Shown here: in pieces, positions 1 to 64,000 of the stretch
How the letters are laid out: every line of letters starts with the position of its first letter
Numbering within the stretch: position 1 is the first letter of the stretch
NCBI GenBank assembly: GCA_976551045.1
Contig: CDPCPM010000017.1
Span: 6,200,001 to 6,264,000 of the forward strand
Direction: 5' to 3'
Source: Glaucostegus cemiculus
Lineage: Eukaryota
DNA: 64,000 nucleotides
Program-made: the position numbers and the translations under genes
Notes under the pieces: generated by a model
What the model was told of the DNA's origin: nothing
Database searches by the model: none
Seen by the model: only the letters and a program-made list of their open reading frames with translations

Positions 1-729
1 TCAACGATGAATAATGCTAATGAGTGTAATACACTTATCTATTTGCATCAAAAGATTTCTCAAGCTTTCTCTAACAATATTTTAACAAACAGAACTACTT
101 TAAGATGAGTTGCTTATTTACCCCCATGTATTTCAAATTTTCAAACCACAGAATACTAGTGCAAACTATGCATCAAAGTCAATGGAATGCAAAACAATTA
201 ACAGCAAGAAAAACTGTGTATCAGAATAGGAGAAAGCCATTTACTTATCTGATCAGTAGGAAGTTGTAGTCACTGTTGTTTAAATAATCAAATGAAAAGT
301 TGATGTTGGCATTATTAGGATGCAATTTGGATGGCTTGTGAAAATACTAAAAAGAAAAAATTCATATAAATAGTGAACAACCTTTCATTGTTGTTAATTG
401 TTAAATATCATTAATGAAATTTTACTCTCATGAAAGTGACTGGACAATGCAATATTGTTTGAAAAGCTGGTTCGTTCATTAACTATGATTTTGCCCATTT
501 TAATTTATTAAAATAAAGGGCAAGAACAAAGTACAGTCACTGAAATATAATAAATATGGCTACTCTACAGTCTATAAAATGTGATCAAGTCTGCAGAGAT
601 TAAAATAATTTGGTTGTGTCTTTACCAGTTTTTTAAAATCTAAGTTTATTAGAAATGCACATACGAGCATTCCACAATATTTATATGTAGCTAAAATCAA
701 ATGCTGACATAAAGTTCTTTTCTTTCAAG

Positions 730-976
730 CAATAACTTGCCCCAGCACACAAGTTTACCGCTACAATATGACAGCCTGTAATCGTACCTGTGAATTTCTG
801 TCAAAGCCTGATTTTACATGTGAGTTTCAAGACGTTCCAGTTACTGGTTGTGGTTGCCCTGAGGGAATGTACATGAATGAAAAAGCAACATGTGTGACCA
901 AATCAGAATGCCCTTGCTATGTCAATGGATTGATTATACAAGGAGGTCAGGCCCTTACACTTAATGGAATGACTTG
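730..976 (+). CDS. muc19: Mucin exon: TIL and start of E/VWC-like module of the D2 assembly ([20 protein letters not shown]...CPCYVNG...MTC)
   Basis: tttcaag acceptor; TG|gtgagt donor; TIL cysteine spacing. Confidence 0.88.
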
Positions 977-3900
977 GTGAGTATTTTTTGTTTTGCTCTG
1001 CATAATTTGAATCAGATAACAAATTGCCAACAAAGTAATAAGATGTAATTTTTTCACAGTTTCTGTGACAATGGAGTTCCTTCCTGCCCTGAAGATAATG
1101 GCCTGCTCACTTCACAAGGTAATTCATTTTCCAAACTCTGACCTGTATGAATAGACAATATAGACAATAGGAGCAAAAGTAGAACATTTGGCCCTTCGAG
1201 TCTGCTCCACCATTTTGAGATCATGGCTGATCCTCAACACTCAATATCCCGTTCCTGCCTTGTCCCCATATCCCTTGATTCCCCTATCTATAAGAAACCT
1301 AGCTAGCTCCTTCTTGAAAGTGTCCAGAGAATTGGCCTCCACTGCCCTTTGAGGCAGTGTGTTCCACAAACTCACAACCCTCTGGGAGAAGAAGTTTTTC
1401 CTCACCTCTGTCCTAAATGGCCTACCCCTTATTCTTAAATCATGCCCTCTGGTCCTGGACTTCCCCAACATCTGGAACATATTTCCTGTCTCTATCTTGT
1501 CCAATCCCTTAACAATCTTGTATGTTTCAATCTGATCCCCTCTCAATCTTCTCAATTCCAGCGTGTACAATCCCAGTCTATCCAACCTCTCTGCATAAGA
1601 CAGTCCTGACATCCCCGGAATTAACCTCGTAAACCTACGCTGCACGCCCTCTATAGCCAGGATATCCTTCCCTAACCCCGGAGACCAAAACTGTACACAA
1701 TACTCCAGGAGCGGTCTCACCAGGGCCCTGTACAAATGCAAAAGAATCTCTTTGCTCTTGTACTCAATTCCCCTCATAATACAGGCCAACATTCCATTAG
1801 CCTTCATCACCGCCTGCTGCACTTGCTCATTCACTTTCAGCGACTGATGAACAAGGATTCCTAGATCCCTTTGTACCTCCCCTTTACCTAACTCCACACC
1901 ATTCAGATAATAATCTGCCTTCCTGTTCCTGCTCCCAAAGTGGATAACCTCACACTTATCCACATTAAACTTCATCTGCCAAGTATCTGCCCACTCACCC
2001 AACCTATCCAAGTCACCTTGAATCCTCCTAACTTCCTCTACACATGTCGCACTGCCACCCAACTTTGTATCATCAGCAAACTTACTAATGTTATTCTCAA
2101 TGCCTTCATCTAAATCATTAACATAGATCGTAAATAGCTGCGGTCTCAGCACCGAGCCCTGCGGCACCCCACTAGTCACGGCCTGCCATTCCGAGAAACA
2201 TCCATTCACCCCTAGTTTCCTATCTGCCAACCAGTTTTCTATCCAAGTTAATACCCTCCCCCCAATTCCATGAGCCCTCATTTTACCCACCAATCTCCTG
2301 TGCGGCACCTTATCAAATGCCTTCTGAAAGTCGAGGTACACAACATCCACCGAATCTCCCTCATCTATTTTCCTGGTTACATCCTCAAAAAACTCCAGTA
2401 GATTAGTCAAGCACGATTTGCCCTTGGTAAATCCATGTTGACTCGACCCAATCCTATCATTGATACCCAAATATGCCGCTATTTCATCCTTAATAATGGA
2501 CTCTAGCATCTTCCCCACCACAGACGTCAGGCTAACCGGACGATAGTTCCCCGTTTTTTCCCTCCCTCCTTTCTTAAAAAGTGGGATTACATTGGCCATT
2601 CTCCAATCCTCAGGAACTGACCCAGAATCTAGGGAACATCGGAAAATGATCACCAATGCATCCACAATTTCTAGAGCCACCTCCTTTAGTACCCTGGGAT
2701 GCAGACCATCCGGACCTGGGGATTTGTCAGCCTTCAGCCCCATTAGTCTACCCATCACCATTTCTTTCCTAATGTCAATCCACTTCAGTTCCTCCATCAC
2801 CCTCTGCCTTTTGTCCATCTGTACCTCTGGGAGATTTCTTACATCTTCCCCAGTGAATACAGATCCAAAGTACTCATTAAATTCGACTGCCATCTCCCTG
2901 TTTCCTGTAATAATTTCACCTGATTCAGTTTTCAAGGGCCCAACATTGTTCCTAACTAGCTTCTTTCCCTTCACATACCTAAAAAAGCTTTTGCTATCCT
3001 CTTTGATATTCCTAGCTAGCTTGCCCTTACAGTTCCTCAGTTCTATCCACACTGACTCTACTTCTCCTGATTCAATGTCCCCCCTTGCAAGGGACTGAAT
3101 CTCATTCCTCACCAACAGGGCCACCCCACCCCCTCTGCCCACCTTCCTGTCCTTACGATAGCACGTATACCCTTGAAAATTCATTTCCCAGGTCTGATCT
3201 CCCTGCAGCCATGTCTCCGTTATCCCAACAACATCATACTTACCCATTCGTATCTGAGCTTCAAGCTCACCTACCTTATTTCTGACACTCCGTGCATTCA
3301 GATATAGGATTTTTAACCCATTTCTCCTCTCTCCAGTCGTATTAATGTTCCTAAATTGTGTAGGTCCTACCTGTCCTCTACCCTCCATCTCACTATCCTC
3401 TCTCTCATTCCGGATCCCCTCCCCCTGCAAATTTAGTTTAAACCCCCCTGAGTAGCACTAGCAAACCTTCCTGCAAGCATGTCAATACCCCTCCAGTTCA
3501 GGTGTAAACCGTCCCGTTGGAACAGATCCTACCTTCCCTGGAACAAATCCCAATTATCCATAAACCTGAAGCCCTCCCTCTTGCACCATCCCCTCAGCCA
3601 CGTATTAATCTGCCTAATCTTCCTATTCCTCTCCTCACTCTCACATGGCACAGGTATGCAAGACACGTTTTTCACTGTACCTTGGTACAAATGACAATAA
3701 TAAACCAATGCCAATACCAAATATTTAGGTACAAAATTTAAATTTCTCATCACAATGATAATTAACTATAAAAAACTTGCTTTTCTTCAGATTGCCAAGA
3801 TAAACAATTTTCGGACTGTACCAATGCCAGTTTATGTAAGAGGACGTGCGAAACTCTAAACAAACCATGTGTAAGTGAAATGAACCAATATGACTTTGGT

Positions 3901-6900
3901 GCTCAGGTATCCTATTTTATAGATTGAACAATACCTTCAGACAATGTTGTTCAATACAGTCAACTATATAATGAATCAAGTGACCCATTTAGAAGTCTAC
4001 ACTGTGGTTTCCAATACAAGTTACAACACGAACAGCAACAAAGAGTGTGGTTACATGATATCATAGTCTAAAGGTAACTACATAGCTAATAATGGAGAAC
4101 TACTGTGAAATATTTAATATATGACGATTACCTATATATGCCATCCATTGGTCGGATATATTGCCAATTCTGCCAATTGATAATATGTCTCTCCTTTATA
4201 AAGCCAGACCCATGTGTCCCTGGCTGTGTCTGCCCTGATGGTTTGGTGGAGGATTCCAGTGGAAGATGCGTTGAACCACCCCAATGTCCATGTCAATTTG
4301 AAGGTGAAACCTTTGGTCCTGGAGAAACAATCAAAATTGATTGCAATAATTGGTGAGCTAAAACAATTATTAAGAGGAATGATACCACAAAATAACACAA
4401 ACTGCATAGAACTGCAGGATGATTTAACTCTGCACTCTACATTATAGCACATGCAATGGTGGACAATGGGAATGCACTGATGATCCATGTCCAAAGACCT
4501 GCCTCGTTTATGGAGATGGACACTACATAACATTTGATGGAAAACGGTACAGCTTTGATGGCAATTGTGAATATATCTTTGCTGAGGTAAGTTATAGGGT
4601 GTCACATTTAACATGGCTGTTTCCACTGGCAATTCTTTGTTTAGTTATAGATGTATTTGGTTATTCCTCAGATCTGCATCTTTCTGAAAAAAATCTCTGA
4701 AAAAGTTGTTGGTATTTTTGGTAATTTAGTGATGCTATACGATTGAGGTTTTATGGTTGAAATAGTAATTATTTTAGCAGCTTGAAATAAAGGAAAAATT
4801 GAAAATGATGGAGCTAGACCTTCAAATACCCAGTAGTGTACAGTAAGTGGGTGTTGCCCTTGGGAGACACAAAACAAATTATTATTTTATGGAGGGCAGG
4901 GATTGAAATTATTTGAATTAAATCAAGTGTGTCACAAATTATACATATATAGTCACATATCCAAAATCCCTACATTATTTAAAAGTTCATAAAGAAATAC
5001 CAAAGTCCATTTTTATTTGAAATAGTGATTGTTAATATGCATTTAAAATATTCAATTGAAATACTTACTCAAAATGTTCTTTAAAGAGTGAACTGTTTGT
5101 GTACAATGGGAAGTTGCCACAACTGCTTCTCAATTTCACGAGGTTGACCTTTGTTTCATTCTACTGACGGCTGTTGGAAGAGTGGAAGCAATGTTATCAG
5201 TGCAGCTGATCATGATTATACATTTACTTGTTCACTCATCATAAAAATAACAGCATTTCATACTTTGAAATTATTACATATGAGGCCATAATTATGCAGT
5301 GAACCATCAGAATGTGTGTTTAAAAGTATGAATTGGCTTAGACTCTGAGTTACTTAGTGATATTTACATCAGCAGAAATGTTTTTAAGCGTAATTTGAAA
5401 TCTCTTACATGTTGCATTTTTACGAGACACACATTTTAAAGAACCTAAGAATCCATTTGCTTTTTTTGAATTATGGTCAGAATCATAGTGTTGTAGTCTA
5501 GTTTAGGTATTATCTACTGACATGCCACCAAACTGTGCCCAGGATGTAAGTGGGACAGGCAGGTGAAACAGAATATGTCAATCAGATTACATCTCCCAGT
5601 CTTCTGAAGTCTGAATAGTTCTTCAGCGCACTGTTTTAGTGACTTTGAAGGTGCTGATTGCCACTTAGTGCTCAGGGATCCGTGAGTTCTTAATGTGACC
5701 TTGCCTTTTTCCCCTCCTGTGTATTATATTTTCTTAGGAACAATCTTATGAAAGTGTTCCTCATTGCTCAATAGAAATTATACTTGAATTACTGAACTGA
5801 TAGTGCTATGTCAAATTATGGGTTAAAATTCCACTGCATAAATTCATTCAAGTTATTTTCATCTCAGGACCAATGTCTACGAGAGATTGGCACATTCCAA
5901 ATACTGACAGAGAGTGTTCCCTGTTGCGAAAATGGAGTGACATGTTCAAGAAATATCAGAATCTTGTTTGAGGTATGTGTTTTGATTTATACCAATTAAG
6001 AGGAACTATCTGTTATGTTAGTATATGCTTGCAATTCCTAATCTGAAATTATTCAGCGTGTTAAAAACTTATTTATTTGCAAATGTATTCTTACAGGGTA
6101 AAGAACTAATTCTATTGAGAGGAAATGGAATAAGTGAAGTGTCTCTTGGCCATAACCAGTGCATAGATAATTCATATACAATTCACACAGTTGGACTCTA
6201 CTTAGTCCTGACATTTTCCAATGGAATCACTGTGATGTGGGACAAACGTACAAGATTTTCAATCACACTGGACCCAAAATGGAAGGTGAGTAGGGTTTGT
6301 AAATTAAGGTTTACTAGGATGTTTGATTCATTAAGAAGCAAAAATGCTTAGTTTTAAATATATATAATATAAATAAAATCCAAAATTCACAGAATACATT
6401 GAAGAAGGTTAAGGAAAGGAGGAAAAAAATCTGCAGAGTTTGGTAGAACATGCAGTAGTGGCTTGGTTGGTCAGGACAGAATCCATAATTACAGTGCAGT
6501 AGATTGAATAGGTTAGCATCATAACATTTTTTACTTGGTGCTGGACAACATTTTTCCACGTATATGTGAGACAGTATTGAAAAATAAGCAGAAAAGTTTA
6601 TAACATTAATACTTAATGATTTATACTTATGGGGTGGGGCTAGAAATAATTCAACAATCAAGGGAAGGCGGTCCAAAATTAAGAGTGGAAAACAGAATTG
6701 GGTTAGAGGCTGACAGTAAAGGTAAAACATATTATTGCAACACATTTGATGAGTAAGGGTTGGCACTTGCTAAAGTGGGATTGAGCAGTGTGAAACCTGC
6801 TGGGGTGAGGCTGGGAAAACCCTGTCAGCTCAAGGGTAGCTCAAGAGCCTGGCCTAATGCCAAGATGCCAGTGTGGGAAAGTAAAGAAAGGTTCTTTATT

Positions 6901-9900
6901 TGTAGGTATGAAAAGGTTGACACCCAAAGTCACAAAAGGGATATTAGATATATAATGTTTAAATTAACATAGAACAATACAGATCAGGAACAGGCCCTTT
7001 GGCCCACAATGTTGTGCCGGACTAATTAAGCTAGTGATGCCTAATTAAACTAAGACCTCTGCCTGCACATGATCCATATCCCTCCATTCTCTGTATATTC
7101 ATGCGCCTATCTAAGAGCCTCTTAAATACCTCCGTCATATCTGCTCCACCACCATGCATGACAGCCCATTCCAGGTACCCACCACTATCTGTGTAAAAAA
7201 ACTTGTCCCGCACATCTGAACTCTCACCTTAAATGCATGCCCTCCAGTATTAGATATTTTGACCTTGGGAAAAAGATACCAGTTGCCTTCTCTATCAGTG
7301 CCTTTCATAATTTTGTAAACTTCTATCAGATCTCCCCTTAGCCTCTGCTACTCCAGAGAAAACAACCCAAGTTTGCCAAACCTCTCCTTATAGCACCTGC
7401 CTTCCAATCAATTATTTCAAACAATCAAGTAAATTATTTTCTAGTAAGCAAGGAAACCAGAAGGACAATTTCAGAAACATATCCCTGTGCTGTCATCTAT
7501 CATCAATTGGCAGGAGTCTTGACTACATGGTCACAGGCTTATCTTCCTGTACAAATATGAATCATAAATTGTGATGTGAACAGTGTAAGGATGCCCTAAA
7601 ATGAGCAGGAAACAATAACAACAATTTCCACAGGGTATGTACATAGCAAAGATGATGAGGAAGTAAGTTGAATACCAGGCCTTTTTTAACAATAAATAAA
7701 TCAGACTCAAATCATTCTCTACTTTAAATTTATATGTTTGGCCCTTTATTTCTATTTTAAATATCTTTGCTTAGACTTTAAATGAAACAACCTGCATAAA
7801 AGTTCTCACATTAATATTTATGAGGAGGGCCATTCAAACTATAGTGTAATACATCCATCTAGAACTATGCTGTGATCCTCTCAAGAAAGGAGTTGGTTGT
7901 TTGTGGAAAATACCCAGAGATTTTACCATACCAACCGATGGATTATTTAATTCTAAGTAGTTGTTGATTCTGTAACAAAAGAATTAAAGAAAGAATTTGT
8001 ATTTAGTTGGGACTGTTCACAACTTTACAATTCTGCAATGCCATTAATATATAATAGGATACTCTTTGAGGGATAGGCAATATTGTACTAATGCAAGAAC
8101 CTTTTGATATTCCATCTGCTCTGAGGTTTTGGTAGTTTTTGGAACACCCAAGTACTTTATGGTTGGGGAAAGTCACTGGAAGATGTGCAGAAGGTCATTC
8201 TTCAGTGTAAAAAGAGAGGATGACAAAAACAATTGAAGAAAAAAAATGATAAATTCACGTACGTAGTGCCTTACTCAACTTTAACATATCTCAAGGCACT
8301 TTATTAATCAATTCTGTAGGTTTGATTTTGGGCTAGCTTGGAAAAAAGTATAAAACAGGAATTATGGTTTTAGAATAGTAACCATTACTTTGTTTCTCTT
8401 GCACACTAAAGAATAAAGTTTGTGGCCTTTGTGGAAATTTCAACGATGACCTTCAAGATGACTTAACAACAAAAGGGAACTCCTTGGTGACCAGCTTTGT
8501 GGAATTTGGGAACAGTTGGAAGTCCATGCAGTTTTGCTCTAATACAGTAAATCAAACATTTCCATGTGATAACAATCCTTATTGTTTAGCATGGGCTCAG
8601 AAGAGGTGTAACTTGATTAATAGCCCAGTCTTTCAAGCATGTCACAAAAGGGTAAGATACAAAATAAAATTTGAGATATAAAACTTTTCTAAAATGCACC
8701 CATGATTTCTGACACACTGGCACTTTATCAGGTTGATCCAATTCCATTTTATGATGCTTGTGTCCAAGAAGCTTGTGCCTGTGATATGGAAGGAAAATAC
8801 CTTGGTTTCTGCACTGCTGTTGCTGTGTATGCAGAGGCTTGTAACAAAGCTGATGTTTGTATTCGCTGGAGAACCCCTGAACTTTGTCGTAAGTTTAAAC
8901 TTCTTTATTTTTTGCAGACAAAATTAAGATCTGTGTTCACGAACTCAGTGTGATTGGCTTCTACTTATATAACTCTCTGGCCAACAGATAACATGACTGT
9001 TTTAATTTGGTGCTCACTGCTGTTGCCTTGAGTCAATTTTGTAATGGCAGCAAGCAAATAAAGAAACGTTACTTGTTTTTTTGATATTCTCATCTTTTCT
9101 TTCACAGCTGGTAGAGCTGCTATATCACAGCTCCAGCAACCTGAGTTCATTCCTGACCTTCAATGCTGTCTGTGTGGCGTTTGCATGTTCTCCCTGTGAC
9201 CACTAGGTTTCCTCTGGTTTTCTCCCACATCCTAAGGATGTGCTGGGTTGGCAGGTTAATAAGCCACTCTATATTGTCCCAGATATTTAAATAAATGGTC
9301 GCCCTGGGGGAGTTGACAGGAATGTGAGGAGAATAAAAACAATGGGATTTATGTAAATTGTAAAGGATGGCTGGTTTGGACATAGTGGGCCGAAGACCCA
9401 ATACTGTGTTGTATGACCAAGATCTCCTAACCCCTTTTTGAACATCGTTTGGAGGATACTCATGGGCAATTGTTTGTACATTGAATGATGAATCACCTCC
9501 AGCCTCATGATGATCAGTATCTGCATCACTCTTTTTCTTCTCAAGAAAGACAAATCAGCACTGCAGCATACTTTTAAAGTTCAATTCACCAAGTAAAATA
9601 CACTCAGCATGTCTCACAGAATAGTATCCGACCTCTATGATAATCCACACATAATCTGAAGTATTCATTTTATTTGATATCCTCATCTACTTGCTTTATT
9701 CGGGACATCTATAGACATTTATTTACAGTCTGGATGTGCTGCCACCATCCATTTTCCATCGTTTTTATGTCCCTTAGCATTGGGAGTGAATGCAGGTATC
9801 ATCACAGCTATCAGTTTTTCTGCTGGTCAACAATATTTACAGGGGGATAGTCTGTAGGGGAGAAGATTGTATTTCTTTTGCCAACCTCAGTACCACTTAT

Positions 9901-12900
9901 TAATTGGAATAATAACTTTTGGGGTGTAACAATCTGAGTGTCAGTGAACGTTGGGATTTACACTCTGCCCCAGTGGAGTCCAACAGTCCAGGTTAAAGAT
10001 CAATTTGTTTAAGTAGATTCAAACTATGTTTATTTTTGGAAATAAGTAATTAAACATCACATTTTAACATTCTATTTCATACTACAGCTGTGTACTGTGA
10101 CTATTACAACAATCCTGGTGACTGCAGTTGGCACTATCAGCCATGTGGAACCATAACAACAAGAACGTGCTCAGGCCAGTTCGTTGGGAAGAAGTATTCA
10201 GCAGTTCTTGAAGGTGTTGTTTAGATTATATTCAAATATTCCAAAACTTTTAAAGCACATTTTTAAGTATCAGACTATTTCTGATACATAATATTAATTA
10301 ATTATCTTTGAAACAGGTGTACTTTTTGATGAAGATTTGTAACAATCGATGATGCATAAGTAAAATAATAATTAGTAATTCATAGAATAGATGATGGGAG
10401 ACCAGTGGATGGTCTTAATAAAACTTTTGAGAAAGTGCCACCCAGAGGCTGGTCAATAGGGTTAGACTACATGAGCACATGAATCAATGGTAATATACTG
10501 GGATGGATTGAATCTGGTTATTGGACAGAAAACAAGAGTGGGAATAAACAAATCCTTCTCGGGTTGATAGGCTGTGACTTGAGGGGGAGAGCAGGTACCT
10601 GGTGTTTGGACCATCTCTATCCTGATTTGGCTGAGCAGACTAAATAACATATTTCCAAATTTGCTGATGATACCAAGTCAGGTAGGATTACAAATACAGA
10701 GCAAGATGTGATGAGGCTTCAGGGAGATATGAATAAGCTGAGTGAGTGGGTAAAATGGAATATAATCAGAAAACAGTGTATTTGGTATATGGTGACAGGT
10801 TGTGCTGATATTCAAGGGGACCTGAGTGTGGTTGTACATAAGTCACCGAAAACCACCATTTGGATGCAGCAAGCGTTTTGAGGGCAAGTGGTATATTAGT
10901 CTTTATAGTGAGAGAGTTTGATTACAGGAGTAAGGAAGTCTTTCGGAACCTTGGTGAGTTCACAGCTAGAATATTATGTACAGTTTTGATCTCCTCACCT
11001 AAGGAAGGATGTACTTGCCATGGGGGTGAGGGTGTGGGTGTATGGTTGGGGCTGCAGAAAAATCACTAGTCCAGGGGATGGTGAGTTTGTTGTTTTAGGA
11101 GAGACTGAGTTGATTGGGACTGTATTGTCTTGACCTTGAATGGGACATCTCATTGAAACTTACAAAATATGGATACATGGTTCAACAGGCTGGATTCAGG
11201 GAGAATGATTCCCTGAAGTGAAACGTCTAGGACCAGGAGGCACAGTTTGAGAAAAAGGAGTATGAGGAGGACTGAGAGGAGGAAAACTGTTGTCATTCAG
11301 AGAGCACTGAACCATTGGAATTCTCTTCCAAAAGAGTGGTGGAAGTTCAACTGAGTTCATTCAATACAGAGACTGAAAGATTTCTGGACATGAAAGAAAT
11401 CATGTGATATGATGATAGAGCTGGAAAAGCAGCATTGAAGTAGAAGATCAGACATGATTTCAATGAAAGACAGTAGACTCAAAGGGCCAGGTGGTCTACG
11501 ACTTCAACTTTTTATGTTCTTATAAAAGGGGACAATTTCTGATTTTTGCAATCCCTTGACAGAGAACAAAATCAACAAATAGTAAACCCTTGCCTTCAAA
11601 CTTCCCAATAATGCTCCAGCTGTTGCAAAATCTCTCTGAGATCAAAGTGTTTTGTTTTAATTGACGGGCTTCAAGTGTGTGAATTTAAATCTGAATTTTG
11701 GTGCTGATAGATCTGATTCATGTTTTCTGTGTTTATTTAAAATATCCAGCAATCATGTTTATCTTCATGGTGACTTTTACTTTTCAATGTTAAAGGTTGC
11801 TATGCCAAATGCCCAGATAGTGCACCCTATTTGGATGAAAATACTATGAAGTGTGTTACATTACCTCAGTGCACATGCTATTATGATGGAAAAATATTGC
11901 AACCTGGTGAAACAACAATGAATGATTGTGAAGCATGGTAAAGTATCATATTATTTCACTTATCACCATTCTTGTGTTGAAAGCAAAAATTGTCACAAAA
12001 ATGGGTCTTGAATCTTTTACATATTTAACTATTCTCTTATTAATGCTGTAATATATTTTCCTGAGAAAGTTGAGTTTTGTTACCTTGAAAAGATGTGAAA
12101 GCTTTTCTTATAAATTACTGATAAGCCAGTTTAAATTAAAAATATTTCTATTTGACATTTACCAAAGTTAGATGAATTTTTGTACTCTAAAACAATAAAT
12201 TAAAATGTAACTTTTTTCACTTCATATTGATGCACTAGCTTGTAAAATAGATATTCTGATAATTGAAGCATAAAATGCAACCTGCAATTAATTGTTAATG
12301 AACACAGACTCATTAACTATTCTTGCCCCCTGCCCAAAATGACTTCCAGATCCTTATTCTTCCTCCCAAATCTGCTACTTTTCTATTCCTTCAAAGATCT
12401 TACTTGTGTTCCTTCTATCCTTCATCTCAGAAAAGGCAGTTGACCCCATTCATCCCCAAATCCCTTGTCACCCGGAAGTTAATCCACAAGTTTACCCACA
12501 AACATGCACTTTAAGAGTTTCAAAGACTTTGGCAATGATTTCAGAGTTTGAACTTACTTTCCCATTCTTCTAGCAGCTTAATGTCCATACTTTGCAAACT
12601 GTTAATGTAAGAATCACTTGAGAATCATTTGTTGTTTTAAAATCTTATTTAATTTACAGTACGTGCAAAGAAGGAGTCATGTCATGCGAATGTAAGTAAC
12701 TGTGTTCAGCATTCACTTGATGACAGAATGAAATTATGCAATGAATTATCATACTTCACTACAGCAGAATATTTATCTTGTTAACAATGCAATATTAATA
12801 GTATCAACAACTGATTGAAATATTTCTAAAAGATTGTGCATGTCCTTAACTTCCAAATGAAGCTACCAATTAAATCTGCAGGTAAAGGAAAAAACAAATG

Positions 12901-15900
12901 AGTTAATATTACACCAATGTTATTTCCATTGCGTTCTTAGAACTTTATTTTGGTCCTCTATTTCTCCATCAATTTTTGAAAAGAAATCTATGGAAAATAG
13001 TAAGGGATAAATAGCATTCACACCATAATTCTTGGGTTTTTGTGCCATTATTAGTTATTAATAACTAATTTATGTCTAGTTATTATTTTAGAAAACATTA
13101 TAAATAGATTAGGACTCCAGTTTTATTGTGTGTATGTTTATTACAACAGCCGTAACTACCACAACTGTTGCATCAACAACAATATTCACATCATCATCAA
13201 CAACGACAATTTCTTCAACAACCAGCCCAGGTAAAGAGATCTAAGTATTCTATTTTAATAAAGAAATCAGAGTTGAAAATTAATACCACCAACTTGGGAT
13301 TAATTTTTCAATTCTAGCAGTTGAAAGTGAAACATATCTGACAGTATCCAAAGTTGCAGTAACCATCAACAACTGTGAATTAATGATTTATACTTAACTA
13401 ATGTTTGTGATTTTGCAAAAATAAATATTGAAATACAAAAGGAAGGAAACAGAATTCAGTGTGCCTGGTTCTTTACTGGACATAAATTGGACAAAAAGGG
13501 GTCAACAATCCGGTTATTCTTTGATATGTTTAAGGATCCAAATGTAAAATTGGATGGCAATTAGCTTATAAGCTCTCCTGGGTCTTAAGGAGATAACAAA
13601 GACTGGTGTAAAAAGGCCAATGTGTGCTTCCAGAGCCACAAAAAAAAAGTGGGACTTTACCAACCAGGGCACCTCCTTTTTGTGTCAGCTCTACTGCCAC
13701 ACCACATACCTCCTGGCTTACAGGACCACAGAAAAGCAACTGCTGGTACCAAAGGCATCCCAATATTGCTACATTAGTAAGGAAAAGCCTGGGCATGAAC
13801 TTAATTGCAATGGCTAATTGCTGGTCAGGCTAGCAGACTCACGCTGCTCACTCAGCTAAATTACGATGATTAGGCCTTTAGGCCTAAGGCCAAGAGTATC
13901 CTCACAACTGTTCATTCTATGACTGGGCATTGCCCGACTTCTTGTGCAAGGCATTAATAGTCAATCTGAAAAATTCACCTTCAGGGTCAAACTTAGTTGT
14001 TGTTTATAAGGACAGATTCTGAATTTTTGCAGACATTAAACTTGACATTTTCTGTTCTAAGTCTTGCTAAAATGAAAGTTTTCAAAATCTGGGAGAAAAC
14101 CAGGATCCAGCTTAAAAACATGAGTAGTTTAGAAATGAGATTATAATGGCCATTGCAAATGTAATTTTGCTGAAAAGTACATCATTGTAATTTATATGGT
14201 GTAAACAATGATTAGAAGAACAGAATGAAATAAAATGCTTTGAGGATAATTGATGGAAGAATCAGAGGTAAAATGAATAGATTTATTTTTAAGCTTATCA
14301 AATTATATGAATTTGATGGTGAGACAGCCACTGTCACAGATAAAATAGCATCCTGTTAATTCCAGATATAATCAGATTCGAGATGGCTTCAAATTTGACC
14401 AAGCAATCTTGAACACTCCCTTTTAACTTCTCTCAGAATTACCAACAGCATACAGTCACACTTCAAGGATTATGCAGTGATTGTGAACGTACTCTTTCTC
14501 TTTCAGAAGAAACAACATCAATAACTCTTACAACAGAGTCGACTTCCATTTCCACATCGGGTGAGTAATCATGTCCATCAATGACCATGAGCAAGATTTT
14601 CAACATAGGTTTCTTCATTACCTTATAAAGAGTGTTGCCTTTTGTTTTAACATGTTTTAGGTATAAATGAATTTGTCCATAATTATGCTTGAAGCAGTGT
14701 GGCAAAAACCTTCAACAAACTTGGCAAAAGGGAATCAGTTTTACGGTCCTTATTGTTCTCCTTCTACCAGAGTGACACCCATCACTATTTTGTAAAGGTT
14801 GAGAATGATGAGTCCTTTGAAAATATTGACATTAATGTGATTTTTCAGAGTCAGCTCCTACTCAAGGAAACTCCATTCTCTTGCATCTCTGACAATCTCA
14901 TTTAGATGGGGGTAGGCATTTAAAATGGCAAAATTATTTCAAGGGAGCTTGCAACAACATTCCATCATACAAAAAGCTAACATGCTAAATTTGAGTGGAC
15001 ATAAAATCAGCCGTTCAATTCTTTTTGCTTGAAACATGCCAGACATAGTTACTAAGAATGTGTGAGAGCAGTGAAACATGCGAAAGCGCAACAAGGCTGA
15101 TCATGAACCAGAAGAAAGGTAATGATAAGCTTCCAGGAATTCTGATATTAACTAGTATGGTAAATGTCGAATGTGACTGAAATATTCAGCTGTCAAATTA
15201 TAAAAAAAGCATTGACATGAGATTTTGTCTTATGATGCACATTGTTCTAGACTCAAGTTTCTTCATATTATCTCAATACATTGTACATTTGTACATGCCA
15301 CTGGTTACATGGAGGAAAATGCTCTGAGTGCTAAAAACACATCAATTTCCTGCAAATCAATTCATATGCATTTGATGGTAAATTCCATCAAGATACAATA
15401 TATAAGTTACGGCGAAATACAAGAAGATAATGCATGAGTAGATACTTCGAACACATCTCTATTCTTCGACTATATTTACTTTACAAACACATCTGCTGAA
15501 AATATACAACTAATTCGGCTACATGTTGGCTCAAAACACTGAGACCAAGGGATTGCAGAAACTTCCAAATGCCAAAGAAATGTGAAGAAACTAAGTTGGT
15601 GTCTTGTGCTTCTCACTGTCTTTGATACATTCTGCTGAAACAAACAAAAAAAGACTTGTGGTTGAGAATAATATTCTTTTTTTTAATTTCAAATAACAGA
15701 AAAAACATCGACAACCGAGACCACTACCACAACAGGTGAGCAACAATATTGTTCAAAGTCGTCAGCATGAGCTTCAGAAACTCTGTAGCCTGCCAAAAGC
15801 ACCTCTATTTGTTCTATCATCAGGACAATTGACCCAAATATATACAACACTCAATGCTAAATTTATTCACAGCTTTGCTCAAAACATTACAAAGTCTTCA

Positions 15901-18900
15901 GGTGAAAGTGTGGGAATAGCTTATGACATCAAGAGGTAAGCTGAGGTTCTGAAGGTCCACAATATTTTCAAAGGGAGCATTCAGCCTGGAATCTTTCAGT
16001 AGACATGGATATCAATTTTCGGCAGCAGAGAGTATTCAGAAAAAGGTCCCTTCTTGTCCTCCCTCCTCTTGCCACAGACCCCATCTCTGAGAGATCGAGG
16101 AAAAGGCTAAATAAATGAATACTGAACATATCAACGTGCATACCAAAGAGTAAAAGAGAGATTCGATCTGATGCACAATGCATTAGCTAAAGCAGTTCAA
16201 TCATGTAATACTCCATCTTTTCTGGAGGATGTAATTTCCTTACCAAAAGTGCCTTTTCTCATTTACACAAGTGGGACAAATTTCATTGCAAATTTGGACA
16301 CAGATAGTCTAATGATGATCATCACTCAAGGATCACATGCTTACTAAAAGGTGTGCTTTTGAGCGAAAGAATGACAGGACAAATTAAGAAATAGATGTCA
16401 TGAAAATTCTGCATGTACTCAAATAAGGGAGGCACCATGAGGATTTCAAGATTTTACCTCTGTCTTCTTTATTATTGCTAACTCGTCCTGAAACTAATAC
16501 GTTCATGAAATGCAAGTTCAGTGAGTGAAAATACGTTATTCTTTCACCAGAAACAACACCATCCACATCACCAACTCCCACAAGTGTGTCCACCACCAGT
16601 TCTACAACAGGTCAGTCACGTTCCTTTCAATACACATTGAAACACCTTAAGGAAAAGAGTGGATCTATCTAATCTCACTTGCATGGCTTCATTTCTCCAG
16701 CACCTTTGCATGATTTACATGCATTGCCTTTTCAGAAAAAAGGCACTTCTTGTAAAAGAGAGATTCCATTACATGTACGCAGTGCTTTAGCTTTGCCACC
16801 TAAACTCAGTGAAACTACAACCTATCAGGAGGTTGCCATTTGCATCCCGAAAGTGCGTTTTCTCATTCAAACAACTGGAATAAGTATCACTGCAGTTTTG
16901 GATGAAGATACTCTGATAAAGATCATCATCTCAAGGAACTCATGCTTCGTAAAAGAGGTGTGGATTTCATCAAGAGATTGTCAGTATGAATGACCAAGCA
17001 GATGTCATGTAAAATTCCTCCATGTACTCAAATCAGGAAAGTATCATCAAGGTTTGACGATTTTAGCACGGTCCTGTTAATAATCACTAACTCTTCGTGG
17101 ATTGATGTGCTTATGCAATGCAAGTCGTCTTCAGTGAGTGAAAATGCATTTATTCTTTCACCAGAAACAACACCATCCACATCAACAACACCCAAAAGTG
17201 TGTCCACCACCAGTTCTACAACAGGTGAGTCACGTTCCTTTCAATACACATTGAAACACCTTAAGGAAAAGAGTGGATCTTTCTAACATCACTTGCATGG
17301 CTTCATCTCTCCAGCATCATTGCATGATTTATGAACGTATATACTGTATGTTAATAAAACGTACGTCGATAGCGAACACATATTGGTTCAAAATTAGTCG
17401 ACCAACTTACCAATAGAATCTTCACAATGCTTAGGAAATCAGGAGGACCTGGCATGGTGTCTTCTGCTTCCCACTATCTTCCATACATTCAGCTGGAACA
17501 GGCAAAACTTGGCTGCTATACCTGATTATCACATTCCTTTCTTTTATCAGGAACAGCACCAACGACATCAGCAAATGTGACCACAACCAGTGCCACATCA
17601 GGTCAATATGACCATCCTTCACAATCGTTAGCATTTCCTTCAACACCTCTGGGCTCTGTTAATTGATGTTCCATTAACTGTAGCGTCAGTAACATTCCTA
17701 CATAGTTTTGCTAAAAGAAATTACAAATTCTCACCTTGAAGATGTGGGCTACAGCCCAGGAATGATGTAGGGGCCTCATGCTAATGACTCCCCTCAGTAC
17801 TTCCAAGAAGAGCAATGAGCTTGGCACATATCAATCCACGTTGATTGGTATTTTCGGCACCAAGACACTAAAACCTTGTCAGAAAACACCCTTCTCAACC
17901 TACCACAGACACAATCTCAGGATATTTGGTAATAGCTAGATGATTGAATATAGTCCATTGTCAGCTAAGTACTGCAGAGTAAAGGAATGATGAGATTCTG
18001 GATACATTGCTGGATGTGCCGCACCTCGATCTATTCAAAATCAGTCAGTGAAGGAGTTCAACAGAACTCTTCCCAGAGTCAGCTTCTCGCTTTCATACTT
18101 CTGTCCATGTAACAAGAATCAATTCAGAGTCACATAAAAGTTTTATGAAAATATTTATAATCTCATGGATCACAAGCTTACTAAGTACTGTGCATTATCT
18201 CCGACGAAACAGAGATCAATTTGTGTCTGAACATCATCAGCTCCGCTGTCGTGAAGATGATTTGAAAAATTCAAGCCAGTCTGAACAATATATGCTGAAT
18301 CATATCAAATCTGACCGTCTGCTCTTGCAATTGAAGTTTGTGGTACCAGTTGTAACACACTTGTACTTTTTCTCCAGGAACAACACCATCAGTAACTGGC
18401 ACAACTGAATCCACCAGCAGTTCCACAGCAGGTAAGTGAGAGTCCTTACAGCAAACATTGGAAAACTTTAAAACAAAGCGCAGCCTCTTCTAACACTTCT
18501 CACTGCTATTAGCATTTGTTACTCTTTTAACCTTCATGCTGGAAACATATCTCCGTAAATGTGTCACATTAGTAGCGAAACAATTAGATAGTTATTATAG
18601 AATCTTTATAAAGCTAAGGAAATGTGAAGGAATTCAGTTGGTGTCTTCTGATTCTCCCTGCCTTAAATACTATAAGGTGCAAGAAGGAAAATCTAGCTGG
18701 CGTGGTTGAGTCTAATATTCTTTTCTTGTATTTCAAAAATCAGAAACAACATCAACAACTGAGACCACTACCAGTACAACAACCACAACCACAACAGGTG
18801 AGTAACAATATCTTTCAAAAACGACAGCATGACCTTCAGCAACTCTGTGGCCTGTCAACTCCAGATCTATCTGTTCTGCAATCAGGAAAATTCACCCGTA

Positions 18901-21900
18901 TCCGCGACACTCAACATTAAATTGATTCATAGCTTTGCTCAAAAAATTACAATGACCTACCGCTCGAGTATTCGAATAACTTCTGAATTCAGGAGGGAAC
19001 TTGTGGTTCTGACTACCTTCATAGTTTCAAAAGGCGCAGGGAGCTTGGCATCTTCCATTGGACGTAGATGTCAATCTTCCGGCAGCAGAGCCTTTTCACA
19101 AATAGGGCTCTTCTCATAAAAGAGTGATTCAATTTCATGTACGCAGTGCTTTAGCTTTGGCACCTCAACTCTGCGGAAATCCAACTTTTCAGGAGGTTGC
19201 CATTTGCTTTCCGAAAGTGTCTTTTCTCATTCACACAATGGGAATAAATATCACTGCAGTTTTGGGCAAAGATATTCTGATAAAGATCATCATCTCAAGC
19301 ATCACATGCCTCCTAAAAGAGGTGTGCATTTGATCAAGAGATTGTCAGTATGAATGACCAACCAGATGTCATGTAAAATTCCTCCATGTACTCAAATCAG
19401 GAAAGCATCATCAAGGTTTGACAATTTTAGCACAGTCCACTTTATAATCGCTAACTCTTCGTGGATTGATGCGCTTATGCAATGCAAGTCGTCTTCAGTG
19501 AGTGAAAATGCATTTATTCTTTCACCAGAAACAACACCATCTACATCAACAACTCCCACAAGTGTGTCCACCACCAGTTCTACAACAGGTCAGTCACGTT
19601 CCTTTCAATACACATTGAAACACCGTAAGGAAAAGAGTGGATCTTTCTAACATCACTTGCATGGCTTCATTTCTCCAGCACCTTTGCATGATTTATGAAC
19701 GTATATGCTGTATGTTAATGAAATGTACGTCGATATCGATCACATATTGGTTCAAAGTTAGTCGACCAACTTACCAATAGAATCTTCACAATGCTTAGGA
19801 AATCAGGAGGACCTGGCATGGTGTCTTCTGCTTCCCACTATCTTCCATACATTCAGCTGGAACGGGCAAAACTTGGCTGCTGTACCTGATTATCACATTC
19901 CTTTCTTTTATTAGGAACAGCACCAACGACATCAGCAACTGTGACCACAACCAGTACCACATCAGGTCAGTAAGACCATCTTTCAAAATTGTTAGCATTT
20001 CCTTCACCACCTCTGGGCTCGGTTAATTGATGTTCCATTAACTCTAGCGTCACTAACATTCCACCATAGTTTTGCAGAAAGAAATAACAAATTCTCACCT
20101 TGAAGATGTGGGGTACAACCCAGGAATGAAGTAGGGGCCTCGTGCTAATGACTCCCCTCAGTACTTCCAAGAAGACAATGAGCTTGGCACATATCAATCC
20201 ACGTTGATTGGTAGTATCGGCACCAAGAAACCAAAACCTTGCCAGAAAAGCCCCTTCTCTACCTCATACAGACACAACCTCAGGATATTTGGTAATAGCT
20301 AGATGATTGAATATAGTCCATTGTCAGCTAAGTACTGCAGAGTAGAGGAATGATGAGATTCTGGATACATTGCTGGATGTGCCGCACCTCGATCTTCTCA
20401 AACTCTGTCAGTGAAGCAGTTCAACAGAACTCTTCCCAAAGTCAGCTTCTCACTTTCATACTTCTGTCCATGTAACAAGAATCAACTCAGATTCACATAA
20501 AAGTTTTCTGAAAATATTTATAATCTCATGGATCACAAGCTTACTAAGTACTGTGCATGAGATCAAGATTTTGTCATTATCTCCGACGAAACAGAGATCA
20601 ATTTGTGTCTGAACATCATCAGCTCCGCCGTCGTGAAGATGATTTGAAAAATTCAAGCCAATCTGAACAATATATGCTGAATCATATCAAATCTGACCGC
20701 CTGCTCTTGCAATTTAAGTTTGTAGTACCAGTTGTAACACACTTGTACTTTTTCTCCAGGAACAACACCGTCAGTAACTGGCACAACTGAATCCACCAGC
20801 AGTTCCACAGCAGGTAAGTGAGAGTCCTTACAGCAAACACTGGCAAACTTTAAACCAGAGTGCAGCCTCTTCTAACACTTCTCACTGCTATTAGCATTTG
20901 TTACTTTTTTAACCTTCATGCTGTAAAAATATCTCCGTAAATCTGTTACATTAGGAGCAAAACAATTAGATAGTTATAGAATCTTGAAAAAGCTAAGGAA
21001 ATGTGAAGGAATTCAGTTGGTGTCTTCTGCTTCTCACCGCCTTTAATGCTTTCTGCTGCAAGAAGAAAAATCCAGCGGCCGTCGTTGAGTCTAATATTCT
21101 TTTCCTTTATTTCAAAAATCAGAAACAACAGCAGCAACCGAGACAACCACCACTACTACAACCACAACCATAACAGGTGAGTAACAATATCATTCAAAAA
21201 TGTCACCATGACCTTCAGCAACTCTGTGGCCTTCCAACTCCAGCTCTTTCTGTTCTGCCATCAGGAAAATTCACCCAAGTGTCCACGACACTCAACACTA
21301 CATTGATTCATACCTTTGCTCAAAAAATTACCGTGACCTCCCGCTCAATTAATCAAATAACTTATGAACTCAGGAGGGAACTTGTGGTTCTGACAGCCCT
21401 TTATATTTTCAAAAGGTACAGGGAGCTTGGCATCTTCCATTGGACGTGGATGTCAATCTTCTGCAGCAGAGCCTTTTCACAAAAAAGGCTCTTCTCGTAA
21501 AAGAGAGATTCCATTTCATGTATGCAGTGCTTTAGCTTTGGCACCTCAACTCTGTGAAACTCCAACTTTTCAGGAGGTTGCCATTTGCTTCCCGAAAGTG
21601 CCTTTACTCATTCACACAACTGGAATAAATATCACTGCAGCTTTGGACAAAGATATTCTGATAAAGATCATCATCTCAAGGAACACAAGCTTCCTAAAAG
21701 AGGTGTGGATTTCATCAAGAGATTGTCAGTATGAATGACCAAGCAGATGTCATGTAAAATGCCTCCATGTACTCAAATCAGGAAAGCATCATCAAGGTTT
21801 GACGATTTTAGCACAGTCCTCTTTATTATTGCTAACTCGTCCTGGATTGTTGTGCTTATGCAATGCAAGTCGTCTTCAGTGAGTGAAAATGCATTTATTC

Positions 21901-24900
21901 TTTCACCAGAAACAACACCATCCACATCAACAACTCCCACAAGTGTGTCCACCACCGGTTCTACAACAGGTCAGTCACGTTCCTTTCAATACACATTGAA
22001 ACACCTTAAGGAAAAGAGTGGATCTTTCTAACATCACTTGCATGGCTTCATTTCTCCAGCACTTTTGCATGACTTATGAATGTATATGCTGAATGTTAAT
22101 TAAACGTACATCTATATCGATCACATAATGGTTCAAAGTTAGTCGACCAGCTTACCAATAGAATCTTCAAAATGCTTAGGAAATCAGGAAGACCTGGGAT
22201 GGTGTCTTCTGCTTCCCACTGTCTTCCATACATTCAGCTGGAACGGGCAAAACTTGGCTGCTGTATCTGATTATCACATTCCTTTCTTTTATTAGGAACA
22301 GCACCAACGACAGCAGCAACTGTGACCACAACCAGAACCACAACAGGTCAGTAAGACCATCTTTCACAATCGTTAGCATTTCCTTCAGCACCTCTGGGCT
22401 CTGTTAAATTAAGTTCCATTAACTTGAGCGTCAGTAACATTCCTACATAGTTTTGCTGAAAGAAATTAGAAATCCTCACTGTGACATAGCCCAGGAATGA
22501 AGCAGGGGCCTCGTGCTACTGACTCCCCTCAGTACTTCCAAAAAGAGCAATGAGCTTGGCACATATCAATCCACATTGATTGGTAGTTTCGGCAACAAGA
22601 CACCAAAACCTTGTCAGAAAAGCCCCTTCTCTACCTCATACAGACACAACCTCAGGATATTTGGTAATAGCTAGATGATTGAGTTTAGTCCATTGTCAGC
22701 TAAGTACTGCAGAGTAAAGGAATGATGAGATTCTGGATAGATTGCTGGATGTGCCGCACCTCGATCTTCTCAAACTCTGTCAGTGAAGGAGTTCAACAGA
22801 ACTCATCCCAAAGTTAGCTTCTCACTTTCATACTTCTGTGCATGTAACAAGAATCAATTCAGATTCACATAAAGGTATTCTGAAAATATTTATAATCTCA
22901 TTGTTCACAAGCTTACTAAGTAGTGTGAATGAGATCGAGATTTTGACATTATCTCTGACGAAACAGAAATCAATTTGTGTCTGAACATCATCAGCTCCGC
23001 CGTCATGAAGATGATTTGAAAAATTCAAGCCAGTCTGAACAATATATGCTGAATCATATCAATCTGACCGCCTGCTCTTGCAATTTAAGATTGTAGTACC
23101 AGTTGTAACACACTTGTACTTTTTCTCCAGGAACAACACCATCAGTAACTGGCACAACTGAATCCACCAGCAGTTCCACAGCAGGTAAGTGAGAGTCCAT
23201 ACAGCAAACACTGGCAAACTTTAAACCAAAGTGCAGCCTCTTCTAACACTTCTCACTGCTATTAGCATTTGTTACTTTTTTAACCTTCATGCTGGAAACA
23301 TATCTCCGTAAATGTGTCACGTTAGTAGCGAAACAATTAGATAGTTATTATAGAATCTTTAAAAAGCTAAGGAAATGTGAAGGAATTCAGTTGGTGTCTT
23401 CTGCTTCTCCCTGCCTTAAATACTATAAGGTGCAAGAAGGAAAATCGAGCTGGCGTGGTTGAGTCTAATATTCTTTTCTTGTATTTCAAAAATCAGAAAC
23501 AACATCAACAACCGAGACCACTACCAGTACAACAACCACAACCACAACAGGTGAGTTACAATATCTTTCAAAAACGACAGCATGACCTTCAGCAACTCTG
23601 TGGCCTATCAACTCCAGATCTATCTGTTCTGCAATCAGGAAAATTCACCCGTATCCGCGACACTCAACATTAAATTGATTCATAGCTTTGCTCAAAAAAT
23701 TACAATGACCTACCGCTCAAGTATTCGAATAACTTCTGAATTCAGGAGGGAACTTGCGGTTCTGACTACCTTCATAGTTTCAAAAGGCGCAGGGAGCTTG
23801 GCATCTTCCATTGGACGTGGATGTCAATCTTCCGGCAGCAGAGCCTTTTCACAAAAAGGGCTCTTCTCATAAAAGAGTGATTCAATTTCATGTATGCAGT
23901 GCTTTAGCTTTGGCACCTCAACTCTGCGGAAATCAAACTTTTCAGGAGGTTGCCATTTGCTTTCCGAAAGTGTCTTTTCTCATTCACTCATGGGAATAAA
24001 TATCACTGCAGTTTTGGACAAAGATATTCTGATAAAGATCATCATCTCAAGCATCACATGCCTCCTAAAAGAGGTGTGCATTTGATCAAGAGATTGTCAG
24101 TATGAATGACCAACCAGATGTCATGTAAAATTCCTCCATGTACTCAAATCAGGAAAGCATCATCAAGGTTTGACGATTTTAGCACAGTCCACTTTATAAT
24201 CGCTCACTCTTCGTGGATTGATGCGCTTATGCAATGCAAGTCGTCTTCAGTGAGTGAAAATGCATTTATTCTTTCACCAGAAACAACACCATCGACATCA
24301 ACAACTCCCACAAGTGTGTCCACCACCAGTTCTACAACAGGTCAGTCACGTTCCTTTCAATACACATTGAAACACCGTAAGGAAAAGAGTGGATCTTTCT
24401 AACATCACTTGCATGGCTTCATTTCTCCAGCACCTTTGCATGATTTATGAACGTATATGCTGTATGTTAATGAAACGTACGTCGATATCGATCACATATT
24501 GGTTCAAAGTTAGTCGACCAACTTAACAATAGAATCTTCACAATGCTTAGGAAATCAGGAGGACCTGGCATGGTGTCTTCTGCTTCCCACTATCTTCCAT
24601 ACATTCAGCTGGAACGGGCAAAACTTGGCTGCTGTACCTGATTATCACATTCCTTTCTTTTATTAGGAACAGCACCAACGACATCAGCAACTGTGACCAC
24701 AACCAGTACCACATCAGGTCAGTAAGACCATCTTTCAAAATTGTTAGCATTTCCTTCACCACCTCTGGGCTCGGTTAATTGATGTTCCATTAACTCTAGC
24801 GTCACTAACAATCCACCATAGTTTTGCGGAAAGAAATAACAAATTCTCACCTTGAAGATGTGGGGTACAACCCAGGAATGAAGTAGGGGCCTCGTGCTAA

Positions 24901-27900
24901 TGACTCCCCTCAGTACTTCCAAGAAGAGCAATGAGCTTGGCACATATCAATCCACGTTGATTGGTAGTTTCGGCACCAAGAAACCAAAACCTTGCCAGAA
25001 AAGCCCCTTCTCTACCTCATACAGACACAACCTCAGGATATTTGGTATTAGCTAGGTGATTGAATATAGTCCATTGTCAGCTAAGTACTGCAGAGCAGAG
25101 GAATGATGAGATTCTGGATACATTGCTGGATGTGCCACACCTCGATCTTCTCAAACTCTGTCAGTGAAGCAGTTCAACAGAACTCTTCCCAAAGTCAGCT
25201 TCTCACTTTCATACTTCTGTCCATGTAACAAGAATCAACTCAGATTCACATAAAAGTTTTCTGAAAATATTTATAATCTCATGGATCACAAGCTTACTAA
25301 GTACTGTGCATGAGATCAAGATTTTGTCATTATCTCCGACGAAACAGAGATCAATTTGTGTCTGAACATCATCAGCTCCGCCGTCGTGAAGATGATTTGA
25401 AAAATTCAAGCCAGTCTGAACAATATATGCTGAATCATAGCAAATCTGACCGCCTGCTCTTCCAATTTAAGTTTGTAGTACCAGTTGTAACACACTTGTA
25501 CTGTTTCTCCAGGAACAACACCATCAGTAACTGGCACAACTGAATCCACCAGCAGTTCCACAGCAGGTAAGTGAGAGTCCTTACAGCAAACACTGGCAAA
25601 CTTTAAACCAAAGTGCAGCCTCTTCTAACACTTCTCACTGCTATTAGCATTTGTTACTTTTTTAACCTTCATGCTGTAAAAATATCTCCGTAAATCTGTC
25701 ACATTAGGAGCAAAACAATTAGATAGTTATAGAATCTTGAAAAAGCTAAGGAAATGTGAAGGAATTCAGTTGGTGTCTTCTGCTTCTCACCGCCTTTAAT
25801 GCTTTCTGCTGCAAGAAGAAAAATCCAGCGGCCGTCGTTGAGTCTAATATTCTTTTCCTTTATTTCAAAAATCAGAAACAACAGCAGCAACCGAGACAAC
25901 TACCACTACTACAACCACAACCATAACAGGTGAGTAACAATATCATTCAAAAATGTCACCATGACCTTCAGCAACTCTGTGGCCTTCCAACTCCAGCTCT
26001 TTCTGTTCTGCCATCAGGAAAATTCACCCAAGTGTTCACGACACTCAACACTACATTGATTCATACCTTTGCTCAAAAAATTACCATGACCTCCCGCTCA
26101 ATTAATCAAATAACTTATGAACTCAGGAGGGAACTTGTGGTTCTGACAGCCCTTCATATTTTCAAAAGGCACAGGGAGCTTGGCATCTTCCATTGGACGT
26201 GGATGTCAATCTTCTGCAGCAGAGCCTGTTCACAAAAAAGGCTCTTCTCGTAAAAGAGAGATTCCATTTCATGTACGCAGTGCTTTAGCTTTGGCACCTC
26301 AACTCTGTGAAACTCCAACTTTTCAGGAGGTTGCCATTTGCTTCCCGAAAGTGCCTTTACTCATTCACACAACTGGAATAAATATCACTGCAGTTTTGGA
26401 CAAAGATATTCTGATAAAGATCATCATCTCAAGGAACACAAGCTTCCTAAAAGAGGTGTGGATTTCATCAAGAGATTGTCAGTATGAATGACCAAGCAGA
26501 TGTCATGTAAAATGCCTCCATGTACTCAAATCAGGAAAGCATCATCAAGGTTTGACGATTTTAGCACAGTCCTCTTTATTATTGCTAACTCGTCCTGGAT
26601 TGTTGTGCTTATGCAATGCAAGTCGTCTTCAGTGAGTGAAAATGCATTTATTCTTTCACCAGAAACAACACCATCCACATCAACAACTCCCACAAGTGTG
26701 TCCACCACCGGTTCTACAACAGGTCAGTCACGTTCCTTTCAATACACATTGAAACACCTTAAGGAAAAGAGTGGATCTTTCTAACATCACTTGCATGGCT
26801 TCATTTCTCCAGCACTTTTGCATGACTTATGAACGTATATGCTGAATGTTAATTAAACGTACATCTATATCGATCACATATTGGTTCAAAGTTAGTCGAC
26901 CAACTTACCAATAGAATCTTCACAATGCTTAGGAAATCAGGAGGACCTGGCATGGTGTCTTCTGCTTCCCACTATCTTCCATACATTCAGCTGGAACGGG
27001 CAAAACTTGGCTGCTGTATCTGATTATCACATTCCTTTCTTTTATTAGGAACAGCACCAACGACATCAGCAACTGTGACCACAACCAGTACCACATCAGG
27101 TCAGTAAGACCATCTTTCACAATCGTTAGCATTTCCTTCAGCACCTCTGGGCTCTGTTAAATTAAGTTCCATTAACTTGAGCATCAGTAACATTCCTACA
27201 TAGTTTTGCTGAAAGAAATTAGAAATCCTCACTGGGACATAGCCCAGGAATGAAGCAGGGGCCTCGTGCTACTGACTCCCCTCAGTACTTCCAAAAAGAG
27301 CAATGAGCTTGGCACATATCAATCCACATTGATTGGTAGTTTCGGCACCAAGACACCAAAACCTTGTCAGAAAAGCCCCTTCTCTACCTTATACGGACAC
27401 AGCCTCAGGATATTTGGTAATAGCTAGATGATTGAGTTTAGTCCATTGTCAGCTCAGTACTGCAGAGTAAAGGAATGATGAGATTCTGGATAGATTGCTG
27501 GATGTGTCGCACCTCGATCTTCTCAAACTCTGTCAGTGAAGGAGTTCAACAGAACTCATCCCAAAGTTAGCTTCTCACTTTCATACCTCTGTGCATGTAA
27601 CAAGAATCAATTCAGATTCACATAAAGGTATTCTGAAAATATTTATAATCTCATTGTTCACAAGCTTACTAAGTAGTGTGAATGAGATCAAGATTTTGAC
27701 ATTATCTCTGACGAAACAGAAATCAATTTGTGTCTGAACATCATCAGCTCCGCCGTCATGAAGACGATTAGAAAAATTCAAGCCAGTCTGAACAATATAT
27801 GCTGAATCATATCAAATCTGACCGCCTGCTCTTGCAATTTAAGTTTGTAGTACCAGTTGTAACACACTTGTACTTTTTCTCCAGGAACAACACCATCAGT

Positions 27901-30900
27901 AACTGGCACAACTGAATCCACCAGCAGTTCCACAGCAGGTAAGTGAGAGTCCTTACAGCAAACAGTGGAAAACTTTGAAACAAAGCGCAGCCTCCTCTAA
28001 CACTTCTCACTGATATTAGCATTTGTTACTTTTTTAACCTTCATGCTGCAAACATATCTCCGTAAATGTGTCACATTAGTAGCGAAACAATTAGATAGTT
28101 ATTATAGAATCTTTAAAAAGCTAAGGAAATGTGATGGAATTCAGTTGGTGTCTTCTGCTTCTCCCTGCCGTGCAAGAAGGAAAATCTAGCTGGCGTGGTT
28201 GAGTCTAATATTCTTTTCTTGTATTTCAAAAATCAGAAACAACATCAACAACCGAGACCACTACCAGTACAACAACCACAACCACAACAGGTGAGTTACA
28301 ATATCTTTCAAAAACGACAGCATGACCTTAAGCAACTCTGTGGCCTGTCAACTCCAGATCTATCTGTTCTGCAATCAGGAAAATTCACCCGTATCCGCGA
28401 CACTCAACATTAAATTGATTCATAGCTTGCTCAAAAAATTACAATGACCTACCGCTCAAGTATTCGAATAACTTCTGAATTCAGGAGGGAACTTGTGGTT
28501 CTGACTACCTTCATAGTTTCAAAAGGCGCAGGGAGCTTGGCATCTACCATTGGACGTGGATGTCAATCTTCCGGCAGCAGAGCCTTTTCACAAAAAGGGC
28601 TCTTCTCATAAAAGAGTGATTCAATTTCATGTACGCAGTGCTTTAGCTTTGGCACCTCAACTCTGCGGAAATCCAACTTTTCAGGAGGTTGCCACTTGCT
28701 TTCCGAAAGTGTCTTTTCTCACTCACACAATGGGAATAAATATCACGGCAGTTTTGGACAAAGATATTCTGATAAAGATCATCATCTCAAGCATCACATG
28801 CCTCCTAAAAGAGGTGTGCATTTGATCAAGAGATTGTCAGTATGAATGACCAACCAGATCTCATGTAAAATTCCTCCATGTACTCAAATCAGGAAAGCAT
28901 CATCAAGGTTTGACGATTTTAGCACAGTCCACTTTATAATCGCTAACTCTTCGTGGATTGATGCGCTTATGCAATGCAAGTCGTCTTCAGTGAGTGAAAA
29001 TGCATTTATTCTTTCACCAGAAACAACACCATCTACATCAACAGCTCCCACAAGTGTGTCCACCACCAGTTCTACAACAGGTCAGTCACGTTCCTTTCAA
29101 TACACATTGAAACACAGTAAGAAAAAGAGTGGATCTTTCTAACATCACTTGCATGGCTTCATTTCTCCAGCACCTTTGCATGATTTATGAACGTATATGC
29201 TGTATGTAAAAGAAACGGACGTCGATATCGATCACATATTGGTTCAAAGTTAGTCGACCAACTTACCAATAGAATCTTCACAATGCTTAGGAAATCAGGA
29301 GGACCTGGCATGGTGTCTTCTGCTTCCCACTATCTTCCATACATTCAGCTGGAACGGGCAAAACTTGGCTGCTGTACCTGATTATCACATTCCTTTCTTT
29401 TATTAGGAACAGCACCAACGACATCAGCAACTGTGACCACAACCAGTACCACATCAGGTCAGTAAGACCATCTTTCAAAACCGTTAGCATTTCCTTCACC
29501 ACCTCTGGGCTCGGTTAATTGATGTTCCATTAACTCTAGCGTCACTAACATTCCACCATAGTTTTGCGGAAAGAAATAACAAATTCTCACCTTGAAGATG
29601 TGGGGTACAACCCAGGAATGAAGTAGGGGCCTCGTGCTAATGACTCCCCTCAGTACTTCCAAGAAGAGCAATGTGCTTGGCACATATCAATCCACGTTGA
29701 TTGGTAGTTTCGGCACCAAGAAACCAAAACCTTGCCAGAAAAGCCCCTTCTCTACCTCATACAGACACAACCTCAGGATATTTGGTATTAGCTAGGTGAT
29801 TGAATATAGTCCATTGTCAGCTAAGTACTGCAGAGCAGAGGAATGATGAGATTCTGGATACATTGCTGGATGTGCCACACCTCGATCTTCTCAAACTCTG
29901 TCAGTGAAGCAGTTCAACAGAACTCTTCCCAAAGTCAGCTTCTCACTTTCATACTTCTGTCCATGTAACAAGAATCAACTCAGATTCACATAAAAGTTTT
30001 CTGAAAATATTTATAATCTCATGGATCACAAGCTTACTAAGTACTGTGCATGAGATCAAGATTTTGTCATTATCTCCGACGAAACAGAGATCAATTTGTG
30101 TCTGAACATCATCAGCTCCGCCGTCGTGAAGATGATTTGAAAAATTCAAGCCAGTCTGAACAATATATGCTGAATCATAGCAAATCTGACCGCCTGCTCT
30201 TCCAATTTAAGTTTGTAGTACCAGTTGTAACACACTTGTACTGTTTCTCCAGGAACAACACCATCAGTAACTGGCACAACTGAATCCACCAGCAGTTCCA
30301 CAGCAGGTAAGTGAGAGTCCTTACAGCAAACACTGGCAAACTTTAAACCAAAGTGCAGCCTCTTCTAACACTTCTCACTGCTATTAGCATTTGTTACTTT
30401 TTTAACCTTCATGCTGTAAAAATATCTCCGTAAATCTGTCACATTAGGAGCAAAACAATTAGATAGTTATAGAATCTTGAAAAAGCTAAGGAAATGTGAA
30501 GGAATTCAGTTGGTGTCTTCTGCTTCTCACCGCCTTTAATGCTTTCTGCTGCAAGAAGAAAAATCCAGCGGCCGTCGTTGAGTCTAATATTCTTTTCCTT
30601 TATTTCAAAAATCAGAAACAACAGCAGCAACCGAGACAACTACCACTACTACAACCACAACCATAACAGGTGAGTAACAATATCATTCAAAAATGTCACC
30701 ATGACCTTCAGCAACTCTGTGGCCTTCCAACTCCAGCTCTTTCTGTTCTGCCATCAGGAAAATTCACCCAAGTGTTCACGACACTCAACACTACATTGAT
30801 TCATACCTTTGCTCAAAAAATTACCATGACCTCCCGCTCAATTAATCAAATAACTTATGAACTCAGGAGGGAACTTGTGGTTCTGACAGCCCTTCATAAT

Positions 30901-33900
30901 TTCAAAAGGCACAGGGAGCTTGGCATCTTCCATTGGACGTGGATGTCAATTTCTGCAGCAGAGCCTGTTCACAAAAAAGGCTCTTCTCGTAAAAGAGAGA
31001 TTCCATTTCATGTACGCAGTGCTTTAGCTTTGGCACCTCAACTCTGTGAAACTCCAACTTTTCAGGAGGTTGCCATTTGCTTCCCGAAAGTGCCTTTACT
31101 CATTCACACAACTGGAATAAATATCACTGCAGTTTTGGACAAAGATATTCTGATAAAGATCATCATCTCAAGGAACACAAGCTTCCTAAAAGAGGTGTGG
31201 ATTTCATCAAGAGATTGTCAGTATGAATGACCAAGCAGATGTCATGTAAAATGCCTCCATGTACTCAAATCAGGAAAGCATCATCAAGGTTTGACGATTT
31301 TAGCACAGTCCTCTTTATTATTGCTAACTCGTCCTGGATTGTTGTGCTTATGCAATGCAAGTCGTCTTCAGTGAGTGAAAATGCATTTATTCTTTCACCA
31401 GAAACAACACCATCCACATCAACAACTCCCACAAGTGTGTCCACCACCGGTTCTACAACAGGTCAGTCACGTTCCTTTCAATACACATTGAAACACCTTA
31501 AGGAAAAGAGTGGATCTTTCTAACATCACTTGCATGGCTTCATTTCTCCAGCACTTTTGCATGACTTATGAACGTATATGCTGAATGTTAATTAAACGTA
31601 CATCTATATCGATCACATATTGGTTCAAAGTTAGTCGACCAACTTACCAATAGAATCTTCACAATGCTTAGGAAATCAGGAGGACCTGGCATGGTGTCTT
31701 CTGCTTCCCACTATCTTCCATACATTCAGCTGGAACGGGCAAAACTTGGCTGCTGTATCTGATTATCACATTCCTTTCTTTTATTAGGAACAGCACCAAC
31801 GACATCAGCAACTGTGACCACAACCAGTACCACATCAGGTCAGTAAGACCATCTTTCACAATCGTTAGCATTTCCTTCAGCACCTCTGGGCTCTGTTAAA
31901 TTAAGTTCCATTAACTTGAGCATCAGTAACATTCCTACATAGTTTTGCTGAAAGAAATTAGAAATCCTCACTGGGACATAGCCCAGGAATGAAGCAGGGG
32001 CCTCGTGCTACTGACTCCCCTCAGTACTTCCAAAAAGAGCAATGAGCTTGGCACATATCAATCCACATTGATTGGTAGTTTCGGCACCAAGACACCAAAA
32101 CCTTGTCAGAAAAGCCCCTTCTCTACCTTATACGGACACAGCCTCAGGATATTTGGTAATAGCTAGATGATTGAGTTTAGTCCATTGTCAGCTCAGTACT
32201 GCAGAGTAAAGGAATGATGAGATTCTGGATAGATTGCTGGATGTGTCGCACCTCGATCTTCTCAAACTCTGTCAGTGAAGGAGTTCAACAGAACTCATCC
32301 CAAAGTTAGCTTCTCACTTTCATACCTCTGTGCATGTAACAAGAATCAATTCAGATTCACATAAAGGTATTCTGAAAATATTTATAATCTCATTGTTCAC
32401 AAGCTTACTAAGTAGTGTGAATGAGATCAAGATTTTGACATTATATCTGACGAAACAGAAATCAATTTGTGTCTGAACATCATCAGCTCCGCCGTCATGA
32501 AGACGATTAGAAAAATTCAAGCCAGTCTGAACAATATATGCTGAATCATATCAAATCTGACCGCCTGCTCTTGCAATTTAAGTTTGTAGTACCAGTTGTA
32601 ACACACTTGTACTTTTTCTCCAGGAACAACACCATCAGTAACTGGCACAACTGAATCCACCAGCAGTTCCACAGCAGGTAAGTGAGAGTCCTTACAGCAA
32701 ACAGTGGAAAACTTTGAAACAAAGCGCAGCCTCCTCTAACACTTCTCACTGATATTAGCATTTGTTACTTTTTTAACCTTCATGCTGCAAACATATCTCC
32801 GTAAATGTGTCACATTAGTAGCGAAACAATTAGATAGTTATTATAGAATCTTTAAAAAGCTAAGGAAATGTGATGGAATTCAGTTGGTGTCTTCTGCTTC
32901 TCCCTGCCGTGCAAGAAGGAAAATCTAGCTGGCGTGGTTGAGTCTAATATTCTTTTCTTGTATTTCAAAAATCAGAAACAACATCAACAACCGAGACCAC
33001 TACCAGTACAACAACCACAACCACAACAGGTGAGTAACAATATCTTTCAAAAACGACAGCATGACCTTAAGCAACTCTGTGGCCTGTCAACTCCAGATCT
33101 ATCTGTTCTGCAATCAGGAAAATTCACCCGTATCCGCGACACTCAACATTAAATTGATTCATAGCTTGCTCAAAAAATTACAATGACCTACCGCTCAAGT
33201 ATTCGAATAACTTCTGAATTCAGGAGGGAACTTGTGGTTCTGACTACCTTCATAGTTTCAAAAGGCGCAGGGAGCTTGGCATCTACCATTGGACGTGGAT
33301 GTCAATCTTCCGGCAGCAGAGCCTTTTCACAAAAAGGGCTCTTCTCATAAAAGAGTGATTCAATTTCATGTACGCAGTGCTTTAGCTTTGGCACCTCAAC
33401 TCTGCGGAAATCCAACTTTTCAGGAGGTTGCCACTTGCTTTCCGAAAGTGTCTTTTCTCACTCACACAATGGGAATAAATATCACGGCAGTTTTGGACAA
33501 AGATATTCTGATAAAGATCATCATCTCAAGCATCACATGCCTCCTAAAAGAGGTGTGCATTTGATCAAGAGATTGTCAGTATGAATGACCAACCAGATCT
33601 CATGTAAAATTCCTCCATGTACTCAAATCAGGAAAGCATCATCAAGGTTTGACGATTTTAGCACAGTCCACTTTATAATCGCTAACTCTTCGTGGATTGA
33701 TGCGCTTATGCAATGCAAGTCGTCTTCAGTGAGTGAAAATGCATTTATTCTTTCACCAGAAACAACACCATCTACATCAACAGCTCCCACAAGTGTGTCC
33801 ACCACCAGTTCTACAACAGGTCAGTCACGTTCCTTTCAATACACATTGAAACACAGTAAGAAAAAGAGTGGATCTTTCTAACATCACTTGCATGGCTTCA

Positions 33901-36900
33901 TTTCTCCAGCACCTTTGCATGATTTATGAACGTATATGCTGTATGTAAAAGAAACGGACGTCGATATCGATCACATATTGGTTCAAAGTTAGTCGACCAA
34001 CTTACCAATAGAATCTTCACAATGCTTAGGAAATCAGGAGGACCTGGCATGGTGTCTTCTGCTTCCCACTATCTTCCATACATTCAGCTGGAACGGGCAA
34101 AACTTGGCTGCTGTACCTGATTATCACATTCCTTTCTTTTATTAGGAACAGCACCAACGACATCAGCAACTGTGACCACAACCAGTACCACATCAGGTCA
34201 GTAAGACCATCTTTCAAAACCGTTAGCATTTCCTTCACCACCTCTGGGCTCGGTTAATTGATGTTCCATTAACTCTAGCGTCACTAACATTCCACCATAG
34301 TTTTGCGGAAAGAAATAACAAATTCTCACCTTGAAGATGTGGGGTACAACCCAGGAATGAAGTAGGGGCCTCGTGCTAATGACTCCCCTCAGTACTTCCA
34401 AGAAGAGCAATGTGCTTGGCACATATCAATCCACGTTGATTGGTAGTTTCGGCACCAAGAAACCAAAACCTTGCCAGAAAAGCCCCTTCTCTACCTCATA
34501 CAGACACAACCTCAGGATATTTGGTAATAGCTAGATGATTGAATATAGTCCATTGTCAGCTAAGTACTGCAGAGTAGAGGAATGATGAGATTCTGGATAC
34601 ATTGCTGGATGTGCCGCACCTCGATCTTCTCAAACTCTGTCAGTGAAGCACTTCAACAGAACTCTTCCCAAAGTCAGCTTCTCACTTTCATGCTTCTGTC
34701 CATGTAACAAGAATCAACTCAGATTCACATAAAAGTTTTCTGAAAATATTTATAATCTCATGGATCACAAGCTTACTAAGAACTGTGCATGAGATCAAGA
34801 TTTTGTCATTATCTCCGACAAAACAGAGATCAATTTGTGTCTGAACATCATCAGCTCCGCCGTCGTGAAGATGATTTGAAAAATTCAAGCCAGTCTGAAC
34901 AATATATGCTGAATCATATCAAATCTGACCGCCTGCTCTTGCAATTTAAGTTTGTAGTACCAGTTGTAACACACTTGTACTTTTTCTCCAGGAACAACAC
35001 CATCAGTAACTGGCACAACTGAATCCACCAGCAGTTCCACAGCAGGTAAGTGAGAGTCCTTACAGCAAACACTGGCAAACTTTAAACCAAAGTGCAGCCT
35101 CTTCTAACACTTCTCACTGCTATTAGCATTTGTTACTTTTTTAACCTTCATGCTGTAAAAATATCTCCGTAAATCTGTCACATTAGGAGCAAAACAATTA
35201 GATAGTTATAGAATCTTGAAAAAGCTAAGGAAATGTGAAGGAATTCAGTTGGTGTCTTCTGCTTCTCACCGCCTTTAATGCTTTCTGCTGCAAGAAGAAA
35301 AATCCAGCGGCCGTCGTTGAGTCTAATATTCTTTTCTTTTATTTCAAAAATCAGAAACAGCAGCAGCAACCGAGACAACTACCACTACTACAACCACAAC
35401 CATAACAGGTGAGTAACAATATCATTCAAAAATGTCACCATGACCTTCAGCAACTCTGTGGCCTTCCAACTCCAGCTCTTTCTGTTCTGCCATCAGGAAA
35501 TTCACCCAAGGGTCCACGACACTCAACACTACATTGATTCATACCTTTGCTCAAAAAATTACCATGACCTCCCGCTCAATTAATCAAATAACTTATGAAC
35601 TCAGGAGGGAACTTGTGGTTCTGACAGCCCTTCATATTTTCAAAAGGCACAGGGAGCTTGGCATCTTCCATTGGACGTGGATGTCAATCTTCTGCAGCAG
35701 AGCCTTTTCACAAAAAAGGCTCTTCTCGTAAAAGAGAGATTCCATTTCATGTACGCAGTGCTTTAGCTTTGGCACCTCAACTCTGTGAAACTCCAACTTT
35801 TCAGGAGGTTGCCATTTGCTTCCCGAAAGTGCCTTTACTCATTCACACAACTGGAATAAATATCACTGCAGTTTTGGACAAAGATATTCTGATAAAGATC
35901 ATCATCTCAAGGAACACAAGCTTCCTAAAAGAGGTGTGGATTTCATCAAGAGATTGTCAGTATGAATGACCAAGCAGATGTCATGTAAAATGCCTCCATG
36001 TACTCAAATCAGGAAAGCATCATCAAGGTTTGACGACTATACCACAGTCCTCTTTATTATTGCTAACTCGTCCTGGATTGTTGTGCTTATGCAATGCAAG
36101 TCGTCTTCAGTGAGTGAAAATGCATTTATTCTTTCACCAGAAACAACACCATCCACATCAACAACTCCCACAAGTGTGTCCACCACCGGTTCTACAACAG
36201 GTCAGTCACGTTCCTTTCAATACACATTGAAACACCTTAAGGAAAAGAGTGGATCTTTCTAACATCACTTGCATGGCTTCATTTCTCCAGCACTTTTGCA
36301 TGACTTATGAACGTATATGCTGAATGTTAATTAAACGTACATCTATATCGATCACATATTGGTTCAAAGTTAGTCGACCAACTTACCAATAGAATCTTCA
36401 CAATGCTTAGGAAATCAGGAGGACCTGGCATGGTGTCTTCTGCTTCCCACTATCTTCCATACATTCAGCTGGAACGGGCAAAACTTGGCTGCTGTATCTG
36501 ATTATCACATTCCTTTCTTTTATTAGGAACAGCACCAACGACATCAGCAACTGTGACCACAACCAGTACCACATCAGGTCAGTAAGACCATCTTTCACAA
36601 TCGTTAGCATTTCCTTCAGCACCTCTGGGCTCTGTTAAATTAAGTTCCATTAACTTGAGCATCAGTAACATTCCTACATAGTTTTGCTGAAAGAAATTAG
36701 AAATCCTCACTGGGACATAGCCCAGGAATGAAGCAGGGGCCTCGTGCTACTGACTCCCCTCAGTACTTCCAAAAAGAGCAATGAGCTTGGCACATATCAA
36801 TCCACATTGATTGGTAGTTTCGGCACCAAGACACCAAAACCTTGTCAGAAAAGCCCCTTCTCTACCTTATACGGACACAGCCTCAGGATATTTGGTAATA

Positions 36901-39900
36901 GCTAGATGATTGAGTTTAGTCCATTGTCAGCTCAGTACTGCAGAGTAAAGGAATGATGAGATTCTGGATAGATTGCTGGATGTGTCGCACCTCGATCTTC
37001 TCAAACTCTGTCAGTGAAGGAGTTCAACAGAACTCATCCCAAAGTTAGCTTCTCACTTTCATACCTCTGTGCATGTAACAAGAATCAATTCAGATTCACA
37101 TAAAGGTATTCTGAAAATATTTATAATCTCATTGTTCACAAGCTTACTAAGTAGTGTGAATGAGATCAAGATTTTGACATTATCTCTGACGAAACAGAAA
37201 TCAATTTGTGTCTGAACATCATCAGCTCCGCCGTCATGAAGACGATTAGAAAAATTCAAGCCAGTCTGAACAATATATGCTGAATCATATCAAATCTGAC
37301 CGCCTGCTCTTGCAATTTAAGTTTGTAGTACCAGTTGTAACACACTTGTACTTTTTCTCCAGGAACAACACCATCAGTAACTGGCACAACTGAATCCACC
37401 AGCAGTTCCACAGCAGGTAAGTGAGAGTCCTTACAGCAAACAGTGGAAAACTTTGAAACAAAGCGCAGCCTCCTCTAACACTTCTCACTGATATTAGCAT
37501 TTGTTACTTTTTTAACCTTCATGCTGCAAACATATCTCCGTAAATGTGTCACATTAGTAGCAAAACAATTAGATAGTTATTATAGAATCTTTAAAAAGCT
37601 AAGGAAATGTGATGGAATTCAGTTGGTGTCTTCTGCTTCTCCCTGCCGTGCAAGAAGGAAAATCTAGCTGGCGTGGTTGAGTCTAATATTCTTTTCTTGT
37701 ATTTCAAAAATCAGAAACAACATCAACAACCGAGACCACTACCAGTACAACAACCACAACCACAACAGGTGAGTAACAATATCTTTCAAAAACGACAGCA
37801 TGACCTTAAGCAACTCTGTGGCCTGTCAACTCCAGATCTATCTGTTCTGCAATCAGGAAAATTCACCCGTATCCGCGACACTCAACATTAAATTGATTCA
37901 TAGCTTGCTCAAAAAATTACAATGACCTACCGCTCAAGTATTCGAATAACTTCTGAATTCAGGAGGGAACTTGTGGTTCTGACTACCTTCATAGTTTCAA
38001 AAGGCGCAGGGAGCTTGGCATCTACCATTGGACGTGGATGTCAATCTTCCGGCAGCAGAGCCTTTTCACAAAAAGGGCTCTTCTCATAAAAGAGTGATTC
38101 AATTTCATGTACGCAGTGCTTTAGCTTTGGCACCTCAACTCTGCGGAAATCCAACTTTTCAGGAGGTTGCCACTTGCTTTCCGAAAGTGTCTTTTCTCAC
38201 TCACACAATGGGAATAAATATCACGGCAGTTTTGGACAAAGATATTCTGATAAAGATCATCATCTCAAGCATCACATGCCTCCTAAAAGAGGTGTGCATT
38301 TGATCAAGAGATTGTCAGTATGAATGACCAACCAGATCTCATGTAAAATTCCTCCATGTACTCAAATCAGGAAAGCATCATCAAGGTTTGACGATTTTAG
38401 CACAGTCCACTTTATAATCGCTAACTCTTCGCGGATTGATGCGCTTATGCAATGCAAGTCGTCTTCAGTGAGTGAAAATGCATTTATTCTTTCACCAGAA
38501 ACAACACCATCTACATCAACAGCTCCCACAAGTGTGTCCACCACCAGTTCTACAACAGGTCAGTCACGTTCCTTTCAATACACATTGAAACACAGTAAGA
38601 AAAAGAGTGGATCTTTCTAACATCACTTGCATGGCTTCATTTCTCCAGCACCTTTGCATGATTTATGAACGTATATGCTGTATGTAAAAGAAACGGACGT
38701 CGATATCGATCACATATTGGTTCAAAGTTAGTCGACCAACTTACCAATAGAATCTTCACAATGCTTAGGAAATCAGGAGGACCTGGCATGGTGTCTTCTG
38801 CTTCCCACTATCTTCCATACATTCAGCTGGAACGGGCAAAACTTGGCTGCTGTACCTGATTATCACATTCCTTTCTTTTATTAGGAACAGCACCAACGAC
38901 ATCAGCAACTGTGACCACAACCAGTACCACATCAGGTCAGTAAGACCATCTTTCAAAACCGTTAGCATTTCCTTCACCACCTCTGGGCTCGGTTAATTGA
39001 TGTTCCATTAACTCTAGCGTCACTAACATTCCACCATAGTTTTGCGGAAAGAAATAACAAATTCTCACCTTGAAGATGTGGGGTACAACCCAGGAATGAA
39101 GTAGGGGCCTCGTGCTAATGACTCCCCTCAGTACTTCCAAGAAGAGCAATGTGCTTGGCACATATCAATCCACGTTGATTGGTAGTTTCGGCACCAAGAA
39201 ACCAAAACCTTGCCAGAAAAGCCCCTTCTCTACCTCATACAGACACAACCTCAGGATATTTGGTAATAGCTAGATGATTGAATATAGTCCATTGTCAGCT
39301 AAGTACTGCAGAGTAGAGGAATGATGAGATTCTGGATACATTGCTGGATGTGCCGCACCTCGATCTTCTCAAACTCTGTCAGTGAAGCACTTCAACAGAA
39401 CTCTTCCCAAAGTCAGCTTCTCACTTTCATGCTTCTGTCCATGTAACAAGAATCAACTCAGATTCACATAAAAGTTTTCTGAAAATATTTATAATCTCAT
39501 GGATCACAAGCTTACTAAGAACTGTGCATGAGATCAAGATTTTGTCATTATCTCCGACAAAACAGAGATCAATTTGTGTCTGAACATCATCAGCTCCGCC
39601 GTCGTGAAGATGATTTGAAAAATTCAAGCCAGTCTGAACAATATATGCTGAATCATATCAAATCTGACCGCCTGCTCTTGCAATTTAAGTTTGTAGTACC
39701 AGTTGTAACACACTTGTACTTTTTCTCCAGGAACAACACCATCAGTAACTGGCACAACTGAATCCACCAGCAGTTCCACAGCAGGTAAGTGAGAGTCCTT
39801 ACAGCAAACACTGGCAAACTTTAAACCAAAGTGCAGCCTCTTCTAACACTTCTCACTGCTATTAGCATTTGTTACTTTTTTAACCTTCATGCTGTAAAAA

Positions 39901-42900
39901 TATCTCCGTAAATCTGTCACATTAGGAGCAAAACAATTAGATAGTTATAGAATCTTGAAAAAGCTAAGGAAATGTGAAGGAATTCAGTTGGTGTCTTCTG
40001 CTTCTCACCGCCTTTAATGCTTTCTGCTGCAAGAAGAAAAATCCAGCGGCCGTCGTTGAGTCTAATATTCTTTTCTTTTATTTCAAAAATCAGAAACAGC
40101 AGCAGCAACCGAGACAACTACCACTACTACAACCACAACCATAACAGGTGAGTAACAATATCATTCAAAAATGTCACCATGACCTTCAGCAACTCTGTGG
40201 CCTTCCAACTCCAGCTCTTTCTGTTCTGCCATCAGGAAATTCACCCAAGGGTCCACAACACTCAACACTACATTGATTCATACCTTTGCTCAAAAAATTA
40301 CCATGACCTCCCGCTCAATTAATCAAATAACTTATGAACTCAGGAGGGAACTTGTGGTTCTGACAGCCCTTCATATTTTCAAAAGGCACAGGGAGCTTGG
40401 CATCTTCCATTGGACGTGGATGTCAATCTTCTGCAGCAGAGCCTTTTCACAAAAAAGGCTCTTCTCGTAAAAGAGAGATTCCATTTCATGTACGCAGTGC
40501 TTTAGCTTTGGCACCTCAACTCTGTGAAACTCCAACTTTTCAGGAGGTTGCCATTTGCTTCCCGAAAGTGCCTTTACTCATTCACACAACTGGAATAAAT
40601 ATCACTGCAGTTTTGGACAAAGATATTCTGATAAAGATCATCATCTCAAGGAACACAAGCTTCCTAAAAGAGGTGTGGATTTCATCAAGAGATTGTCAGT
40701 ATGAATGACCAAGCAGATGTCATGTAAAATGCCTCCATGTACTCAAATCAGGAAAGCATCATCAAGGTTTGACGACTTTAGCACAGTCCTCTTTATTATT
40801 GCTAACTCGTCCTGGATTGTTGTGCTTATGCAATGCAAGTCGTCTTCAGTGAGTGAAAATGCATTTATTCTTTCACCAGAAACAACACCATCCACATCAA
40901 CAACTCCCACAAGTGTGTCCACCACCGGTTCTACAACAGGTCAGTCAAGTTCCTTTCAATACACATTGAAACACCTTAAGGAAAAGAGTGGATCTTTCTA
41001 ACATCACTTGCATGGCTTCATTTCTCCAGCACTTTTGCATGACTTATGAACGTATATGCTGAATGTTAATTAAACGTACATCTATATCGATCACATAATG
41101 GTTCAAAGTTAGTCAACCAACTTACCAATAGAATTTTCAAAATGCTTAGGAAATCAGGAGGACCTGGGATGGTGTCTTCTGCTTCCCACTGTCTTCCATA
41201 CATTCAGCTGGAACGGGCAAAACTTGGCTGCTGTATCTGATTATCACATTCCTTTCTTTTATTAGGAACAGCACCAACGACATCAGCAACTGTGACCACA
41301 ACCAGTACCACAACAGGTCAGTAAGACCATCTTTCACAATCGTTAGCATTTCCTTCAGCACCTCTGGGCTCTGTTAAATTAAGTTCCATTAACTTGAGCA
41401 TCAGTAACATTCCTACATAGTTTTGCTGAAAGAAATTAGAAATCCTCACTGGGACATAGCCCAGGAATGAAGCAGGGGCCTCGTGCTACTGACTCCCCTC
41501 AGTACTTCCAAAAAGAGCAATGAGCTTGGCACATATCAATCCACATTGATTGGTAGTTTCGGCACCAAGACACCAAAACCTTGTCAGAAAAGCCCCTTCT
41601 CTACCTCATACAGACACAACCTCAGGATATTTGGTAATAGCTAGATGATTGAGTTTAGTCCATTGTCAGCTAAGTACTGCAGAGTAAAGGAATGATGAGA
41701 TTCTGGATAGATTGCTGGATGTGCCGCACCTCGATCTTCTCAAACTCTGTCAGTGAAGGAGTTCAACAGAACTCAACCCAAAGTTAGCTTCTCACTTTCA
41801 TACTTCTGTGCATGTAACAAGAATCAATTCAGATTCACATAAAGGTATTCTGAAAATATTTATAATCTCATTGTTCACAAGCTTCCTAAGTAGTGTGAAT
41901 GAGATCAAGATTTTGACATTATCTCTGACGAAACAGAAATCAATTTGTGTCTGAACATCATCAGCTCCGCCGTCATGAAGACGATTTGAAAAATTCAAGC
42001 CAGTCTGAACAATATATGCTGAATCATATCAAATCTGACCGCCTGCTCTTGCAATTTAAGTTTGTAGTACCAGTTGTAACACACTTGTACTTTTTCTCCA
42101 GGAACAACACCATCAGTAACTGGCACAACTGAATCCACCAGCAGTTCCACAGCAGGTAACTGAGAGTCCTTACAGCAAACATTGGAAAACTTTAAAACAA
42201 AGCGCAGCCTCCTCTGACACTTCTCACTGCTATTAGCATTTGTTACTTTTTTAACCTTCATGCTGGAAACATATCTCCGTAAATGTGTCACATTAGTAGC
42301 GAAACAATTAGATAGTTATTATAGAATCTTTAAAAAGCTAAGGAAATGTCAAGGAATTCAGTTGGTGTCTTCTGCTTCACCCTGCCATAAATACTATAAG
42401 GTGCAAGAAGGAAAATCTAGCTGGCGTGGTTGAGTCTAATATTCTTTTCTTGTATTTCAAAAATCAGAAACAACATCAACAACCGAGACCACTACCAGTA
42501 CAACAACCACAACCACAACAGGTGAGTAACAATATCTTTCAAAAACGACAGCATGACCTTCAGCAACTCTGTGGCCTATCAACTCCAGATCTATCTGTTC
42601 TACAATCAGGAAAATTCACCCGTATCCGCGACACTCAACATTAAATTGATTCATAGCTTTGCTCAAAAAATCACAATGACCTACCGCTCAAGTATTCGAA
42701 TAACTTCTGAATTCAGGAGGGAACTTGCGGTTCTGACTACCTTCATAGTTTCAAAAGGCGCAGGGAGCTTGGCATCTTCCATTGCACGTGGATGTCAATC
42801 TTCCGGCAGCAGAGCCTTTTCACAAAAAGGGCTCTTCTCATAAAAGAGTGATTCAATTTCATGTACGCAGTGCTTTAGCTTTGGCACCTCAACTCTGCGG

Positions 42901-45900
42901 AAATCCTACTTTTCAGGAGGTTGCCATTTGCTTTCCGAAAGTGTCTTTTCTCATTCACACAATGGGAATAAATATCACTGCAGTTTTGGACAAAGATATT
43001 CTGATAAAGATCATCATCTCAAGCATCACATGCCTCCTAAAAGAGGTGTGCATTTGATCAAGAGATTGTCAGTATGAATGACCAACCAGATGTCATGTAA
43101 AATTCCTCCATGTACTCAAATCAGGAAAGCATCATCAAGGTTTGACGATTTTAGCACAGTCCACTTTATAATCGCTAACTCTTCGTGGATTGATGCGCTT
43201 ATGCAATGCAAGTCGTCTTCAGTGAGTGAAAATGCATTTATTCTTTCACCAGAAACAACACCATCTACATCAACAACTCCCACAAGTGTGTCCACCACCA
43301 GTTCTACAAAAGGTCAGTCACGTTCCTTTCAATACACATTGAAACACCGTAAGGAAAAGAGTGGATCTTTCCAACATCACTTGCATGGCTTCATTTCTCC
43401 AGCACCTTTGCATGATTTATGAACGTATATGCTGTATGTTAATGAAACGTACGTCGATATCGATCACATATTGATTCAAAGTTAGTCGACCAATTTACCA
43501 ATAGAATCTTCACAATGCTTAGGAAATCAGGAGGACCTGGCATGGTGTCTTCTGCTTCCCACTATCTTCCATACATTCAGCTGGAACGGGCAAAACTTGG
43601 CTGCTGTACCTGATTATCACATTCCTTTCTTTTATTAGGAACAGCACCAACGACATCAGCAACTGTGACCACAACCAGTACCACATCAGGTCAGTAAGAC
43701 CATCTTTCAAAATAGTTAGCATTTCCTTCACCACCTCTGGGCTCGGTTAATTGATGTTCCATTAACTCTAGCGTCACTAACATTCCACCATAGTTTTGCG
43801 GAAAGAAATAACAAATTCTCACCTTGAAGATGTGGGGTACAACCCAGGAATGAAGTAGGGGCCTCGTGCTAATGACTCCCCTCAGTACTTCCAAGAAGAG
43901 CAATGAGCTTGGCACATATCAATCCACGTTGATTGGTAGTTTCGGCACCAAGAAACCAAAACCTTGCCAGAAAAGCCCCTTCTCTACCTCATACAGACAC
44001 AACCTCAGGAAATTTGGTAATAGCTAGATGATTGAATATAGTCCATTGTCAGCTAAGTACTGCAGAGTCGAGGAATGATGAGATTCTGGATAGATTGCTG
44101 GATGTGCCGCACCTCGATCTTCTCAAACTCTGTCAGTGAAGCAGTTCAACAGAACTCTTCCCAAAGTCAGCTTCTCACTTTCATACTTCTGTCCATGTAA
44201 CAAGAATCAACTCAGATTCACATAAAAGTTTTCTGAAAATATTTATAATCTCATGGATCACAAGCATACTAAGAACTGTGCATGAGATCAAGATTTTGTC
44301 ATTATCTCCGACGATACAGAGATCAATTTGTGTCTGAACATCATCAGCTCCGCCGTCGTGAAGATGATTTGAAAATTTCAAGCCAGTCTGAACAATATAT
44401 GCTGAATCATATCAAATCTGACCGCCTGCTCTTGCAATTTAAGTTTGTAGTACCAGTTGTAACACACTTGTACTTTTTCTCCAGGAACAACACCATCAGT
44501 AACTGGCACAACTGAATCCACCAGCAGTTCCACAGCAGGTAAGTGAGAGTCCTTACAGCAAACACTGGCAAACTTTAAACCAAAGTGCAGCCTCTTCTAA
44601 CACTTCTCACTGCTATTAGCATTTGTTACTTTTTTAACCTTCATGCTGTAAAAATATCTCCGTAAATCTGTCACATTAGGAGCAAAACAATTAGATAGTT
44701 ATAGAATCTTGAAAAAGCTAAGGAAATGTGAAGGAATTCAGTTGGTGTCTTCTGCTTCTCACCGCCTTTAATGCTTTCTGCTGCAAGAAGAAAAATCCAG
44801 CGGCCGTCGTTGAGTCTAATATTCTTTTCTTTTATTTCAAATATCAGAAACAGCAGCAGCAACCGAGACAACTACCACTACTACAACCACAACCATAACA
44901 GGTGAGTAACAATATCATTCAAAAATGTCACCATGACCTTCAGCAGCTCTGTGGCCTTCCAACTCCAGCTCTTTCTGTTCTGCCATCAGGAAATTCACCC
45001 AAGTGTCCACGACACTCAACACTACATTGATTCATACCTTTGCTCAAAAAATTACCATGACCTCCCGCTCAATTAATCAAATAACTTATGAACTCAGGAG
45101 GGAACTTGTGGTTCTGACAGCCCTTCATATTTTCAAAAGGCACAGGGAGCTTGGCATCTTCCATTGGACGTGGATGTCAATCTTCTGCAGCAGAGCCTGT
45201 TCACAAAAAAGGCTCTTCTCGTAAAAGAGAGATTCCATTTCATGTACGCAGTGCTTTAGCTTTGGCACCTCAACTCTGTGAAACTCCAACTTTTCAGGAG
45301 GTTGCCATTTGCTTCCCGAAAGTGCCTTTACTCATTCACACAACTGGAATAAATATCACTGCAGTTTTGGACAAAGATATTCTGATAAAGATCATCATCT
45401 CAAGGAACATAAGCTTCCTAAAAGAGGTGTGGATTTCATCAAGAGATTGTCAGTATGAATGACCAAGCAGATGTCATGTAAAATGCCTCCATGTACTCAA
45501 ATCAGGAAAGCATCATCAAGGTTTGACGACTTTAGCACAGTCCTCTTTATTATTGCTAACTCGACCTGGATTGTTGTGCTTATGAAATGCAAGTCGTCTT
45601 CAGTGAGTGAAAATGCATTTATTCTTTCACCAGAAACAACACCATCCACATCAACAACTCCCACAAGTGTGTCCACCACTGGTTCTACAACAGGTCAGTC
45701 ACGTTCCTTTCAATACACATTGAAACACCTTAAGGAAAAGAGTGGATCTTTCTAACATCACTTGCGTGGCTTCATTTCTCCAGCACTTTTGCATGACTTA
45801 TGAACGTATATGCTGAATGTTAATTAAACGTACATCTATATCGATCACATAGTGGTTCAAAGTTAGTCGACCAACTTACCAATAGAATCTTCAAAATGCT

Positions 45901-48900
45901 TAGGAAATCAGGAGGACCTGGGATGGTGTCATCTGCTTCCCACTGTCTTCCATACATTCAGCTGGAACGGGCAAAACTTGGCTGCTGTATCTGATTATCA
46001 CATTCCTTTCTTTTATTAGGAACAGCACCAACGACATCAGCAACTGTGACCACAACCAGTACCACAACAGGTCAGTAAGACCATCTTTCACAATCGTTAG
46101 CATTTCCTTCAGCACCTCTGGGCTCTGTTAAATTAAGTTCCATTAACTTGAGCATCAGTAACATTCCTACATAGTTTTGCTGAAAGAAATTAGAAATCCT
46201 CACTGGGACATAGCCCAGGAATGAAGCAGGGCCCTCGTGCTACTGACTCCCCTCAGTACTTCCAAAAAGAGCAATGAGCTTGGCACATATCAATCCACAT
46301 TGATTGGTAGTTTCGGCACCAAGACACCAAAACCTTGTCAGAAAAGCCCCTTCTCTACCTCATACAGACACAACCTCAGGATATTTGGTAAAAGCTAGAT
46401 GATTGAGTTTAGTCCATTGTCAGCTAAGTACTGCAGAGTAAAGGAATGATGAGATTCTGGATAGATTGCTGGATGTGCCGCACCTCGATCTTCTCAAACT
46501 CTGTCAGTGAAGGAGTTCAACAGAACTCATCCCAAAGTTAGCTTCTCACTTTCATACTTCTGTGCATGTAACAAGAATCAATTCAGATTCACATAAAGGT
46601 ATTCTGAAAATATTTATAATCTCATTGTTCACAAGCTTACTAAGTAGTGTGAATGAGATCAAGAGTTTGACATTATCTCTGACGAAACAGAAATCAATTT
46701 GTGTCTGAACATCATCAGGTCTGCCGTCGTGAAGATGATTTGAAAAATTCAAGCCAGTCTGAACAATATATGCTGAATCATATCAAATCTGACCGCCTGC
46801 TCTTGCAATTTAAGTTTGTAGTACCAGTTGTAACACACTTGTACTTTTTCTCCAGGAACAACACCATCAGTAACTGGCACAACTGAATCCACCAGCAGTT
46901 CCACAGCAGGTAAGTGAGAGTCCTTACAGCAAACATTGGAAAACTTTAAAACAAAGCGCAGCCTCCTCTGACACTTCTCACTGCTATTAGCATTTGTTAC
47001 TTTTTTAACCTTCATGCTGGAAACATATCTCCGTAAATGTGTCACATTAGTAGCGAAACAATTAGATAGTTATTATAGAATCTTTAAAAAGCTAAGGAAA
47101 TGTCAAGGAATTCAGTTGGTGTCTTCTGCTTCTCCCTGCCTTAAATACTATAAGGTGAGAGAAGGAAAATCTAGCTGGCGTGGTTGAGTCTAATATTCTT
47201 TTCTTGTATTTCAAAAATCAGAAACAACATCAACAACCGAGACCACTACCAGTACAACAACCACAACCACAACAGGTGAGTAACAATATCTTTCAAAAAC
47301 GACAGCATGACCTTCAGCAACTCTGTGGCCTATCAACTCCAGATCTATCTGTTCTACAATCAGGAAAATTCACCCGTATCCGCGACACTCAACATTAAAT
47401 TGATTCATAGCTTTGCTCAAAAAATCACAATGACCTACCGCTCAAGTATTCGAATAACTTCTGAATTCAGGAGGGAACTTGCGGTTCTGACTACCGTCAT
47501 AGTTTCAAAAGGCGCAGGGAGCTTGGCATCTTCCATTGGACGTGGATGTCAATCTTCCGGCAGCAGAGCCTTATCACAAAAAGGGCTCTTCTCATAAAAG
47601 AGTGATTCAATTTCATGTACACAGTGCTTTAGCTTTGGCACCTCAACTCGGCGGAAATCCAACTTTTCAGGAGTTTGCCATTTGCTTTCCGAAAGTGTCT
47701 TTTCTCATGCACACAATGGGAATAAATATCACTGCAGTTTTGGACAAAGATATTCTAAAAAAGATCATCATCTCAAGCATCACATGCCTCCTAAAAGAGG
47801 TGTGCATTTGATCAAGAGATTGTCAGTATGAATGACCAGCCAGATGTCATGTAAAATTCCTCCATGTACTCAAATCAGGAAAGCATCATCAAGGTTTGAC
47901 GATTTTAGCACAGTCCACTTTATAATCGCTAACTCTTCGTGGATTGATGCGCTTATGCAATGCAAGTCGTCTTCAGTGAGTGAAAATGCATTTATTCTTT
48001 CACCAGAAACAACACCATCTACATCAACAACTCCCACAAGTGTGTCCACCACCAGTTCTACAACAGGTCAGTCACATTCCTTTCAATACACATTGAAACA
48101 CCGTAAGGAAAAGAGTGGATCTTTCTAACATCACTTGCATGGCTTCATTTCTCTAGCACCTTTGCATGATTTATGAACGTATATGCTGTATGTTAATGAA
48201 ACGTACGTCGATATCGATCACATATTGATTCAAAGTTAGTCGACCAACTTACCAATAGAATCTTCACAATGCTTAGGAAATCAGGAGGACCTGGCATGGT
48301 GTCTTCTGCTTCCCACTATCTTCCATACATTCAGCTGGAACGGGCAAAACTTGGCTGCTGTACCTGATTATCACATTCCTTTCTTTTATTAGGAACAGCA
48401 CCAACGACATCAGCAACTGTGACCACAACCAGTACCACATCAGGTCAGTAAGACCATCTTTCAAAATCGTTAGCATTTCCTTCACCACCACTGGGCTCGG
48501 TTAATTGATGTTCCATTAACTCTAGCGTCACTAACATTCCACCATAGTTTTGCGGAAAGAAATAACAAATTCTCACCTTGAAGATGTGGGGTACAACCCA
48601 GGAATGAAGTAGGGGCCTCGTGCTAATGACTCCCCTCAGTACTTCCAAGAAGAGCAATGAGCTTGGCACATATGAATCCACGTTGATTGGTAGTTTCGGC
48701 ACCAAGAAACCAAAACCTTGCCAGAAAAGCCCCTTCTCTACCTCATACAGACACAACCTCAGGATATTTGGTAATAGCTAGATGATTGAGTTTAGTCCAT
48801 TGTCAGCTAAGTACTGCAGAGTAAAGGAATGATGAGATTCTGGATAGATTGCTGGATGTGCCGCACCTCGATCTTCTCAAACTCTGTCAGTGAAGGAGTT

Positions 48901-51900
48901 CAACAGAACTCAACCCAAAGTTGGCTTCTCACTTTCATACTTCTGTGCATGTAACAAGAATCAATTCAGATTCACATAAAGGTATTCTGAAAATATTTAT
49001 AATCTCATTGTGCACAAGCTTACTAAGTAGTGTGAATGAAATCAAGATTTTGACATTATCTCTGACGAAACAGAAATCAATTTGTGTCTGAACATCATCA
49101 GCTCCGCCGTCATGAAGACGATTTGAAAAATTCAAGCCAGTCTGAACAATATATGCTGAATCATATCAAATCTGACCGCCTGCTCTTGCAATTTAAGTTT
49201 GTAGTACCAGTTGTAACACACTTGTACTTTTTCTCCAGGAACAACACCATCAGTAACTGGCACAACTGAATCCACCAGCAGTTCCACAGCAGGTAAGTGA
49301 GAGTCCTTACAGCAAACATTGGAAAACTTTAAAACAAAGCGCAGCCTCCTCTGACACTTCTCACTGCTATTAGCATTTGTTACTTTTTTAACCTTCATGC
49401 TGGAAACATATCTCCGTAAATGTGTCACATTAGTAGCGAAACAATTAGATAGTTATTATAGAATCTTTAAAAAGCTAAGGAAATGTCAAGGAATTCAGTT
49501 GGTGTCTTCTGCTTCTCCCTGCCTTAAATACTATAAGGTGAGAGAAGGAAAATCTAGCTGGCGTGGTTGAGTCTAATATTCTTTTCTTGTATTTCAAAAA
49601 TGAGAAACAACATTAACAACCGAGACCACTACCAGTACAACAACCACAACCACAACAGGTGAGTAACAATATCTTTTAAAAACGACAGCATGACCTTCTG
49701 CAACTCTGTGCCTATCAACTCCAGATCTATCTGTTCTACAATCAGGAAAATTCACCCGTATCCACGACACTCAACATTAAATTGATTCCTAGCTTTGCTG
49801 AAAAAATCACAATGACCTACCGCTCAAGTATTCGAATAACTTCTGAATTCAGGAGGGAACTTGCGGTTCTGACTACCTTCATAGTTTCAAAAGGCGCAGG
49901 GAGCTTGGCATCTACCATTGGACGTGGATGTCAATCTTCCGGCAGCAGAGCCTTTTCACAAAAAGGGCTCTTCTCATAAAAGAGTGATTCAATTTCATGT
50001 ACGCAGTGCTTTAGCTTTGGCACCTCAACTCTGCGGAAATCCAACTTTTCAGGAGGTTGCCATTTGCTTTCCGAAAGTGTCTTTTCTCATTCACACAATG
50101 GGAATAAATATCACTGCAGTTTTGGACAAAGATATTCTGATAAAGATCATCATCTCAAGCATCACATGCCTCCTAAAAGAGGTGTGCATTTGATCAAGAG
50201 ATTGTCAGTATGAATGACCAACCAGATCTCATGTAAAATTCCTCCATGTACTCAAATCAGGAAAGCATCATCAAGGTTTGACGATTTTAGCACAGTCCAC
50301 TTTATAATCGCTAACTCTTCGTGGATTGATGCGCTTATGCAATGCAAGTCGTCTTCAGTGAGTGAAAATGCATTTATTCTTTCACCAGAAACAACACCAT
50401 CTACATCAACAACTCCCACAAGTGTGCCCACCACCAGTTCTACAACAGGTCAGTCACATTCCTTTCAATACACATTGAAACACCGTAAGGAAAAGAGTGG
50501 ATCTTTCTAACATCACTTGCATGGCTTCATTTCTCCAGCACCTTTGCATGATTTATGAACGTATATGCTGTATGTTAATGAAACGTACGTCGATATCGAT
50601 CACATATTGGTTCAAAGTTAGTCGACCAACTTACCAATAGAATCTTCACAATGCTTAGGAAATCAGGAGGACCTGGCATGGTGTCTTCTGCTTCCCACTA
50701 TCTTCCATACATTCAGCTGGAACGGGCAAAACTTGGCTGCTGTACCTGATTATCACATTCCTTTCTTTTATTAGGAACAGCACCAACGACATCAGCAACT
50801 GTGACCACAACCAGTACCACATCAGGTCAGTAAGACCATCTTTCAAAACCGTTAGCATTTCCTTCACCACCTCTGGGCTCGGTTAATTGATGTTCCATTA
50901 ACTCTAGCGTCACTAACATTCCACCATAGTTTTGCGGAAAGAAATAACAAATTCTCACCTTGAAGATGTGGGGTACAACCCAGGAATGAAGTAGGGGCCT
51001 CGTGCTAATGACTCCCCTCAGTACTTCCAAGAAGAGCAATGAGCTTGGCACATATCAATCCACGTTGATTGGTAGTTTCGGCACCAAGAAACCAAAACCT
51101 TGCCAGAAAAGCCCCTTCTCTACCTCATACAGACACAACCTCAGGATATTTGGTAATAGCTAGATGATTGAATATAGTCCATTGTCAGCTAAGTACTGCA
51201 GAGTCGAGGAATGATGAGATTCTGGATACATTGCTGGATGTGCCGCACCTCGATCTTCTCAAACTCTGTCAGTGAAGCAGTTCAACAGAACTCTTCCCAA
51301 AGTCAGCTTCTCACTTTCATACTTCTGTCCATGTAACAAGAATCAACTCAGATTCACATAAAAGTTTTCTGAAAATATTTATAATCTCATGGATCACAAG
51401 CATACTAAGAACTGTGCATGAGATCAAGATTTTGTCATTATCTCCGACGATACAGAGATCAATTTGTGTCTGAACATCATCAGCTCCGCCGTCGTGAAGA
51501 TGATTTGAAAAATTCAAGCCAGTCTGAACAATATATGCTGAATCATATCAAATCTGACCACCTGCTCTTGCAATTTAAGTTTGTAGTACCAGTTGTAACA
51601 CACTTGTACTTTTTCTCCAGGAACAACACCATCAGTAACTGGCACAACTGAATCCACCAGCAGTTCCACAGCAGGTAAGTGAGAGTCCTTACAGCAAACA
51701 CTGGCAAACTTTAAACCAAAGTGCAGCCTCTTCTAACACTTCTCACTGCTATTACCATTTGTTACTTTTTTAACCTTCATGCTGTACAAATATCTCCGTA
51801 AATCTGTCACATTAGGAGCAAAACAATTAGATAGTTATAGAATCTTGAAAAAGCTAAGGAAATGTGAAGGAATTCAGTTGGTGTCTTCTGCTTCTCACCG

Positions 51901-54900
51901 CCTTTAATGCTTTCTGCTGCAAGAAGAAAAATCCAGCGGCCGTCGTTGAGTCTAATATTCTTTTCTTTTATTTCAAAAATCAGAAACAACAGCAGCAACC
52001 GAGACCACTACCACTACTACAACCACAACCATAACAGGTGAGTAACAATATCATTCAAAAATGTCACCATGACCTTCAGCAACTCTGTGGCCTTCCAACT
52101 CCAGCTCTTTCTGTTCTGCCATCAGGAAATTCACCCAAGTGTCCACGACACTCAACACTACATTGATTCATACCTTTGCTCAAAAAATTACCATGACCTC
52201 CCGCTCAATTAATCAAATAACTTATGAACTCAGGAGGGAACTTGTGGTTCTGACAGCCCTTCATATTTTCAAAAGGCACAGGGAGCTTGGCATCTTCCAT
52301 TGGACGTGGATGTCAATCTTCTGCAGCAGAGCCTTTTCACAAAAAAGGCTCTTCTCGTAAAAGAGAGATTCCATTTCATGTACGCAGTGCTTTAGCTTTG
52401 GCACCTCAACTCTGTGAAACTCCAACTTTTCAGGAGGTTGCCATTTGCTTCCCGAAAGTGTCTTTACTCATTCACACAACTGGAATAAATATCACTGCAG
52501 TTTTGGACAAAGATATTCTGATAAAGATCATCATCTCAAGGAACACAAGCTTCCTAAAAGAGGTGTGGATTTCATCAAGAGATTGTCAGTATGAATGACC
52601 AAGCAGATGTCATGTAAAATGCCTCCATGTACTCAAATCAGGAAAGCATCATCAAGGTTTGACGACTATACCACAGTCCTCTTTATTATTGCTAACTCGT
52701 CCTGGATTGTTGTGCTTATGCAATGCAAGTCGTCTTCAGTGAGTGAAAATGCATTTATTCTTTCACCAGAAACAACACCATCCACATCAACAACTCCCAC
52801 AAGTGTGTCCACCACCGGTTCTACAACAGGTCAGTCACGATCCTTTCAATACACATTGAAACACCTTAAGGAAAAGAGTGGATCTTTCTAACATCACTTG
52901 CGTGGCTTCATTTCCCCAGCACTTTTGCATGACTTATGAACGTATATGCTGAATGTTAATTAAACGTACATCTATATCGATCACATAATGGTTCAAAGTT
53001 AGTCGACCAACTTACCAATAGAATCTTCAAAATGCTTAGGAAATCAGGAGGACCTGGGATGGTGTCTTCTGCTTCCCACTGTCTTCCATACATTCAGCTG
53101 GAACGGGCAAAACTTGGCTGCTGTATCTGATTATCACATTCCTTTCTTTTATTAGGAACAGCACCAACGACATCAGCAACTGTGACCACAACCAGTACCA
53201 CAACAGGTCAGTAAGACCATCTTTCACAATCGTTAGCATTTCCTTCAGCACCTCTGGGCTCTGTTAAATTAAGTTCCATTAACTTGAGCATCAGTAACAT
53301 TCCTACATAGTTTTGCTGAAAGAAATTAGAAATCCTCACTGGGACATAGCCCAGGAATGAAGCAGGGGCCTCGTGCTACTGACTCCCCTCAGTACTTCCA
53401 AAAAGAGCAATGAGCTTGGCACATATCAATCCACATTGATTGGTAGTTTCGGCACCAAGACACCAAAACCTTGTCAGAAAAGCCCCTTCTCTACCTCATA
53501 CAGACACAACCTCAGGATATTTGGTAATAGCTAGATGATTGAGTTTAGTCCATTGTCAGCTAAGTACTGCAGAGTAAAGGAATGATGAGATTCTGGATAG
53601 ATTGCTGGATGTGCCGCACCTCGATCTTCTCAAACTCTGTCAGTGAAGGAGTTCAACAGAACTCATCCCAAAGTTAGCTTCTCACTTTCATACTTCTGTG
53701 CATGTAACAAGAATCAATTCAGATTCACATAAAGGTATTCTGAAAATATTTATAATCTCATTGTTCACAAGCTTACTAAGTAGTGTGAATGAGATCAAGA
53801 GTTTGACATTATCTCTGACGAAACAGAAATCAATTTGTGTCTGAACATCATCAGGTCTGCCGTCGTGAAGATGATTTGAAAAATTCAAGCCAGTCTGAAC
53901 AATATATGCTGAATCATATCAAATCTGACCGCCTGCTCTTGCAATTTAAGTTTGTAGTACCAGTTGTAACACACTTGTACTTTTTCTCCAGGAACAACAC
54001 CATCAGTAACTGGCACAACTGAATCCACCAGCAGTTCCACAGCAGGTAAGTGAGAGTCCTTACAGCAAACATTGGAAAACTTTAAAACAAAGCGCAGCCT
54101 CCTCTGACACTTCTCACTGCTATTAGCATTTGTTACTTTTTTAACCTTCATGCTGGAAACATATCTCCGTAAATGTGTCACATTAGTAGCGAAACAATTA
54201 GATAGTTATTATAGAATCTTTAAAAAGCTAAGGAAATGTCAAGGAATTCAGTTGGTGTCTTCTGCTTCTCCCTGCCTTAAATACTATAAGGTGAGAGAAG
54301 GAAAATCTAGCTGGCGTGGTTGAGTCTAATATTCTTTTCTTGTATTTCAAAAATCAGAAACAACATCAACAACCGAGACCACTACCAGTACAACAACCAC
54401 AACCACAACAGGTGAGTAACAATATCTTTCAAAAACGACAGCATGACCTTCAGCAACTCTGTGGCCTATCAACTCCAGATCTATCTGTTCTACAATCAGG
54501 AAAATTCACCCGTATCCGCGACACTCAACATTAAATTGATTCATAGCTTTGCTCAAAAAATCACAATGACCTACCGCTCAAGTATTCGAATAACTTCTGA
54601 ATTCAGGAGGGAACTTGCGGTTCTGACTACCTTCATAGTTTCAAAAGGCGCAGGGAGCTTGGCATCTTCCATTGGACGTGGATGTCAATCTTCCGGCAGC
54701 AGAGCCTTATCACAAAAAGGGCTCTTCTCATAAAAGAGTGATTCAATTTCATGTACACAGTGCTTTAGCTTTGGCACCTCAACTCTGCGGAAATCCAACT
54801 TTTCAGGAGGTTGCCATTTGCTTTCCGAAAGTGTCTTTTCTCATGCACACAATGGGAATAAATATCACTGCAGTTTTGGACAAAGATATTCTAAAAAAGA

Positions 54901-57900
54901 TCATCATCTCAAGCATCACATGCCTCCTAAAAGAGGTGTGCATTTGATCAAGAGATTGTCAGTATGAATGACCAGCCAGATGTCATGTAAAATTCCTCCA
55001 TGTACTCAAATCAGGAAAGCATCATCAAGGTTTGACGATTTTAGCACAGTCCACTTTATAATCGCTAACTCTTCGTGGATTGATGTGCTTATGCAATGCA
55101 AGTCGTCTTCAGTGAGTGAAAATGCATTTATTCTTTCACCAGAAACAACACCATCTACATCAACAACTCCCACAAGTGTGTCCACCACCAGTTCTACAAC
55201 AGGTCAGTCACATTCCTTTCAATACACATTGAAACACCGTAAGGAAAAGAGTGGATCTTTCTAACATCACTTGCATGGCTTCATTTCTCCAGCACCTTTG
55301 CATGATTTATGAACGTATATGCTGTATGTTAATGAAACGTACGTCGATATCGATCACATATTGATTCAAAGTTAGTCGACCAACTTACCAATAGAATCTT
55401 CACAATGCTTAGGAAATCAGGAGGACCTGGCATGGTGTCTTCTGCTTCCCACTATCTTCCATACATTCAGCTGGAACGGGCAAAACTTGGCTGCTGTACC
55501 TGATTATCACATTCCTTTCTTTTATTAGGAACAGCACCAACGACATCAGCAACTGTGACCACAACCAGTACCACATCAGGTCAGTAAGACCATCTTTCAA
55601 AATCGTTAGCATTTCCTTCACCACCACTGGGCTCGGTTAATTGATGTTCCATTAACTCTAGCGTCACTAACATTCCACCATAGTTTTGCGGAAAGAAATA
55701 ACAAATTCTCACCTTGAAGATGTGGGGTACAACCCAGGAATGAAGTAGGGGCCTCGTGCTAATGACTCCCCTCAGTACTTCCAAGAAGAGCAATGAGCTT
55801 GGCACATATGAATCCACGTTGATTGGTAGTTTCGGCACCAAGAAACCAAAACCTTGCCAGAAAAGCCCCTTCTCTACCTCATACAGACACAACCTCAGGA
55901 TATTTGGTAATAGCTAGATGATTGAGTTTAGTCCATTGTCAGCTAAGTACTGCAGAGTAAGGAATGATGAGATTCTGGATAGATTGCTGGATGTGCCGCA
56001 CCTCGATCTTCTCAAACTCTGTCAGTGAAGGAGTTCAACAGAACTCAACCCAAAGTTGGCTTCTCACTTTCATACTTCTGTGCATGTAACAAGAATCAAT
56101 TCAGATTCACATAAAGGTATTCTGAAAATATTTATAATCTCATTGTTCACAAGCTTACTAAGTAGTGTGAATGAAATCAAGATTTTGACATTATCTCTGA
56201 CGAAACAGAAATCAATTTGTGTCTGAACATCATCAGCTCCGCCGTCATGAAGACGATTTGAAAAATTCAAGCCAGTCTGAACAATATATGCTGAATCATA
56301 TCAAATCTGACCGCCTGCTCTTGCAATTTAAGTTTGTAGTACCAGTTGTAACACACTTGTACTTTTTCTCCAGGAACAACACCATCAGTAACTGGCACAA
56401 CTGAATCCACCAGCAGTTCCACAGCAGGTAAGTGAGAGTCCTTACAGCAAACATTGGAAAACTTTAAAACAAAGCGCAGCCTCCTCTGACACTTCTCACT
56501 GCTATTAGCATTTGTTACTTTTTTAACCTTCATGCTGGAAACATATCTCCGTAAATGTGTCACATTAGTAGCGAAACAATTAGATAGTTATTATAGAATC
56601 TTTAAAAAGCTAAGGAAATGTCAAGGAATTCAGTTGGTGTCTTCTGCTTCTCCCTGCCTTAAATACTATAAGGTGAGAGAAGGAAAATCTAGCTGGCGTG
56701 GTTGAGTCTAATATTCTTTTCTTGTATTTCAAAAATCAGAAACAACATTAACAACCGAGACCACTACCAGTACAACAACCACAACCACAACAGGTGAGTA
56801 ACAATATCTTTCAAAAACGACAGCATGACCTTCTGCAACTCTGTGCCTATCAACTCCAGATCTATCTGTTCTACAATCAGGAAAATTCACCCGTATCCAC
56901 GACACTCAACATTAAATTGATTCCTAGCTTTGCTGAAAAAATCACAATGACCTACCGCTCAAGTATTCGAATAACTTCTGAATTCAGGAGGGAACTTGCG
57001 GTTCTGACTACCTTCATAGTTTCAAAAGGCGCAGGGAGCTTGGCATCTACCATTGGACGTGGATGTCAATCTTCCGGCAGCAGAGCCTTTTCACAAAAAG
57101 GGCTCTTCTCATAAAAGAGTGATTCAATTTCATGTACGCAGTGCTTTAGCTTTGGCACCTCAACTCTGCGGAAATCCAACTTTTCAGGAGGTTGCCATTT
57201 GCTTTCCGAAAGTGTCTTTTCTCATTCACACAATGGGAATAAATATCACTGCAGTTTTGGACAAAGATATTCTGATAAAGATCATCATCTCAAGCATCAC
57301 ATGCCTCCTAAAAGAGGTGTGCATTTGATCAAGAGATTGTCAGTATGAATGACCAACCAGATCTCATGTAAAATTCCTCCATGTACTCAAATCAGGAAAG
57401 CATCATCAAGGTTTGACGATTTTAGCACAGTCCACTTTATAATCGCTAACTCTTCGTGGATTGATGCGCTTATGCAATGCAAGTCGTCTTCAGTGAGTGA
57501 AAATGCATTTATTCTTTCACCAGAAACAACACCATCTACATCAACAACTCCCACAAGTGTGCCCACCACCAGTTCTACAACAGGTCAGTCACATTCCTTT
57601 CAATACACATTGAAACACCGTAAGGAAAAGAGTGGATCTTTCTAACATCACTTGCATGGCTTCATTTCTCCAGCACCTTTGCATGATTTATGAACGTATA
57701 TGCTGTATGTTAATGAAACGTACGTCGATATCGATCACATATTGGTTCAAAGTTAGTCGACCAACTTACCAATAGAATCTTCACAATGCTTAGGAAATCA
57801 GGAGGACCTGGCATGGTGTCTTCTGCTTCCCACTATCTTCCATACATTCAGCTGGAACGGGCAAAACTTGGCTGCTGTACCTGATTATCACATTCCTTTC

Positions 57901-60900
57901 TTTTATTAGGAACAGCACCAACGACATCAGCAACTGTGACCACAACCAGTACCACATCAGGTCAGTAAGACCATCTTTCAAAACCGTTAGCATTTCCTTC
58001 ACCACCTCTGGGCTCGGTTAATTGATGTTCCATTAACTCTAGCGTCACTAACATTCCACCATAGTTTTGCGGAAAGAAATAACAAATTCTCACCTTGAAG
58101 ATGTGGGGTACAACCCAGGAATGAAGTAGGGGCCTCGTGCTAATGACTCCCCTCAGTACTTCCAAGAAGAGCAATGAGCTTGGCACATATCAATCCACGT
58201 TGATTGGTAGTTTCGGCACCAAGAAACCAAAACCTTGCCAGAAAAGCCCCTTCTCTACCTCATACAGACACAACCTCAGGATATTTGGTAATAGCTAGAT
58301 GATTGAATATAGTCCATTGTCAGCTAAGTACTGCAGAGTCGAGGAATGATGAGATTCTGGATACATTGCTGGATGTGCCGCACCTCGATCTTCTCAAACT
58401 CTGTCAGTGAAGCAGTTCAACAGAACTCTTCCCAAAGTCAGCTTCTCACTTTCATACTTCTGTCCATGTAACAAGAATCAACTCAGATTCACATAAAAGT
58501 TTTCTGAAAATATTTATAATCTCATGGATCACAAGCATACTAAGAACTGTGCATGAGATCAAGATTTTGTCATTATCTCCGACGATACAGAGATCAATTT
58601 GTGTCTGAACATCATCAGCTCCGCCGTCGTGAAGATGATTTGAAAAATTCAAGCCAGTCTGAACAATATATGCTGAATCATATCAAATCTGACCGCCTGC
58701 TCTTGCAATTTAAGTTTGTAGTACCAGTTGTAACACACTTGTACTTTTTCTCCAGGAACAACACCATCAGTAACTGGCACAACTGAATCCACCAGCAGTT
58801 CCACAGCAGGTAAGTGAGAGTCCTTACAGCAAACACTGGCAAACTTTAAACCAAAGTGCAGCCTCTTCTAACACTTCTCACTGCTATTACCATTTGTTAC
58901 TTTTTTAACCTTCATGCTGTACAAATATCTCCGTAAATCTGTCACATTAGGAGCAAAACAATTAGATAGTTATAGAATCTTGAAAAAGCTAAGGAAATGT
59001 GAAGGAATTCAGTTGGTGTCTTCTGCTTCTCACCGCCTTTAATGCTTTCTGCTGCAAGAAGAAAAATCCAGCGGCCGTCGTTGAGTCTAATATTCTTTTC
59101 TTTTATTTCAAAAATCAGAAACAACAGCAGCAACCGAGACCACTACCACTACTACAACCACAACCATAACAGGTGAGTAACAATATCATTCAGAAATGTC
59201 ACCATGACCTTCAGCAACTCTGTGGCCTTCCAACTCCAGCTCTTTCTGTTCTGCCATCAGGAAATTCACCCAAGTGTCCACGACACTCAACACTACATTG
59301 ATTCATACCTTTGCTCAAAAAATTACCATGACCTCCCGCTCAATTAATCAAATAACTTATGAACTCAGGAGGGAACTTGTGGTTCTGACAGCCCTTCATA
59401 TTTTCAAAAGGCACAGGGAGCTTGGCATCTTCCATTGGACGTGGATGTCAATCTTCTGCAGCAGAGCCTTTTCACAAAAAAGGCTCTTCTCGTAAAAGAG
59501 AGATTCCATTTCATGTACGCAGTGCTTTAGCTTTGGCACCTCAACTCTGTGAAACTCCAACTTTTCAGGAGGTTGCCATTTGCTTCCCGAAAGTGTCTTT
59601 ACTCATTCACACAACTGGAATAAATATCACTGCAGTTTTGGACAAAGATATTCTGATAAAGATCATCATCTCAAGGAACACAAGCTTCCTAAAAGAGGTG
59701 TGGATTTCATCAAGAGATTGTCAGTATGAATGACCAAGCAGATGTCATGTAAAATGCCTCCATGTACTCAAATCAGGAAAGCATCATCAAGGTTTGACGA
59801 CTATACCACAGTCCTCTTTATTATTGCTAACTCGTCCTGGATTGTTGTGCTTATGCAATGCAAGTCGTCTTCAGTGAGTGAAAATGCATTTATTCTTTCA
59901 CCAGAAACAACACCATCCACATCAACAACTCCCACAAGTGTGTCCACCACCGGTTCTACAACAGGTCAGTCACGATCCTTTCAATACACATTGAAACACC
60001 TTAAGGAAAAGAGTGGATCTTTCTAACATCACTTGCGTGGCTTCATTTCCCCAGCACTTTTGCATGACTTATGAACGTATATGCTGAATGTTAATTAAAC
60101 GTACATCTATATCGATCACATAATGGTTCAAAGTTAGTCGACCAACTTACCAATAGAATCTTCAAAATGCTTAGGAAATCAGGAGGACCTGGGATGGTGT
60201 CTTCTGCTTCCCACTGTCTTCCATACATTCAGCTGGAACGGGCAAAACTTGGCTGCTGTATCTGATTATCACATTCCTTTCTTTTATTAGGAACAGCACC
60301 AACGACATCAGCAACTGTGACCACAACCAGTACCACAACAGGTCAGTAAGACCATCTTTCACAATCGTTAGCATTTCCTTCAGCACCTCTGGGCTCTGTT
60401 AAATTAAGTTCCATTAACTTGAGCATCAGTAACATTCCTACATAGTTTTGCTGAAAGAAATTAGAAATCCTCACTGGGACATAGCCCAGGAATGAAGCAG
60501 GGGCCTCGTGCTACTGACTCCCCTCAGTACTTCCAAAAAGAGCAATGAGCTTGGCACATATCAATCCACATTGATTGGTAGTTTCGGCACCAAGACACCA
60601 AAACCTTGTCAGAAAAGCCCCTTCTCTACCTCATACAGACACAACCTCAGGATATTTGGTAATAGCTAGATGATTGAGTTTAGTCCATTGTCAGCTAAGT
60701 ACTGCAGAGTAAAGGAATGATGAGATTCTGGATAGATTGCTGGATGTGCCGCACCTCGATCTTCTCAAACTCTGTCAGTGAAGGAGTTCAACAGAACTCA
60801 TCCCAAAGTTAGCTTCTCACTTTCATACTTCTGTGCATGTAACAAGAATCAATTCAGATTCACATAAAGGTATTCTGAAAATATTTATAATCTCATTGTT

Positions 60901-63900
60901 CACAAGCTTACTAAGTAGTGTGAATGAGATCAAGAGTTTGACATTATCTCTGACGAAACAGAAATCAATTTGTGTCTGAACATCATCAGGTCTGCCGTCG
61001 TGAAGATGATTTGAAAAATTCAAGCCAGTCTGAACAATATATGCTGAATCATATCAAATCTGACCGCCTGCTCTTGCAATTTAAGTTTGTAGTACCAGTT
61101 GTAACACACTTATACTTTTTCTCCAGGAACAACACCATCAGTAACTGGCACAACTGAATCCACCAGCAGTTCCACAGCAGGTAAGTGAGAGTCCTTACAG
61201 CAAACATTGGAAAACTTTAAAACAAAGCGCAGCCTCCTCTGACACTTCTCACTGCTATTAGCATTTGTTACTTTTTTAACCTTCATGCTGGAAACATATC
61301 TTCGTAAATGTGTCACATTAGTAGCGAAACAATTAGATAGTTATTATAGAATCTTTAAAAAGCTAAGGAAATGTCAAGGAATTCAGTTGGTGTCTTCTGC
61401 TTCTCCCTGCCTTAAATACTATAAGGTGAGAGAAGGAAAATCTAGCTGGCGTGGTTGAGTCTAATATTCTTTTCTTGTATTTCAAAAATCAGAAACAACA
61501 TCAACAACCGAGACCACTACCAGTACAACAACCACAACCACAACAGGTGAGTAACAATATCTTTCAAAAACGACAGCATGACCTTCAGCAACTCTGTGGC
61601 CTATCAACTCCAGATCTATCTGTTCTACAATCAGGAAAATTCACCCGTATCCGCGACACTCAACATTAAATTGATTCATAGCTTTGCTCAAAAAATCACA
61701 ATGACCTACCGCTCAAGTATTCGAATAACTTCTGAATTCAGGAGGGAACTTGCGGTTCTGACTACCGTCATAGTTTCAAAAGGCGCAGGGAGCTTGGCAT
61801 CTTCCATTGGACGTGGATGTCAATCTTCCGGCAGCAGAGCCTTATCACAAAAAGGGCTCTTCTCATAAAAGAGTGATTCAATTTCATGTACACAGTGCTT
61901 TAGCTTTGGCACCTCAACTCGGCGGAAATCCAACTTTTCAGGAGTTTGCCATTTGCTTTCCGAAAGTGTCTTTTCTCATGCACACAATGGGAATAAATAT
62001 CACTGCAGTTTTGGACAAAGATATTCTAAAAAAGATCATCATCTCAAGCATCACATGCCTCCTAAAAGAGGTGTGCATTTGATCAAGAGATTGTCAGTAT
62101 GAATGACCAGCCAGATGTCATGTAAAATTCCTCCATGTACTCAAATCAGGAAAGCATCATCAAGGTTTGACGATTTTAGCACAGTCCACTTTATAATCGC
62201 TAACTCTTCGTGGATTGATGCGCTTATGCAATGCAAGTCGTCTTCAGTGAGTGAAAATGCATTTATTCTTTCACCAGAAACAACACCATCTACATCAACA
62301 ACTCCCACAAGTGTGTCCACCACCAGTTCTACAACAGGTCAGTCACATTCCTTTCAATACACATTGAAACACCGTAAGGAAAAGAGTGGATCTTTCTAAC
62401 ATCACTTGCATGGCTTCATTTCTCCAGCACCTTTGCATGATTTATGAACGTATATGCTGTATGTTAATGAAACGTACGTCGATATCGATCACATATTGAT
62501 TCAAAGTTAGTCGACCAACTTACCAATAGAATCTTCACAATGCTTAGGAAATCAGGAGGACCTGGCATGGTGTCTTCTGCTTCCCACTATCTTCCATACA
62601 TTCAGCTGGAACGGGCAAAACTTGGCTGCTGTACCTGATTATCACATTCCTTTCTTTTATTAGGAACAGCACCAACGACATCAGCAACTGTGACCACAAC
62701 CAGTACCACATCAGGTCAGTAAGACCATCTTTCAAAATCGTTAGCATTTCCTTCACCACCACTGGGCTCGGTTAATTGATGTTCCATTAACTCTAGCGTC
62801 ACTAACATTCCACCATAGTTTTGCGGAAAGAAATAACAAATTCTCACCTTGAAGATGTGGGGTACAACCCAGGAATGAAGTAGGGGCCTCGTGCTAATGA
62901 CTCCCCTCAGTACTTCCAAGAAGAGCAATGAGCTTGGCACATATGAATCCACGTTGATTGGTAGTTTCGGCACCAAGAAACCAAAACCTTGCCAGAAAAG
63001 CCCCTTCTCTACCTCATACAGACACAACCTCAGGATATTTGGTAATAGCTAGATGATTGAGTTTAGTCCATTGTCAGCTAAGTACTGCAGAGTAAGGAAT
63101 GATGAGATTCTGGATAGATTGCTGGATGTGCCGCACCTCGATCTTCTCAAACTCTGTCAGTGAAGGAGTTCAACAGAACTCAACCCAAAGTTGGCTTCTC
63201 ACTTTCATACTTCTGTGCATGTAACAAGAATCAATTCAGATTCACATAAAGGTATTCTGAAAATATTTATAATCTCATTGTTCACAAGCTTACTAAGTAG
63301 TGTGAATGAAATCAAGATTTTGACATTATCTCTGACGAAACAGAAATCAATTTGTGTCTGAACATCATCAGCTCCGCCGTCATGAAGACGATTTGAAAAA
63401 TTCAAGCCAGTCTGAACAATATATGCTGAATCATATCAAATCTGACCGCCTGCTCTTGCAATTTAAGTTTGTAGTACCAGTTGTAACACACTTGTACTTT
63501 TTCTCCAGGAACAACACCATCAGTAACTGGCACAACTGAATCCACCAGCAGTTCCACAGCAGGTAAGTGAGAGTCCTTACAGCAAACATTGGAAAACTTT
63601 AAAACAAAGCGCAGCCTCCTCTGACACTTCTCACTGCTATTAGCATTTGTTACTTTTTTAACCTTCATGCTGGAAACATATCTCCGTAAATGTGTCACAT
63701 TAGTAGCGAAACAATTAGATAGTTATTATAGAATCTTTAAAAAGCTAAGGAAATGTCAAGGAATTCAGTTGGTGTCTTCTGCTTCTCCCTGCCTTAAATA
63801 CTATAAGGTGAGAGAAGGAAAATCTAGCTGGCGTGGTTGAGTCTAATATTCTTTTCTTGTATTTCAAAAATCAGAAACAACATTAACAACCGAGACCACT

Positions 63901-63928
63901 ACCAGTACAACAACCACAACCACAACAG
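730..63928 (+). CDS. muc19: Multi-exon gel-forming mucin gene, MUC19-like (partial: D2 end, D'D3, then micro-exon PTS domain); continues beyond both window edges
   Basis: GT-AG exons join in consistent phase into TIL/E, VWD ([14 protein letters not shown]...VCGLCGNFN), C8 and TIL domains, followed by Thr/Ser repeats. [31 protein letters not shown] and [19 protein letters not shown] match my recollection of MUC19/submaxillary apomucin rather than MUC2/5/6. Orthology was not tested. Confidence 0.8.
1060..1118 (+). CDS. muc19: Mucin exon ([20 protein letters not shown])
   Basis: ttttcacag acceptor; G|gtaatt donor; phase 2 in completes a Cys codon. Confidence 0.85.
1241..3430 (-). CDS. CR1 ORF2, 729 aa open frame: partial APE endonuclease fused in frame to reverse transcriptase
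   Basis: [19 protein letters not shown] (EN); [41 protein letters not shown] (RT). Confidence 0.9.
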   Translation of the reverse strand: MQGEGIRNEREDSEMEGRGQVGPTQFRNINTTGERRNGLKILYLNARSVRNKVGELEAQIRMGKYDVVGITETWLQGDQTWEMNFQGYTCYRKDRKVGRGGGVALLVRNEIQSLARGDIESGEVESVWIELRNCKGKLARNIKEDSKSFFRYVKGKKLVRNNVGPLKTESGEIITGNREMAVEFNEYFGSVFTGEDVRNLPEVQMDKRQRVMEELKWIDIRKEMVMGRLMGLKADKSPGPDGLHPRVLKEVALEIVDALVIIFRCSLDSGSVPEDWRMANVIPLFKKGGREKTGNYRPVSLTSVVGKMLESIIKDEIAAYLGINDRIGSSQHGFTKGKSCLTNLLEFFEDVTRKIDEGDSVDVVYLDFQKAFDKVPHRRLVGKMRAHGIGGRVLTWIENWLADRKLGVNGCFSEWQAVTSGVPQGSVLRPQLFTIYVNDLDEGIENNISKFADDTKLGGSATCVEEVRRIQGDLDRLGEWADTWQMKFNVDKCEVIHFGSRNRKADYYLNGVELGKGEVQRDLGILVHQSLKVNEQVQQAVMKANGMLACIMRGIEYKSKEILLHLYRALVRPLLEYCVQFWSPGLGKDILAIEGVQRRFTRLIPGMSGLSYAERLDRLGLYTLELRRLRGDQIETYKIVKGLDKIETGNMFQMLGKSRTRGHDLRIRGRPFRTEVRKNFFSQRVVSLWNTLPQRAVEANSLDTFKKELARFLIDRGIKGYGDKAGTGY
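3433..3655 (-). pseudogene. C-terminal fragment of CR1 ORF1 (SGNH esterase-like), with one internal stop
   Basis: [47 protein letters not shown]; DGLH is the SGNH DxxH motif; TAA lies just before ORF2. Confidence 0.8.
3791..3870 (+). CDS. muc19: Mucin exon, TIL' first half ([27 protein letters not shown])
   Basis: ttttcttcag acceptor; gtaagt donor; phase matches the exon at 1060-1118 across the LINE-containing intron. Confidence 0.88.
4204..4352 (+). CDS. muc19: Mucin exon, TIL'/E' ([30 protein letters not shown]...DCNNC)
   Basis: aag acceptor; TG|gtgagc donor; cysteine pattern. Confidence 0.88.
4448..4586 (+). CDS. muc19: Mucin exon, E' end and VWD3 start ([47 protein letters not shown])
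   Basis: tag acceptor; GAG|gtaagt donor; canonical VWD N-terminal motif. Confidence 0.92.
5868..5972 (+). CDS. muc19: Mucin exon, VWD3 ([35 protein letters not shown])
   Basis: tctcag acceptor; gtatgt donor; phase 0-0. Confidence 0.9.
6097..6285 (+). CDS. muc19: Mucin exon, VWD3 (GKELILLRG...[37 protein letters not shown])
   Basis: ttacag acceptor; AAG|gtgagt donor; 189 nt. Confidence 0.9.
6965..7410 (-). mobile_element. Degenerate 3' fragment of a CR1/HER1-like LINE
   Basis: Typical tail as read on + (aacatagaacaatacag...caggccctttggcccaca), then decayed ORF2 C-terminal sequence (RMEGYG-like) parallel to the copy at 1150. Confidence 0.75.
8412..8651 (+). CDS. muc19: Mucin exon, VWD3 end with CGLCG motif and C8 start ([13 protein letters not shown]...FGNSWK...CHKR)
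   Basis: aag acceptor; gtaaga donor; 240 nt; CGLCG at 8421-8435. Confidence 0.92.
8732..8888 (+). CDS. muc19: Mucin exon, C8 ([37 protein letters not shown]...WRTPELC)
   Basis: atcag acceptor; C|gtaagt donor. Confidence 0.92.
9105..9420 (+). mobile_element. tRNA-derived V-SINE (HE1-like)
   Basis: A-box-like gctggtagagc and B-box-like gagttcattcc; V-domain core tgtgtggcgtttgcatgttctccctgtgacc...ttctcccacatcctaaggatgtgc; CR1-like tail gtgggccgaag. Confidence 0.78.
10088..10213 (+). CDS. muc19: Mucin exon, TIL3 first half ([28 protein letters not shown]...AVLE)
   Basis: tacag acceptor; G|gtgttg donor; CDYYN..C.WHY.PCG motif. Confidence 0.9.
10385..11525 (+). mobile_element. Old, heavily decayed CR1 LINE fragment (RT to 3' UTR), sense orientation
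   Basis: Remnants FEKVP (~10428) and ISKFADDTK (~10650-10676); 3' UTR aagggcc...tgttcttat; many stops and indels. Confidence 0.78.
11796..11937 (+). CDS. muc19: Mucin exon, TIL3/E3 ([32 protein letters not shown]...DCEAC)
   Basis: aaag acceptor; TG|gtaaag donor; phase consistent. Confidence 0.9.
12660..12691 (+). CDS. muc19: Mucin micro-exon ending E3 ([11 protein letters not shown])
   Basis: ttacag acceptor; T|gtaagt donor; phase 2 in, phase 1 out. Confidence 0.85.
13150..13230 (+). CDS. muc19: First PTS exon ([27 protein letters not shown]), 81 nt, phase 1-1
   Basis: aacag acceptor; CAG|gtaaag donor; Thr/Ser-rich. Confidence 0.82.
14507..14560 (+). CDS. muc19: PTS micro-exon ([18 protein letters not shown]), 54 nt, phase 1-1; diverged relative of cassette exon C
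   Basis: Polypyrimidine tract then cag (CAGAAG tandem acceptor); G|gtgagt donor. Confidence 0.8.
15700..15735 (+). CDS. muc19: PTS micro-exon ([12 protein letters not shown]), 36 nt; shortened, diverged D-type exon
   Basis: acag acceptor; CAG|gtgagc donor; flanks resemble exon D flanks. Confidence 0.78.
16551..16610 (+). CDS. muc19: Orphan A-type PTS exon ([20 protein letters not shown]), 60 nt
   Basis: ctttcaccag acceptor; CAG|gtcagt donor. Confidence 0.78.
17165..17224 (+). CDS. muc19: Cassette exon A, first copy; 60 nt; consensus [20 protein letters not shown]
   Basis: ttctttcaccag acceptor; CAG|gt(g/c)agt donor; phase 1-1; present in all 20 units. Confidence 0.87.
17551..17601 (+). CDS. 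muc19: Cassette exon B, first copy; 51 nt; consensus [17 protein letters not shown]
   Basis: cctttcttttat(c/t)ag acceptor; CAG|gtca(a/g)t donor; phase 1-1. Confidence 0.85.
18378..18431 (+). CDS. muc19: Cassette exon C, first copy; 54 nt; [18 protein letters not shown]
   Basis: ctttttctccag acceptor; CAG|gtaagt donor; phase 1-1. Confidence 0.88.
18744..18797 (+). CDS. muc19: Cassette exon D, first copy; 54 nt; [18 protein letters not shown], alternating with [18 protein letters not shown] (e.g. 21123-21176)
   Basis: tttcaaaaatcag acceptor; CAG|gtgagt donor; phase 1-1. Confidence 0.86.
19354..47831 (+). repeat. Dimeric higher-order repeat, period 4739-4754 bp, with two alternating monomer types
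   Basis: Marker ORFs alternate MTNQ/MTKQ; 26488, 31227, 35966 and 40705 are each 4739 apart. Confidence 0.92.
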
Positions 63929-64000
63929 GTGAGTAACAATATCTTTCAAAAACGACAGCATGACCTTCTGCAACTCTGTGCCTATCAACTCCAGATCTAT
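45459..64000 (+). repeat. Trimeric higher-order repeat, period 7135-7136 bp
   Basis: MTKQ at 45459/52595/59730; MTSQ at 47832/54968/62103; MTNQIS at 50214/57349. Confidence 0.92.

Follow-up and report, generated by a model that had tools for sequence, protein, structure and literature searches.

A predicted PTS domain divided among 115 micro-exons in a Muc19-clade mucin gene of the ray Glaucostegus cemiculus

Results

A mucin gene spanning the window

The window analyzed here is a stretch of 64,000 nucleotides (positions 6200001–6264000 of contig C17) in a genome assembly of 2.85 Gb and 1,511 contigs; coordinates outside 1–64000 extend the window numbering. A gene model built with automatic splice-site choice, in which some non-PTS boundaries are possibly off by several codons, comprises 157 exons over 124.8 kb and a single open frame of 4,001 codons. 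All of its introns are GT–AG, and the only stop is located at the end. The exons divide into 29 N-terminal, 115 PTS and 13 C-terminal exons, and the domain order is D1-D2-D'D3, PTS, CysD, D4 and cystine knot (Table 1).

Three features of gel-forming mucins were found in this model. Three N-terminal VWD-C8-TIL units are indicated by alignment to the Mobula model P0001, which itself bears three such Pfam units and is 77.7% identical over the N-terminal 1,213 aa, and by Pfam VWD matches within two window exons (4449–4586 and 8412–8651). A Thr/Ser/Pro-rich domain is present in the predicted splice product, and the last exon contains a C-terminal cystine knot (PF00007, 25.3 bits against a cut-off of 24). 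When one D3 exon was used as a query, shark and ray "mucin-19-like" proteins were the top matches, with the best (91%) from Mobula. The mucin glycodomain proposed in a first-pass annotation of this DNA corresponds to a gel-forming mucin's PTS domain and is placed in frame between D3 and CysD.

Phase 1 is used both at the end of the D3 exon and at the start of the CysD exon, so that only phase 1-1 modules could be inserted between them. Because all PTS exons are phase 1-1 and both flanks are phase 1, single exons or blocks can be removed or copied without frameshift, as had been claimed. For the same reason, the frame alone is no proof of exon inclusion, since skipping of the whole array would also be in frame. 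In the intron after the mucin exon 1060–1118, a reverse transcriptase-like open frame of 738 codons lies antisense to the gene (1241–3457, minus strand); it resembles that of a LINE retroelement, perhaps CR1/L2-like.

Table 1 Features of the mucin gene, its PTS array and related genes. Positions are window coordinates unless a contig is given.
Feature	Position	Strand	Basis or remark
D1	~-16.6 kb (upstream of window)	+	homology
12 exons (model exons 18–29): end of D2, D', D3	730..12691	+	frame open throughout; last ends in phase 1
PTS exon 1, unique, 81 nt, phase 1-1	13150..13230	+	exon scan, gene model
PTS exon 2, unique, 54 nt, phase 1-1	14507..14560	+	exon scan, gene model
Diverged, shortened D-type exon (36 nt), 5' array edge	15700..15735	+	exon 92%, flanking introns 74–77% vs core D
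Edge A-type exon, 60 nt	16551..16610	+	exon 97%, flanking introns 77–85% vs core A
20 complete four-exon units (A 60, B 51, C 54, D 54 nt)	17165..63928	+	exon-type mapping
Example A exon	19529..19588	+	donor GTCAGT, below-median strength
Example B exon	19915..19965	+	acceptor strong, donor GTCAGT
Example C exon	20760..20813	+	unit's strongest sites; variable columns 1/54 over 26 units
Example D exon	21123..21176	+	donor strong, acceptor weak
D exon with GAG acceptor instead of CAG (sole such D exon)	49605..49658	+	lowest acceptor score of 115
CysD	83783	+	PF13330, 26.7 bits; 3' of array
D4	85565	+	fourth VWD, 56.7 bits; 3' of array
VWC-like part	between D4 and cystine knot	+	homology
Cystine knot	stop codon at 103922	+	PF00007
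Second micro-exon mucin (next gene)	C17:6381129-6471034		67 scan matches; 5.95-kb unit, five phase 1-1 exons (48, 57, 57, 48, 57 nt)
Third micro-exon mucin	C17:5092701-5112670	-	26 scan matches; unit ~1.37 kb
Two CysD-plus-PTS-module paralogues	C17:5830000-5856000 and 5985000-6034000		8 and 16 CysD matches; introns between modules
MUC5-like gene, giant central exon	C168:1225010-1241750	-	5,581-codon uninterrupted frame, mammal-like

Layout of the PTS array

Self-BLAST gave a period of ~2.37 kb, with identity of 96.8% at a two-unit offset versus 92.6% at one, and exon-type mapping placed four GT-AG micro-exons (60, 51, 54 and 54 nt; types A to D) in each unit, as first described. TRF, run with a maximum period of 500 and hence blind to a 2.37-kb array, detected no tandem repeat in the window. 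Between 16551 and 63928, where more than 80 micro-exons had been reported, we found 81 segments of these lengths, and the description of them as phase 1-1, multiples of three and stop-free is true of every one; all are bounded by AG and GT. They make up 9.4% of this interval (previously ~9%), and the 20 complete units encode 1,460 aa, the length estimated earlier. Other statements had to be corrected: Thr plus Ser accounts for 73.4% of these units and not ~77% (79% is reached with Pro), and the array does not end at 63928 but continues for 18 kb beyond the window, to 82044 by exon-type mapping, with three more PTS exons upstream.

Including these three unique or edge exons, the PTS region totals 115 micro-exons encoding 2,103 aa, which is 9.2% of 68.9 kb. 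The predicted product contains 53.7% Thr, 19.7% Ser and 5.6% Pro (79% together; Thr plus Ser ~73%), and a single N-glycosylation sequon occurs in the 20 complete units. A phase-free scan of the window for Thr/Ser-rich candidates between AG and GT returned 293 on the plus strand and 0 on the minus strand, the latter ruling out a minus-strand or other-phase reading of the array. When 1.064 Mb of the surrounding mucin cluster was scanned for phase 1-1 candidates, 181 of 187 matches lay within PTS intervals, all in sense orientation and belonging to two genes.

The segments as probable exons

Several lines of evidence make it very probable that the array segments are used exons. Scored with a splice-site matrix derived from the gene's 41 junctions outside the PTS region, the donors within one unit rank 1, 2, 9 and 10 among 116 GT dinucleotides, and the acceptors rank 1, 2, 7 and 24 among 147 AG. 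No stop, frameshift or loss of GT or AG was found across the 115 exons, and no other large PTS exon turned up between D3 and CysD when long Thr/Ser/Pro-rich frames were scanned for. The introns of exon types A to D have diverged from one another to shuffle level or close to it (similarity 0.49–0.62, baseline 0.52), while boundaries and frame persist.

Moreover, in seven pairs of older edge copies, exon identity is 326/366 (89%) versus 1,406/1,868 (75%) for the flanking introns (Fisher p ~1e-9, to be read with regard to the partial dependence of the pairs on one another). AG and GT are retained in all seven pairs. Gaps come in multiples of three in 2/2 exonic versus 3/27 intronic cases; runs of Thr codons slip by threes anyway. 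Synonymous exon sites in these pairs are also conserved over introns (0.15 vs 0.25 differences per site), a pattern that gene conversion among exons or low complexity could yield without translation. One paralogue pair is reversed, with the exon at 72% and its introns at 82–86% identity. The 26 young core units show a weak contrast, with variation at 24 of 219 columns in exons and 328 of 2,063 in introns (p 0.06); none of 16 splice columns varies and none of 15 gaps is exonic, neither of which is far from chance. The pN/pS ratio is 0.89 in core units and 0.83 in edge pairs, and values near 0.8–0.9 suggest that the exact residues are scarcely constrained. A search of sequencing runs with window positions 3700–13300 found no RNA run, which counts neither for nor against expression.

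Supporting evidence also comes from the nearest relatives. The "mucin-19-like" RefSeq models P0001 (Mobula) and P0008 (Pristis), of the Muc19/spiggin clade like the present gene, have similarly segmented PTS peptides; compared as peptides only, they contain the same segments of 14–22 residues, with Glu or Gly as the first residue, as is predicted because the phase 1 junction follows CAG. A Gly-Glu or Gly-Lys tail ends 6 of 41 public shark and ray models and would match read-through of a phase 1 donor. The prediction that automated annotation would miss this architecture was borne out in one respect only, in that just 3 of the 41 models reach the cystine knot, whereas 23 carry at least 60 PTS residues; the models were retrieved with a 2,000-residue ceiling, which favors incomplete ones.

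Evolution of the array

The repeat is no simple series of monomers: two types of unit, X and Y (~7% apart), and chimeras of the two make up a higher-order array. X and Y alternate for 12 units and are followed by X-chimera-Y trimers. Pairwise differences among 26 aligned units of ~2,370 nt range from 0 to 185 sites in a nested pattern with distinct sub-blocks, and the array edges are more diverged and mosaic. Units 14, 17, 20 and 25 match Y at the first 33 of 116 informative columns and X thereafter, with the switch in the B–C intron. Units 14, 17 and 20 mutually differ at only 1–5 sites and thus stem from one event; units 22 and 24 differ at none. The chimeric units record unequal crossing-over, indicating that copy number has changed in the past, and are direct traces of the copy-number part of the mechanism by which the first-pass annotation had supposed mucin length to be tuned.

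Based on these patterns, we propose that a founder, consisting of a single phase 1-1 exon and its introns, was duplicated and that its copies diverged into types A to D. This block of four exons would then have been amplified as a dimer and later as a trimer. With introns making up 91% of each unit, most crossovers and small indels would be intronic and the frame would be kept. Of the 15 gaps in the core units, 14 have a length not divisible by three and all lie in introns, which suggests that the intron share absorbs events that would cause frameshifts in a one-exon domain.

Splice-site strength and interpretation of the array

Splice-site strength differs among the exon types. With the 41-site matrix, most D copies have an acceptor in the 0–10th percentile of those elsewhere in the gene, and the A and B donors (GTCAGT) score at the 17th; C exons are strong at both ends, with near-top scores. 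An in-frame AG is located 30 nt upstream of 28 of 30 A exons, and 26 of 28 B exons have a second in-frame AG 6 nt into the exon. The weak sites may mark the likeliest skips, and the D exon with the GAG acceptor (Table 1) is the best candidate.

Starting from the position, phase, open frame, splice dinucleotides, repeat structure and chimeric units, all of which are directly observed, we propose, with a probability of roughly 0.6, that the array represents in-frame micro-exons between D3 and CysD of an intact gel-forming mucin gene, which would be mostly spliced together to give a predicted O-glycosylated domain of ~2,100 residues whose length has been changed by unequal crossing-over. The gain or loss of whole exon-plus-intron units by such crossing-over would alter PTS length. 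D exons whose acceptors are weak would most probably account for occasional skips, which would be harmless and not regulated. As judged from what is known of the family, the product would be secreted and would polymerize via D3 and the cystine knot into a mucus gel.

A less probable course, though one with some weight, is that the exons are real but often skipped, in a regulated or stochastic manner, such that a single allele would give mucins of graded lengths; this is the splicing part of the tuning supposed in the first-pass annotation. The weak D acceptors and A and B donors, the single GAG acceptor and the in-frame alternative acceptors kept in A and B exons agree with this idea. It also has precedents in chicken MUC2 (PMC3549977), in the SmPoMuc genes (PMC2576457) and in FIM-C.1, which is described as polymorphic via alternative splicing (PMC7177656). 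All 115 exons are symmetric (phase 1-1), which would fit skipping, but symmetry is no sign of skipping because tandem duplication by itself requires it. In addition, the alternative acceptors in young copies persist through recent copying, the C exons are near the top in splice scores, and near-identical units would leave little sequence for unit-specific regulation.

It is much less likely that the array is an intronic satellite, derived from once-coding exons and now mostly spliced out, with a short mucin containing little PTS as the product. A whole-array skip would keep the frame between the phase 1 flanks, pN/pS is near 0.9 and exon–intron contrast is weak in the core units, and gel-forming mucins lacking PTS, such as ovomucin, are known (PMC4948705). 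This explanation has to contend with 115 exons without stop, frameshift or lost GT/AG, with exons that outlast introns in old copies, with no other large PTS exon between D3 and CysD in the scan, and with two paralogues that bear independent micro-exon arrays. We consider it least probable of all that the architecture is real and the unit number an assembly artefact. Identical or near-identical units (22 and 24 at 0 sites; 14, 17 and 20 at 1–5) speak for such an error, but the 1.064 Mb contain zero N, and a simple mis-join would not produce nested differences (0–185 sites), sub-blocks and diverged edges. Even then, the count would change and the design would not.

Comparison with known mucin genes

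The gene takes a known design to an unusually large, four-exon form in a mucin of the Muc19 clade that retains D4 and CysD, and embodies no new principle. Chicken (and zebrafish) Muc13 carries its PTS in near-identical short exons of 20 aa each, one exon per repeat, and its authors proposed in 2006 that length varies through recombination and splicing, perhaps as an ancestral mucin design (PMC1552070). Splitting of the PTS into near-identical short exons is common to both genes; Muc13, however, belongs to the transmembrane SEA mucins and has EST support for a PTS of at least 12 repeats (PMC1552070), whereas the present gene is a predicted secreted D-domain mucin with four exon types per repeat, 115 exons and a higher-order array, known from the genome alone. 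In SmPoMuc of Schistosoma mansoni, a 27-bp exon and its introns form ~1-kb tandem units, up to 20 in number, that are under concerted evolution with >93% identity; spider silk and SOWgp genes are cited there as like cases (PMC2576457). An exon-plus-intron unit repeated in tandem is again shared. SmPoMuc is an unrelated invertebrate protein with one exon per unit and with transcripts that were studied (PMC2576457), in contrast to the present vertebrate gel-forming mucin, read from the genome only, in which each 2.37-kb unit holds four exons.

In our 26 aligned units, short in-frame exons and introns are repeated and homogenized jointly, as in Muc13 and SmPoMuc, while each unit holds four diverged exons instead of one. 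By its repeat organization, the gene works like these two but is a variant. The novelty assigned to it in the first-pass annotation was overstated, because the architecture and the splicing idea are in print for Muc13 (PMC1552070) and the repeat design for SmPoMuc (PMC2576457). What it adds is a complete gene model, free of gaps, in which the glycodomain of a gel-forming mucin from a vertebrate is split into 115 micro-exons, far above the numbers in the compared cases (at least 12 in chicken Muc13 and up to 20 in SmPoMuc). It is also a good test case for the 2006 idea that PTS length is set by splicing, for which the weak exons named above serve as predictions.

Many small PTS-like exons also occur in the MUC19 genes of rodents and humans. 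Human MUC19 is a weaker precedent than had been claimed, as its central VNTR exon is intronless in the longest isoform (PMC13345508). Mammalian MUC19 is by definition without D4 and CysD (PMC4948705), whereas both are present here, and with the CysD and fourth VWD 3' of the array the gene was not classed as a MUC19 of the mammalian type. Lang et al. (2016) reported that Callorhinchus has three Muc19 paralogues and that some spiggins possess a fourth VWD (PMC4948705); a Muc19-clade gene with D4 and CysD bears on the form of the ancestral Muc19.

Mammalian MUC2, MUC5AC and MUC5B share the domain order D1-D2-D'D3-PTS/CysD-D4-cystine knot with the present gene. Their mucin domain is contained in one large exon (PMC9712336), as in the MUC5-like gene on C168 of this genome, in contrast to 115 micro-exons here. 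Chicken MUC2 is gel-forming with a PTS spread over several exons, one in-frame splice variant of which lacks 165 aa; it differs in having ~14 exons, with ten 69-aa cassettes interleaved with CysD, and no long micro-exon array (PMC3549977). We found no published exon structure of a shark or ray mucin PTS domain, although subscription papers and supplements (for example, that of PMC4948705) might contain one.

Family placement and the paralogue cluster

In D-domain trees, the genes of the cluster group with tetrapod and ray-finned Muc19, apart from MUC2/5, with SH-aLRT support of 96 (57 rows) and 99.6 (27 rows, one long VWF-like row serving as outgroup); these were quick searches without bootstrap, with no MUC6 or spiggin row and with group labels taken from the sources' names. 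A topology joining the cluster to MUC2/5 was rejected (p-AU 0.011). By its D domains, the gene belongs to the Muc19/spiggin clade. CysD and D4 are present as in MUC2 and MUC5, but membership of that group was rejected on the grounds that the D domains fall outside the MUC2/5 clade and that there is no single large central exon. The COR-A, TMEM117, alpha-adaptin and transaldolase families, which mark the mammalian MUC19 neighborhood, are on other contigs in this assembly of 1,511 contigs.

At least seven D-domain mucin genes are located on C17 between 5.07 and 6.67 Mb, with just 30 kb of the stretch from 5.16 to 5.74 Mb sampled. The cluster displays three PTS designs side by side: micro-exon arrays, CysD-plus-PTS modules and a single large frame; in one gene no array was found. 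The second and third micro-exon mucins have phase 1-1 arrays of their own with different units, and by this structure their arrays appear independent of that in the window; a single origin of the three genes was neither supported nor rejected (p-AU 0.08). The third is nearly identical to the Pristis model P0008. In the two paralogues with CysD-plus-PTS modules, frames of 270–360 codons recur every 2.6–3.1 kb, and one further paralogue has a single PTS frame of 535 codons. The second micro-exon mucin contains a 3-kb intron with an amplified antisense LINE-like frame and has three CysD near its end.

A more far-reaching reading, which we regard as doubtful, is that the weak D acceptors and A and B donors turn a cassette array of some 100 exons into a splicing dial, by which one allele of ray Muc19-clade genes could yield polymer strands whose glycosylated part ranges from a few hundred to 2,100 residues, depending on tissue or challenge. 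If this were true, the paralogues with micro-exons, CysD modules and a single exon would keep the steps from a fragmented ancestral PTS to the giant MUC2/5 exon.

Other VWD-containing loci were seen during the survey. A further such gene lies between cluster members at C17:5503493-5516800, and the von Willebrand factor-like gene used as tree outgroup, identified from layout and low similarity only, is at C17:3451000-3512500. At C375:858000-956000, a 7.1-kb tandem repeat with several VWD exons per unit occurs in about ten copies; it is presumably FCGBP- or zonadhesin-like.

Follow-up and report, generated by a model that had tools for sequence, protein, structure and literature searches.

The four-exon monomer that is repeated in the window (the whole 64,000-nucleotide stretch of Glaucostegus cemiculus DNA analyzed here) is composed of two homologous halves. 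Judged from the sequence, this block is the repeat unit of the Thr/Ser-rich (PTS) region in a predicted MUC19-like gel-forming mucin gene. The two halves, which are about 59% identical, probably descend from old tandem copies of a unit of about 1.2 kb, which unequal crossing-over later amplified again in blocks of growing size. Because related halves lie inside a block that is itself repeated, the gene has likely expanded through successive rounds of tandem duplication, each of a bigger block.

In the first monomer of the array, half 1 (17165..18377, 1213 nt; this and all other features are on the + strand) carries predicted exon A, a short intron, predicted exon B and a long intron. Its collinear homologue, half 2 (18378..19528, 1151 nt), carries predicted exon C, a short intron, predicted exon D and a long intron. 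Exons A (17165..17224, 60 nt, phase 1-1) and C (18378..18431, 54 nt) are identical at 41 of 54 positions, are distinguished by a 6-nt indel, and both start with (E/G)TTPS, matching the xTTPS described in a previous sequence-only reading. Exons B (17551..17601, 51 nt) and D (18744..18797, 54 nt) match at 39 of 51 positions when the 9 bases upstream of D are counted, and the acceptor of D lies 9 nt downstream of the site homologous to B's acceptor. The intron lengths given in that reading are exact: 326 nt for A-B (17225..17550), 776 nt for B-C (17602..18377), 312 nt for C-D (18432..18743) and 731 nt for D-A (18798..19528). The D-A intron lacks about 94 nt that are present in both edge copies and partly matched by B-C.

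The proposed collinear similarity between the halves stands well above background. Specifically, their global alignment score is 1312, compared to 372 ± 42 for dinucleotide-shuffled sequences (z 22.6), and none of 100 shuffles reaches this value. Ungapped 40-nt windows trace one diagonal with offsets of 1132-1224, and the similarity spans the whole unit of about 1.2 kb. The short introns are related to each other (z 11.0 in global alignments against shuffles), as are the long introns (z 11.6), both as previously claimed. With strict gap penalties, identity is 185/303 (61%) for the short introns and 389/674 (58%) for the long introns, against a null of about 47%. For the two halves (P/Q), identity is 0.59 over about 1100 columns, corresponding to a JC distance of 0.60. 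A value of 69%, obtained with lenient gaps, was discarded as inflated because unrelated pairs aligned in this way reach 68-77%. When the long intron is split in three, each part scores above 100 shuffles (z 12.3, 4.1 and 8.6). Transitions account for 188 of 453 differences, where 32.5% is expected (p 3e-5). Three of the nine motifs quoted in the sequence-only reading are absent as exact strings from 17165-19528, first occurring in other monomers at 23350, 23392 and 19966, but close variants are present at the matching places.

A deeper level does not emerge clearly. Comparisons of short with long introns in four pairs detect no relation (global z 0.4-1.3, local z 0.0-3.3), and flank pairs of different type give z values of -1.3 to 3.6, whereas those of the same type reach 21, though a few of these are also low. 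A still older one-exon unit of about 0.6 kb is not shown by these intron and flank scores. Tandem Repeats Finder, with 500 as the longest period tested, reports no repeat.

The array is embedded in a gene several of whose other parts are recognizable. Exons for the mucin D'-D3 region, with TIL, VWD and C8 domains, occupy 730..12691. Of the three N-terminal VWD-C8-TIL assemblies of a gel-forming mucin, three C8 exons, three TIL matches and, among the VWD exons, that of D3 were mapped. The first predicted PTS exon (13150..13230, 81 nt) lies outside the repeat. All 115 predicted PTS exons are bounded by AG and GT, have lengths divisible by three and are of phase 1-1, and in silico splicing of these 115 micro-exons with the flanking exons yields 2293 codons without a stop. 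The PTS region, as derived from predicted splicing only, would comprise 2103 residues, of which 54% are Thr, 20% Ser and 6% Pro. Three predicted exons have weak-looking splice sites: the acceptor preceding 49605 reads GAG, and two donors read GTAACT and GTCAAT. Downstream of the array are matches to Mucin2_WxxW (CysD), VWD and C8, and a C-terminal cystine knot is indicated by a Cys_knot match (E 1e-5) at L004:9719-9919. For the D3 C8 exon, a single exon of 52 aa, the nearest proteins with a name come from cartilaginous fishes. Six of ten clusters looked up for this exon are automatically named mucin-19-like, at 85-94% identity; two others are unnamed VWFD or hypothetical proteins, and two are mucin-6-like and 5AC-like at 63-64%.

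The homogenised array begins at 17165 and runs through the end of the window at 64000 to position 6281089 of the contig, with 20 monomer starts in the window and 27 in total. Internal monomers are 2358-2383 nt long, and across monomers 1-26 there are 18 gap runs in introns and none in exons. Two monomer types, X and Y, differ by about 7% (127 diagnostic sites) and alternate to form a 4.74-kb dimer. A third type, Z, is a recombinant in which a Y 5′ part is joined to an X 3′ part, and it gives rise to the 7.14-kb trimer. The first Z monomer is located at 48007..50388, and later ones start at 55143, 62278 and contig position 6274167. In all four, the switch from Y to X falls within the equivalent of 17879-17948, in long intron B-C, indicating a single common breakpoint. 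The complete order is edge, (Y X)x6, (Z Y X)x3, Y X Z Y, edge. Identity thus rises through nested levels, from 59% between halves to 93% between X and Y and 98-100% between same-type copies, the nearest of which differ at 0-3 positions (m22 and m24 are identical). The previously proposed hierarchy of 1.2, 2.37 and 4.74/7.14 kb is accordingly borne out by the homology of the halves, the X/Y alternation and the Z trimer. As in Willard-type higher-order repeats (HORs), adjacent primary units differ far more (41%) than do units separated by one period, and they are head-to-tail and collinear inside the multimer. No one period holds throughout, in that a dimer zone is followed by a trimer zone and then by a mixed zone; the array is a variant or complex HOR.

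Diverged two-exon units that escaped amplification are present at both edges of the array. The 5′ edge relic (14290..16550) includes a C-like exon (14507-14560), a D-like exon (15700-15735) and introns, and its identity to array or edge units is 50-56% on the C side and 73-76% on the D side. It is followed by a partial monomer (16551..17164) in which an A exon (16551-16610) precedes a composite intron, its 5′ portion from a short intron and its 3′ portion from a D-A intron, with the two meeting at non-homologous positions. The long intron of the 3′-edge unit carries a large deletion. In a tree of eight units, the split of P from Q-like units has support of 100/100, and the branching of the 3′ edge unit before the 5′ edge unit has support of 99.9/100; the 5′-most relic groups with P only weakly (0.54 versus 0.50-0.51). 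The 94-nt deletion is carried by all five internal copies aligned and by neither of the two edge copies. We considered this deletion as the junction scar of the 2.37-kb duplication and rejected it: in the 3′ edge copy, the step in identity comes about 65 columns past the deletion, and the part to the right of the deletion divides 50:48 between the edges. After the identity step the array is nearer to the 5′ edge by only 49:33, and no founding junction for the 2.37-kb block could be placed from this edge comparison. Alternatively, the edge units may be old dimers, deleted or chimeric.

The claim that the monomer is a duplicated 1.2-kb unit therefore stands with regard to homology, but a single doubling is the less probable route, since diverged two-exon units persist at both edges. 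Their presence suggests that the monomer is probably a two-unit slice, that is, two adjacent units out of an earlier array that held about five, rather than the product of one clean doubling. The somewhat unlikely alternative is that a lone 1.2-kb unit doubled once to give the monomer, and that deletion or recombination of older four-exon monomers left the edge units as remnants. Consistent with this, every edge unit but the 5′-most relic is placed with Q, branching off later than the P/Q split, and the order exon, C-like, D-like, A at the 5′ edge could represent an old dimer. In addition, some 350 nt of long intron are missing from the 3′-edge unit, whose 5′ end is closer to half 1 (0.77 versus 0.56-0.59) and whose 3′ end is closer to half 2 (0.73 versus 0.60). 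However, this same unit joins B's acceptor position to an exon body of D type, lies at equal distance from the two halves in that segment (0.69-0.76), and branches before the D acceptor shift. Its acceptor flank matches both A and C with z values of 9-11, while A and C compared directly give 1.7, so that it bridges the two flanks as expected of an independent old unit.

The slice of an older array can be accommodated in a history of four steps, the order of which we infer. Initially, a unit of exon, short intron, exon and long intron would have been copied to about five, and the units would have drifted 25-45% apart. A two-unit block would then have become the pairing unit, because neighboring single units were too unlike to pair, and would have been amplified while the 94-nt intron deletion swept the internal copies and spared the edges. 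Subsequently, monomers may have diverged by 7% into X and Y, with spread of the 4.74-kb dimer. Finally, one crossover that was one monomer out of register could have produced Z and the 7.14-kb trimer. Since every exon is of phase 1-1 and a multiple of three in length, the reading frame would survive any gain or loss of whole units. Ordinary unequal crossing-over is the likely mechanism, although data from one assembly are also compatible with gene conversion or replication-based copying. The main targets of selection would then be how long the O-glycosylated region is and how dense its Thr/Ser residues are, rather than the hierarchy.

Might selection instead maintain the alternating short and long introns and the nested units, either as a register for in-frame recombination or as skippable cassettes that tune mucin length within one animal? 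The symmetry of all 115 predicted exons, the three weak-looking splice sites and the occurrence of similar micro-exon arrays in two neighboring paralogs are compatible with this proposal, and the same ideas have been put forward for MaSp2 (PMC9779670) and chicken Muc13 (PMC1552070) in the portions of those papers available. Yet at a distance from the exons the introns of the two halves match at 49-64% per 100 columns (48% in one 27-column block) and no stretch stands out as sharply conserved, the introns accept indels freely, and an Rfam search of 14000-22000 at E 0.1 gave no match. Moreover, the two paralogs carry their own, independent nested units of 1.37 and 5.95 kb with introns that show no clear relation to those of this gene. 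We therefore regard such selection as improbable. Scarcely credible is the notion that the similarity of the halves reflects only composition, splice signals or a dispersed repeat, or that the array is an assembly artefact. The exons are indeed low-complexity and ACA/ACC-rich, and copy number could be mis-assembled because some monomers are identical or nearly so. But the introns alone, with splice signals trimmed, have scores matched by none of 300 and none of 200 real non-array windows of the same 264 kb, and they show the transition bias; the similarity is collinear across the whole unit; among the matches listed, the 30 that were scored in the genome for a 341-nt piece all fall in this locus; and halves that are 59% identical are not something an assembler creates. 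Shuffles, strict-gap alignments and real control windows together refute this notion for the halves.

The description of the duplication as ancient holds in relative terms only. Divergence between the halves is similar to, or greater than, that of this gene's introns from those of its nearest sampled paralog. In this paralog, flanking introns are 62-71% identical, while the unit's introns have no clear homologue. The paralog at C17 5.09-5.12 Mb was considered as a living two-exon ancestor and rejected: its 1.37-kb unit has a third exon, and among 107 pairs of introns compared with those of the unit the best z is 4.9, with no clear match, whereas a 108th pair, an orthologous flanking intron, gives 36.5.

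Nested growth at this locus is a new example of a pattern known from other genes, with no new mechanism or function indicated. Its value is a clean multi-level record, read from freely drifting introns, of a tandem array changing its repeat unit. Its units diverge by about 41%, 7% and less than 2% at the successive levels, and it holds a mapped recombinant, a deletion that swept and edges that stayed unhomogenised. This record therefore provides a usable test case for unequal-crossover models of HOR formation in single-copy coding DNA. Furthermore, the PTS regions of these fish mucins can be predicted micro-exon arrays, which automatic annotation may misread. A broader conjecture, which we consider unlikely, is that the glycosylated regions of cartilaginous-fish MUC19-like genes are symmetric micro-exon arrays whose unit climbs in size as neighbors diverge, and which act as skippable cassettes to give many mucin lengths per animal; this locus, with four alternating homogenised intron types, would then preserve the clearest fossil trace of such a ladder. 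The literature searched, which included few subscription papers and no supplements, yielded no account of this locus and none of nested micro-exon PTS arrays in cartilaginous fishes.

The likeness to centromeric HORs, claimed as occurring here inside a coding gene, holds for the pattern, but an HOR within a coding gene is already known from human NBPF/Olduvai. There, in the available text (PMC9584774), two-exon monomers of about 1.6 kb form a 3mer HOR whose copies differ by about 1-2% and whose monomers differ by about 18%. Both systems are higher-order repeats of two-exon units in coding genes, but NBPF is described in that text with two levels, whereas here there are three nested levels, edge relics and a mucin PTS region; we claim no relationship in sequence. 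Primate alpha-satellite similarly groups monomers 20-40% apart into near-identical multimers, as summarized in the same text, but its 171-bp monomers are non-coding and centromeric, and only the pattern is in common.

Among genes, the Argiope MaSp2.1a/2.2a core unit consists of two exons and two alternating homogenised introns, for which unequal crossing-over was proposed and edge introns were treated apart (PMC9779670, available portions). The authors were aware of no further gene in which two homogenised intron types alternate, and the present array adds a case. MaSp2 encodes silk and is unrelated in sequence to this mucin, and it has two intron types where this gene has four, pairwise homologous, that record an older two-intron unit. 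Multi-exon PTS regions are also known from chicken Muc13, with one 20-aa repeat per exon over many exons and a suggested splicing-based length control (PMC1552070), and from chicken MUC2, with a 69-aa repeat and alternating linkers in exons 32-45 (PMC3549977). Nested exon-intron block duplication is not described in the sections of those papers used here; Muc13 is a membrane mucin, and MUC2 exons are about 240 nt compared with 51-60 nt in this array. The central repeat exon of human MUC19 is reported as uninterrupted (PMC13345508). Like MUC19 and spiggin, this gene joins a D-domain N-terminus to a PTS region, but it departs from the mammalian-type MUC19 architecture, which is without CysD and a fourth VWD-C8, by having both; a fourth VWD is present in some spiggins, according to the available text (PMC4948705).

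Self-comparison of the window (C17:6200001-6264000) shows tandem repeats of 2.37 kb that start at ~16.7 kb and run up to its end; weaker matches occur at half-period offsets of ~1.2 kb. The sequence-only reading had described each monomer as four exons (A through D) with introns of 326, 776, 312 and 731 nt, values that we recover unchanged, and had proposed that the monomer is itself an ancient duplication of a two-exon unit. Indeed, alignment of one half (17165-18377, exons A and B) with the other (18378-19528, exons C and D) scores 1312, whereas dinucleotide shuffles score 372±42 and none of 100 is as high. The collinear ~1.2-kb off-diagonal is present as ungapped windows at offsets of 1132-1224. 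As also proposed, introns pair by length: z is 11-13 for short-short and long-long comparisons and 0-3.3 for all four short-long pairs, the latter leaving an older one-exon ancestor not demonstrable from intron and flank comparisons. Strict-gap identity is 61% for short and 58% for long introns (chance ~47%), intron-only scores exceed those of real control windows in two sets of 300 and 200, and transitions are over-represented between halves (188 of 453 differences, versus 32.5% expected). The motifs originally quoted hold only in part, as three of nine belong to monomers other than the one described.

With the register cut placed within the short introns, the two units of a monomer, P and Q, share 59% identity over ~1100 columns (JC distance 0.60). 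There is a 6-nt difference between exons A and C. Measured from the position homologous to the B acceptor, the D acceptor is 9 nt further downstream, a shift offset by 12 extra nt at the 3′ end of D.

The array comprises 27 monomers and ends at contig position 6281089. X and Y monomers are separated by 156-185 differences (~7%), nearest same-type copies by 0-3. At 127 diagnostic sites the array reads edge, (YX)x6, (ZYX)x3, Y X Z Y, edge, where Z is a Y-to-X recombinant and the edges are diverged unit copies. The switch falls within equivalents of 17879-17948 in all four Z monomers, and we infer that a single out-of-register crossover, followed by amplification, would explain the 7.14-kb trimer.

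Unamplified copies of the two-exon unit lie at 14290-16550 and at contig 6281090-6282290. Against Q-type units the identity of these edge units is 69-76%, against P it is 58-66%, and the 5′-most piece shows 50-56% to all units. The 3′ edge unit retains the B acceptor and branches earlier than its 5′ counterpart. The acceptor flank that follows it aligns with both the A and C flanks, which barely align to each other over that region. Approximately 94 nt of the D-A intron are present at both edges and lost in 5 of 5 internal copies aligned. In the adjoining stretch (L002:8290-9400; contig 6282290-6283400), the last two-exon unit stops inside its short intron at sequence that we take to be LINE-like, and no second exon occurs between this break and the CysD exon.

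Because of the edge units, the bridging A/C flank and the edge-only ~94 nt, we read the monomer as a two-unit block amplified out of an older array of ~five units. The proposed nested history (1.2 kb to 2.37 kb to 4.74/7.14 kb) stands in its homologous halves, X/Y dimers and Z trimer, whereas the edges make a single doubling less probable as its initial step. Such a doubling, with the edges as broken old dimers, is compatible with a 3′ edge unit that is mosaic and partly deleted, but we consider it rather unlikely. The founding junction of the block was not found in the edge/array comparison. Selection that favors the intron pattern or exon skipping seems more doubtful still. Established tandem-array models, together with the observed patterns, are the basis for favoring ordinary unequal crossing-over and concerted evolution, in which pairing would move to the next larger period as neighbors diverge, and symmetric phase-1 exons would make each step frame-safe. 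Judged from sequence, this overall account of an older array and unequal crossing-over is probably correct, and our estimate for it overlaps with that for a single doubling.

At C17 5.09-5.12 Mb lies the closest paralog sampled. It has 84-92% amino-acid identity in D3, and flanking intron blocks common to both genes are 62-71% identical. Given these intron values, P and Q separated at roughly the time of the gene duplication or before it. The unit's introns leave no clear trace in this paralog, which would be most simply explained if its own array had turned over.

Exons upstream of the array match TIL, VWD and C8, and those downstream match CysD, VWD, C8 and cystine knot. Structures of MUC2, MUC5AC and MUC5B match the D3 C8 exon to a similar degree; the nearest named relatives of this exon among the clusters looked up are cartilaginous-fish 'mucin-19-like' proteins (85-94% identity), an automatic name carried by six of ten clusters. 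Based on these domain matches and relatives, the gene is predicted to be a MUC19-like gel-forming mucin that retains CysD and D4. Each of the 115 predicted exons of the Thr/Ser-rich (PTS) region is flanked by AG and GT and is a multiple of three in length. Splicing these and flanking exons in silico yields 2293 codons with no stops, including a PTS part of 2103 residues (74% Thr+Ser), and we infer that the PTS exons are spliced. Across monomers 1-26, exons have no gap runs and 24 of 219 variable columns, and introns have 18 gap runs and 341 of 2145.

Three splice sites, each in a single copy, look weak (window 49602-49604, 42156-42161 and 17602-17607): exon D of monomer 14 is preceded by a GAG acceptor, and two donors read GTAACT and GTCAAT. 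Exon skipping at these sites would keep frame. Among the named proteins looked up, the closest (XP_069763811.1, record P0006) has a public model that ends in a Gln/Pro/Arg-rich repeat where the PTS region is expected; this repeat may be a micro-exon array translated out of frame. A D′-D3 region intron (window 1150-3650) holds what is presumably a CR1-type LINE-like insertion, 65-68% identical to other copies within the 264 kb.

Among 12 stretch groups sampled from neighboring mucin genes, two genes have tandem micro-exon arrays. Since both are nested, nesting is a habit of the cluster and not peculiar to the MUC19-like gene. The next mucin gene (L012-L014; C17:6381000-6404000) has a 5953-bp five-exon PTS unit, presumably carrying LINE-like sequence, with copies 99.8% identical and an internal two-exon duplication (89% over 1.09 kb). 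The closest paralog sampled (L033-L035; C17:5090001-5120000, minus strand) has at least eight copies of a 1.37-kb three-exon PTS unit, in which exons 1 and 3 have related intron flanks (z 11.6 and 7.2), an internal older duplication; three-unit matches reach 95.9% versus 92.3% for two-unit matches. In the remaining groups we see ~3-kb CysD+PTS units, single exons with a long PTS frame, short exons that are scattered, or no such feature.

Elsewhere, a 6969-bp unit (L039; C168:1040001-1050000) is 99.97% identical to its neighbor, with nested internal repeats (68-86%) coding for small cysteine-rich exons rather than PTS. Approximately ten near-identical 7.1-kb repeats at C375:888000-956000, each with several VWD matches, are FCGBP-like, as we judge by architecture. 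Stretches at C17 ~3.45-3.51 and 5.09-6.67 Mb and C168 ~0.44-1.30 Mb were flagged in passing.

The literature searched holds no published description of this locus. For the ghost shark, Lang et al. report a small number of mucins, with sampling incomplete by their own account (PMC4948705). NBPF genes likewise form higher-order repeats of two-exon monomers inside coding DNA (PMC9584774), Argiope MaSp2 has similarly alternating homogenized introns (PMC9779670), and chicken Muc13 and MUC2 share multi-exon PTS regions with the MUC19-like array (PMC1552070; PMC3549977). The finding is genuine and clearly resolved, and its pattern is already known from other genes.
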